DNA from: Candidatus Micrarchaeota archaeon
GTDB taxonomy: Archaea > Iainarchaeota > Iainarchaeia > Iainarchaeales > JAGVWC01
NCBI GenBank assembly: GCA_018813975.1
Contig: JAHJAQ010000028.1
Coordinates: 1-33,735, forward strand
DNA: 33,735 nucleotides
Direction of reading: 5' to 3'
In this document: positions 1-33,735 of the stretch, piece after piece
Layout: the number at the start of each line of letters is the position of its first letter
How positions within the stretch are numbered: the stretch's first letter is position 1
Notes under the pieces: model-generated
The model's input: only the letters and a program-made list of their open reading frames with translations
Database searches by the model: none
Told to the model about the DNA's origin: nothing
Position numbers and translations under genes: made by a program

Positions 1-1233
1 CAATCCAGTGAGCGTGGAAATCATGTAACTGGGATGATCAATTCGAACCGAATACAAGCCGGTAATATCACTAATAGCAAATTCTACAAAACCATCGATT
101 GCGGTACTCTTGGTAGTGAGTTCTACATTGTTATGGATAAGGGCAACATTTGCATTTTCTATCGGGTTTGCGGTAAGAGCATCGGTTACCAATAATTTTA
201 GTTTGCCAAACACAACCTCTTGTAAGATGGCGGTAAATTCAATGGTTTCATTGGGCCCCAATGTTTTAATATCCCCCACTACACTCGAATCATAATCCGC
301 GTATTTGTTGTGTACCAAGTCACTCGTGTAAATATAGTACGATCCAACCGGAACCTCATTAATTTGTATCGTGCCGGTTGCAGTGGTAGTGCGGGGCGTG
401 AATTCTGTTCCGTTCGCGCGCATGATTTTTACATTAATGCCGCCAATGCCCTTGTCACCGGTATCTTGTACGGTTATAATAATGGTTCCGGTTTCCGTTG
501 GTTCTTCTATAACAGATAACGAAACCGGTCCTGTTGTTAAATAATTAATCGTGCCATCTGCAAAATTAATGCCTGTAGTAGTTGGTGTTGCCATTAAAGT
601 TCCACAATCGGGCGGAATGTTTTCAACCGTAATCGTTCCAGTGCTAGTGGTTAAGTCGGATAAAAAACTTTGATTTGCTGTACACCAAAATCGAATGGAA
701 ACTGGTTTGTTATACAATGCGCCACTGGTAGAATCAATTAAATTAACGGTTTGGGTTGTGGTTTGAATTTCTGGAAGCAACATTATCAATTCGTCTTGTT
801 GACTTTCGTTTAATGTTACTTGAATGGTTTGGGTGTAGAATTCTTCTTTGGAAACTTGAATATCCAATTCAGTTCCGAGTGGCAGGACTCTTTCAAATTT
901 TCCTTGGTCATTGGTAGTGCCGTTAATTGGAGCATGGTCTGTAATGGTAATGGATACAATGGCATTGGATACTGAATTGCCTTGGTTGTCTTGAACGGTT
1001 AGTAACAAGGTTCCGTTTCCAATCAAAAACCCGCCCCATACAAACCAAAAAATAAGGAGTAAAATAATGACAATCAGTGCAATAAAAATTGGGAAAGAAG
1101 GAATGTTCGCGGATTCAATAGCATCTGTCACCGAGTAAACTGGAATGCCATGGCCATCCAGCCAGTCTAAAAAATGATAATACTTTTCCTCGAGAGAAAA
1201 ATAGAATCCTTTTATACGGTCTCCAACGCCCAT
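1..1233 (-). CDS. Surface protein with an N-terminal membrane anchor and carboxypeptidase-regulatory-like/PEGA-type beta-sandwich repeats (5' portion only; 3' end runs off the window)
   Basis: Absent from the ORF track because it is open to the window edge. I hand-translated the reverse complement of 1233..1: ATG at 1233-1231, then 411 codons without a stop. It begins MGVGDRIKGFYFSLEEKYYHFLDWLDGHGIPVYSVTDAIESANIPSFPIFIALIVIILLLIFWF. The first ~68 aa are a clear paralogue of the N-terminus of the 2929-aa protein. Repeats follow, such as LLLTVQDNQGNSVSNAIVSITITD..TNDQGKFE and IIITVQDTGDKGIGGINVKIMRANG..TTATGTIQINEVPVGSYYI, typical of CarboxypepD_reg-like folds. Confidence 0.8.
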   Translation of the reverse strand, partial: MGVGDRIKGFYFSLEEKYYHFLDWLDGHGIPVYSVTDAIESANIPSFPIFIALIVIILLLIFWFVWGGFLIGNGTLLLTVQDNQGNSVSNAIVSITITDHAPINGTTNDQGKFERVLPLGTELDIQVSKEEFYTQTIQVTLNESQQDELIMLLPEIQTTTQTVNLIDSTSGALYNKPVSIRFWCTANQSFLSDLTTSTGTITVENIPPDCGTLMATPTTTGINFADGTINYLTTGPVSLSVIEEPTETGTIIITVQDTGDKGIGGINVKIMRANGTEFTPRTTTATGTIQINEVPVGSYYIYTSDLVHNKYADYDSSVVGDIKTLGPNETIEFTAILQEVVFGKLKLLVTDALTANPIENANVALIHNNVELTTKSTAIDGFVEFAISDITGLYSVRIDHPSYMISTLTGL

Positions 1234-1251
1234 TTTATCACTTTCTCATAG

Positions 1252-1260
1252 TATAAAATT
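1252..1260 (-). promoter_or_regulatory. Candidate archaeal TATA box for the 1..1233 gene
   Basis: The minus strand reads AATTTTATACTATGAGAAAGTGATAAAATG. The TTTTATAC element lies about 19-27 nt upstream of the ATG at 1233, inside a 143-nt AT-rich spacer after the stop of the 469-aa gene. Confidence 0.35.
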
Positions 1261-1376
1261 AACTGGAACTGTTTTTTATTCTTATTCTTTATTATAATTC
1301 TCCTCTATAATAGAGTAAGTAAACAGAAAAGAAGGCATTAGTGCTTTTTAAAGCTTTGGTGGGGTTTTCGCTTTTT

Positions 1377-2786
1377 TTAGGGCTCGCACTTGGCGGCTCC
1401 GCACAACGGATCATCGCAAATCGTTTTGCACAAGCCCAATGTTTCTGGAGACAGGGTATACGAATCCAATACTTGAATGATATATGGTCTGTCAATGTGC
1501 TTGTTTACGCGGTATAATTCATTGTCTTCTGTAAACTTGAATTGTACTTGAAGGGTTCCAGGGCGAAAACAAGTGGTTTCTGAGATCGCGGGGTATCCAG
1601 AATAGGATATCGGGCGTTGTAATGATTCGGGACTGCTATCATAAATTTCACAGTCAACAAGTGTTGTGGTAAAAGGATTGGCAGCATCAATATTCGCTTT
1701 AATACTGCTATCGGGTCCGCATAATAATGCTTCTATAATATTTCGCAGGGCAACATGCGATCCTTCCGCGCCGCCAATTATGCCGGGATTGTACTGCGCA
1801 CTATAATTTGGAATAATGCCTGGAATACCACCAATGTTTTCTGTTGCAATTGGATCGCGGCACGCGTGGTCAGGCCAGTTTGTTCCGCCAGATTGGGTTA
1901 CATTTCCTGTGCGCGGTCCGCATCCAGTATCACACAATCCCGTGCGCACGTTTCCCATGGTATCCCGATAGGGTGAACCGGTTTTAAAAATTTGGTCATC
2001 CGCTACTTGTTTGGTGACAGCTACTGCTTTGAAAATGCGTAATGGAATGTAAATGCGCAAATTACTGCGCGGTAATATTGCGGTTTCTAAAATGTCTCCG
2101 GTAGTAGTGCTTTCTACAATTATTTTGGGAAGGCTTTCATAAACTTCTTGGTCTTCTTGACACGCCGTACTATCAGGGTCGCTTGCAGGATCACAATTAG
2201 AATTAAAAGCACCTAAACTTAAATCCAAGTTTACATAAAACGTTCCAATGTTACAATTGTATTCGTCTTCGCAATCAATGGGTTCAAAAAATTTTTTGCT
2301 TGGATCATCAATAGATTGGGAAATGGTTTGGGTGAGTGCTTGAAACATTGCATCATCATCTTGTTCTAACATAACGGTATATCTTCCAAAGGTGTGCCCT
2401 ATCGCGAGTAAACTACTCAAATAGGTCGTGGTTTCAAAGGCGAATTGTCTTCCTTGGTTGGGGCCGCTGCTTCCAAAATTAGCGGTTACATAATCGGCTA
2501 CTACCTCGTCCCATGGTCGATTTACTGGTTGCGTTAGGGGGAACCAATTGTCTTCTTTGGTTAACCACGTTTCAATTCGAAATCGCAGATTATAAATGAA
2601 TACTTGTAAAGCATCTCCTCGTGCCAGATCCGCCACGGCCTGTATTTCAGCTTGTGATTCTAAGTCTGTCATGGTAGCAATGGCTTTGTCTTCGGTTTGT
2701 GTCATGCTATTCGTGAGAATTACCGTCAAAACAATCATGACAAACGCGACTAAGGCGGTAAACAAATTAAACGCTTTTTGATTCAT
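1377..2786 (-). CDS. Cys-rich secreted protein with a pilin-like N-terminal hydrophobic leader (hypothetical)
   Basis: 469-aa ORF. The N-terminus is MNQKAFNLFTALVAFVMIVLTVILT: short polar head, K-A, then a ~20-aa hydrophobic helix. I count 14 cysteines, all in the predicted extracellular part, including CDTGC and CKTICDDPLCGAAKC clusters. It lies 60 nt downstream of the giant gene on the same strand. Confidence 0.75.
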   Translation of the reverse strand: MNQKAFNLFTALVAFVMIVLTVILTNSMTQTEDKAIATMTDLESQAEIQAVADLARGDALQVFIYNLRFRIETWLTKEDNWFPLTQPVNRPWDEVVADYVTANFGSSGPNQGRQFAFETTTYLSSLLAIGHTFGRYTVMLEQDDDAMFQALTQTISQSIDDPSKKFFEPIDCEDEYNCNIGTFYVNLDLSLGAFNSNCDPASDPDSTACQEDQEVYESLPKIIVESTTTGDILETAILPRSNLRIYIPLRIFKAVAVTKQVADDQIFKTGSPYRDTMGNVRTGLCDTGCGPRTGNVTQSGGTNWPDHACRDPIATENIGGIPGIIPNYSAQYNPGIIGGAEGSHVALRNIIEALLCGPDSSIKANIDAANPFTTTLVDCEIYDSSPESLQRPISYSGYPAISETTCFRPGTLQVQFKFTEDNELYRVNKHIDRPYIIQVLDSYTLSPETLGLCKTICDDPLCGAAKCEP

Positions 2787-2846
2787 GGAATCTGCTTTAA
2801 AAAAGAATTTGAAATTATTAATGATTTCCTTGGAGAAAAAGTGGTT

Positions 2847-5800
2847 TTAGCTGGTTTTATAGCTTTTCCACTTGCGATAGGTTGCAACCGCATCTTCCAA
2901 GAATGGCAAGGGTGCTTCTTTGGTGGGATCATAGTATTGATCAAAGATTTTGCGCACACTCGAATCATCGCTCGAACCCGAATAATAGGTAGCGAGTTTG
3001 GTGGCAGCACATGCTATTTGGTCTCCTGCTGCACTGGGATCGCTTTTCCATAATCCGCTTGGATCACAGGCATTGGGAATTTGATGGCGTTGTTCTAATT
3101 CCATGGCCGTTCCTAAAAGGATTTGGGGAATTTTCTTATCCCTGGCTTCTTCTTCCAAAGTGCGTGCACTTAAGTAATACTGGCTTTGTTCTTTTTGGGT
3201 GGTTTGCTTGCCCTCTGGATTCAAACTAAACGCATACCCATCCAATCCTTTGTCTGCAAATTCTCCTTTACAATCGGTATTCAAAGAGGTAGCGTTTTTG
3301 GGAATCATTGAAAGGTCTTTTACTTTATTGAATTCAAATGTTTTATGGGTTTTTCCATCGTCTTTTTTGATTTCTTTTACCGTAATCTTGTAAGTGGCCC
3401 CTTTTTGCAGTTCAATGTTTTGCAAAACATCCCCTTTTTCGGTGCGAATGGGCTGGCCGTCTTTTCCAATGGCCGGTGTTCCTTTGAGCTCACTGGTATC
3501 GGCATTTACTTTGGCAGGTTCATCTAAAGTGGCTTGTGCCATTTTCAATCCAACCGCATTGGATAATACGCCACAGGCAATTCCCCTGCCCAAACCGCCT
3601 AAGAATCTTCTAAATCGTTTAAACCATCCAATTCCTTCTTCAGAGGTGTTAGCAATTACTTTAGAGGTTAGTTCCGCTAACTCATCTTTGAATGCACTGC
3701 GAATTCCTTTTTGTACGTTGTCTGGCGCTGCATTAATGCCTGCTTTGAAACCGCGTTCTACATTCTTTTCGCCACCCGCTGCTAGGCTTGTTTCAATGCG
3801 TTGTATCATATTGTCTAACTGCCCACCACTTACTTTGGTACCGCTTTTACTAACAATTTGATCCGCGATGTCTCTGACCGCTTGTTGCGCGGGCACACTC
3901 AATCCTTGTTCGAGTGTTCTAAGGGCGGTAGAAACTTCTGTGCGTGCATTTCCAAATGCCGCGCGCATTGCCGCTTCGTCTGCTGCGCCACTAATCGCAC
4001 GTGTTTGGGTTTGGAATGCGGTTTGAATGCTTTGTTCTAATTGGCTTCGCTCTGCAGCGGAAAAATTACTCCAGCTTGCACTATTGCGAATTCTTTCCAT
4101 AAACCGCGTCCAAACCCCATTGCGTGCTTCTCTAATATTGAAAGCGCCGCCCGCCGGTGCTTTAATATCATCAAATGTAAAACCGCTCAAAACATTTTCA
4201 TAATTTTTGGTTACAGTTCCTTGTACGGTAATGGGGCCATAGGATTCTGCCATTTTTGCGGCGGCAACATCTTGTAGGCTGGCTGCTTGATTGGCTAAAG
4301 TACTGCCTGCTTTTAGTTTGCCTTGGTTTTTAACTGAAAATTCAATTAGTTTTTCATTTAAATTGCTTTTTTTCACGGCTTCTTGTGTGAGTGTTTCTAG
4401 TGTTGCTTTTTTGGCAGCGGTACTGGTATTAAAAAATAATTTTGACTTGTCCGCTGCAATCTTAGCTCTAAAGGTTTCTTTCAAATTCTTGGTGAGTTCT
4501 TTTTCCAGCATGCTTTTGAGTTCTCTTCTCGCAAGCAGTCCTGATTTCATTTGTTGCTCTACCACTTGGTCTGCAATATCCTCTGCAATTCGTTTAGCGG
4601 CTACGCTCGAAGTACTTTTCGTCAAATAATTATTGTACTTTAGTCCTTTGATTAATGATTTGCCGCTCACACCGCCTAATATTCCTACTAAATCGCCTTC
4701 TTGTTTTTCGCCAGGAGTTCCGGGGAATAATCCTTCTACTTTTTCTGCAATATAACTGGAAACCCCGCCCATTTTTTCGAGGATAAATTCGCGAACGCCT
4801 TTTAATCCTTCCGCCCAAGTTCCTTCGGTGTAAGGCGCGGCCATCCATAATGCTGGGCCCACACAATCAAAGATCGGACCCCATAACCATCCATAAAATC
4901 CAACGGTTTTAATGCCATTACAGGCAGCGGATGTTGTAATGCACGGCGTCCAATAGGTTTCTAAGGGATTGGTCCATTCTCCCCCTATTCCCGGAATGGG
5001 AAAACCAAAAATAGCGCTTAAATGCTTGTCTCTTTGGGCTTGTTCCCCTACTTTTTGTTTGATTTCATCTACGCCAGGACCTTGCAATAGCTTGTCTTCA
5101 TCTTTAAGGTCTCCTTGATCTGCCATGGCATTAATAATGTCTTTCAAATTTGTGGAATTGGGTTCTCCTTTCCAGCCGGGTGTTCCAAAATACTCTCCTG
5201 GTTTTAAAGAAGACAATTTGTTTACCAGATCATACGGGTGGATGCCACACACTTGGTAGGTAATTTTTTTGGTATTGCTTTGTCGAATCGGATCAATAGT
5301 GGATTGGGCGGTTACCTCTATTTTTTCGGCTTTTATGGATAAGGAAAACTGATCGTTTCCTTCCACACACAACGAAGCAATTACGGTATAATTTTTCGTA
5401 GTGTCATTGTATTCTAGTTCAATGGCATCATCTTCTTCATTTAAAATTTTGTCGTGATCGTCAAAGGGGCGAATGGTAATGCGTGCAAGACCATTGTTTT
5501 TGGTCATGATTTCTTTTTTGTTTGTGCGCAGTTTCACACTTTCTTTTATGGGAGAAATCACATTCAAGTCAATGCACGATAATTCATTGGGCAGTACATT
5601 AATGGTGTCGGGCCCTTTCAATTCCAAATCGCCTAATTTTTCAGTTGAACCCAAAATGAAATAAGAGTGGTCTTTTGCAATGCATCCTTTTCCTGCTTGA
5701 ATGCGTTGTTTTTTCAGGGCAGAAATGGAATTGGCTGCTTCTTTTGCTAAATCTTTTTGATTGGTGCCTTCCGTATTCAGTGCTTGGTTTATTGTGGCAA

Positions 5801-8800
5801 GGGTTGTTTTGGGTTCATCGCTTAGTGTACCGGGTTCTAATTCTATTTTTACCAATCCATTGGAAACTTCTCCAAATTCCAAGTGAATCTTGTTACTGCC
5901 CGTGTTTTCATATACCCTTCCATCCACAGTTCCAAAAAATTCTTGGGCAAATGCCGCTCCCACTTCACTTAATTTCAATTCTGCTTCTACCAATCCCACC
6001 CAAGTTCCAAAGGGGTTATCGCCCGTCATGCCTTCATCGGTTGGCAAAAAGTTCAGGACATTTTCAATTTGGTTCGTGCACTCTGGAGTGAGTTCGCGTT
6101 GTTGTACATTAATGGATAAAATAAATCCTTCGTTTCGAATTTGGTTTTGCTGTACAAATGCGGCTCCATTTAGTTTGATTCGGTATTTGCCGCAACCGCG
6201 CAGCAGATTGCTTACAAACAAAAAGTTGGGAAATCCTGTTTGGGCTACGCTTTTGGCATCGCATTCAATGCCCGAACAATATCCCACTGAATAATTCGTT
6301 AGGCTGGCGGGTCCTTTTTCCGCGAATTCTTTTTGGAGCAATTCAACAGCCACTAAATCGTTTTGCAAGAACAAGTCAAAGCTGTCCGAGGGAACTCCCA
6401 ATTCTGTAAAGGTACAGGCTTTTTGTTCTGCAGTATTCACGCAACCAATAAAATTTTCCAGTTGGTTGTTGCTATTCCCAATCGCATTTTGCACTTGATT
6501 GATTTTGTTATCTAGTTTTTCGCCCAAGAATTGGGCTGCTTGTGTCGCGTCACAATATCCTTTTTCACAATCGGCATTGCGCGATATTTTTGGGAAGCGA
6601 ACGCTTTCTTTTGTTCCTGGCGGAATGCCTTCTTCTATGCACACGTCCATGGTATAGGGCTCTGATGCCAGTCCCGTGCTAACCGCCATTTCACCCAATT
6701 CTACTCGGCTTTGCAATCGATTGGATTGAATAAATTTTTGGGTTAATTGGGTTAAGCCTGCCACACTGATTCCCAGGTTTTCGTTTTTGTAATCCCCTTG
6801 CTTGGCTAAGCGAACGATAAATTCTGCTTCCAAGTCTCGTTCTAAATAATCCGTGGTTATTGGCACCAGTAATAGTCCATTGGCACCGATTTGGTTGGGT
6901 TCTATTCCCACTACTCTCACGGCTTCTTCGCATGTGTTTCGAATTCGAACCTTTTTGTCAATTACCCCGAATCGACTTTCCGTGCTAATAAACTCTAAAT
7001 CATCCACTGGTGTTAGGAACAGGCAATTCAAGGCACTAACATGAATCCAAACATCAATATTGCGGAGTACGTGAACCTTTCCATCAATTTCACCCGTAAC
7101 CGTTAAGTAGGAATGAACTAGTCGTCCTTTTTCCGTGCCCCCTCTTTTTTCCGCTACTACTAATTTGGGTGGAAACACTACTTGTCCTTTTGGTAGCACG
7201 GGTACATTTCCAAATGGAATTACGCGAAGGCTCACGCCTTCCAAATAAGAGTTTCCCCCAACTTCTACTCGAAGGTTTTCAATATCCTCTGCCCCTATGT
7301 TTCGCAAGAACAAGGGGCTGGAAGTGATTACGGGTTCTCCTTTTTGGCTTTGGCTTAAAAACAATACAATGCTATCGCTCGTGGCGATTGCAAATCGAGA
7401 ATCCCAAATAATAACATTAAGTGGAATGCTTTTGTTAATGCTGTCCGCCTCAAACAATACTTCAAAAGCATAGTTTTGTTGTTGGGGCAGCATGCGATCG
7501 CGTTTATTGGAAATATGAATCGTGGTTGGAATGGTTTCATTGGGTTGAATGGAAAAACTTGGCACTACAATTTCCAGTCCATTGTCTCCGCCACCCGCTA
7601 TTTTTTCAAGTGCTTTTCCTGTTAATTGTAAGGCGTGCGGGCAGTTATTGGTTACTTGTAATTCTATTTCTTTTGCGGTTTGGTCATAAGCAGAATATAC
7701 ATTCGAAAAAATGTTTCCGCTTCCCCCGTAAGGAGAATTGTTTGAATAATTATAATTGTTATTGAATGGCGAGTACTGTGAATTGTTGTAATAACTGCTG
7801 TCATTATTACTAAAAAAGCGTGGCGAATACTGGTTGTTAGCATAGTCCTGATTGTAGTAACTGTTGTCATAAGCGCTCTGTTGATAGTACGGGTCTTGGC
7901 TATAATTTTGATTGTTATAATTTTGGCTGATATAATTGCTTTGTTGCGGATACCCGCTATTGTATCGCCAAGGTTCATTATAGGTGTCATAATCGTATTG
8001 GTTGTTATTCAAGTATTGCGAAGAATACGGGGTGTTGTATTGCCCTGGATTAGCATAATACTGGTTTTGATTCAGCTCATCATAATAGGGCGAACGATTG
8101 GCCGGATTCATATAGGCCGGTGAATTATAATTGTAGGGGCTGCGATAGGCATTTCCATAAGGAGAATAGCCACTATCCCACTGGTTTAAGGGCTGATTGC
8201 CTGCCAGATACACGGTTAGTTCTTTTTTGTCAAAACTCAAACAATTGGAATCAAAGGGCTCGTTGTAGGAAACCGTTACTCGAGTGGAAGCGATCGCGGG
8301 ATATTTTCCTGCTACCATGGCATGCACCATCAAATCAGCTGTTCCGACCACGTGATGATTGCTGTCTCCAATATAGGTTCCGGTTATATCCATGGTTCCT
8401 TTTTGCCTTGCCTTCAATACACTGCTTGTCTGACCAACTACATCTAATTCGAGTGGCCAGCTATCGGGTTTTTGAATTTCAATGGTAATTTCATTCAAGC
8501 TTTGATTGGAAACATTTTCAATGAAAGCACTTTCTGTTCCGCTTTGCTGGTTTTTTGGAATGCTTACAAAAATTTCTTCAGGCAATCGTAGCATGTCATG
8601 CGCACTAATCGTAAATTCATAGTTTGCCGGTGCAAATCCAAAAGCAGTTGCTTTAATGGTAAAAGTACCGGCCCCTAATGATTCTGTAAAGGCGTATTGT
8701 CCATTCAATCCATTGCCTTGCGAATTGTTACCGACAGTACTGGCAACAATGCTGCCGGTTTCGTCTTTAACGTGAATCGTTGCTTTAGTAACAGGATTTC

Positions 8801-11636
8801 CTGTGTTTTGATCTGTAATATTAATCGTGAATGGTTCATCCATGAGAACTGGTTCTGGTTCAATACTCAAGATCATTTCGCTTTGTTCAAAAATATTAAA
8901 GTAAAAATCTTTTTTCAATGACAAGTGTTCGCCAATAACCTCTGATTTGATGTGCGCATTTCCTGCCTTGAATGGTTTAAAATAAACTCGTGCCGTTCTC
9001 ACCCCGTTTTCTAACACACTCAAATCGTTTATTTCAATTACAGAATCGGTTTCATCGGTATCAAAAAATTCAGTGAAGGTTTCTACTTCGGTTCCGGTAA
9101 AAAACAATTTGGGTTGTGTTTTATCCGTACTGGCACGCAATAATATGCCTTGTTCTTCTTTGGCTCTTAAACTAATTTCCAATGCATATACCCTTCCGCG
9201 AAGCGCTTGGAACTCTTCGGGGGAAGTGGCTTCTCCGTCTGTTGCAATAAAACGGTATTCGGCACACACATTTTCCATGCATTGTTCTTTAGTGGTAAAT
9301 AAGGAAACCTCTTCATCAAATGTAATCGCATACAATCCGGTTTTGGTATTAGAATACGCGTCTCTTCCCAACTCGGAATCTTGCGGGCTTCTAAAATATT
9401 GTCCGTCAATACTGCTCCAATCCCGATAATGAATGGGCAATGTCATTTGAGAAAACCCTTCTTTTAATCGTACTTTTACGCGCACCAATTGGCTTCCTTC
9501 CGGATTGGTATAATACAATTCCAGCCATTTGTTGTAATTGCCTGCTTTTCCTACATTTCCAAAGTCTGCTGCTTCGTTTCCTGGTGCTGGAAAAGCCGTG
9601 TAAGACCTTCCATAAAAAAAGCTGGCAACGTTTGTAGCACTAAAACCAGTAATTCCTATTTGTTCTGAATCGGCAAAAGTAACTTGGTCGTTTCCAACCC
9701 TAAAATGCAATCCGCCCCTGTATTCTCCTTTAATCCAGTCTACTTGGAATTTTAACCAATAATCGGTTTCTGGGGTGATGCCATCCACTGGTTTTCCTTC
9801 TGCATCTTCTATTCCCAAAAAAGTAATCGGTGGGGCGAGTGCTTCTACATTGTTTTCGCGCCATTGTACAATAATTTCTGTTTTACCTTCTACATTGACT
9901 TGTTCGGAAAAAGAATTGCCATCATAATCAAATATTGTGATATCTACATTCTTGTATTGTTTGGCATCAAAAATAACAGTTCCTTCTTCTGAAAGATTTT
10001 CATCCAACAATACTGCTCCAGTCACACTTTTTACGAGTGCCGTGCCTTCCCAAAAGGGGTTGCCATCCAAACCCAGTACGCGTAATAGTTTAGCGGTTTC
10101 AATGGGCTTCATGCGAACCGCAACATTGTTTTCCATTCCGGGTTGAATAAAAATGTTCGCATCTCCTTTCTCAAATCCTTTTTGCGCGACCACTAAAATG
10201 TTTCGATTTGCTGGTGCTTCAATAGTTGCAAAACCATCATACTCGGTTAGAACAGTTGGCAAGCCAGTTGGAATGGGCTTTCCCACTACTAATTCATAAA
10301 AGTGCAGGCCGGTATTGTTCGCGGCAAATCCAGTGGAATCCGTTACAATTACATTGAGGGTTCCCGTGTTACTAGTGCTCGCGGTTTCTAAGGCAAGGGT
10401 TATTTCGCTGGTATCCAATGGGGTTATCCAAATTGTTTGGGGAACATAACCGCTTTTGTAAGCGGTAACAAAATAGTTTTGGTCTGGATTCAAATCCAAA
10501 AAGTCTACTCCTCCTGTAAAAGGCGTTTTTTGTTCTAATAATAGTTCTGCGCTTTCAGTGTACAATCCGACCGCAGCATCAAAAATGGAAATGTTAGAAT
10601 CGGCTTCTGTTACCGTAACATGAATTTGGTTGCCGCCTTCTTGTAATTCAATATCAATTTGAGTGGGGTCTTCTCGCAAGGTAAATTCTTCTGTACTGGT
10701 TACCGTGTAACCTGATTTGGTGGCAATGATTTTGAAAATCGTTCCTTTGGGTAAGTCCAATACAAACTGGCCGTTAACAGTAATAGCTTCTGCCAATCCT
10801 TGTTCGTTTTGAGGATTAATAATGCGTAATAATACATCGCTTAATGGAATTTGGGTTGTCTTGTCAAATGTTTTTACAATTAGGTTGGCGCTTCCAAACA
10901 AGGCTGTTCCTCTTGGAACCATGGCAATGCTTGGAACACTTCCCTCTGCAAAAGTATACGGCTGAATAATGGTTTCATAATTGTCCGCAATTATTTCCAA
11001 TTGCACTTCTTCGCCAGTTGGCACGCCCAATGCACTGAATAGTCCGTTTGCATCGGTTTGACCAGTCCTTACAAAATCAGTGCCCCATTTGAGGGTTACT
11101 TGGGCGCCAGGAATGGGAATACCACTCTCAGAATCAATTAATCGTAATTGCGCTACTTGGCTTCGGATTTGTTTGTCAAGTGTTATCACAACTTGTAAAC
11201 TCGTGTCTTTTACTTGTATTTGCGTGTAACCGGTTTCAAAGTTTTCTTTGATGCCCGTAATGCTCAAGAATCCTCCTGGCGTAATTCCATCCAATTGAAT
11301 ACTGTCACCATGACTTTTTCGGCCTTCAAAAATAGTGTTACCACTATCATTTACGATTTTTACATCAACTTGGGTTAGGCTGTTGCCACTATTATCCACT
11401 AAGCTTAATCCGATTGTAGTGGTTAATTGGGCCGGAATAAACAAGAACCAAAACAACAATACAACAAGCAATACTACCATTGCGATGGTAACGGGAAAAG
11501 CAGGAATGCCCCGGTCTTCCAGGGCATTTACATAGGCATAAATTGGAATGCCTTTTTCATCCATCCAATCGACTATATTGAAAAAACCGTCTTCTACCCG
11601 CGCATACGCACTGGCCAAGGTATCTCCAATCGCCAT
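2847..11636 (-). CDS. Giant (2929 aa) N-terminally anchored surface protein: beta-sandwich repeats, N/Y/Q-rich linker, further Ig-like domains, aromatic hydrophobic patch, long helical region and a distinct C-terminal ~110-aa module
   Basis: Single uninterrupted ORF. The N-terminus MAIGDTLASAYARVEDGFFNIVDWMDEKGIPIYAYVNALEDRGIPAFPVTIAMVVLLVVLLFWF contains one TM helix. About 6 CarboxypepD_reg-like repeats span aa ~75-560 (e.g. LRLIDSESGIPIPGAQVTLKWGTDFVRTGQTDANGLFSALGVPTGEEVQLEIIADNYE). Later beta-sandwich-like segments carry xNxS/G strands (FIENVSNQSLNEITIEI, LFLRNIGAEDIENLRVEV, VRIRNTCEEAVRVVGIEP). Confidence 0.9.
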   Translation of the reverse strand: MAIGDTLASAYARVEDGFFNIVDWMDEKGIPIYAYVNALEDRGIPAFPVTIAMVVLLVVLLFWFLFIPAQLTTTIGLSLVDNSGNSLTQVDVKIVNDSGNTIFEGRKSHGDSIQLDGITPGGFLSITGIKENFETGYTQIQVKDTSLQVVITLDKQIRSQVAQLRLIDSESGIPIPGAQVTLKWGTDFVRTGQTDANGLFSALGVPTGEEVQLEIIADNYETIIQPYTFAEGSVPSIAMVPRGTALFGSANLIVKTFDKTTQIPLSDVLLRIINPQNEQGLAEAITVNGQFVLDLPKGTIFKIIATKSGYTVTSTEEFTLREDPTQIDIELQEGGNQIHVTVTEADSNISIFDAAVGLYTESAELLLEQKTPFTGGVDFLDLNPDQNYFVTAYKSGYVPQTIWITPLDTSEITLALETASTSNTGTLNVIVTDSTGFAANNTGLHFYELVVGKPIPTGLPTVLTEYDGFATIEAPANRNILVVAQKGFEKGDANIFIQPGMENNVAVRMKPIETAKLLRVLGLDGNPFWEGTALVKSVTGAVLLDENLSEEGTVIFDAKQYKNVDITIFDYDGNSFSEQVNVEGKTEIIVQWRENNVEALAPPITFLGIEDAEGKPVDGITPETDYWLKFQVDWIKGEYRGGLHFRVGNDQVTFADSEQIGITGFSATNVASFFYGRSYTAFPAPGNEAADFGNVGKAGNYNKWLELYYTNPEGSQLVRVKVRLKEGFSQMTLPIHYRDWSSIDGQYFRSPQDSELGRDAYSNTKTGLYAITFDEEVSLFTTKEQCMENVCAEYRFIATDGEATSPEEFQALRGRVYALEISLRAKEEQGILLRASTDKTQPKLFFTGTEVETFTEFFDTDETDSVIEINDLSVLENGVRTARVYFKPFKAGNAHIKSEVIGEHLSLKKDFYFNIFEQSEMILSIEPEPVLMDEPFTINITDQNTGNPVTKATIHVKDETGSIVASTVGNNSQGNGLNGQYAFTESLGAGTFTIKATAFGFAPANYEFTISAHDMLRLPEEIFVSIPKNQQSGTESAFIENVSNQSLNEITIEIQKPDSWPLELDVVGQTSSVLKARQKGTMDITGTYIGDSNHHVVGTADLMVHAMVAGKYPAIASTRVTVSYNEPFDSNCLSFDKKELTVYLAGNQPLNQWDSGYSPYGNAYRSPYNYNSPAYMNPANRSPYYDELNQNQYYANPGQYNTPYSSQYLNNNQYDYDTYNEPWRYNSGYPQQSNYISQNYNNQNYSQDPYYQQSAYDNSYYNQDYANNQYSPRFFSNNDSSYYNNSQYSPFNNNYNYSNNSPYGGSGNIFSNVYSAYDQTAKEIELQVTNNCPHALQLTGKALEKIAGGGDNGLEIVVPSFSIQPNETIPTTIHISNKRDRMLPQQQNYAFEVLFEADSINKSIPLNVIIWDSRFAIATSDSIVLFLSQSQKGEPVITSSPLFLRNIGAEDIENLRVEVGGNSYLEGVSLRVIPFGNVPVLPKGQVVFPPKLVVAEKRGGTEKGRLVHSYLTVTGEIDGKVHVLRNIDVWIHVSALNCLFLTPVDDLEFISTESRFGVIDKKVRIRNTCEEAVRVVGIEPNQIGANGLLLVPITTDYLERDLEAEFIVRLAKQGDYKNENLGISVAGLTQLTQKFIQSNRLQSRVELGEMAVSTGLASEPYTMDVCIEEGIPPGTKESVRFPKISRNADCEKGYCDATQAAQFLGEKLDNKINQVQNAIGNSNNQLENFIGCVNTAEQKACTFTELGVPSDSFDLFLQNDLVAVELLQKEFAEKGPASLTNYSVGYCSGIECDAKSVAQTGFPNFLFVSNLLRGCGKYRIKLNGAAFVQQNQIRNEGFILSINVQQRELTPECTNQIENVLNFLPTDEGMTGDNPFGTWVGLVEAELKLSEVGAAFAQEFFGTVDGRVYENTGSNKIHLEFGEVSNGLVKIELEPGTLSDEPKTTLATINQALNTEGTNQKDLAKEAANSISALKKQRIQAGKGCIAKDHSYFILGSTEKLGDLELKGPDTINVLPNELSCIDLNVISPIKESVKLRTNKKEIMTKNNGLARITIRPFDDHDKILNEEDDAIELEYNDTTKNYTVIASLCVEGNDQFSLSIKAEKIEVTAQSTIDPIRQSNTKKITYQVCGIHPYDLVNKLSSLKPGEYFGTPGWKGEPNSTNLKDIINAMADQGDLKDEDKLLQGPGVDEIKQKVGEQAQRDKHLSAIFGFPIPGIGGEWTNPLETYWTPCITTSAACNGIKTVGFYGWLWGPIFDCVGPALWMAAPYTEGTWAEGLKGVREFILEKMGGVSSYIAEKVEGLFPGTPGEKQEGDLVGILGGVSGKSLIKGLKYNNYLTKSTSSVAAKRIAEDIADQVVEQQMKSGLLARRELKSMLEKELTKNLKETFRAKIAADKSKLFFNTSTAAKKATLETLTQEAVKKSNLNEKLIEFSVKNQGKLKAGSTLANQAASLQDVAAAKMAESYGPITVQGTVTKNYENVLSGFTFDDIKAPAGGAFNIREARNGVWTRFMERIRNSASWSNFSAAERSQLEQSIQTAFQTQTRAISGAADEAAMRAAFGNARTEVSTALRTLEQGLSVPAQQAVRDIADQIVSKSGTKVSGGQLDNMIQRIETSLAAGGEKNVERGFKAGINAAPDNVQKGIRSAFKDELAELTSKVIANTSEEGIGWFKRFRRFLGGLGRGIACGVLSNAVGLKMAQATLDEPAKVNADTSELKGTPAIGKDGQPIRTEKGDVLQNIELQKGATYKITVKEIKKDDGKTHKTFEFNKVKDLSMIPKNATSLNTDCKGEFADKGLDGYAFSLNPEGKQTTQKEQSQYYLSARTLEEEARDKKIPQILLGTAMELEQRHQIPNACDPSGLWKSDPSAAGDQIACAATKLATYYSGSSDDSSVRKIFDQYYDPTKEAPLPFLEDAVATYRKWKSYKTS
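7686..8198 (-). repeat. Compositionally biased N/Y/Q/S/P-rich (prion-like) low-complexity segment inside the giant protein (aa ~1147-1317)
   Basis: The translation reads NQPLNQWDSGYSPYGNAYRSPYNYNSPAYMNPANRSPYYDELNQNQYYANPGQYNTPYSSQYLNNNQYDYDTYNEPWRYNSGYPQQSNYISQNYNNQNYSQDPYYQQSAYDNSYYNQDYANNQYSPRFFSNNDSSYYNNSQYSPFNNNYNYSNNSPYGGSG. Both alternative-frame ORFs in the track here (7664..7990, 7881..8123) are by-products of the biased DNA. Confidence 0.85.
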
Positions 11637-11745
11637 TCTAACAACCCTTACTCAATACAATGAATTAGGGAGTTTTTATAACTTTATATTAATGAAAACA
11701 ATACATATTGATACGCATTTTTGAGCACATCCTAGAAGGTATTGT
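11637..11745. promoter_or_regulatory. Divergent intergenic region with TATA-like elements (giant gene leftward, GNAT gene rightward)
   Basis: The 109-nt AT-rich spacer contains TTTTTATAA (11674-11682) and TTTATATTA (11684-11692), readable as TATA boxes on either strand. An AGAAGGT Shine-Dalgarno-like element at 11734-11740 precedes the ATG at 11746. Confidence 0.3.
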
Positions 11746-12408
11746 ATGGCTGCAGTTTCCTCTAAAAAAACAACGCAATCACCTCCTGCCAAAAAGCTCC
11801 GAGGGGCCATGAAACGCATTCCCGTAACTAGTTCTCAAGACTTTCCAAAGGTTTTTACCTTGGCAGGCGGCTTGGTGGGTTTTCAGTATATGCCTGGAAA
11901 GCATCCTGATAGTTCTTTCTATATTTACTTGTTGCCGGTTGGTAGAAGACGCGAAGCTTGGAAACAATTTGATGTGGGAGAAAAGGGGGTTGCCTTTCAA
12001 CAGCTGCATCCTTATTCTTCAGGTTTAAAGCGACCACTTTTGGCAAAGGGAACCTTAACGCCTTGGAACCCTCAAAAACTAAAGCAAGCGCCCCCCAAAC
12101 TCCAAAGACGGGCAAAAAATAGAACTGTTTTAGAAGTGGGTTTTTCGATTATGCCCTCTCATCATGCGCCAAAAGGAAAACCTTCTTTATTGCAAAAAGG
12201 CATTGGAACTGCCCTGCTAAAAGAACTGGAGCTACAAGCCAAGCAAAAAGGCGTTTCATTGTTAGCGGCAACCGTTGAAACACACAATGAAAAAAGTCAG
12301 CGTTTACTAGAAAAAAATGGTTTTGTTCGTGTTGGAGGCTCAGTTCTAAAAGTGCAATTCGGCATGGCTCCTCATTTACACGTTTATTATTACTACAAAG
12401 AATTATAG
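11746..12408 (+). CDS. GNAT-family N-acetyltransferase with an atypical basic/proline-rich N-terminal and internal extension
   Basis: The C-terminal half carries the acetyl-CoA binding motif A and flanking pattern: LLQKGIGTALLKELELQAKQKGVSLLAATVETHNEKSQRLLEKNGFVRVG (Q/R-x-x-G-x-G/A, then N..A..L.EK.GF). The N-terminal ~130 aa are not recognisable. The true start is uncertain; an internal ATG lies at 11809. Confidence 0.65.
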   Translation: MAAVSSKKTTQSPPAKKLRGAMKRIPVTSSQDFPKVFTLAGGLVGFQYMPGKHPDSSFYIYLLPVGRRREAWKQFDVGEKGVAFQQLHPYSSGLKRPLLAKGTLTPWNPQKLKQAPPKLQRRAKNRTVLEVGFSIMPSHHAPKGKPSLLQKGIGTALLKELELQAKQKGVSLLAATVETHNEKSQRLLEKNGFVRVGGSVLKVQFGMAPHLHVYYYYKEL

Positions 12409-12425
12409 TTAGTTTGTAGTTATTT

Positions 12426-12431
12426 AGGAGG
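12426..12431 (+). promoter_or_regulatory. Shine-Dalgarno site (AGGAGG) for the YjbQ-family gene
   Basis: AGGAGG lies 6 nt upstream of the ATG at 12438. Confidence 0.55.
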
Positions 12432-12437
12432 AATGGA

Positions 12438-12857
12438 ATGAAGTCTTTGACCGAGCACTTATGGTTTCAGATTCCTTCCAGAAGGGGTTTTGTGAACATT
12501 ACCCCCAAAATCGAAGAATTGGTGCAAAAAAGCAAGGTACAAGAAGGATTGTGTTTGGTAAATGCCATGCACATTACCGCAAGCGTTTTCATTAACGATG
12601 ATGAGCCTGGCTTGCACGCTGATTTTGAAAAATGGTTACAAGAACTAGCCCCGGAAAAACCTTACAACACGTATCGCCACAACGATACCGGAGAAGATAA
12701 TGCGGATGCGCACTTAAAGCGCACGATAATGGGTCGCGAAGTTACTGTTGCGATTACAAATGGAAAATTGGATGTGGGGCCCTGGGAACAAATCTTTTAC
12801 GGCGAGTTTGACGGCAAGCGCAAAAAAAGAGTACTTGTAAAAATCATTGGCGAGTAA
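12438..12857 (+). CDS. yjbQ: YjbQ/UPF0047 family protein (secondary thiamine-phosphate synthase-type enzyme)
   Basis: 139 aa, the typical family size. It shows the family-typical pattern throughout: [51 protein letters not shown]....[58 protein letters not shown]. Confidence 0.88.
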
Positions 12858-12859
12858 AA

Positions 12860-13402
12860 TTATTTTTTAGATTTTTTTCTGTTTTTGAATTTGTTATAAC
12901 TCCACCATAGCCATGCGCCGTAAAAGACTGCAATCACAATGAACAAGAACAAGCGGAATAATACATCGTGCGATAAAACCACTATTTCTAAGGGAGCGTT
13001 TAGAATGAAAAGAGTTGTAACCAGAATGCGAATCTGATTGAATATAAAAATTCCAATAATAGCAGCTATTACCCCCACTATTCTTTTTTTCCAATAGATT
13101 TCAAAAGTAGCAAGGATTGCTGCTAGCAATACAATCGCTTCCAGGATTCCCGTACACAAATCATTAATAACAATGGTAGGCCCTTTTGTCAATTGAATTA
13201 GTACTGTTTCTCCGATTTGGAATTGGTTGGAAATGCCCATCCCATTCAAGAGTGCACTATTGGTTTGACCGGTAATGCTTTCAAAAAAAAGGGGCGGGAA
13301 TAGGCTTGTGAAAAGGTTTAGTGCCACAAAAGCAATGAGTAAGAATAGCACGAATTTTCCGGCATTCAAGACTTCTTGGTATTCTTTTTCAGTGGCTTTC
13401 AT
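12860..13402 (-). CDS. Small exosortase/archaeosortase-family membrane protein (candidate archaeosortase)
   Basis: 180-aa polytopic membrane protein. The three family signature residues occur in the expected order and context: Cys in VINDLCTGILEAIVLLAA (compare C-S-G), Arg in FIFNQIRILVTTLF (compare N-x-x-R-I), and His in VVLSHDVLFRLFLF. An AAGGAG SD-like element (complement of 13414-13419) precedes the ATG at 13402. Confidence 0.6.
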   Translation of the reverse strand: MKATEKEYQEVLNAGKFVLFLLIAFVALNLFTSLFPPLFFESITGQTNSALLNGMGISNQFQIGETVLIQLTKGPTIVINDLCTGILEAIVLLAAILATFEIYWKKRIVGVIAAIIGIFIFNQIRILVTTLFILNAPLEIVVLSHDVLFRLFLFIVIAVFYGAWLWWSYNKFKNRKKSKK

Positions 13403-13482
13403 AATGCGTTTTTCTCCTTTAAAAAAGTATTAATAATACGAATTGCTTTATTTTAACGCTTATCGTAGAATCGGGTGAAATC
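13403..13482. promoter_or_regulatory. 80-nt bidirectional promoter region between the archaeosortase-like gene and the pilus ATPase operon
   Basis: TTTATTTTAA at 13447-13456 is about 30 nt upstream of the GTG at 13483, with GGGTGA at 13473-13478 as a possible SD. On the other strand, ATTATTAATACTTTTTTAAAGGAG (complement of about 13414-13437) supplies TATA-like and SD elements for the minus gene. Confidence 0.4.
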
Positions 13483-16400
13483 GTGAAAATCGGCAAGTTT
13501 GATGTTGGGGAATACGTTGTCCGCGAAATGGGGGGCAAAAAACACCTTGTTTTTGACTGTAAAAACTGCGTTTATGGAAGCAGTTTATCGGATGATTCTG
13601 CTTGTCGATTCCATGCCATTGCTATTTTACAAGAAGTAGAAGCCAAATTACTCGTTCTAGCCGATGTGTACGAGCGTGTATATGATGAACAGCAAACCGA
13701 ATTAGTCAAAGAAATTGCGTTAATGGCCAAGCGGTTTGAAAACGAATCCATTTGGAGTTATGCTCACCTTGGAACCCAAGATTCCGAGTGTGAGCAAACC
13801 TTTGCTTCTAGGCACACTATTGTAGTGAGAATAGCGCATGATTTGGCTCGATTTGATCCGGTCATGGCCTATCTTACGTGCTTGCAAGAAATCAAAAAAG
13901 AAACCGGTCGCGCAACCGGATTGAATGAGGGTGGAAGAGCCTGTAGCAAGGTTTTTTTGGATACTTTACTGTATTTGAAAAATCGTTTTGAACAAACCGG
14001 TTTGATTGGTAAAACAAAAGAATACTTGTTAAAGTTGCGGAGCATTCCTGACACCAAAGACGTTTACAAGTCATTATTAGAGGCGCAAATCAAACCCGCG
14101 TTTATTGGTTCGCGGTTATTGTTTGGGGAAACCGAAGAACTAGAACTATTGGATGAGTACTCTGTGGGAAGAGCAGCGGTTCAAATTTTTTCTCATCCCA
14201 ATAAAATCGAGAAATTGTATTTTTTGAATCCGCCGGAATACACACTGCCACCCGAAAAATATTTTGTGTTAAGCAAAACAAAAGAAATTGTCGCGTCCTA
14301 CAAACCCGGCTCCACCACCTTGAGTGGCATTGCCAAAAGTAGAAAATATTTTGAACGGATTTATGAAAGCACGATTCATGATATTGGCCAAGCCAACCAA
14401 ATTTTTTTAAGTCCGGAAGAAGCAAAAGAGTTAGCAGAGATTGTCGCGCGGTACACGGTTGGGTATGGAATCTTAGAATTGATTTTGGGAGACCGGCATT
14501 TAACCGATATCTTTTTGGATTCTCCGATTGGCATGAAACCGATTTATGTGGTGCACGAGGATTATGGACAATGCCAAACCAATATTTTGTATACTGATGA
14601 TGAAGCCAATGCATTGGTTTCCAAAATGCGTGCCATGAGTGGAAGGCCATTTGATGAAGTGCATCCAGTACTGGATTTTGACTTGCCCGACTTGGAAACC
14701 CGGGTGGCTGTTATTGGAAAACCACTTGCACCTGATGGAACTGCTTTTGCTTTTCGCTTGCACAAAGTAACGCCATGGACCTTGCCCCAATTCATTGATA
14801 ACAATTTCATTAATCCGCTTGGCGCGGGTTTATTGAGTTTTTTTGTGGACCAACAAGCCACGATGCTTATTACGGGTTCTAGGGGGAGTGGAAAATGTGT
14901 GGATGGTGGTAGCCTGCTACAGCTTGGAAATGGCCAGACGGAAAAAATAAAAAAAATAATCGATCCGATAATCAAAAAAGCACAGAGAACTATTGAATTG
15001 GCAGATGGTGTTTGCATTGACTTGCAGGAAAATGGTATTCAATTGGAAACCGTTACCATGACTCCGGGTTTGAAGACACAAATTGTTCCAGTTTCAAAGG
15101 TTTGGAGAAGGGCTGCTCCTAAAAAAATGGTTTCAGTAACCTTGCGATCAGGAAAGCGTGTTGTTACGACGCCAGAGCATCCATTCTTTTTGACAGAAAA
15201 GGGGAAAATTATCCAGAAAAGAGCGGATGAATTAACCATATGCGATTTTATTGCAACACCAAGGATCATTCCAGCGAAACAGGACAATAATTATTCCACT
15301 GACTGGATTCCAACCAGTAGGTCTCTTGAACCGAAACTGTGCGGAATTGAAAGAGAAATTCAGGAGTTTTTGTGCTCTTATTCAAAAAATAATAGTCTCA
15401 AAGAGCTTGCAACCAAAGCACGCCTTCCCTATAAAACAATTCTTAACATAAAGAGCGGGGTAAGAAAAACAATTTCTCTTAGCGAACTTCGAAGCATTTC
15501 AGGTATTCTCGGATTGGATTATTATCCCCTTGTCGAAAAAGCATCTTATTGGATTTTTCGAAATTCTCCCAATCGGATTAATGCCGGTTTTTTCTTCAAA
15601 ACCATTAATAACAATACAAAAGCGGCCCGGTTTTTGGGTCTTCTTTTGGGGGACGGACATATCGATGAAAAGTCGATCTCGTTCACCAACACCAACATTG
15701 GTTTGCTGGAAGAATTCCGGACATTGTGTCGGGAATTATTCGGGATAAAAGCCTACATTTGTTTCCCAAAAAACCGCTCTCCTCATTGCATGGTTACTTC
15801 AGTCGGGCTTTCTAGGCTGATTTCCTTGCGATTTGGCATTCCTTTTGGCAAAAAAGCGGGCATACAAGAGATGCCAAAGGAAATCGTTATGGGTTCGGAA
15901 GCGGTTCTTTCAGAATTTTTGAGGGCCTATTTTGACTGCGATGGATCGGTTCATATTCAAAAAAGGCTTGTTGACCTGTCTACCGCCAGTAAAAAGATGG
16001 CTTTTGACATTCAAAACGCGCTTCACCGGTTTGGCATCATTTCGTTTTTAAGAGCAAAGACAGTTAGAAGAAAAGAGTATTATATCGTAGCCATGTCGGG
16101 AGAAAACGCGTTTGTTTTTTCTCAAAAAATTGGCTTCAGTTTAAGTTCAAAAAAAGAAAAACTTGCACAGGCATTTTTAGAAGAGAAATTTAACACGAAT
16201 ATTGATATTGTTCCAAATTGTCTTCCTTTCCTTCAGACCATTCAAAAGTGCCACGGTGTTTTTACTGCTAGAATGGTAACGCTTGACCAAAAGAACATTT
16301 CCAGAAAAAAACTGCAAAGGTTTATTTCAAGTTCAGATTCGGGGCTGGTGGAAATTGAGGATTTGAAAAAGTTGGCGTGCTCGGATATTTTTTGGGACGA

Positions 16401-18930
16401 AATAACGGAAGTCCAAAGAATCGATTACGAAAAAGAATTTGTATATGATCTGACAATTGAAGGAACGCAAAATTTTGTTGTGAACGGAATAATCGCACAC
16501 AACACTTCTTTAGTGCAAGCGTTAATGCTTGAAATAGTACAAGGCACGCGGATCATTTTGCAAGAAGACAGTGTAACTGGTGATTCTAGAATTTTGGTTG
16601 AGCGGAACAATAAAATGGAATATACTACTGTTGGTGAATTGATTGATGGTTTGATTGGAAAATATGGTTGTATTAATGTCAATGACGTAGACTTATTGGA
16701 TGCTAATCCTGAAGATATTAGTGTTTTCTCGTTGAATAAACAAAGTAAAATAAAATTGTCTCGTGTGTCCCAGTTTTCTAGGCATCAAGTAAAAAAAGAT
16801 ATTTTAAAGGTTAGTACTGCTAGTGGAAAAGACCTGAAGGTAACAAAAGATCACTCTCTTTTTGGTCTTAATACGGAGGGTAGAATTGTTCCTGTTAAAA
16901 CAAGTGATTTAAAAGTAGGGCAGCGAATTGCTACTCCGTTGCGTTTGCCATTTAGCTCGAATGAAGTGGAAAAACTTAGTGTCTTGCCTTTACTAAATAA
17001 TCGTCCAAAGGCTATTTTGTCTTCTATAAACTTGTGTTCTTGGATTCAACAAAATTGGAAAACTGTTAAGGAATTAGCTCGAAAAAAGCGTTATAGTAAG
17101 TCTATGCCAAGCGCTTGGAAGCGCTGTTCTATTCTTCCTGCGACCATTTTTTTTGAAGTACAGCAAAAAAATCCACGCTATTTTCCAGATTTGCGCTTTA
17201 AGTTGCAGGGCCTTTCTAAATCCATCCCTGTTGAATGGGAGCTTGATGCTGATTTAGTTGCTTTTTGTGGTCTGTGGCTAGCCGATGGTTGCTATGACAA
17301 CCGTTTTGCTGCTATTATTTCTGCAGGACATCCGTCTCTAAAAAATCTTGTCCAATCCGTTGCTAACAAAGCTGGTCTTACAATGTGCCAACACAGCGAC
17401 GGCTTTTCTCCAATGATTTCAAATATTAATCTGGTTTTTTTAATGAAAAATTTGCTAGAGCTTACTGGCAATTCTTATACTAAAAAGATTCCAAACTGGG
17501 TTTTTTCTTTATCGGATGAAATGCGAGGAGTATTTTTGAAAGGACTTTTTAGTGGTGATGGTTATGCAACCAAAAAAGAAATTGGCATTTCGCTTTGCTC
17601 TAAGGAAATGATTCGTCAAATTCAAACTTTGTTGTTGTCTTTTGGAATTTCAGTGCGTGCTCGCAAGTTTGTGAAAAAAGATAAAACTTTTGTTTGTAAA
17701 ATAAGCCATGTTAAAAACGTGCGTTTGTTTAAACAATTTATTGGTTTTTTTGAGGAGTACAAGTGCAAGCGTCTTGAAAAACTATGCGCTCATGTTCCAA
17801 CTCAAGATAATTCTGATACGATTCCGCTTTCTATTGAAACCAAAGAAAAAGTAGTTGAACAGCTTAAAGGTTTTAGTCGCTGTGATTATATTGCGCGCGG
17901 TTCTCAGATTGGTCGCACTAAATTAAACGCTCTTTTGAAGCAGAACCAATCTTGCACTAGTCTTTTGTTAAAAGAATTACAACAACTTGTAAGTTCTGAT
18001 GTTTTCTGGGATGAGGTTATTAAAATCGAAAAAGTGGATGGGGGCATTCACACGGTTTACGATTTTTCAGTTCCGGAATGCGAGAACTTTGTTTGCGAGA
18101 ATATAATCGCTCACAACACTTTGGAAATTCCTGCGGAGTACATGAAAAATATTGGTTTTAATATTCAAAGACTAAAAACTCGTTCTCCAATTTCTGTTAG
18201 TAAAACAGAGAGTGAAGTTGCTCCGGAAGAAGCATTGCGAACTGCTTTAAGGCTTGGTGATTCTGCACTAATAATTGGAGAGGTTCGTTCTGTAGAAGCA
18301 AGAGTATTGTATGAGGCTATGCGAATTGGAGCTGCCGGAAACATTGTTTTGGGAAGTATTCATGGTGATTCGGCGTATAGTGTATGGGATCGTGTAGTCA
18401 ATGATTTGGGCGTTCCCAATACTTCTTTTAAAGCAACTGATGTGGTTGTTGTCGCAAGGCCCATTCGATTTGAAGGTTCCTTGAAAAGGCAACGGCGTGT
18501 GGTACAGGTAACCGAGGTTAAAAAGCATTGGACCCAAGATCCCGATCAAGAAAACGCGTTATTGGATTTAATGTTGTACACTGCCAAAAATGATAAGTTG
18601 GGGTTTCAAGAGGACAGCTTAAAAGACTCCGAGTTGTTTCAAAAGTTATCCGCTACGAGTGGATTGAATATGCGTGAAATGTGGACCGCTATTAAAGCCA
18701 ATGCGTCTTCAAAAGCGTTTTTAGTGGATTTAAAAAACAAGCATGATTTGCCCGCATTATTAGAGGCAGAGAATTATGCCAAGTGTACTAACAAGTATTT
18801 GCTGTTGCGCGAAGAACAAATCGAAGCGGGCAAAAAAGTGGATTATGATGTGTTATTGGGAAAGTGGAAGTTTTGGGTGCAAAACAGTGTTGCCAAGCGC
18901 TTACTAGAACAAAAACACAAAAAGAAATAA
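13483..18930 (+). CDS. Type II/IV secretion-superfamily ATPase (archaeal FlaI/PilB/KlbA-like pilus assembly ATPase) precursor carrying two inteins; predicted spliced product 763 aa
   Basis: GTG start. Extein motifs: GYGILELILGDRHLTDIFLDSP (the FlaI-type G.G.LE.L..D..ITDI motif); Walker A GSRGSGK//TS split by intein 1; RIILQED//TLEIP (compare the IED-T-x-E-L Asp box) split by intein 2; Walker B/Arg region LRLGDSALIIGEVRSVEA; His box GSIHGDSA. The next gene encodes a FlaJ/TadC-like protein. Confidence 0.9.
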   Translation: MKIGKFDVGEYVVREMGGKKHLVFDCKNCVYGSSLSDDSACRFHAIAILQEVEAKLLVLADVYERVYDEQQTELVKEIALMAKRFENESIWSYAHLGTQDSECEQTFASRHTIVVRIAHDLARFDPVMAYLTCLQEIKKETGRATGLNEGGRACSKVFLDTLLYLKNRFEQTGLIGKTKEYLLKLRSIPDTKDVYKSLLEAQIKPAFIGSRLLFGETEELELLDEYSVGRAAVQIFSHPNKIEKLYFLNPPEYTLPPEKYFVLSKTKEIVASYKPGSTTLSGIAKSRKYFERIYESTIHDIGQANQIFLSPEEAKELAEIVARYTVGYGILELILGDRHLTDIFLDSPIGMKPIYVVHEDYGQCQTNILYTDDEANALVSKMRAMSGRPFDEVHPVLDFDLPDLETRVAVIGKPLAPDGTAFAFRLHKVTPWTLPQFIDNNFINPLGAGLLSFFVDQQATMLITGSRGSGKCVDGGSLLQLGNGQTEKIKKIIDPIIKKAQRTIELADGVCIDLQENGIQLETVTMTPGLKTQIVPVSKVWRRAAPKKMVSVTLRSGKRVVTTPEHPFFLTEKGKIIQKRADELTICDFIATPRIIPAKQDNNYSTDWIPTSRSLEPKLCGIEREIQEFLCSYSKNNSLKELATKARLPYKTILNIKSGVRKTISLSELRSISGILGLDYYPLVEKASYWIFRNSPNRINAGFFFKTINNNTKAARFLGLLLGDGHIDEKSISFTNTNIGLLEEFRTLCRELFGIKAYICFPKNRSPHCMVTSVGLSRLISLRFGIPFGKKAGIQEMPKEIVMGSEAVLSEFLRAYFDCDGSVHIQKRLVDLSTASKKMAFDIQNALHRFGIISFLRAKTVRRKEYYIVAMSGENAFVFSQKIGFSLSSKKEKLAQAFLEEKFNTNIDIVPNCLPFLQTIQKCHGVFTARMVTLDQKNISRKKLQRFISSSDSGLVEIEDLKKLACSDIFWDEITEVQRIDYEKEFVYDLTIEGTQNFVVNGIIAHNTSLVQALMLEIVQGTRIILQEDSVTGDSRILVERNNKMEYTTVGELIDGLIGKYGCINVNDVDLLDANPEDISVFSLNKQSKIKLSRVSQFSRHQVKKDILKVSTASGKDLKVTKDHSLFGLNTEGRIVPVKTSDLKVGQRIATPLRLPFSSNEVEKLSVLPLLNNRPKAILSSINLCSWIQQNWKTVKELARKKRYSKSMPSAWKRCSILPATIFFEVQQKNPRYFPDLRFKLQGLSKSIPVEWELDADLVAFCGLWLADGCYDNRFAAIISAGHPSLKNLVQSVANKAGLTMCQHSDGFSPMISNINLVFLMKNLLELTGNSYTKKIPNWVFSLSDEMRGVFLKGLFSGDGYATKKEIGISLCSKEMIRQIQTLLLSFGISVRARKFVKKDKTFVCKISHVKNVRLFKQFIGFFEEYKCKRLEKLCAHVPTQDNSDTIPLSIETKEKVVEQLKGFSRCDYIARGSQIGRTKLNALLKQNQSCTSLLLKELQQLVSSDVFWDEVIKIEKVDGGIHTVYDFSVPECENFVCENIIAHNTLEIPAEYMKNIGFNIQRLKTRSPISVSKTESEVAPEEALRTALRLGDSALIIGEVRSVEARVLYEAMRIGAAGNIVLGSIHGDSAYSVWDRVVNDLGVPNTSFKATDVVVVARPIRFEGSLKRQRRVVQVTEVKKHWTQDPDQENALLDLMLYTAKNDKLGFQEDSLKDSELFQKLSATSGLNMREMWTAIKANASSKAFLVDLKNKHDLPALLEAENYAKCTNKYLLLREEQIEAGKKVDYDVLLGKWKFWVQNSVAKRLLEQKHKKK
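14896..16503 (+). mobile_element. Intein 1 (536 aa, Cys1 ... His-Asn / +1 Thr) with a LAGLIDADG homing-endonuclease domain, inserted in the P-loop between GK and T
   Basis: Block A: CVDGGSLLQLGNG directly after GSRGSGK. Block B: VVTTPEHPF (TxxH). LAGLIDADG motifs: FLGLLLGDGHI and FLRAYFDCDGSV. Blocks F/G: DIFWDEITEV...VYDLTIEGTQNFVVNGIIAHN followed by TSLVQAL. Codon positions were checked against the ORF frame (TGT at 14896, AAC at 16501-16503). Confidence 0.85.
16570..18117 (+). mobile_element. Intein 2 (516 aa, Ser1 ... His-Asn / +1 Thr) with a LAGLIDADG homing-endonuclease domain, inserted between QED and TLEIP
   Basis: Block A: SVTGDSRILVERNN. Block B: LKVTKDHSLF (TxxH). LAGLIDADG motifs: FCGLWLADGCYD and FLKGLFSGDGYA. 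Blocks F/G: DVFWDEVIKIEKV...VYDFSVPECENFVCENIIAHN followed by TLEIPAEY. Removing it restores RIILQEDTLEIP, which matches the conserved ATPase motif. Only 22 extein residues (16504..16569) separate it from intein 1. Confidence 0.8.
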
Positions 18931-18961
18931 CAATACTTTTTTACGGAATCGTGGTTAGAGT

Positions 18962-21331
18962 ATGGTTGATAGGAGTAAAAGGCACGAAGCCAAAAAGGTT
19001 TTTTTTCCATCCAATGCATCGCCTGGAAGATTATATAAGGGCATTTCAGTTGAAAGACCGATTTTTCAAGCCGGTCAAACCAAATTAGAACGGCCTGTTG
19101 TGCCCCGTTTTGTGCGGTATTGTAAGTGGTGTGCTAAAAGTTTTAGTGGTTTTGGTGGCAAAAAGCCATTTTCTCCAGAGTACAAAGATGCTGTAGAGTT
19201 TTTGGGATGGGATTTAAAATCCAACGAGTTTAGCGCGGCTATTACTTTTTCGCTTTTAATTTCTTTGATAATTGCAATTGCACTTGGTTTTTTGTTTTGG
19301 TTAGCGCCCATTGTTCCGGATTGTACTGCTATTGACCAGATTACGGGAGACACGTTTTGTGAGTTATCGTCGCTAGTGGAAATTGTGGGCAAAATGGTAG
19401 GCAGTGAATTAATGGCCATGGGATACTTGATCGCACCCTTGTTAGTCCTGGTTTTTTTGGTGTTTAATTTTATACAAAAGTTTCCCTTGAAAAAAGCCAA
19501 AGAAGAAGAAATCAAGGCTCTAACCTATGTTCCAGAGGTTGTGGGCTATTTAACCATGTCCATGAAACTAGTGCCCAACCTGGAAAAAGCAGTTGAGTTT
19601 GCTGCGTTACATGGAAGAGGAAAGATTGCCACTGATTTTCAAAAATTGATTTGGGATGTGCAGTTGGGAGTTTACAATACGTTGTCCGAGGGATTGGATG
19701 CGTTGGCCTATCGTTGGGGCAAGTTTTCAGAGGAGTTCAAGCGTTCGCTCATGATGGTGCGAGCCTCTGTTTTAGAGGATACTGAAGCCAAGAGATTTGC
19801 CTTATTGGATAAAACCATGGAAGAATTATTGGATTCGATTAAAAACAAAATGGAACAATACGCGCGAGACTTAAGCCAGCCGGCGGTTTTTTTGTTTTAT
19901 TTGGGCGTGCTCTTACCCTTAATTTTGATTATTGTATTGCCGATTGGTTCTGCTTTTACAGGCCAGCCCTTGGCACGAACCGATGTATTAATTATTATTT
20001 ATAATATTATAATTCCGATTGCTGCGTGGATGTTTGCGCACAACATAATCAAAAAACGTCCCCCCACCTACGAGCCACCGGTTATTCCAGATAACCATCC
20101 AGAACTGCCACCCAAATGGAAAATGAAATTGGGAAAAGGATTAGTGGATGTTCGGTTTGTGGTGGCTATTATTTTAGTGGCTGGTTTGGGAATTTCTTTT
20201 GTTTTGAGTACTACGGGCCTTTATTTGGATGAAGAAACCCCGATTATTGGAAAAGACAAGAGCGTGGAAGAGGTTATTAAAGCTAATTTTTTTGTGGACG
20301 ATCCGAATTATTTTGAGTTAGGGGGAACCCTAGACCAAAAATTGCAAACTGAAGGGGTTGTGGATGGGGGAGACCGTACGATTATTCGAGCGGTTGAAAG
20401 ACAAAAGTTTTTTTCCAATCCCGAAAATGATATTACCCCCTATAATTTGCTGTTTGGCGGCTTGTTAACCGTTACTTTTGCAGCTGCAGTGGGATTGTAT
20501 TATCGAAACATTTACAAGCGCAAAATGCAAGCCAATATTTCTAAAATGGAAAGCGAGTTTAAGGACAGTCTGTATATTTTGGCTTCGCGCATGGGAGAAA
20601 ACAAGCCGGTAGAAGAAGCGCTCGAGCATACGCGAAACTTTTTACCCAATACGCTGGTAGCGGATCGGGTGTATGGTAAAACCGTGAATAATATTCATGT
20701 ATTGGGCTTGCCACTCGAGTCCGCGTTGTTTGACCCGAATTATGGTTCCATGAAAAATCTGCCATCAAATATTATTGTCAGTTCCATGAAACTATTAGTG
20801 GATTCCGTTCGATTAGGCGTGAATGTGAGTGCGCGAACCTTGATTTCGCTTTCCTTGCAATTAACCAATGCCGAAAAGGTTTCTCGATTACTCGTTACTC
20901 TGGTGCAAGAAATTACAACCACCATGCAAACAACCGCGGTTTTTATTGCACCGCTCATTTTGGGCGTTACCACCAGTCTTCAAAAAATTGTAGTGCAAAC
21001 CTTGTTGAATATTGTCCAAGAAACCTCTCAATCCGCTCCTAGCTTTGCCACGATTGATAATCCTGCCTTGCAAAGTCTTAGTTTTGAAACCTTGTTTGGC
21101 CAAACTCAAAACATTGCGGATTCTTTGGTTTCGCCGGCAGCCTTTATTTTGATTGTGGGCTTTTATGTAGCGGAAATCGTGTTTATTATGACTTATTTTA
21201 ACACAAAAATCCAGGAAGACAACGATACCTTGTTCCGCATTAATTTTGCAAAAGCCATTCCCATTGCCATTGTTGTTTTTATTGTTAGTGTAATTGCTTC
21301 GAATAGTATGATTACTTTGATTGGAGGCTAA
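18962..21331 (+). CDS. FlaJ/TadC/PilC-like polytopic membrane platform protein (two T2SS-F-like cytoplasmic domains)
   Basis: 789 aa, about 9 predicted TM helices. It has two helical cytoplasmic segments with the T2SSF-like pattern (PEVVGYLTMSMKLVPNLEKAVEFAALHGRGKIATDFQKLIWDVQLGVYNTLSEGLDALA, and SEFKDSLYILASRMGENKPVEEALEHTRNF....VNNIHVLGLPLESAL). It sits directly after the ATPase gene, as in archaeal pilus and archaellum operons. Confidence 0.7.
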   Translation: MVDRSKRHEAKKVFFPSNASPGRLYKGISVERPIFQAGQTKLERPVVPRFVRYCKWCAKSFSGFGGKKPFSPEYKDAVEFLGWDLKSNEFSAAITFSLLISLIIAIALGFLFWLAPIVPDCTAIDQITGDTFCELSSLVEIVGKMVGSELMAMGYLIAPLLVLVFLVFNFIQKFPLKKAKEEEIKALTYVPEVVGYLTMSMKLVPNLEKAVEFAALHGRGKIATDFQKLIWDVQLGVYNTLSEGLDALAYRWGKFSEEFKRSLMMVRASVLEDTEAKRFALLDKTMEELLDSIKNKMEQYARDLSQPAVFLFYLGVLLPLILIIVLPIGSAFTGQPLARTDVLIIIYNIIIPIAAWMFAHNIIKKRPPTYEPPVIPDNHPELPPKWKMKLGKGLVDVRFVVAIILVAGLGISFVLSTTGLYLDEETPIIGKDKSVEEVIKANFFVDDPNYFELGGTLDQKLQTEGVVDGGDRTIIRAVERQKFFSNPENDITPYNLLFGGLLTVTFAAAVGLYYRNIYKRKMQANISKMESEFKDSLYILASRMGENKPVEEALEHTRNFLPNTLVADRVYGKTVNNIHVLGLPLESALFDPNYGSMKNLPSNIIVSSMKLLVDSVRLGVNVSARTLISLSLQLTNAEKVSRLLVTLVQEITTTMQTTAVFIAPLILGVTTSLQKIVVQTLLNIVQETSQSAPSFATIDNPALQSLSFETLFGQTQNIADSLVSPAAFILIVGFYVAEIVFIMTYFNTKIQEDNDTLFRINFAKAIPIAIVVFIVSVIASNSMITLIGG

Positions 21332-21333
21332 AA

Positions 21334-21783
21334 GTGAAAAAGAAAAGGCTAAACCAAAAAGGAGAATTTGGTGTTTTTCGATTGCTCATTGGAGCGGTTC
21401 TTGGACTCGCACTATTGTTAGTGGTGTTGTCTATTATTGCTGATGTGGAAGAACAAAAGTATCGAATTAGTGCCTTGCATTTTTCGGATGGTTTTTCTTC
21501 TGCGATAAACCTTCCGAATGGAACGCCGGTCCAACAAGAAGACTTGTTTTTTAAACAAGGCGAAGTTTTTACGGATTCTGCTTTAGCAAAAAAATTTAAT
21601 TTTGAAGACGAAACGTGTATTCTTTTTTTTACAGACCATTCAGGGGTTTCGGTTTCAGCTGATCAGCATATTGCGCGTATTATACATCCTGTTCACACGG
21701 ATGTTTTTTTTGACTGCAAAAATATTGGTGCTTGCAGGCCTCATTGTCGAGTCTCTTTTGGAAAAGAGCTCCCGATTCGCTGA
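21334..21783 (+). CDS. Prepilin-like protein (class III signal peptide-like N-terminus), 4 Cys
   Basis: GTG start with GGAGG (21323-21327) 6 nt upstream. The N-terminus is MKKKRLNQKGEFGVFRLLIGAVLGLALLLVVLSII: basic head, K-G, then a hydrophobic helix. Confidence 0.65.
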   Translation: MKKKRLNQKGEFGVFRLLIGAVLGLALLLVVLSIIADVEEQKYRISALHFSDGFSSAINLPNGTPVQQEDLFFKQGEVFTDSALAKKFNFEDETCILFFTDHSGVSVSADQHIARIIHPVHTDVFFDCKNIGACRPHCRVSFGKELPIR

Positions 21784-21803
21784 TAATCGCGGATAACCAT
21801 AGC

Positions 21804-21811
21804 TTTAAATA
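21804..21811 (+). promoter_or_regulatory. Candidate TATA box (TTTAAATA) upstream of the pilin gene at 21838
   Basis: Centred about 30 nt upstream of the ATG at 21838, with no SD in between. This fits a leaderless or short-leader archaeal transcript starting an internal pilin transcription unit. Confidence 0.4.
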
Positions 21812-21837
21812 CGAGTTTTGCTTTTTATCTTCTTGTT

Positions 21838-22362
21838 ATGTCATTGAATTCCAAAGGACAAGGATCGGGTGTTTTTCAATTATTGATTGCTGCCGTAGTA
21901 GCCTTGGCTATTTTGGGAGTGTTACTGGGCATTATTGGTGGCTTGCCCCCATTGGGCAGCCAAGACCCGATTGAAGCTTCTCGAAACGGATTAAAAGACG
22001 CGTTTACCCAAGTGGGCAGTCCGCAGTTTTCTTCCAAGGTAACGATTACCAAGGATACGGTTTTTACGCCACGCGGAGTGGCACCACGCGAATTGGGTAT
22101 TAGTATTGATCATGTTTGTGTTGGTGTAGCCAAGGCATTGGGTGATTCTTTTAGTATTACGGATGAATTTACACCAGACGCAATTGTGTATTCGGGCTCT
22201 CGTTCTTTGGATGTAAAGATTGGCGCGATTTGTGAGACCGGCGACGATATTGATGCGGCTGCAAATGATGTTTTTCAAGGTGCAATTGACGATTTTGATA
22301 ATGATTGCGAAGATAATGGTTCTTCTGAAACCTATTGTGTAGTGGCTATTCTGCCACCCTAA
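21838..22362 (+). CDS. Archaeal type IV prepilin-like protein (KGQ-type class III signal), 4 Cys
   Basis: The N-terminus is MSLNSKGQGSGVFQLLIAAVVALAILGVLLGIIGG. K-G-Q followed by a ~25-aa hydrophobic helix matches the archaeal prepilin cleavage context ([KR]-G then Q at +1). Confidence 0.78.
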   Translation: MSLNSKGQGSGVFQLLIAAVVALAILGVLLGIIGGLPPLGSQDPIEASRNGLKDAFTQVGSPQFSSKVTITKDTVFTPRGVAPRELGISIDHVCVGVAKALGDSFSITDEFTPDAIVYSGSRSLDVKIGAICETGDDIDAAANDVFQGAIDDFDNDCEDNGSSETYCVVAILPP

Positions 22363-22432
22363 AACCATTTTTAACTACTTTTTTTTCTTTTCCATTTGTT
22401 TTATATAGCTCTTTATCGCTCTTTATTGTTGT

Positions 22433-22603
22433 ATGCGCTCCTTGAAAGAATTGTTGAAAGAAAAGCGTTCGCAGGGCGAATGGAATGCCATGTACATGCT
22501 CATTGTCCTGATTATTGCGGCCTTGTTGTTGATTACGGTTATAAAGCCCATGTTTAAGCAGTCTCAACGCCAAATCAGAGATGTCAAAGAGGCTGTAGAG
22601 TGA
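22433..22603 (+). CDS. Small (56 aa) membrane protein with a pilin-like leader, missing from the ORF track (below the 60-aa cutoff)
   Basis: Hand translation gives MRSLKELLKEKRSQGEWNAMYMLIVLIIAALLLITVIKPMFKQSQRQIRDVKEAVE, then a stop at 22601-22603. TTTTATATA at 22399-22407 is about 29 nt upstream of the ATG. Its stop overlaps the GTG start (22600) of the next pilin gene (GTGA). It fills an otherwise unexplained 237-nt gap in a tightly packed operon. Confidence 0.5.
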   Translation: MRSLKELLKEKRSQGEWNAMYMLIVLIIAALLLITVIKPMFKQSQRQIRDVKEAVE

Positions 22604-23166
22604 TTGCCATGTCCAAATCAAGGGGCCAATCCTCTGCCCCTTTCGAAGTACTCATTGCGGTTATCATAATGGGTTTTGTATTGTTAATGGGCATTCAAGC
22701 CATTGAATTTTTATCCAAACAACAATGCAAAGCCCAAATAAAATCAGAGGCTTCTGATCTAAAAGCTGCGGTTCAAAACGCGATTAGGGGTGATTCTGTT
22801 GTACTCAATTTTTTTCCACCCCAGTGTTTTGATGAAGAAAGAGAAATGCAATTGCGTCGCGTAGCCTCTCGCGCGAGTTGTCGCTCGATTTGTGAAAAAG
22901 AAATGGATGAATGCCTTTTTTTTACCTATCGAGCCGAAGATTTTGGGTATGACTTGTGCTTGGATAATGCCCCCATTTACACGGATTTTTTGGATTCTTC
23001 TAACTGTCAAGATTTGGGAAGCGATTATGTTCTAATCGATTTTTTGAACCCTTCAAATTCAGGTGGAAACCCTGTGTTAGAGCGTGGCGTGTACACTTTG
23101 CAAAACAAGACTGGTAGTGCAGAAACCGTTCCAAAGATTTGCGCGTATTATTATAACCAAACATAA
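22600..23166 (+). CDS. Archaeal type IV prepilin-like protein (RGQ-type class III signal), 8 Cys
   Basis: The N-terminus is M(IAM)SKSRGQSSAPFEVLIAVIIMGFVLLMGI. The start is either GTG at 22600 (AAAGAGG SD-like at 22586-22592, 7 nt upstream) or ATG at 22609. Confidence 0.78.
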   Translation: MIAMSKSRGQSSAPFEVLIAVIIMGFVLLMGIQAIEFLSKQQCKAQIKSEASDLKAAVQNAIRGDSVVLNFFPPQCFDEEREMQLRRVASRASCRSICEKEMDECLFFTYRAEDFGYDLCLDNAPIYTDFLDSSNCQDLGSDYVLIDFLNPSNSGGNPVLERGVYTLQNKTGSAETVPKICAYYYNQT

Positions 23167-23180
23167 AAGGAAGGAAAAAA

Positions 23181-23885
23181 ATGCTGGCGTTTATTCTAAG
23201 CAAAATGAATTTGCTGTTAATGGTTACTGCTATTTTTGCGATTATGGCCTATTTTACTTTTTTTGTGAGCCAAAGCGTTGTTTTAAGAGAAGCCCAAGAA
23301 GTATTGAATCGTTTTTCAGAGGACACGTATGGCGTACTAACCTCTAGTGGACAATGCCATCAAACAATTGTTCCCATTCCTCATTACATTTATGCCGTGG
23401 GAAGCGGAGAAAGGCGTAACCAACTGCGTTTTTTAGTAAGCATTAGTAAAATAAATATTCCGGGTGAAAAAACCCAATTGAGTTTTTCACTCTTGCGCAA
23501 AAAAGATGAAAAAGTATTGGCCGCCAAATTGTTTGCCACGAATGCAGAAGTTAACTTGTATAGTTGGGATCCTTCTACGGGTGGGACTATTGCCGAGGAA
23601 ACAGGGAGCGATCCAACGATTGTATTGAATCCGGTTTCAGAGCCATTGGAAACCGATTCCTTATTGCTCATAAAAGAAGTGTATCATGGTAGCACTAATT
23701 TGTATGCGGTGCCGTGTAATAATGAGGCCGCAGTTTGTGCCGCCAATTATGGCCAACTCACTTGTTTAGTTAAAAAATCGCGTGGAATTAGTGCATGTAC
23801 TGGGGATTGTAGTAATCCAAGTGATGCTTGTTTGAAAGAAGAGGGTTTTAATTGTGAGGTTGGAATTGCAACACCGGGATCCTAA
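23181..23885 (+). CDS. N-terminally anchored Cys-rich extracellular protein (pilus-associated, pilin-like), 8 Cys
   Basis: The ATG is preceded by AAGGAAGG (23167-23174). The N-terminus is MLAFILSKMNLLLMVTAIFAIMAYFTFFV, a hydrophobic helix without a canonical [KR]G cleavage context. The C-terminal region is Cys-dense (CNNEAAVCAANYGQLTCLVKKSRGISACTGDCSNPSDACLKEEGFNC). Confidence 0.65.
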   Translation: MLAFILSKMNLLLMVTAIFAIMAYFTFFVSQSVVLREAQEVLNRFSEDTYGVLTSSGQCHQTIVPIPHYIYAVGSGERRNQLRFLVSISKINIPGEKTQLSFSLLRKKDEKVLAAKLFATNAEVNLYSWDPSTGGTIAEETGSDPTIVLNPVSEPLETDSLLLIKEVYHGSTNLYAVPCNNEAAVCAANYGQLTCLVKKSRGISACTGDCSNPSDACLKEEGFNCEVGIATPGS

Positions 23886-24471
23886 GCCAAAAAATCAGCG
23901 TGGATTTGTGGGGCCGATTGGCGATGACTTGCCATCCTTGATTCCATTAACTGTTGCCTTGCTCATTTTTTTTAGTGCGTTTGGTTTTGCGTTTAATTCT
24001 TTTGAAGAAAAAAAAATCGAGTTTGACCAGCGCTTATTGTTATTGGGTCTTGGCAAGACCATGAAAGGAGACAGCTTATTGGATTTGTATTCTGAATGGG
24101 AAATTGCTTGTAATAGCCTAGAGGTTTCTCGTTATAATTTTAGGGCCGTGGTTTTCACAATTTCAACCAATGATGGTGCGATTTTTTATAATTATGAATT
24201 CTTTAAAGAATGGCAAGCAAAAGATGATCCTGGAGATTATTTTACTTGGACGGATAATGATCGTATTTTTCAAATGCTTGATGCCAGTGGAACTTCTCAT
24301 CCACTAGTATGTGATCGAGAAGGCACTCACGCTACGATTGGGTCCTTGGATGACATTTCTAGAGAGATTACCTTAAACAAAAATCCCTTGCGCGTGAATT
24401 ATCCACTAGCGGTTTTAGACGATAAAAAGTTTCGTCCTGCAATATTGTCGGTGATGGTATGGTACAATTAA
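23854..24471 (+). CDS. Prepilin-like protein (RG-type leader similar to the archaeal flagellin/pilin N-terminal domain), 2 Cys
   Basis: GTG start with GAGGG (23841-23845) 8 nt upstream, overlapping the previous gene by 32 nt. The N-terminus is ...KNQRGFVGPIGDDLPSLIPLTVALLIFFSAFGFAF, which resembles the RGVSPVIG... archaeal pilin-like N-terminal domain pattern. Confidence 0.6.
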   Translation: MRLELQHRDPKPKNQRGFVGPIGDDLPSLIPLTVALLIFFSAFGFAFNSFEEKKIEFDQRLLLLGLGKTMKGDSLLDLYSEWEIACNSLEVSRYNFRAVVFTISTNDGAIFYNYEFFKEWQAKDDPGDYFTWTDNDRIFQMLDASGTSHPLVCDREGTHATIGSLDDISREITLNKNPLRVNYPLAVLDDKKFRPAILSVMVWYN

Positions 24472-25787
24472 GACTAAACAATAGAGGTCAGTCCTCGATT
24501 ATGGATGCGTTTTTCTTTTTTTTAATTGTAAGTGGCTTGGCATTGTTTTTATTGTCGTTTGGAACCAATTATGGACTTTCGTTGGATGAACAAACCGAAA
24601 AAGAACAGTTTCGCGAATATGTTTCAAGCGCTTTAAAAGTAATCTTGTATTCCAGTACTCCCAGGGATCCACTGTGTAGTTTAGAGGAATGCCCTTCGAG
24701 CGGTAATCCGCCAGAAGAAATTGATTTTTTAATGGCTGCCATAAAAGAAGATTTTGCAGATGACGGTGGCTTGGATGAAACCGGGAAAAAACTGAAAGAT
24801 ATGATTCGTGCGATCATGCAGCCACTAGGAGATTCCGTGGATTATGCCTTTTATTTGTACATGCCCGACCAAATCGATAATCAAATACCTTATTTTTTGT
24901 TTTACAAGAGCGAATTTGATCCAGCTAATTGTCCGGGAGTCGAACAAGAATGCCACGTGTTTCAATACTGTAAGCCATTGGATCGTTTGGCCATGGACCA
25001 ATTCTTTTTTACCTTGCCTGGTGTTTCGCGCACGAGTTCTAGAACGGTTTTTTTGTCCGCACCAATCGTTCCGGGTCCTCGTCCAGATCAAGTAGAAAGC
25101 GAAGTGCATTTTGCGGTTTGGTCTAGTATTCGTCTTGACGATAAACCCGGGCCTGATAAACCAAATTATCCCGCATTTGCTGGCTTGGATTGTTGTATAG
25201 CTGGAACTCCTGGTTGTACTGCTGAAGAAAAGTTTGTAGGGCCCGGCGTGCAAAGCGGTGTTGCCTTTTTGTTTCCGCCTTCCACTACGTTATACCAAAA
25301 CGCAGATGGTTCTTTTAATTCTCGAACCCTCAAATTTGAAATAAAAAACGAGTCTAGTTTTCAGCTATCTAATTTACAGATTTCCAATGCGCCTGATGCT
25401 TCGTTTAATTGTATGCCTGCTTGGGTTTCCGGGCCTGTTACCATTCCCCCTATGGATGCTGCTATTGAAGTAGCTAAAGTAGATTTTATTTTGGGTTCTA
25501 GTGATGCAGCTAAAAGCCATATTGACGAGGGTTTTTGGGTGCATCTTACGGATGAAGATTTGGAATGGAACCAATCAAATGAGAGCAAGTTGGTTGCCGC
25601 GGTGTATGATGCCAGCGAGGATTTTTCCATTCGCTTGTTCAAAAAAGAATTTGTTTCCGTTACAGTAAAGAGTCCTGATGCTGATCCGCCCGTGAACCGC
25701 CAGTGCAAATTCCAATTATCCTTTTCAGACCCCGGCGGAAACTACACGAAAAACCGTTTTTTTATAATCAATCGGGTTTTCCAATAA
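24459..25787 (+). CDS. Large archaeal type IV prepilin-like protein (RGQ-type class III signal), 10 Cys
   Basis: The N-terminus is MVQLRLNNRGQSSIMDAFFFFLIVSGLALFLLSFG, with the same RGQSS context as the 22600 gene. 442 aa. It overlaps the previous gene by 13 nt. Confidence 0.75.
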   Translation: MVQLRLNNRGQSSIMDAFFFFLIVSGLALFLLSFGTNYGLSLDEQTEKEQFREYVSSALKVILYSSTPRDPLCSLEECPSSGNPPEEIDFLMAAIKEDFADDGGLDETGKKLKDMIRAIMQPLGDSVDYAFYLYMPDQIDNQIPYFLFYKSEFDPANCPGVEQECHVFQYCKPLDRLAMDQFFFTLPGVSRTSSRTVFLSAPIVPGPRPDQVESEVHFAVWSSIRLDDKPGPDKPNYPAFAGLDCCIAGTPGCTAEEKFVGPGVQSGVAFLFPPSTTLYQNADGSFNSRTLKFEIKNESSFQLSNLQISNAPDASFNCMPAWVSGPVTIPPMDAAIEVAKVDFILGSSDAAKSHIDEGFWVHLTDEDLEWNQSNESKLVAAVYDASEDFSIRLFKKEFVSVTVKSPDADPPVNRQCKFQLSFSDPGGNYTKNRFFIINRVFQ

Positions 25788-25812
25788 CCATACTATTCTA
25801 TCAGAAAAACTT

Positions 25813-27378
25813 TTATTGTTCTTTTACCTTGGTTTGGCACGTGGGACAGGTATAATAGGTTTGGCTGTCTTGTTTTTTGAAAGAACTCGCACAACTGGAA
25901 CAAAAGCCGGTTCCGCATTCATGACAGTACAAGATTTGGTCGGTTTCTTTTTGGCAGTTCGGGCATTTTTGGGTTTCTTCTTTTTTACTTGGGGTTTCTC
26001 CTTTTTCTATTTTTTCAAGTTCTTCTATTTCTCCCAACTCACTGTCTTCAGTTCCTTCTTTTTTTTCGCCTAGTAGTTCTTTGAATTCCATTTGTTTTAG
26101 TTTGTCGAGTTGGGCTTGAGAATCACTGGATTCTGCTGGTTTGGGGTTTTCTATTATTTCTTCTTTTTTATAGCGATCCCGAAACCGTCCATGCTTTCTA
26201 CTAGAATAACCGGTCTCTTCATTTCCTTCTCCAGATAACCTTCCAAGTTTGGTTTTGAGTTCTTCCAATTCTTTTTGTTTTTTTTGTTCGCGCGTGGTTT
26301 GATCGGTAATGTTTTGTGCTAGTGTATCCAATTCGTTTGTGGCATGGTCTTTTCCATGTCGAGATTCTTTTTTGAGGTCATGCAAGACTGTTCCAAATGA
26401 TGATGCATCTCGTTCAGTATATAGTTCGGCATAAGGATCATTGAAATATTCTTTTTGTGGGCTTGTTTCTCCTTTTCGTTCAAATCGCTTTAACCTTCGC
26501 GGGGTGCGTTGTTGTCCTGAACGTGGCGGACCATTGCGCGGATCATAGTGTAAGGAAGAAGAAGCTTCTCGTGCTATAGTGGACTTTTTGGATTCTTTAT
26601 TTGGAGGTGCGTTATAATAGTGTTCTTTTGATTTTCTTTTTCGACGCACTAAAAAAATAATACTGATGAGTGCCACAATACCACTGCCGGCGATTAAACC
26701 AATAGTGGTAAGGTTGTAGTTCGTGCTTTGCACTAAGGGTGTTTGGCTGCTAATGGCTAATGCGACCATATCAAATTCTGCTTTATTGTTTTGAATAATG
26801 CCATTTTGGGCATTAGTAATCATGCCGGGCAATTCCACTTGATAGGTCATTTCAAATCCCGCGGCTTTTAGAGCGGCCACGGAAGCAAAACTTTCCCCCA
26901 ATTCAAGTGGTGGTGTATCGCTTTTTGGAAATTCGATTAGACTTCCAAGTGTAGGATCAAAAGAATACGTGGTTCCCAAAAAGTCTTCTTGACTGGTGAT
27001 TGCTTCTTTCGGATACTGATAAGTTCCCGTAATGGTTACAACTCCTTCTTCCGTAGCTTGGCAATCTACATTGGATAGTTCTTGAACACCGGGCATACTA
27101 ATCGTCATGGACATTTCTGGAGTAGGGTTCGGATTGAGAATGTCATCACACAATTGATCAGGATCTAAATCAGGTATTGGAATACTGTTTGTTCCGTCGG
27201 GCATTTCACTCATGTCACTAAGCCCGGAAAGATCCATGGTCACGGTTACATTGGATAAACCGCTTGTGTTCACTTGTTCGAGAACATTCATTTTAATACA
27301 ACCAGTCAAAAAAAAGAGTAAACAAAAGAATGCCATCCAAAAAATGGTTTGCCGGTTTTTAGTGGGAAAAAATTTCAT
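25813..27378 (-). CDS. Lipobox-bearing bitopic membrane protein with a charged tail and a C-terminal double zinc ribbon
   Basis: The N-terminus is MKFFPTKNRQTIFWMAFFCLLFFLTGC (L-T-G-C lipobox). A mid-protein TM helix IGLIAGSGIVALISIIFLV is followed by RRKRKSK, then a K/E/R-rich ~230 aa segment. The C-terminus is CPNCQKETDQILYCHECGTGFCSSCAS...YYTCPTCQ. Confidence 0.75.
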   Translation of the reverse strand: MKFFPTKNRQTIFWMAFFCLLFFLTGCIKMNVLEQVNTSGLSNVTVTMDLSGLSDMSEMPDGTNSIPIPDLDPDQLCDDILNPNPTPEMSMTISMPGVQELSNVDCQATEEGVVTITGTYQYPKEAITSQEDFLGTTYSFDPTLGSLIEFPKSDTPPLELGESFASVAALKAAGFEMTYQVELPGMITNAQNGIIQNNKAEFDMVALAISSQTPLVQSTNYNLTTIGLIAGSGIVALISIIFLVRRKRKSKEHYYNAPPNKESKKSTIAREASSSLHYDPRNGPPRSGQQRTPRRLKRFERKGETSPQKEYFNDPYAELYTERDASSFGTVLHDLKKESRHGKDHATNELDTLAQNITDQTTREQKKQKELEELKTKLGRLSGEGNEETGYSSRKHGRFRDRYKKEEIIENPKPAESSDSQAQLDKLKQMEFKELLGEKKEGTEDSELGEIEELEKIEKGETPSKKEETQKCPNCQKETDQILYCHECGTGFCSSCASSFKKQDSQTYYTCPTCQTKVKEQ

Positions 27379-27389
27379 AATTGATTTTC

Positions 27390-28250
27390 CTATTCACTTG
27401 TTTTTTCTTTTTTCATGCGTTCTTTGAGTTCTTTCTTTATTTTTTCAATTTCTTCTTGACTGAGTTTTGACCTTTCTTCTTTAGCGGGTTCGGGTTTTGG
27501 TTTTTCTGAAGTGGGGTTGAATTCTTCTATTGGTATTTCTTCTTTGTCATCCATGATTTTTCGAATTTCTGATTCTACATCTTCTTCGTATTTTCCGCGT
27601 TCTGTTTTTGTTGGACTTTTTTCATTTTTTGGAGTGGCTGGAGAAAAGTGCTCTTCTATTTTTTTTTCGAGTTTGGGAACGGGTTCTTCATCTGAAATAA
27701 TCGGTGCTAGTGGTTGGAATTGTTGTGCTTTTTCTAAGAAAAGTTCTTCTGTGTTTTTTTCTGATGCGATTGGTTTTTCTTTCATGGGCCTGTCAGAAAA
27801 AACTTTTTTCATTTCTTTTTTTGGGGAAGTTGCGGGTTCGCTGTCAAAAACATTTGTGCTAATCGTGTGAATGGGGTCCATTTCCCTTGTACTTTCTTTT
27901 TCCGATTCAAAAACTGGTTCTGCTAATACTTCTTCGTGTTGTTTAAATTGGTAGAATGCCCATGCTTTTTTTCCCACCACAATGACTGCGAGAATAATAA
28001 ACGAAATGGGAATCAGCCAAAAAAATATTTCTAAGAATGCCATGTTGTTGTAGCTAATCTCGGATAAAAAAAACGATAGTAAAAAGACGATTAGGGTGTA
28101 GGCTGCGCCCGCAATAAAACTATATCCAAGCTTGTATGTTTTGGCTTTGACTTGAAAGTCCGGTAAAAAAGAAATGAATGCCCAGTATCCAATACTCGCG
28201 GATCCTCCTAATGCATACAAAAATAATCCAAATTCAATGACGTTTACCAT
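27390..28250 (-). CDS. Membrane protein (about 4 TM) with an E/K/P/S-rich C-terminal tail (hypothetical)
   Basis: 286-aa ORF. The hydrophobic N-terminal ~105 aa are followed by a low-complexity acidic/basic tail ending EEIEKIKKELKERMKKEKTSE. It is 11 nt upstream of the 521-aa gene on the same strand, with an AGGA element between them, so co-transcription is likely. Confidence 0.7.
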   Translation of the reverse strand: MVNVIEFGLFLYALGGSASIGYWAFISFLPDFQVKAKTYKLGYSFIAGAAYTLIVFLLSFFLSEISYNNMAFLEIFFWLIPISFIILAVIVVGKKAWAFYQFKQHEEVLAEPVFESEKESTREMDPIHTISTNVFDSEPATSPKKEMKKVFSDRPMKEKPIASEKNTEELFLEKAQQFQPLAPIISDEEPVPKLEKKIEEHFSPATPKNEKSPTKTERGKYEEDVESEIRKIMDDKEEIPIEEFNPTSEKPKPEPAKEERSKLSQEEIEKIKKELKERMKKEKTSE

Positions 28251-28336
28251 TCTGCTTCAATCCGTGACCTTGACTTTTTGTCTCTTTTTTTCAAGAAGCG
28301 CTCCTTATTTATACTACTTTTGCCTTTTTTCTTGGT

Positions 28337-28870
28337 ATGGTATTGGATATTTTGGGAAATTTTTTGTTTTCTTTGGCGAGCCTAGTATGGACGAGTTTTT
28401 GGTACTGCATTCCCATTTTTTTGATTGTTTTTTTAGTAGGAAGGCGATTGCATGGCTTTTGGCGTGAAAAGGCAGGGCGATCTTGGCTTCAAAGTGCTTT
28501 TCTGTCTAGTTATCTAATCGTTTTTGTATTATTAATCATTGCCTTTTTTTTCCCCGTTTGGCAGGCTTTTCAGGATTCGAGTATTGGCGTTCCTCCCCCT
28601 GAATTGCGCGTAACCCCTGTAGAAATGGGGGCTCAATTCGTTTTAGGGTTGTTTCGAATGGCAGTAGTGGGAATCTTGTTTGCCGTATTGTTATTGCCCT
28701 TGATTTTACTGGGAGAATTTGTTAAGGACTGGTTAAAAACTAGGATTCCAAATATTTGGCCGCGGTTCTTTATCGCGGTTTGGGTTGTAACATTTATTCT
28801 AGTATATTTGCTCTTGTTTTGGCTTTCCTGGGTGATTCCGGGATTGATATACCTGATATATTGGGCCTAA
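28337..28870 (+). CDS. Polytopic membrane protein (hypothetical)
   Basis: 177 aa with about 5 hydrophobic helices. TTATTTATAC at 28306-28315 is about 26 nt upstream of the ATG. No recognisable catalytic motif. Confidence 0.6.
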   Translation: MVLDILGNFLFSLASLVWTSFWYCIPIFLIVFLVGRRLHGFWREKAGRSWLQSAFLSSYLIVFVLLIIAFFFPVWQAFQDSSIGVPPPELRVTPVEMGAQFVLGLFRMAVVGILFAVLLLPLILLGEFVKDWLKTRIPNIWPRFFIAVWVVTFILVYLLLFWLSWVIPGLIYLIYWA

Positions 28871-28964
28871 GTAGGAGTATCGCCAAAAGAACATTGCCTT
28901 TTTTTATGGTCAGCCAAAAAAGTGGTTTTTAAGAAACCCAATATTTATATTATAAGAACTAATA

Positions 28965-31900
28965 TTGGTTATACTGTTTGAATGGGTTGTGGTGTTTGAA
29001 GTGAGAAGTGCAAATCAATGGGCAAGTCTTTTACTGATTTTTTTGTTGATAAACACGACTATTGCCACCTCGGCCTTGGCCCAAGAAACCAATGGAACCA
29101 CTCCTCCAGAAACAGGGAAATTGTCTCCCGAGCCTTTTCGTAATCCGCTGACTGGAGAAGTATACCGCGAACCAGAGCGCCCCCCAGAAATTCCTTTGCT
29201 GGAACAACAACAAGGTTTATTGGATTTGCAGTTACCCGAAAGTGTTATTGTACCGCAACGCACTGGTTTTGCGTGTAATAATACTGAAATGGATCCGCGT
29301 GAACGCCAAAAGTTGTGGGATACTACTTTAAAAGAAGGTTTTGTGGGAGAAGAATTGGATTCTGGCGCGCCGGGCAAACAGCATCGCGATTCGATTGATC
29401 AAAATGTCTTGTTATTGCCTGATGAAAAAGGAGAGCTTGGTATTAAACAAAAGCTTCCCAACCAAAAAATGGATCCGGCAGAACTAGATCACTTATTGAA
29501 TCGGTATTCTTCTGGTGCATTTGCATTTGGTATTTTATTACCCGATACCTTGCGAGCAGGACGATGTGAGGATGTAAACGATGGGTGTGCTTTGTTAGGC
29601 CAAAAACTACAATTGCGAAACGATGGCGCGGGAATTATTGCCAATTATAAAAATGTGTTTAGTGACGTTTGGAATTTGGTTAAACCAGAAGAAGAAAACA
29701 ATTCGGTTCAAGGTCTTTTCAAAGAAGAATTGGATACTGTAAAAGCAGAACTCATTTCTTCTATGGATGTTAACCAATTGCCCTTGCAAACCGCAGAACG
29801 ATTAAAAGGAAAAATTATTCCCAATAGTATTTTAACAGAGGAGTTTTCTTCCAGCCTAAACTCTAACTGCACCAGTGCAGCGTGTTATATTGATACGTAT
29901 TCCATGTTTGACAAAATGTTTAATGCCTATTCAAGTGGCACCCTATTGGCTACTTCTTTTGGACCTAGTTTAATGAATGCCACGCGCAGGGCATTTGGTT
30001 GGAGTGGTAGGAGAATAGATATTTTTAATCCTAAAAATAGTGTGTTGGGTAGGAAGATTCGAAGCTTGTATTCCATGCCAGATAGCTGGTATACCCAATG
30101 GGTTCAAAAGCGTCAAAACCAGCTCATTCGAAGCAAAGTACTGGACTTTGATAATTCTTTGGTAAGCGCTCAAAAAGTATTGGAAGGCGGTGGCTTTAAT
30201 GCTTGGTGGAATCCTACTTTCAAAAAAGAGCTAGCGGGTTTAACCGATCCCGTAAAGCGCGGGGACTATTATCGGTATTTTACGAACATGCAGCAATATG
30301 CGCGCAGTAATGCTTTAGCACGAGATCTGGCGGAAGAAGAATTCCTTGCGCTTACCAAAGGCCTTAGCCCAGCAGATCCGAAGTTTATTCTGGCCAAGCG
30401 CCAGTTCGCCACTAAAACTGGAAAGATTTGGCGTGACATTGATGATTTCACAGGAATTGATGTGCCCTCTTGGCATTTAAACCACAAATCCGTGAACTGG
30501 CAAAAGTATGCGGTAAAAACCGATAATGGTGCTTTTGTCCAGCCATCGGTTGATTCTGATTTTTATGATATTATGCTCAAAAAAATGGGGGATGGTCACT
30601 TTGATTTTAGTAAAGGACAAGGTATTGCCCAGTTTAGAGAAGCCTATACCAGTCGAAACGGAAAACTATTATTGTATGAGGTTAGACCGCAAGGCCAAGA
30701 AGTCACTAAAATTACACGCGATACTTTAGAGGATGCGGTTGCAAGAGGAAACTTTGGAAACATGTATGCGCGATTGGATGATGAAGCCTTTGTGCCCTTG
30801 CAAAAAAATAACTTGGATTATATTTTGAAAAAAACCACGGGCGATGTAGGCGTGTATCGGGGTGGTTATGCAGAAGCACGCGAGTTTTCCGTGGATGACT
30901 TAGCGGATTTAATGTTGGGCGATCGTGGAGCCAAACCCGTTAAAGCGTTTGCACGCAACATGGACACGATTGTGGCGAGCGTGCGTGAAAACGGATGGCA
31001 GTATCGCCAACACTGGGGCAGTTTATTGGACCAGTATTTTGCCAAACACCAGAATATAGTCAAAACCTATTTGAGCCCAAAAGGAGGATTAAAACTAACA
31101 GCCTATCCTTTTGCATTTTGGGGTTTTAAAAGAGGATTTGGACAAGAAGCCGTTTCGCTTTATCAATTACCCGATACGTGGACTAGCTTGGATATTTATC
31201 ATGGTGAAAGTGACTTGTTTAACAATTCGTTCATTGATTTTTTCGCAAATGCGGGTAGCGACCAAGGCGATATTTTTGTAGCGTTTTTGAACAAACTTCC
31301 CTGGAAAATGATTTTGGATGAATTATCCCAAGAATACAATCCTATTAACGAATTATACCAAAGCATTACACACAATGAAATGAGAAGCGAGGTGGGAAAC
31401 CTTGCGGTGTATACTTCTGGTTCGGATGATTGTGAGCATTGCAAGATTTCCCTGCAAACCAAGGACTTGCGCACTTTTTCGCCATTCTTTTTTTCACCCG
31501 AAGAACTAAACTCGTTTATTTTAGAGGACACGCCTCCGAAAGAACAAGAAATTGGTCAAAACCTGATTGCTTATACGTATCGAACGAATTTGAAAGGCGA
31601 TACAAGAGACATGGATACCGAGAGTGGCGGTGTTGATTTAGAGGATGCGATTCGCAATAAGGAAACCTGTCAGGATGCGGTTAAAAAAATGAATGCAAGC
31701 ATTCCCGTGTTTGGCAGGATATTACCAGAGGGTAGTTCTGTTGGCGGTGCCCTGGCTTTTGGAGAAGCAATTGGATACGCGGTTTTTACTTGGACTGGTT
31801 TTCTAGGCTCGGCGGTTCAACAAGTATTGCTCACTCCGCAATTACAAGATTGTGTGGATACCCAAGAAGGTTATTTTGTGCACTTTTTTGCGCCCGCCAT

Positions 31901-33575
31901 TGAAGAAGAAAAGAAAGATGCCCAAACAGGGGGCAATTTGAATACCACTAAAATTTCAGAAGCCATTCAAGAAGGCAGTGATAGATTGCTGGGCGCTTTT
32001 CAAGGCGGGGATCCGGATGGATGGAGCGGACAGGCAGCCCAAGAAGCCCAACAGCAATTAGATTCTTTAATTCAGAATGCAGAAACCAAGGATTTGGTGG
32101 AAGCGGTTCTAACCACGGAAGGACTAACAAGCGGGCAGTTATCCGGCACGCACTTGTTTTATTTGTGGTTGCAAGGCGGTTCTGAATTGGATATGAGCTC
32201 CTACAAAACCACAGGCATCCAAAATGTGCGAGATGGTAACACCACGGTTACCAGTGATTTTGAAAAAGGACAAGTATTGGTAAACGGAGAACCCGTTATT
32301 ACGGATGAAGATATTGCGCGCTTGCCTTCCACAAATACTAACATTCCGGCAATCGAATACCCTAATACCTTAACCAAAGTGGGTTTGCCATCCGATGAAA
32401 ACGTCGTGATTTTTTCCATGGACATTGAATCTCATACTTTTGTCATGCATCCGGAAGTATTGGATTGTATTCGCCAAGGCGTTATTGCCCAAACCGGCGT
32501 GGGAATGATTGGTGATGATTTAACCGAGGTTTTTGGTTTAACAGAAGCTATTGTAACCGATACGCATCCGAATATTTTTGCCTTAGCCCCTACTCGGCGT
32601 ATTACGGCAGAAGGAATTCCAAGAAAGATTGCAGAAGGAATTGAATCGCACGTGGATATTTTTTCCAATACCCAGACTGCGTTAATTACTTCTGTTGATG
32701 GTGATAACGATGTGGGAAGACTAAAAAGCATTCAATTTCAAAACGGGGTAATCATTTACAAGCCATCCACCAATGAATTAATTGTATGGTTAAAACGAAA
32801 CGAAAAGATTATTTTGAATCAAAATGAGGTGGATGGTTTAAGAGCAACTCCCACCACTTCGCGAAATCCTATTACTGATTGTGAAGAACCCGCCATTGAT
32901 TTGGAAATTAAAGGAGATCCTACCTCTGAACAAGCCTTGCACAAAGCAGAACAATTCAACCAAAGCCTAGAACACTTTGGGCCATTCAAGATTTTTGATA
33001 CGCCTACTCGACGATTTGTTTTTTATTCTGGTCCTCCTCCTGCCTGTGAACCGCGCTTTAAAGTGATTGATAAGGGAACCGGAGAGGTTTTAGTGGATCA
33101 AGCCATTACTTCGATTGAAGCCACGCCGGATGGCGTTAGGGTTACAACCGCAGATGGTCAAACCCATGACTTGGGTTTTAGTGCAGAAGGCGGAAAACCC
33201 ATTCTAACCTATAATGGTCAACCAGAACCCTTGTTGAGTGCACAAGGGGACAAAGGAGCGTTTTGGTATGATCCTGAAAAAGGATTGTGGTATACGGAAA
33301 ACGCGCAATTATTGCCCTTGTTAGAAGCATTTAGAACACGCGGTTTAAGCACTCAAGTAGGACCGGACGGGAAAGTAAGTACTACGGCAACAGGAAACCT
33401 TTTGAACTTGAATATTGGGGGCGACGGAGACGGAATCTTTAATTTGAATAGTGTTCCTGAGAATCCATTTGCCTTGGGATTATTCGTGCTTTCTCTCTTG
33501 GGCGTGCTCATGGTAATTCGAACGCGCATTAAACCACGTCGCCCAGAAGAATTGGTTGCACCAGAAACTGTTTAA
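28965..33575 (+). CDS. Large (about 1525-1536 aa) secreted surface protein with an N-terminal signal peptide and a C-terminal motif/TM/basic anchor (candidate S-layer-type or envelope protein)
   Basis: Long uninterrupted ORF. The start is ambiguous: TTG at 28965 per the track, or GTG at 29001, which gives MRSANQWASLLLIFLLINTTIATSALA/QE, a canonical signal peptide with an A-x-A site. Many N-x-S/T sequons are present. The C-terminus is VPENPFALGLFVLSLLGVLMVIRTRIKPRR. No domain recognised by eye. Confidence 0.85.
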   Translation: MVILFEWVVVFEVRSANQWASLLLIFLLINTTIATSALAQETNGTTPPETGKLSPEPFRNPLTGEVYREPERPPEIPLLEQQQGLLDLQLPESVIVPQRTGFACNNTEMDPRERQKLWDTTLKEGFVGEELDSGAPGKQHRDSIDQNVLLLPDEKGELGIKQKLPNQKMDPAELDHLLNRYSSGAFAFGILLPDTLRAGRCEDVNDGCALLGQKLQLRNDGAGIIANYKNVFSDVWNLVKPEEENNSVQGLFKEELDTVKAELISSMDVNQLPLQTAERLKGKIIPNSILTEEFSSSLNSNCTSAACYIDTYSMFDKMFNAYSSGTLLATSFGPSLMNATRRAFGWSGRRIDIFNPKNSVLGRKIRSLYSMPDSWYTQWVQKRQNQLIRSKVLDFDNSLVSAQKVLEGGGFNAWWNPTFKKELAGLTDPVKRGDYYRYFTNMQQYARSNALARDLAEEEFLALTKGLSPADPKFILAKRQFATKTGKIWRDIDDFTGIDVPSWHLNHKSVNWQKYAVKTDNGAFVQPSVDSDFYDIMLKKMGDGHFDFSKGQGIAQFREAYTSRNGKLLLYEVRPQGQEVTKITRDTLEDAVARGNFGNMYARLDDEAFVPLQKNNLDYILKKTTGDVGVYRGGYAEAREFSVDDLADLMLGDRGAKPVKAFARNMDTIVASVRENGWQYRQHWGSLLDQYFAKHQNIVKTYLSPKGGLKLTAYPFAFWGFKRGFGQEAVSLYQLPDTWTSLDIYHGESDLFNNSFIDFFANAGSDQGDIFVAFLNKLPWKMILDELSQEYNPINELYQSITHNEMRSEVGNLAVYTSGSDDCEHCKISLQTKDLRTFSPFFFSPEELNSFILEDTPPKEQEIGQNLIAYTYRTNLKGDTRDMDTESGGVDLEDAIRNKETCQDAVKKMNASIPVFGRILPEGSSVGGALAFGEAIGYAVFTWTGFLGSAVQQVLLTPQLQDCVDTQEGYFVHFFAPAIEEEKKDAQTGGNLNTTKISEAIQEGSDRLLGAFQGGDPDGWSGQAAQEAQQQLDSLIQNAETKDLVEAVLTTEGLTSGQLSGTHLFYLWLQGGSELDMSSYKTTGIQNVRDGNTTVTSDFEKGQVLVNGEPVITDEDIARLPSTNTNIPAIEYPNTLTKVGLPSDENVVIFSMDIESHTFVMHPEVLDCIRQGVIAQTGVGMIGDDLTEVFGLTEAIVTDTHPNIFALAPTRRITAEGIPRKIAEGIESHVDIFSNTQTALITSVDGDNDVGRLKSIQFQNGVIIYKPSTNELIVWLKRNEKIILNQNEVDGLRATPTTSRNPITDCEEPAIDLEIKGDPTSEQALHKAEQFNQSLEHFGPFKIFDTPTRRFVFYSGPPPACEPRFKVIDKGTGEVLVDQAITSIEATPDGVRVTTADGQTHDLGFSAEGGKPILTYNGQPEPLLSAQGDKGAFWYDPEKGLWYTENAQLLPLLEAFRTRGLSTQVGPDGKVSTTATGNLLNLNIGGDGDGIFNLNSVPENPFALGLFVLSLLGVLMVIRTRIKPRRPEELVAPETV
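33453..33542 (+). other. Candidate C-terminal protein-sorting signal (short motif, TM helix, Arg/Lys cluster) of the 1536-aa protein
   Basis: VPENPF, then ALGLFVLSLLGVLMVI, then RTRIKPRR, followed by a 10-aa tail (PEELVAPETV). This is the tripartite layout of exosortase/archaeosortase recognition signals (PEP-CTERM, PGF-CTERM, VPXXXP-CTERM types). Confidence 0.5.
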
Positions 33576-33735
33576 GCCGCTTTCTTTTTTCCGTTTCTGC
33601 GCAATTCTTCCAATTCTTCTTTTTCTTTTTTGCTTAGCGTTCCCATCTTTGCCAAGTACGCCTCGTATTCTTTTTTGGGCATTCGATCCAATTCTTCCAT
33701 GTAAGCCACATACATGAGGACAGGCAATGGTTTAG
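33572..33735 (-). CDS. Possible 3' end of a convergent gene (K/E-rich C-terminus; unknown function)
   Basis: The reverse complement is open from the window edge: ..KPLPVLMYVAYMEELDRMPKKEYEAYLAKMGTLSKKEKEELEELRRNGKKKAA, then stop. Its stop (33574-33572) overlaps the stop of the 1536-aa gene. Only 54 codons are visible, so coding status is weakly supported. Confidence 0.3.
   Translation of the reverse strand, partial: KPLPVLMYVAYMEELDRMPKKEYEAYLAKMGTLSKKEKEELEELRRNGKKKAA

Follow-up and report, generated by a model that had tools for sequence, protein, structure and literature searches.

A conserved family of giant, predicted membrane-anchored proteins in Micrarchaeota and Iainarchaeota that may engage bacterial murein

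To our knowledge, hosts and lifestyles are unknown for most DPANN archaea, and every cultured example lives attached to another archaeon. Giant DPANN surface proteins have reportedly been proposed to mediate host contact in Candidatus Nanohaloarchaeum antarcticus, whose SPEARE proteins are said to be defined by serine protease, adhesion, and restriction-endonuclease domains. Large proteins with murein hydrolase domains were known earlier from Woese- and Pacearchaeota, where they are defined by an SLT domain (fam00969, PMC8204110; the "large lytic murein transglycosylase" of Vigneron et al. 2022, PMC9723730). In the passages devoted to them, these are extracellular proteins of up to ~3000 residues, read as means of attaching to or attacking the bacterial wall. 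The idea of large murein-hydrolase proteins is already published for these other DPANN phyla. In bacteria, the "Archaeovorins" of predatory Omnitrophota (bioRxiv 10.1101/2023.11.21.568195) are also giant multi-domain surface proteins associated with degradation of a partner's cell wall, some of them with SLT. The main text of a comparative genomics study of Micrarchaeota (PMC12892359) contains none of the terms peptidoglycan, murein, pili, large protein, adhesi-, or bacterial host.

The window analyzed here is a 33,735-nucleotide stretch of archaeal DNA (contig JAHJAQ010000028.1); the features described below lie on its minus strand unless stated otherwise. One open reading frame (2847..11636, stop codon 2847-2849) runs intact from ATG to stop over 8.8 kb and encodes a protein of 2929 residues, hereafter the giant. 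It covers 26% of the window, matching the quarter given by a first-pass annotation of this DNA. An exhaustive HMMER profile search reveals that the giant is a member of a conserved family of Micrarchaeota and Iainarchaeota (DPANN), defined here by its central module (residues 1320-2200) and comprising at least 155 sequence clusters, 124 of them at E<1e-30. A word-indexed search gave only one new protein with the central alignment, and zero matches, self included, with the C-terminal alignment. The relatives are mostly 2400-3400 residues long, with the central module always at about residues 1140-2100. The 28 GTDB loci are mostly labelled Micrarchaeota, Ca. Iainarchaeum, or "uncultured archaeon", and the NCBI names of relatives are Micrarchaeota and Diapherotrites, in agreement with the small archaeal genome assumed beforehand. 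Searches of the whole giant against PDB and NCBIfam gave no matches, and Rfam and tRNA scans of the whole window were empty.

Members share a common plan: a 45-residue cytoplasmic head, one strong transmembrane (TM) helix, an ectodomain of ~2100 residues, and a multi-part C-terminal region. The latter opens with a Gly/Cys hydrophobic patch and a helical spacer; an amphipathic Gly-rich motif comes next, and after a small conserved segment the protein ends in a swappable cassette. The giant follows this plan colinearly, with the head and TM, the Cys-rich central module, patch 1, the spacer, patch 2, and the segment around C2789. Conservation was scored in 70 full-length relatives, some residues being taken from a 7-sequence alignment. 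The two AlphaFold (AF2) models, with input alignments of seven sequences each, have low overall confidence (mean pLDDT 57-58).

Two ways in which such a frame might prove spurious had been named at the outset, an assembly error and a frame broken in related genomes. A chimeric join or a collapsed repeat would have made the ORF artificially long, and the low-complexity N/Y-rich linker, the longest in the family, could indeed be mis-assembled in its exact length. As an account of the whole ORF, an assembly artefact is nevertheless effectively refuted and its chance is vanishingly small. A near-identical database twin differs only by R2502G, and the domain order needs no tandem DNA repeat. A chimera is excluded because four independent full-length homologues, 44-53% identical, are colinear with the giant from end to end and the architecture is common to 155 clusters. 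As to the broken frame, the relatives in at least 155 clusters are full-length and colinear with the giant.

Like the fam00969-type proteins, the giant is a large DPANN protein predicted to be extracellular (2929 residues against up to ~3000), and both groups include murein hydrolase domains read as serving bacterial-wall attachment or attack. Their published descriptions set them apart: the former are SLT proteins described as specific to Woese- and Pacearchaeota, whereas the present family belongs to Micrarchaeota and Iainarchaeota and ends in a swappable cassette. SLT is found in the tails of 5 of 38 relatives, and the giant itself has no Pfam match to SLT at E up to 10, in contrast with the SLT-defined proteins. 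The passages on fam00969-type proteins in PMC8204110 and PMC9723730 make no mention of the head, the central modules, or the gene cluster of the giant's family. The Omnitrophota giants resemble the protein studied here in adjoining type II/IV secretion or pilus-like genes and small genes with class III signal peptides. They are bacterial, 10-30 times larger, and carry numerous enzymatic domains over their whole length. The likeness, with no sequence relationship found, concerns the logic of the gene neighbourhood and not the protein family. SPEARE-type domains were not detected in the giant by Pfam.

The N-terminal head (residues 1-45; 11502..11636) displays the motif Y11, E15, G29-I-P, E40, [KR]-G43-I-P45-x-F-P, of which G29, G43, and P45 are invariant in 70 sequences. 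It is also common to the second giant (see below) and to the protein P0008. It is followed by a single signal-anchor TM helix (residues ~46-70; 11427..11501), where the 19-residue Kyte-Doolittle (KD) hydropathy peaks at 3.13; all other windows stay at or below 1.4, and the TM is retained with KD ≥ 1.6 in 70/70 relatives. The cytoplasmic head and single TM helix noted at first pass are thereby borne out. By predicted topology, the giant is probably a type II (N-in) membrane-anchored cell-surface protein of a Micrarchaeota-lineage DPANN archaeon.

The conserved neighbourhood of the giant comprises, in order, an exosortase-family gene, the giant, a large pilin-like protein, and a second giant, with a type IV pilus-like machine adjoining. 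The pilin-like protein (469 residues; 1377..2786) has a prepilin-type N-terminus, (K/R)(G/A)-F-(T/N)-L-(F/Y)-T-A-L, and in 24 of 30 loci its gene is the first one downstream of the giant. The second giant (1..1233) runs off the window after showing the same head, TM, and CarboxypepD_reg-like repeats; it is conserved in 22 loci, with full-length partners of 3046 residues (locus L001) and 2558 residues (L002). Upstream of the giant, as in 16 loci, lies a 180-residue exosortase/archaeosortase-family membrane protein (12860..13402; Pfam Exosortase_EpsH), which matches TIGR04178 with 37.6 bits for a cut-off of 23. The giant was considered as a substrate of this enzyme family and rejected as such: it ends in ...YRKWKSYKTS, with neither a C-terminal TM nor a tripartite sorting signal. 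Such a C-terminal tripartite signal is carried by a 1536-residue protein elsewhere in the window. On the plus strand, the pilus-like motor (13483..21331) comprises a FlaI/PilB-type ATPase with two inteins and a 789-residue PilC/T2SSF-like membrane protein; a T2SSE ATPase is found near the giant in 13 loci and a PilC-like gene in nine. It is followed by a run of small genes (21334..25787, plus strand), most of them with class III (prepilin-type) signal peptides at their N-termini (QKG-EFGVF, KGQG-SGVFQLLIA, RGQ-SSAPFEVLIA, NRGQ-SSIMDAFFFF); a 234-residue ORF of this run has no class III motif.

Such surroundings raise a variant of the membrane-anchored reading, differing in anchoring and deployment, in which the giant is a modular pilin or an adhesin at the tip of a pilus. 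In this scheme a prepilin peptidase would cut after Gly43, with the head serving as a long class III leader; the helix would then be pulled out of the membrane by the type IV pilus-like machine, and the giant would sit on a filament or at its tip together with the 469-residue pilin-like protein. Consistent with it, neither G43 nor P45 varies, most members have a basic residue just before G43, and in the giant R-G43 is followed by I-P-A-F-P and a hydrophobic helix. The conserved neighbours, namely the ATPase, the PilC-like gene, the pilin-like gene between the giants, and five or more genes with class III signal peptides, point the same way, and the Omnitrophota giant genes are likewise preceded by T2SS/T4P-like and small class III genes (bioRxiv 10.1101/2023.11.21.568195). 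The leader, however, would be 43 residues long, acidic, and strongly conserved (Y11, E15, G29). Known archaeal and bacterial prepilin leaders (class III signals) are short and basic. Cleavage after G43 is made less likely by the paralogous second giant, where N takes the place of this G (A-N-IPSFP in the window; Q-N-IPSFP in P0008 and L002), and no prepilin peptidase was identified in the window. A pilin nature of the giant is, on balance, unlikely.

The ectodomain of the anchored protein begins with an array of CarboxypepD_reg-like/MG-like β-sandwich repeats (residues 75-592; 9861..11414). Pfam detects PF13620 (CarboxypepD_reg) in three stretches (79.1 bits, cut-off 32.3), and a family-trained profile places repeats at residues 77-147, 162-241, 254-331, and 340-416, with a fifth at 938-1013. 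Of the "about six" repeats counted initially, four are established by the family profile, and two more at residues 425-592, repeat-like by eye only, are plausible. The fifth profile repeat corresponds to a CarbopepD_reg_2 β-sandwich (PF13715, 34.4 bits, cut-off 32.2), which together with the unassigned segment up to residue 1149 occupies 8190..8825. Membership of the CarboxypepD_reg group (PF13620/PF13715) describes ~15% of the giant only. A kinship with α-2-macroglobulin was rejected: bMG3 reaches 30.1 bits in Pfam, under its cut-off of 34.9, and the Foldseek TM-scores with A2M, C5, and TEP1 are ~0.1. No thioester motif (CxEQ or CGE) was found in the giant.

The most conserved ectodomain module (residues 598-930; 8847..9845) has F630, R646, G648, D691, R738, P751, Y769, A770, C786, and C791 as invariants and no match in Pfam. 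A deep profile of residues 598-800 yields only a weak PDB match (E=0.012), to a non-catalytic region of the Endo-β-GlcNAcase HS (Endo-HS). Further along, a low-complexity linker (residues 1150-1318; 7683..8189) is rich in N (21%), Y (21%), S (14%), and Q (9%). Its junction measures 187 residues in the giant for a family median of 17, and by this comparison the linker is a lineage-specific expansion; the "prion-like linker" of the first-pass annotation is present as an N/Y/Q-rich segment and is not a conserved family feature.

Three β-sandwich domains, ASH/PapD-like by fold (residues 1320-1610; 6807..7679), are predicted next by AF2, their model matching hydin/ASH, CEP192 SPD-2, and PapD-like chaperones in Foldseek. 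They precede a Cys-rich conserved central module (residues 1640-2010; 5607..6719). Its invariants include C1666, C1695-D1696, C1815, and C1853, with C1690, C1732, C1741, and G1814/G1816 near-invariant, alongside C1985; AF2 pLDDT values are 70-84 for residues 1690-1850. For this module, a 7-sequence profile and a deep 18-sequence profile of residues 1655-1995 found no match in PDB. Another β-sandwich is predicted at residues 2010-2130 (5247..5609; pLDDT 70-84). The further β-sandwich-like segments proposed earlier are thereby recovered, with pLDDT of ~60-88 and ASH/PapD-like and MG-like fold matches. The many invariant cysteines are consistent with an extracellular location. Both Cys-rich conserved modules are devoid of a sequence-detectable relative in Pfam or PDB, even with family profiles. 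The suggestion that the central and C-terminal domains are undescribed is correct as to Pfam and PDB sequence matches; it needs qualifying in that they are shared by at least 155 clusters and that comparable large DPANN proteins are published (PMC8204110).

The C-terminal third differs from the rest, as remarked at first pass, and AF2 predicts it as almost entirely helical. It opens with a Gly/Cys/aromatic-rich hydrophobic patch (patch 1, residues 2205-2285; 4782..5024) in which C2232, C2258, and P2261 are near-invariant. The hydrophobic patch announced by the first-pass annotation is real and only moderately hydrophobic, with a KD of 1.0 in the giant and a family median of 1.64. A poorly conserved α-helical spacer follows (residues 2286-2665; 3642..4781); across the family, the stretch from C2258 to G2696 ranges ~6-fold, from 161 to 1070 residues. 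An antiparallel hairpin was rejected as unsupported for this spacer: the break of lowest helix propensity is not central, its positions being spread with 19% within 0.4-0.6. A basic stretch, FKRFRRF, then leads to the amphipathic Gly-rich motif of patch 2, G-x-x-C-G-x-x-x-N-x-A-G (residues 2670-2705; 3522..3629). The 7-sequence alignment shows no variation at G2685, C2688, N2693, or G2696, and the last of these is near-invariant in 70 sequences. A small conserved segment (KGxTYK ... D-C2789; residues 2706-2790; 3267..3521), for which two β-strands are predicted with low confidence, connects patch 2 to the cassette.

Whether these patches cross the membrane bears on another view of the giant, as a structural component of the archaeon's own envelope, i.e., a scaffold, a spacer, or an S-layer-associated protein. 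The C-terminal region would fold back via the two patches in an out-in-out topology, with the helical region in the cytoplasm, and the cassette would serve envelope remodelling or be non-catalytic. The location of FKRFRRF on the helical side of patch 2 matches the positive-inside rule for an in-to-out TM, patch 1 has KD ≥ 1.6 in 37 of 70 members, and the architecture is very uniform in length, as for a structural ruler. Patch 2, in contrast, has a median KD of 1.09, reaches 1.6 in 2 of 70 members only, and contains a conserved Arg or Lys; it is not convincing as a classical TM. With patch 1 borderline and patch 2 too little hydrophobic, neither was adopted as a constitutive TM helix. Against an envelope component also count the 161 to 1070 residues of the helical region and the 1536-residue protein with a C-terminal sorting signal, a better S-layer candidate. 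We know of no murein in archaeal envelopes, and the five unrelated murein-hydrolase classes of the relatives (see below) would have no substrate there. The tail is essentially absent in 18 of 70 full-length relatives, which suits an envelope component and implies that the core function of the family cannot depend on the cassette. Taken together, a structural role in the archaeon's own envelope is quite unlikely.

At the distal end of the membrane-anchored giant, a terminal all-helical cassette (residues 2806-2929; 2850..3221) is predicted with pLDDT 84-92, a confidence that applies to residues 2814-2929 within a model of low overall confidence. Pfam analysis of the C-terminal tails of 38 relatives reveals SLT in five (best 7e-15), NlpC/P60 in three (2e-25), and Glucosaminidase in two (2e-10), together with Amidase_3 (2e-20), Amidase_2 (2e-17), and DUF2272 (2e-16). 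By domain assignment, SLT, GH73, NlpC/P60, Amidase_2, and Amidase_3 cassettes are bona fide peptidoglycan hydrolases. They belong to several unrelated folds and catalytic classes with one substrate, and occupy the same position after the conserved C2789. Because relatives carry recognisable peptidoglycan hydrolases there, independent evidence indicates that the distal end is a functional module. The functional C-terminal module proposed at first pass is supported in this respect, while the giant's own module is without demonstrated enzymatic identity.

The giant's type of tail is the commonest cassette of the family, found at or near the C-terminus of 32 other members. The giant's module matched nothing in Pfam, NCBIfam, or PDB sequences; a 35-sequence profile likewise found no match in Pfam and PDB, and a 3-sequence profile found nothing significant there. 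Foldseek with the whole C-terminal model returned no lysozyme-like match in the top 50, the best hits being at E=0.35 in PDB and 0.29 in BFVD. In Pfam, a cassette of the same type from P0059 matches Glucosaminidase (GH73, PF01832) around the catalytic Glu with E=7.4e-5, its 23.9 bits falling short of the 30.2 cut-off; the giant's own module gives no match to this family. When aligned by hhalign with the true GH73 tails of the family, the tail profile places the same motif in register (P=0.018; controls 0.14-0.95), whereas with the SLT tails the alignment is not significant (P=0.3) and the motif order is similar by eye. In the manner of GH73 and GH23 (PF01832; SLT, PF01464), the cassette is predicted to be all-helical, with a helix ending in E2848 at the putative catalytic-Glu position and an order of putative lysozyme-like motifs reminiscent of SLT: IPQILLGTAMELE2848Q, SGLWK, IAC2876AATKL, QYYD, and YRKW. 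It differs from them by the lack of a significant sequence or fold match and of a conserved acid within the cassette type. Glu2848 aligns to the GH73 E-[ST]-G-x-G column, where the giant has E-Q-R-H-Q and most modules K-[ST]-x-x-G. The Glu is kept in the giant and its two closest relatives; most members have a Lys in this putative catalytic column, so the tail type as a whole may be non-catalytic. The sub-threshold P0059 match and the motif alignment weakly suggest that the giant's cassette belongs to the lysozyme-like GH23/GH73 clan as a divergent module, with Glu2848 in the putative catalytic place; it may hydrolyse murein weakly or do no more than bind it.

Murein hydrolases could also equip a cell-bound exo-enzyme scaffold that harvests amino sugars and peptides from bacterial necromass, with no specific living partner. 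Murein-degrading and carbohydrate-binding modules would be held at the cell surface for this purpose, as suggested by the hydrolase cassettes of relatives and by the weak resemblance of residues 598-800 to the endo-β-N-acetylglucosaminidase region mentioned above; Iainarchaeota have, moreover, been proposed as free-living (PMC10936187). However, the commonest cassette type has no conserved catalytic acid, and a stalk of ~2100 residues, membrane-active-looking helices, a second giant, and a pilus machine would exceed the needs of a tethered hydrolase. Scavenging by such a scaffold appears improbable.

The giant is best explained, with somewhat better than even confidence, as a surface stalk engaging the murein wall of a bacterial partner. 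The chain of β-sandwiches would form a long stalk that holds the C-terminal region away from the archaeal membrane and brings it to the envelope of another cell, a murein-bearing (bacterial) partner or prey, where the terminal cassette would bind or locally cleave peptidoglycan. The adjacent hydrophobic and helical part may interact with the membrane of the target, and the pilus-like machine and pilin-like protein would probably help deploy or present both giants. We infer this stalk, its mechanism, and the action of the cassette from sequence and models; expression, surface location, and activity are predicted. Against a bacterial partner, cultured Micrarchaeota have archaeal hosts, which are without murein (bioRxiv 10.1101/2024.05.20.594898). 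The initial proposal of a membrane-anchored stalk whose functional C-terminal module interacts with a host or substrate is supported by the TM, the DPANN relatives, and the hydrolases of these relatives.

A functional parallel is offered by phage tape measure proteins (TMPs), such as that of mycobacteriophage TM4 (PMC1796659), which combine variable-length helical and hydrophobic segments with a peptidoglycan-hydrolase motif. TMPs cross the bacterial envelope, and the C-terminal 730 residues of the giant would work alike under the stalk hypothesis. T5 Pb2 is a further muralytic tape measure protein. No sequence or fold similarity to TMPs was found (the best BFVD hit, at E=0.29, is that given above; a TMP ranks 42nd, E=3.7), and, unlike a TMP, the C-terminal region of the giant sits at the far end of a cellular protein that is anchored in the membrane and has a β-sandwich stalk of 2100 residues.

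For the giant gene alone, the outcome is more a solid annotation than a surprise. The family defines at least two large conserved extracellular modules without a sequence-detectable relative of solved structure, and a new type of C-terminal cassette. Since the far end of many relatives carries enzymes that cut the bacterial wall, the hydrolase tips suggest that these archaea attach to or attack bacteria, and the family provides a testable molecular handle on archaeon-bacterium contact, through the cleavage of particular mureins by particular cassettes and through co-occurring bacteria. A bolder and rather doubtful possibility is that in Micrarchaeota and Iainarchaeota the conserved cluster encodes an apparatus, so far unrecognised, that breaches envelopes upon cell contact; it would be made of the exosortase-family protein, the first giant, the pilin-like protein, the second giant, and the pilus-like motor with its minor pilins. 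The machine would deploy both giants, and the first would open the bacterial wall, and possibly the membrane, via its exchangeable cassette and its hydrophobic/helical region. If this were true, both Cys-rich central modules would represent new folds, for receptor binding or for catalysis, and lineages cultured only with archaeal hosts would include parasites or predators of bacteria.

The giant, 2929 residues long, is encoded on the minus strand (2847..11636) by one ORF that runs unbroken from ATG to stop. The layout described in the first-pass annotation, with one ORF, a head and a single TM helix, repeats, a helical C-terminal part and a terminal module, is borne out in its essentials by Pfam, a repeat profile, a Kyte-Doolittle (KD) scan and AlphaFold. 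The KD scan reveals exactly one strongly hydrophobic 19-residue stretch (KD 3.13, residues ~46-70), preceded by a 45-residue acidic head. In a full-length alignment of 70 sequences, this head displays the consensus ...Y.K.ED.FY...D.L..KGIPVY.....LE.[KR]GIP.FP just before the TM helix; G29, G43, and P45 are invariant, and Y11, E15, P31, and E40 nearly so. Read from sequence, an N-terminal signal-anchor can be considered established. The giant may instead be a processed "giant pilin" or a tip adhesin, as the invariant [KR]-G43 ahead of the hydrophobic helix would suggest, but the leader is long, conserved and acidic, and a paralogue possesses Asn at the G43-equivalent site.

Beyond the signal-anchor extends a modular chain, firmly predicted to be extracellular. 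Pfam recognizes only the N-terminal third of the giant, with CarboxypepD_reg (79 bits over three stretches), CarbopepD_reg_2 (residues 940-1015) and a sub-threshold bMG3 match, and returns no match past residue ~1020. A family-trained repeat profile locates β-sandwich repeats at residues 77-147, 162-241, 254-331, 340-416, and 938-1013. The N/Y/Q-rich linker noticed at first is indeed present (residues 1150-1318, also rich in S; N 21%, Y 21%), but the insertion at this junction, 187 residues versus a family median of 17, is the longest in the family; the stretch therefore reads as lineage-specific and not as a conserved design element. Two further modules stand out in the 70-sequence alignment: residues ~598-800, very conserved, with invariant polar R646, D691, and R738 and a Cys pair (C786, C791), and a Cys-rich central module (residues ~1640-2010), several cysteines of which are invariant. 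Family profiles of residues 598-800 and 1655-1995 find no convincing PDB or Pfam match, the best (E=0.012) being to the non-catalytic part of an endo-β-N-acetylglucosaminidase, in keeping with the initial suggestion that the central part may consist of undescribed domains.

The mean pLDDT of two AlphaFold runs (7-sequence alignments) was 58 and 57, low overall although locally informative. The models comprise three β-sandwiches (residues 1320-1610), an alpha/beta region (residues 1690-1850, pLDDT 70-84), another β-sandwich (residues 2010-2130), and an almost wholly helical region covering the C-terminal 700 residues, ending in a confident all-helical terminal module (residues 2814-2929, pLDDT 84-92). 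Foldseek with the central model returned only tandem ASH/PapD-like and MG-like β-sandwich proteins, with low TM-scores.

The C-terminal organisation is, by the same 70-sequence alignment, conserved across the family. A Gly/Cys/aromatic hydrophobic patch (patch 1, residues ~2205-2285, with C2232 and C2258) is followed by a poorly conserved helical region, the C2258-to-G2696 distance varying from 161 to 1070 residues, then by a basic stretch with an amphipathic motif, G-x-x-C-G-x-x-x-N-x-A-G (patch 2, residues ~2681-2696), and by a small conserved segment that closes with D-C2789, after which comes a variable tail. A simple test gave no support for the helical spacer forming an antiparallel hairpin. 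The giant may also be a scaffold of the cell's own envelope, anchored at both ends; on hydropathy, the first TM helix is the only confident membrane anchor, since it reaches at least KD 1.6 in 70/70 relatives, versus 37/70 for patch 1 (median 1.64) and 2/70 for patch 2 (median 1.09). No C-terminal sorting signal is found in the giant.

A word-indexed search retrieved seven full-length relatives of 2779-2930 residues, four of them colinear at 44-53% identity and two sharing 27-30% over residues 1-2250. Exhaustive HMMER searching of 1.84 billion representatives with the central module (residues 1320-2200) yielded 155 clusters, 124 of them at E<1e-30. Their members are mostly 2400-3400 residues long, and the module always lies near residue 1140-2100. 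The full-length colinear relatives and this large family exclude an assembly chimera, and the ORF is therefore maintained as a single protein. The database twin P0001 differs by one residue (R2502G, 4131..4133), which points to a second near-identical assembly of the same population. Scanning one genome per GTDB species gives 28 loci, most of which bear the label Candidatus Micrarchaeota, Candidatus Iainarchaeum or "uncultured archaeon"; members are named in NCBI [quoted passage not shown] or [quoted passage not shown]. Two loci encoding a family member, L009 (labelled Candidatus Falkowbacteria) and L018 (Thaumarchaeota), are probably mis-binned contigs, because they carry the DPANN-type gene cluster, L018 only part of it.

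Comparison of conserved and swapped segments (70-sequence alignment, 38 tails) indicates that the fixed architecture is kept while the terminal tail is exchanged. Of the 70 aligned relatives, 18 end without a tail after C2789, 27 share the window's tail type, and 25 have something different. A Pfam scan of 38 C-terminal tails identifies SLT in 5 (best E 7e-15), NlpC/P60 in 3 (best E 2e-25), Glucosaminidase (GH73) in 2 (best E 2e-10), and Amidase_3 (E 2e-20), Amidase_2 (E 2e-17), DUF2272 (E 2e-16), and GDSL lipase (E 7e-15) in 1 each; bona fide examples are P0058 (SLT), P0104 (NlpC/P60) and P0124 (GH73 plus Amidase_2). Hydrolase cassettes are thus firmly assigned in relatives, and their distal position supports the earlier idea of a stalk presenting a functional C-terminal module. 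That the family's distal end deals with murein is well supported, because several structurally unrelated enzymes with one substrate, bacterial peptidoglycan, occupy the same position in a fixed architecture; the giant may otherwise be a tethered scavenging enzyme. In the sub-clade P0075-P0095, Cys is lacking at the C2789 column and the tail, about 150-190 residues long, is of a third, helical kind (…EQR.L…Y.YT…) with no match to the window's cassette or to a hydrolase in Pfam.

The window's own cassette (residues 2806-2929) is the commonest type, found by iterative within-family searches in 32 other members, where it occupies the C-terminus or lies close to it, with the consensus [IV]PEALLV..I.K[ST]..G....GC....I.CAA..L...C...C.L.(A)Y(N)......Y..W and no Pfam model. 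In favour of a lysozyme-like origin, one member of this tail type, P0059 ("...AGIMETGFG...NNLFGC..."), matches positions 5-45 of Pfam Glucosaminidase at E=7.4e-5, its 23.9 bits being below the cut-off of 30.2. In hhalign, a 35-sequence cassette profile matches the family's three true GH73 tails at P=0.018, over exactly the helix and catalytic-Glu motif, versus 0.14-0.95 for controls (reversed alignments, unrelated modules) and 0.3 for SLT tails. Glu2848 (…AMELE2848Q…) aligns to the putative catalytic column in the window protein, as in its two closest relatives; this column is Lys in most other modules of the type. Against such an origin, a PDB profile search gives no lysozyme-like match to the cassette, and neither does Foldseek run with the whole C-terminal model on PDB and BFVD. 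Our best guess, at even to slightly better than even confidence and not a finding, is a degenerate lysozyme-like module that binds murein and may be non-catalytic.

The giant's neighbours form a conserved cluster, as seen when the window's proteins are compared with 30 loci by tblastn. A 469-residue gene (1377..2786, -) lies immediately downstream in 24/30 loci, a second giant gene comes next in 22/30, and an exosortase/archaeosortase-family gene lies upstream in 16/30. A T2SSE/FlaI-type ATPase is found in 13/30 and a PilC-like membrane protein in 9/30, both counts being limited by flank length. That the giant is linked with both a pilus-like system and a second giant is, from these gene contents, taken as established. 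The second giant (1..1233, -) starts at 1233 and leaves the window; it shares the conserved head, TM helix and CarboxypepD_reg-like repeats of the first, and its full-length counterparts measure 2558-3046 residues, the one at locus L001 carrying a CAP domain. The 469-residue protein, without Pfam family, and its homologues share a strikingly conserved prepilin-type N-terminal motif, (K/R)(G/A)-F-(T/N)-L-(F/Y)-T-A-L-L-S-F; the bacterial-looking form (K/R)(G/A)FTLFTALLSF is kept in most of the 24 loci. The C-terminus is Cys-rich. Six consecutive small or medium ORFs after the PilC-like gene (21334..25787, +) look like a pilin or minor pilin set, because most have class III signal peptides (for example QKG|EFGVF, RGQ|SSAPFEVLIA); a 234-residue ORF of the run lacks the motif. 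No prepilin peptidase is recognised within the window.

The ATPase (13483..18930, +) reaches 1815 residues because two inteins with LAGLIDADG homing-endonuclease domains interrupt it; its orthologue at locus L002, adjoining the giant, is 767 residues long, with T2SSE as its only recorded Pfam match. Only in the window are the exosortase-family gene and the giant separated by a GNAT acetyltransferase and a UPF0047 gene (11746..12857, +); neither gene turned up at any of the 30 related loci. A 1536-residue protein (28965..33575, +), without Pfam match, ends in a tripartite sorting signal (VPENPF, TM, RTRIKPRR). It is a more likely archaeosortase substrate than the giant, plausibly of the exosortase/archaeosortase-family protein (12860..13402, -), and possibly an S-layer protein. 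A 521-residue protein (25813..27378, -) combines a lipobox-like N-terminus (…FFLTGC…) with a Cys-rich zinc-finger motif of RING/FYVE-like character at its C-terminus (Pfam matches are weak, E about 0.003-0.02), a pairing unusual for an archaeal protein.

Large murein-hydrolase DPANN proteins, described for Woese- and Pacearchaeota (PMC8204110), are already known as a general kind. Vigneron et al. 2022 (PMC9723730) argue for predatory Woesearchaeota from "large lytic murein transglycosylase" genes, and such genes have been noted in three ODZ DPANN MAGs (PMC10936187). Omnitrophota giant genes follow the same neighbourhood logic, with T2SS/T4P-like and class III signal peptide genes upstream (bioRxiv 10.1101/2023.11.21.568195). 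A recent large-scale study of Micrarchaeota genomes (PMC12892359) mentions neither peptidoglycan nor murein nor pili in its main text. No earlier description was found of a giant family of fixed architecture in Micrarchaeota and Iainarchaeota, of its conserved head, of the swapping of multi-class cassettes, of the new cassette type, or of a conserved cluster that combines two giants with a pilin-like protein and a pilus machine. Functionally, the β-sandwich chain would be a stalk taking the C-terminal region to a bacterial partner's wall, where the cassette would bind or nick murein, after which the hydrophobic and helical region may interact with the target membrane. This would be a functional likeness, with no homology, to muralytic phage tape-measure proteins.

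What the first reader, a model, noticed from the sequence alone, without database searches (positions are those of the whole stretch)
13483..25787. Type IV pilus-like operon with seven consecutive pilin-like genes but no peptidase or archaellum accessory genes, embedded among giant surface proteins
Seen in sequence: the ATPase gene (13483), the FlaJ/TadC-like gene (18962) and seven small genes (21334, 21838, 22433, 22600, 23181, 23854, 24459) are packed head to tail. Gaps run from 2 nt up to 4-32-nt overlaps. Three N-termini carry K/R-G-Q followed by a hydrophobic helix (SKGQGSGVFQLLIAAVV, SRGQSSAPFEVLIAVII, NRGQSSIMDAFFFFLIV). Three more have K-G-E, Q-G-E or R-G-F contexts, and the seventh (23181) has only a hydrophobic N-terminal anchor. 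Established knowledge: archaeal class III signal peptides are cleaved after [KR]-[GA], and Gln at +1 characterises EppA-type pilin substrates in methanogens. ATPase plus FlaJ-like protein is the minimal archaeal T4P core. Inference: there is no archaellin-type protein and no FlaCDE/FGH, so this is an adhesion-pilus-type machine, not an archaellum. The unusually rich and size-diverse pilin set (56 to 442 aa) suggests a complex filament or tip structure. Flanked by a 2929-aa adhesin-like protein, an archaeosortase and a 1536-aa anchored protein, the locus looks like a dedicated attachment island, plausibly for cell-cell (host) contact in a DPANN-type episymbiont.
Basis: partly seen in the sequence, partly recalled or inferred. 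Interest (0 to 1): 0.75.

Follow-up and report, generated by a model that had tools for sequence, protein, structure and literature searches.

The report
DPANN archaeal pilus operon with inteins

Summary
All nine ORFs sit at the stated coordinates on one strand, and six of the seven small proteins carry a class III-type signal. A simple scan finds these six in a row; shuffled sequence gives about one hit per window.

The "ATPase" gene is 1815 aa only because two intact LAGLIDADG inteins interrupt a 763-aa T2SSE/FlaI/TadA-type ATPase, in the Walker A loop and in the Asp box.

The 789-aa protein is a divergent T2SSF (TadC/FlaJ-like) platform protein.

Related loci from 80 species genomes show a conserved order: giant protein, archaeosortase, ATPase, platform, seven pilin-like genes, membrane proteins, sortase-anchored giant protein. 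Nearly all records are labelled Iainarchaeota/Diapherotrites.

Ortholog alignments fix the signal as [KR]-[GA] followed by Gln in five families.

That protein is a headless mini-pilin of about 43 mature residues with its own TATA box. It resembles EpdE of Methanococcus and bacterial Flp.

Best reading: an Epd/Tad-like surface pilus, not an archaellum.

Not shown: a prepilin peptidase, which is absent from every locus examined, and any role in host contact.

New variant of a known kind; moderate interest.

The parts
13483..18930 (+). Precursor gene of the pilus-assembly ATPase (1815 aa; the spliced extein is 763 aa)
   Evidence: The spliced extein hits Pfam T2SSE at 5.5e-17 (61.9 bits, cutoff 24.9). 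NCBIfam gives FlaI 3e-37 and TadA 3.5e-34, both below their equivalog cutoffs. PDB sequence hits are 2oap (8e-29), CpaF (3e-24) and FlaI (1.4e-17). The spliced junctions read GSRGSGK|TSL and IILQED|TLEIP, colinear with intein-free orthologs.
14896..16503 (+). Intein 1 (536 aa) with a LAGLIDADG homing endonuclease, inserted in Walker A (GSGK|C...AHN|TS)
   Evidence: Pfam Intein_splicing 1.3e-54 and LAGLIDADG_3 1.7e-35 for the whole ORF. PDB sequence hits are to VMA, CDC21, PI-PkoII, TFIIB and MJ0781 inteins. Cys1, TPEH (block B) and terminal HN followed by Thr are read from the sequence. This site is occupied only in the window among the fetched ATPase loci.
16570..18117 (+). Intein 2 (516 aa) with a LAGLIDADG homing endonuclease, inserted in the Asp box (QED|S...AHN|TLE)
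   Evidence: Ser1, TKDH (block B) and terminal HN followed by Thr are read from the sequence. The same site is occupied in 11 other related loci at 41-53% identity.
18962..21331 (+). Platform membrane protein (789 aa), a divergent T2SSF / TadC-FlaJ-like protein
   Evidence: The window protein scores only E 0.023 (15.1 bits) against Pfam T2SSF. 17 of 19 aligned orthologs hit T2SSF, best E 2.7e-6. Many homologs carry a precomputed PF00482 hit or the name 'type II secretion system F family protein'. The AF2 model (pLDDT 76.5) is a helical polytopic protein. It has one local Foldseek match to the OutF cytoplasmic domain 5nbg_B (probability 0.87, TM 0.60). The gene lies downstream of the ATPase, with the intervening DNA mostly about 10-150 nt and up to about 4 kb in a few loci, in every related locus that holds an ATPase match.
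21334..21783 (+). Pilin-like protein p149 (KG|EFGVFRLLIGA), probably co-transcribed with the ATPase and platform genes
   Evidence: The ortholog consensus is [KRS]G|Q[AE]F..[FY][RK]LLIGA. It is a full-length paralog of p174 (hhalign 99.9%). No TATA-like box is found upstream in 0 of 45 orthologs.
21804..21811 (+). TATA-like box TTTAAATA, about 30 nt upstream of the p174 start codon
   Evidence: A TATA-like box is present at -45 to -20 in 30 of 55 orthologs.
21838..22362 (+). Pilin-like protein p174 (SKG|QGSGVFQLLIAAVV) with a globular head
   Evidence: [KR]GQ....F.LLIAAVVA is present in all 59 orthologs. The AF2 model (pLDDT 83) shows an N-terminal helix (10-33), a kink, a second helix (44-57) and then a six-strand beta domain. 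Two Cys are invariant. No significant Foldseek match to solved pilins.
22400..22407 (+). TATA-like box TTTATATA, about 29 nt upstream of the p56 start codon and preceded by a T-rich run (22375-22392)
   Evidence: A TATA-like box is present in 20 of 37 orthologs and a T5+ run upstream in 23 of 37.
22433..22603 (+). p56, a headless mini-pilin candidate (leader MRSLKELLKEKRS | QGEWNAMYMLIVLIIAALLLITVIKPMF...; about 43 mature residues)
   Evidence: It is the most conserved small protein of the cluster, up to 76% identity. The family consensus is [KR][GA]|[QSDNA][SG]EW..[VI]Y[ML]LIV..IAA.LLI..[VI]KP[ML]F. Of the 52 hits in a search of 1.84 billion representatives, 51 are 48-94 aa; the other is a 1527-aa protein matched in six stretches. 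Pfam Flp_Fap gives weak hits in 2 of 52 members, best E 0.0015.
22600..23166 (+). Pilin-like protein p188 (SRG|QSSAPFEVLIAVII)
   Evidence: The ortholog consensus is [KR]G|QE.APFELL[VI]AVI[VI]MGFV. The N-terminal 80-95 residues are homologous to p174 and p149 (hhalign 97%).
23181..23885 (+). p234, a conserved membrane-anchored protein starting M-L-[GA]-F-[IT]-L-S-K; it may have a 3-residue leader or be uncleaved
   Evidence: It is unrelated to the other families by hhalign.
23854..24471 (+). p205, a class III-like protein with the near-invariant motif [KR]G|F[IL]GPIGDDLPSLIPL
   Evidence: It is unrelated to the other families by hhalign.
24459..25787 (+). p442, a pilin-like protein (NRG|QSSIMDAFFFFLIV) with a large head; the window copy carries about 150-200 extra C-terminal residues
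   Evidence: The ortholog consensus is [KR]G|QAA.TDA.[YF]FL.IV. Most orthologs are 230-320 aa.
12860..13402 (-). Exosortase/archaeosortase-family protein (180 aa), divergent from the ATPase gene
   Evidence: NCBIfam TIGR04178 gives 2e-9, 37.6 bits against a cutoff of 23. Cys83, Arg125 and His145 are invariant or nearly so in 49 orthologs. It is present in 28 of 28 related loci that have at least 7 kb of upstream sequence.
28965..33575 (+). 1536-aa secreted protein with a C-terminal tripartite sorting signal (FNLNSVPE + TM + RTRIKPRR); the likely sortase substrate
   Evidence: Orthologs conserve PFNLPS[LM]PE + TM + basic tail. It is present in 25 of 33 loci with enough downstream sequence.
2847..11636 (-). 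2929-aa giant surface protein with CarboxypepD_reg / bMG3 Ig-like repeats and a conserved N-terminal cytoplasmic module plus TM
   Evidence: Pfam. The N-terminal module is conserved in orthologs. A homolog is present in 24 of 28 loci with at least 7 kb of upstream sequence.
25813..27378 (-). p521: lipobox-like N-terminus (FLTGC), one further TM, a charged cytoplasmic tail and a C-terminal Cys4-type zinc ribbon; a conserved cluster member
   Evidence: It is present in 23 of 33 loci.
28337..28870 (+). p177, a small polytopic membrane protein and conserved cluster member
   Evidence: It is present in 22 of 33 loci. It has no conserved Asp, so it is not a hidden aspartyl peptidase.

Best explanation
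The locus encodes a type IV filament (T4P-like) assembly machine of a DPANN archaeon, most likely of the phylum Iainarchaeota. Its nearest analogues are the Epd pilus of Methanococcus and the bacterial Tad/Flp pilus.

Proposed mechanism, with steps marked as shown or inferred:
1. The 1815-aa precursor splices out two inteins and yields a 763-aa hexameric-type secretion ATPase. Shown: intact intein motifs and restored Walker A and Asp box. Inferred: that splicing actually occurs.
2. The ATPase docks on the 789-aa TadC/FlaJ-like platform protein. Inferred from family and synteny.
3. Seven membrane-inserted precursors are trimmed by a class III signal peptidase encoded elsewhere, after [KR]-[GA] and with Gln at +1 in five of them. 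The motif is shown; cleavage and the enzyme are inferred.
4. The ATPase and platform extract the processed subunits from the membrane and polymerise them through their hydrophobic N-terminal helices.
5. The headless 43-residue p56 and/or the globular p174 are the bulk subunits, because each has its own TATA box.
6. p149, p188, p234, p205 and p442 act as low-abundance priming or tip subunits.

The machine is one part of a lineage-wide cell-surface supercluster. The supercluster also holds an archaeosortase, its C-terminally sorted 1536-aa substrate and N-terminally anchored giant Ig-repeat proteins. The most likely role is therefore adhesion to surfaces or to other cells.
For: ATPase: T2SSE 5.5e-17 after in-silico splicing. 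It resembles FlaI and TadA and matches 2oap, CpaF and FlaI in the PDB. Walker A, the Asp box, Walker B (IIGEVR) and the His box (GSIHGD) are read in the extein.

Inteins.

Platform: T2SSF hits in 17 of 19 orthologs, source names and a local OutF match.

Signals: six consecutive hits against about one expected by chance. The motifs are conserved across 36-63 orthologs per family.

p174: a lollipop-type model.

p56: tiny, highly conserved and weakly Flp-like.

Promoters: TATA boxes occur upstream of p174 and p56 in more than half of their orthologs, against 0-23% for the other five families.

Gene order: conserved in 20 of 42 informative loci, and all seven genes are present in 25 of 42. The p174-p442 block moves as one unit in the rearranged loci.

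Literature: Gln at +1 is essential for EppA processing, and EpdE is a 6.4-kDa mature pilin with a 12-aa leader (PMC4390842). The main Epd pilin lacks a globular domain, like Tad (bioRxiv 10.64898/2026.04.22.720090).
Against: No prepilin peptidase (A24) gene is in the window, in the rest of the contig or in the flanks of 80 related loci.

None of 98 orthologs of the seven families matches a Pfam pilin model.

The p174 model has no significant Foldseek match to solved pilins.

The platform protein itself is below Pfam's T2SSF cutoff. Its family profile finds nothing in PDB sequences and does not match E. coli HofC.

There is one long platform gene rather than the two typical of Epd-type 'system 1'.

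p234 has no basic leader.

No filament has been observed, and the adhesion role rests on context only.
Confidence: 0.72

Rival explanations
1. The machine builds a short pseudopilus rather than an adhesive pilus. It would work like a type II secretion or bindosome-type device that helps export, display or organise the giant surface proteins encoded on both sides of it.
For: Synteny with giant proteins and the sortase is strict across the lineage (28 of 28, 24 of 28 and 25 of 33 loci). The giant proteins share a conserved N-terminal cytoplasmic module that ends in [KRH]G-IP[AS]FP plus a hydrophobic helix. TFF machines that functionalise surface proteins are discussed for archaea (bioRxiv 10.64898/2026.04.22.720090). 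NCBIfam gives a weak BasE (bindosome ATPase) hit at 1.4e-17.
Against: Archaea have no outer membrane that would need a piston. big1536 has an ordinary Sec-type signal and a sortase signal, so it needs no TFF machine. The giants' leader of about 48 residues is far longer than any known class III signal. p56 and p174 have their own promoters, as expected for bulk filament subunits.
Confidence: 0.12
2. It is a DNA-uptake (competence-type) pilus that scavenges nucleic acids for a genome-reduced archaeon.
For: T4P are often proposed for DNA uptake in ultra-small CPR and DPANN organisms (background knowledge). NCBIfam gives weak ComGA (1.5e-11) and ComGC (0.0069, for p56) hits.
Against: No ComEC or ComEA-like channel or DNA-binding gene lies in the conserved cluster. 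The conserved neighbours are adhesin-like surface proteins. The Com hits are far below their cutoffs.
Confidence: 0.07
3. It is an archaellum (motility) locus.
For: The best NCBIfam hit of the ATPase is FlaI (3e-37).
Against: That score (128 bits) is far below the equivalog cutoff of 550. There are no FlaH, FlaF/G, FlaC/D/E/X or archaellin domains in the window or in related loci.
Confidence: 0.01
4. The locus is inactive in this organism because the ATPase gene is disrupted by two large insertions.
For: Two insertions of 1.6 kb each sit in catalytic motifs. The Walker A insertion is unique to this genome among the fetched ATPase loci.
Against: Both insertions are in frame, and both carry all splicing residues: C1 or S1, TxxH, and HN followed by T. 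Both also carry two LAGLIDADG motifs. All downstream genes are intact. An independently assembled contig carries the platform and pilin-like genes with the same or nearly the same protein sequences (L002).
Confidence: 0.04

Closest known systems
Epd pilus of Methanococcus maripaludis (archaeal TFF 'system 1'; EppA-processed pilins)
   Same: Both have a secretion ATPase and TadC-like platform and several pilin-like genes that are all needed. Gln at +1 of the class III signal is shared. The major pilin is very small and headless in both (EpdE is 6.4 kDa mature with a 12-aa leader; p56 is about 43 residues with a 13-aa leader). Sources: PMC4390842 and bioRxiv 10.64898/2026.04.22.720090.
   Different: This locus has one 789-aa platform protein instead of two platform genes. 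Its ATPase has an N-terminal region of about 300 residues that is not covered by the FlaI model. There is no eppA-like peptidase in the cluster. The mini-pilin is encoded inside the cluster. No Pfam Class_IIIsignal match is found. The cluster is embedded with a sortase and giant proteins, and the ATPase carries inteins.
Bacterial Tad/Flp pilus (CpaF/TadA, TadB/C, Flp)
   Same: The ATPase aligns with CpaF (3e-24) and the TadA model (3.5e-34). The structural subunit is a 40-60-residue helix-only protein. Two of 52 p56-family members hit Pfam Flp_Fap weakly.
   Different: There is no secretin, no TadZ/RcpB/TadD/TadG and no TadV-type peptidase in the cluster. The Flp G|xxxxEY motif is absent. The organism is an archaeon.
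DPANN 'dark matter' type IV pili islands (Makarova, Wolf and Koonin 2019, PMC6393860, Fig. 2A)
   Same: It is the same kind of object: FlaI-like ATPase, TadC, surface proteins and a row of unannotatable proteins with signal peptides, which the authors inferred to be divergent pilins.
   Different: That paper gives a generic example. I found no text describing the Iainarchaeota-wide gene order, the seven families and their motifs, the sortase and giant-protein linkage, or the inteins.
Inteins in archaeal secretion ATPases (M. jannaschii KlbA / MJ0781 intein, PDB 2jmz)
   Same: It is a Hint-domain intein inside a VirB11/secretion-family ATPase of an archaeon. Both inteins here hit 2jmz (7.5e-9 and 4.2e-5).
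   Different: KlbA is a mini-intein without an endonuclease and starts with Ala (PMC2807308). Here there are two full-size LAGLIDADG inteins, 22 residues apart in the mature protein, and a third insertion site is used in a relative (L006).
Archaeosortase / exosortase sorting systems (ArtA with PGF-CTERM, PEP-CTERM)
   Same: It is a small polytopic enzyme with a conserved Cys-Arg-His set. It sits next to a large secreted protein ending in a short motif, a TM helix and a basic tail.
   Different: It fits no named subfamily: all specific NCBIfam models score below their cutoffs. The signal motif is (F)NLPS[LM]PE. It is fixed next to a TFF operon.

Membership tests
Type IV filament (T4P/TFF) assembly system | Secretion ATPase of the T2SSE/VirB11 family with Walker A, Asp box, Walker B and His box | tested here: met
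   The extein scores 61.9 bits against a cutoff of 24.9 for Pfam T2SSE. PDB homologs are 2oap, CpaF and FlaI. The motifs are read in the spliced sequence.
Type IV filament (T4P/TFF) assembly system | Polytopic platform protein of the T2SSF (PilC/TadC/FlaJ) family | tested here: inconclusive
   The window protein scores 15.1 bits against a cutoff of 25.2. However, 17 of 19 orthologs hit T2SSF, best E 2.7e-6. Sources name homologs T2SSF. There is a local fold match to the OutF domain, probability 0.87. No PDB sequence hit and no HofC hit. The internal two-domain repeat is not detected.
Type IV filament (T4P/TFF) assembly system | Substrates with a class III signal peptide: a short basic leader, a small residue at -1 and then about 20 hydrophobic residues | tested here: met
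   Six of seven proteins meet it, and the motif is conserved in each ortholog family. p234 has only a 3-residue uncharged leader.
Type IV filament (T4P/TFF) assembly system | Class III signal (prepilin) peptidase, family A24 | not testable with these tools
   It is absent from the window, from the rest of the contig and from the flanks of 80 related loci. The rest of the genome could not be read.
Known pilin sequence families (Pfam Class_IIIsignal, Pilin_N, N_methyl, Flp_Fap) | Match to the family model | tested here: not met
   None of 98 orthologs gives a credible hit; N_methyl appears in 2 at E 0.21. Flp_Fap appears in 2 of 52 p56 relatives at 0.0015, below any threshold of trust.
Type IV pilin fold | Long N-terminal alpha-helix packed on a C-terminal beta-sheet head | tested here: inconclusive
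   The p174 AF2 model (pLDDT 83) has this topology, but Foldseek finds no solved pilin. The other six proteins were not modelled.
Archaellum | FlaH, FlaF/FlaG, FlaC/D/E or FlaX, and archaellins next to FlaI/FlaJ | tested here: not met
   No such domains are found in the window proteins or in orthologs. The FlaI model scores 128 bits against a cutoff of 550.
Epd-type pilus (archaeal TFF system 1) | Gln at +1 of the pilin signals | tested here: met
   Five of the seven families have conserved Gln at +1.
Epd-type pilus (archaeal TFF system 1) | Two platform genes and a dedicated EppA peptidase in or near the cluster | tested here: not met
   There is a single 789-aa platform gene and no peptidase in any locus.
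Intein | Hint domain with a Cys/Ser at position 1, block B TxxH, terminal His-Asn and a nucleophile at +1; in frame and restoring the host motif | tested here: met
   Both elements meet it. Splicing in silico gives a sequence colinear with intein-free orthologs. Splicing activity itself was not tested.
Exosortase/archaeosortase | Family signature model, a conserved Cys-Arg-His set and a cognate C-terminal tripartite signal nearby | tested here: met
   TIGR04178 scores 37.6 bits against a cutoff of 23. C83, R125 and H145 are conserved. The big1536 C-terminus is conserved. No named subfamily reached its cutoff.

The most novel reading that the evidence does not exclude
The conserved roughly 30-kb supercluster is one functional unit, and the TFF machine handles the giant proteins themselves. 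The 2-3-thousand-residue Ig-repeat proteins carry a conserved 45-residue cytoplasmic N-terminal module followed by [KRH]G-IP[AS]FP and a hydrophobic helix. On this reading, that module is a new, long type of class III-like signal or docking domain. The giants would then be processed and mounted on, or presented by, the pilus as 'giant modular pilins' or tip adhesins. This would be a mode of TFF functionalisation not described so far.
Probability: 0.1. Interest if true: 0.8.

Novelty: new variant of a known kind. Interest (0 to 1): 0.5.

Why it matters
Iainarchaeota (Diapherotrites) are an uncultured DPANN phylum whose way of life, free-living or attached to hosts, is unsettled.

This work shows a cell-surface supercluster conserved across the lineage. 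It has a defined part list: motor, platform, seven subunit families with their signal motifs, two probable bulk subunits, a sortase with its substrate, and giant adhesin-like proteins. That gives concrete targets for imaging, proteomics and heterologous reconstitution. It also adds a lineage-specific variant to the catalogue of archaeal type IV filaments.

The headless p56 family is a further archaeal counterpart of Flp and EpdE. This bears on the proposed archaeal origin of bacterial Tad pili.

The double-intein ATPase is a natural case of two homing inteins only 22 residues apart in the catalytic core, with a third site used in relatives. It is useful for studying intein site preference and conditional splicing.

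None of this overturns current views. It extends them.

Tried and rejected
1. Prepilin peptidase in the neighbourhood. I clustered all unassigned ORFs of 80 loci. The recurrent ones are a 340-aa polytopic protein with no Pfam match and a DUF7544 membrane protein. A GxGD-type motif scan of all multi-TM ORFs found nothing. p177 has no conserved Asp.

2. Linking the platform protein to solved structures or to E. coli HofC. The profile against PDB sequences found nothing. hhalign against HofC found nothing. Whole-model Foldseek was swamped by unrelated helical proteins. An N-half against C-half hhalign found no repeat.

3. Foldseek of the p174 model against the PDB. No pilin matched; the best hit was SusE at probability 0.57.

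4. Pfam scans of 98 pilin-family orthologs and of 52 p56 relatives. No accepted pilin model matched.

5. Homolog search with the giants' N-terminal module. It returned only 10 short fragments and was uninformative.

6. Literature search for a prior description of this Iainarchaeota cluster. None was found. Only the generic DPANN statement in PMC6393860 and the 2026 TFF survey apply.

7. tRNA, Rfam and tandem-repeat scans of the window. Nothing relevant was found.

8. Placing the ATPase in the published clades 1-4. This was not possible without the reference sequences.

Full report
OBSERVATION

The quoted N-terminal strings are correct.

Spacing is tight:
- 31 nt between ATPase and platform
- 2 nt between platform and p149
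- 54 nt between p149 and p174
- 70 nt between p174 and p56
- a 4-nt overlap between p56 and p188
- 14 nt between p188 and p234
- a 32-nt overlap between p234 and p205
- a 13-nt overlap between p205 and p442

A crude class III-signal scan looked for [KR][GAS] followed within 10 residues by a 16-mer of mean hydropathy at least 2.0, all within the first 35 residues. It hits 9 of 152 ORFs. Six hits are the consecutive genes of the finding. Codon-shuffled windows give a mean of 0.96 and a maximum of 4. The pattern is therefore far beyond chance.

THE ATPase GENE HOLDS TWO INTEINS

The ORF is 1815 aa, about three times the size of FlaI or PilB. Pfam finds Intein_splicing (1.3e-54), LAGLIDADG_3 (1.7e-35) and only fragments of T2SSE.

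The boundaries can be read directly:
- Intein 1 covers aa 472-1007 (nt 14896-16503). It lies between GSGK and TS of the Walker A loop. It begins with Cys, has TPEH in block B and ends AHN followed by Thr.
- Intein 2 covers aa 1030-1545 (nt 16570-18117). It lies between QED and TLE of the Asp box. It begins with Ser, has TKDH and ends AHN followed by Thr.

Each carries two LAGLIDADG motifs. Both match solved inteins: VMA, CDC21, PI-PkoII, TFIIB and the MJ0781/KlbA intein. Only 22 extein residues separate them.

The in-silico spliced 763-aa protein scores 61.9 bits on T2SSE, against a cutoff of 24.9. It resembles FlaI (3e-37) and TadA (3.5e-34) models, though below their equivalog cutoffs. It matches A. 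fulgidus GspE2 (2oap, 8e-29), CpaF (3e-24) and FlaI (1.4e-17) in the PDB. Its junction region is colinear with intein-free orthologs (...GSRGSGKTSL...IIVQEDTLEIP...).

Among the related loci that hold the ATPase N-terminal part (72 besides the window's own contig):
- the Asp-box site is occupied in 11 others (41-53% identity)
- a third site (GEVR|[ST]EARV) is used in L006
- the Walker A site is occupied only in the window

Inteins in archaeal secretion ATPases are known; the KlbA intein is one (PMC2807308). The kind is therefore familiar, but the double arrangement is unusual.

THE PLATFORM PROTEIN

The 789-aa protein itself is below Pfam's T2SSF threshold (E 0.023). It has hundreds of full-length homologs (45-69% identity, 750-815 aa). 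They come from archaea labelled Diapherotrites, Iainarchaeum or Micrarchaeota. Several are named 'type II secretion system F family protein' or carry a precomputed PF00482 hit.

Seventeen of 19 aligned orthologs hit T2SSF, best E 2.7e-6. An AF2 model (pLDDT 76.5) is a polytopic helical protein with two small beta inserts. Its only meaningful Foldseek match is local, to the cytoplasmic domain of the T2SS protein OutF (probability 0.87, TM 0.60).

Profile searches against PDB sequences, against E. coli HofC and for an internal repeat all found nothing. I accept it as a divergent member of the family on orthologs, fold fragment and invariant position after the ATPase. The direct test on the window protein is inconclusive.

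SOURCE AND CONSERVATION

The window is positions 5555-39289 of contig JAHJFO010000028.1 of assembly GCA_018824985.1.

A scan of one genome per species found relatives of the platform protein in 239 stretches, and the best 80 loci were fetched. Nearly all records are Iainarchaeota/Diapherotrites, which NCBI places in kingdom Nanobdellati (DPANN). One is a complete 1.05-Mb genome (CP064981.1).

tblastn of every window protein against these loci shows that the whole neighbourhood is conserved. The order is:
- giant protein (-)
- sortase (-)
- ATPase, platform, p149, p174, p56, p188, p234, p205, p442 (+)
- p521 (-), sometimes p286 (-)
- p177 (+)
- big1536 (+)

Of 42 loci with enough downstream sequence, 25 have all seven small genes: 20 in the same order and 5 rearranged. 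In the rearranged loci the block p174...p442, sometimes together with p521, p177 and big1536, is inverted as a unit upstream of the ATPase. The ATPase, platform and p149 genes stay together.

Where the flank suffices, the neighbours are present as follows:
- sortase: 28 of 28 loci
- a homolog of the 2929-aa protein: 24 of 28
- big1536: 25 of 33
- p521: 23 of 33
- p177: 22 of 33

The GNAT and YjbQ genes (11746-12857) occur only in the window's own contig.

THE SEVEN SMALL PROTEINS

Ortholog sets of 36-63 sequences each give clear consensus N-termini:
- p149: [KRS]G|Q[AE]F..[FY][RK]LLIGA. The window copy, KG|EFGVF, has lost the Gln.
- p174: [KR]G|Q....F[KQ]LLIAAVVA.
- p188: [KR]G|QE.APFELL[VI]AVI.
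- p442: [KR]G|QAA.TDA.[YF]FL.IV.
- p56: [KR][A/S]|Q[SG]EW..[VI]YMLIV. The more distant members have [KR]G|[SDN].
- p205: [KR]G|F[IL]GPIGDDLPSLIPL.
- p234: starts MLGF[IT]LSK[LM]NLLIL.

Five families therefore have Gln at +1. This residue is essential for processing by the dedicated pilin peptidase EppA in M. maripaludis (PMC4390842).

Profile comparison gives these relationships:
- p149 and p174 are full-length paralogs (99.9%).
- p188 shares their N-terminal 80-95 residues (97%).
- p442 is weakly similar at the N-terminus only (58% probability to p149).
- p56, p234 and p205 are separate families.

None of 98 orthologs matches any Pfam pilin model. These are pilin-like by signal anatomy and context, not by membership of a curated family.

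The AF2 model of p174 (pLDDT 83) has the classical pilin layout: a long N-terminal helix with a kink, then a beta-sheet head, with two invariant cysteines. Foldseek finds no solved pilin.

WHICH SUBUNITS ARE ABUNDANT

p56 is the best conserved small protein, up to 76% identity. After the predicted cleavage it would be 43 residues: a hydrophobic helix plus a short polar tail.

A search of 1.84 billion representative proteins returns 52 hits. Of these, 51 are 48-94 aa; the other is a 1527-aa protein matched in six stretches. Two of them touch Pfam Flp_Fap weakly, best E 0.0015.

This parallels EpdE, the major Epd pilin, which is 6.4 kDa mature with a 12-aa leader (PMC4390842). It also parallels the statement that the main Epd pilin lacks a globular domain, like bacterial Tad pilins (bioRxiv 10.64898/2026.04.22.720090).

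TATA-like boxes lie 20-45 nt upstream of the start codon as follows:
- p174: 30 of 55 orthologs
- p56: 20 of 37 orthologs
- p149: 0 of 45
- p188: 8 of 35
- p234: 4 of 36
- p205: 0 of 23
- p442: 0 of 29

In the window they are TTTAAATA at 21804-21811 and TTTATATA at 22400-22407. The second is preceded by a T-rich run.

I infer three transcription units: [ATPase-platform-p149], [p174] and [p56-p188-p234-p205-p442]. p56 and/or p174 would be the bulk subunits and the other five minor subunits. This is inference and has not been shown.

SURROUNDINGS

The 180-aa protein at 12860-13402 (-) passes the exosortase/archaeosortase signature model (37.6 bits against a cutoff of 23). It keeps Cys83, Arg125 and His145 in 49 orthologs.

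big1536 has a Sec-type signal and ends in FNLNSVPE + TM + basic tail. Orthologs conserve PFNLPS[LM]PE + TM + basic tail. It is the probable sortase substrate.

The 2929-aa protein has CarboxypepD_reg and bMG3 Ig-like repeats.

Left of it on the same strand lie, in order:
- a 469-aa protein with another pilin-like N-terminus (MNQKA|FNLFTALVAFVMIVL)
- a 2661-aa giant that runs off the window start
- a CAP-domain protein
- a multi-TM protein
- a further giant

The giants share a conserved N-terminal module of about 45 cytoplasmic residues ending in [KRH]G-IP[AS]FP, followed by a TM helix.

WHAT IS MISSING

There is no A24 peptidase in the window, in the rest of the contig or in the flanks of any of the 80 related loci. 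This is common in archaea, where PibD, FlaK or EppA can be encoded elsewhere.

No archaellum-specific gene is present.

INTERPRETATION

The best-supported reading (confidence about 0.7) is an Epd/Tad-like surface pilus machine. It is specific to, and widely conserved in, a DPANN lineage, and it is fixed inside a larger cell-surface supercluster.

Adhesion is the most economical function given the neighbours, but nothing here shows it. Nothing shows a host either.

The rivals are less likely:
- a pseudopilus-type device serving the giant proteins (0.12)
- DNA uptake (0.07)
- inactivation by the insertions (0.04)
- an archaellum (0.01)

COMPARISON WITH THE LITERATURE

Makarova, Wolf and Koonin (PMC6393860) already noted that some DPANN genomes have T4P islands. 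In these, FlaI, TadC and surface proteins sit next to unannotatable proteins with signal peptides, 'diverse pilins'.

The 2016 census (PMC4858521) covered no DPANN beyond Nanoarchaeota.

The 2026 survey (10.64898/2026.04.22.720090) places some DPANN systems in 'system 1', which has two platform genes.

I found no description of the Iainarchaeota gene order, the seven families, the sortase and giant-protein linkage or the inteins.

I therefore rate it a new variant of a known kind, of moderate interest (0.5).

Noticed in passing
window 1-1233 (-), 2847-11636 (-); L083 11554-19539 and 20700-21410: Three giant proteins in tandem (2929 aa, 2661 aa and at least 1029 aa) share a conserved N-terminal module. 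It has about 45 cytoplasmic residues (...Y...ED.(Y/F)Y..LD(F/W)L(D/E).KG(I/V)PVY...) and usually ends in [KRH]G-IP[AS]FP before a TM helix. The module is conserved in most orthologs of the 2929-aa protein whose N-terminus was recovered in other genomes. It has no Pfam match. It could be a dedicated anchoring or targeting module.
   Followed up: partly
window 1377-2786 (-): A 469-aa protein lies directly downstream of the 2929-aa gene. Only one related locus (L041) has a homolog.
   Followed up: partly
L006 about 2729-4402 (ATPase ortholog): In this relative a third intein insertion site is used, in the Walker B region (GEVR|...HN|TEARVLYEAM). This ATPase family therefore has at least three intein sites, all in catalytic motifs.
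   Followed up: partly
window 11746-12857 (+): GNAT acetyltransferase and YjbQ/UPF0047 genes lie between the giant protein and the sortase only in the window's own contig. The other fetched loci lack them, so they look like a local insertion into the conserved cluster.
   Followed up: yes
window 25813-27378 (-): p521 has a lipobox-like N-terminus (LFFLTGC), an extracellular domain, one further TM helix, a long charged cytoplasmic tail and a C-terminal CxxC...CxxC...CxxC zinc ribbon. It is conserved in 23 of 33 loci. It may be a transmembrane adaptor or regulator of the cluster.
   Followed up: partly
window 24459-25787 (+): The window's p442 is about 150-200 residues longer at the C-terminus than most orthologs (230-320 aa). 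Only L003 (395 aa) is similar. It carries an extra C-terminal domain of unknown fold.
   Followed up: no
L027, L029, L034, L047 (record titles): Contigs carrying this archaeal cluster are deposited under Thaumarchaeota, Falkowbacteria and Chloroflexi MAG names. These are probably binning or labelling errors in the public records.
   Followed up: no
L005, L007, L009, L010, L045 and others, between the sortase and the ATPase: Thirteen related loci carry a polytopic membrane protein of about 340 aa with no Pfam match, on the ATPase strand just upstream of the ATPase. The window lacks it.
   Followed up: partly
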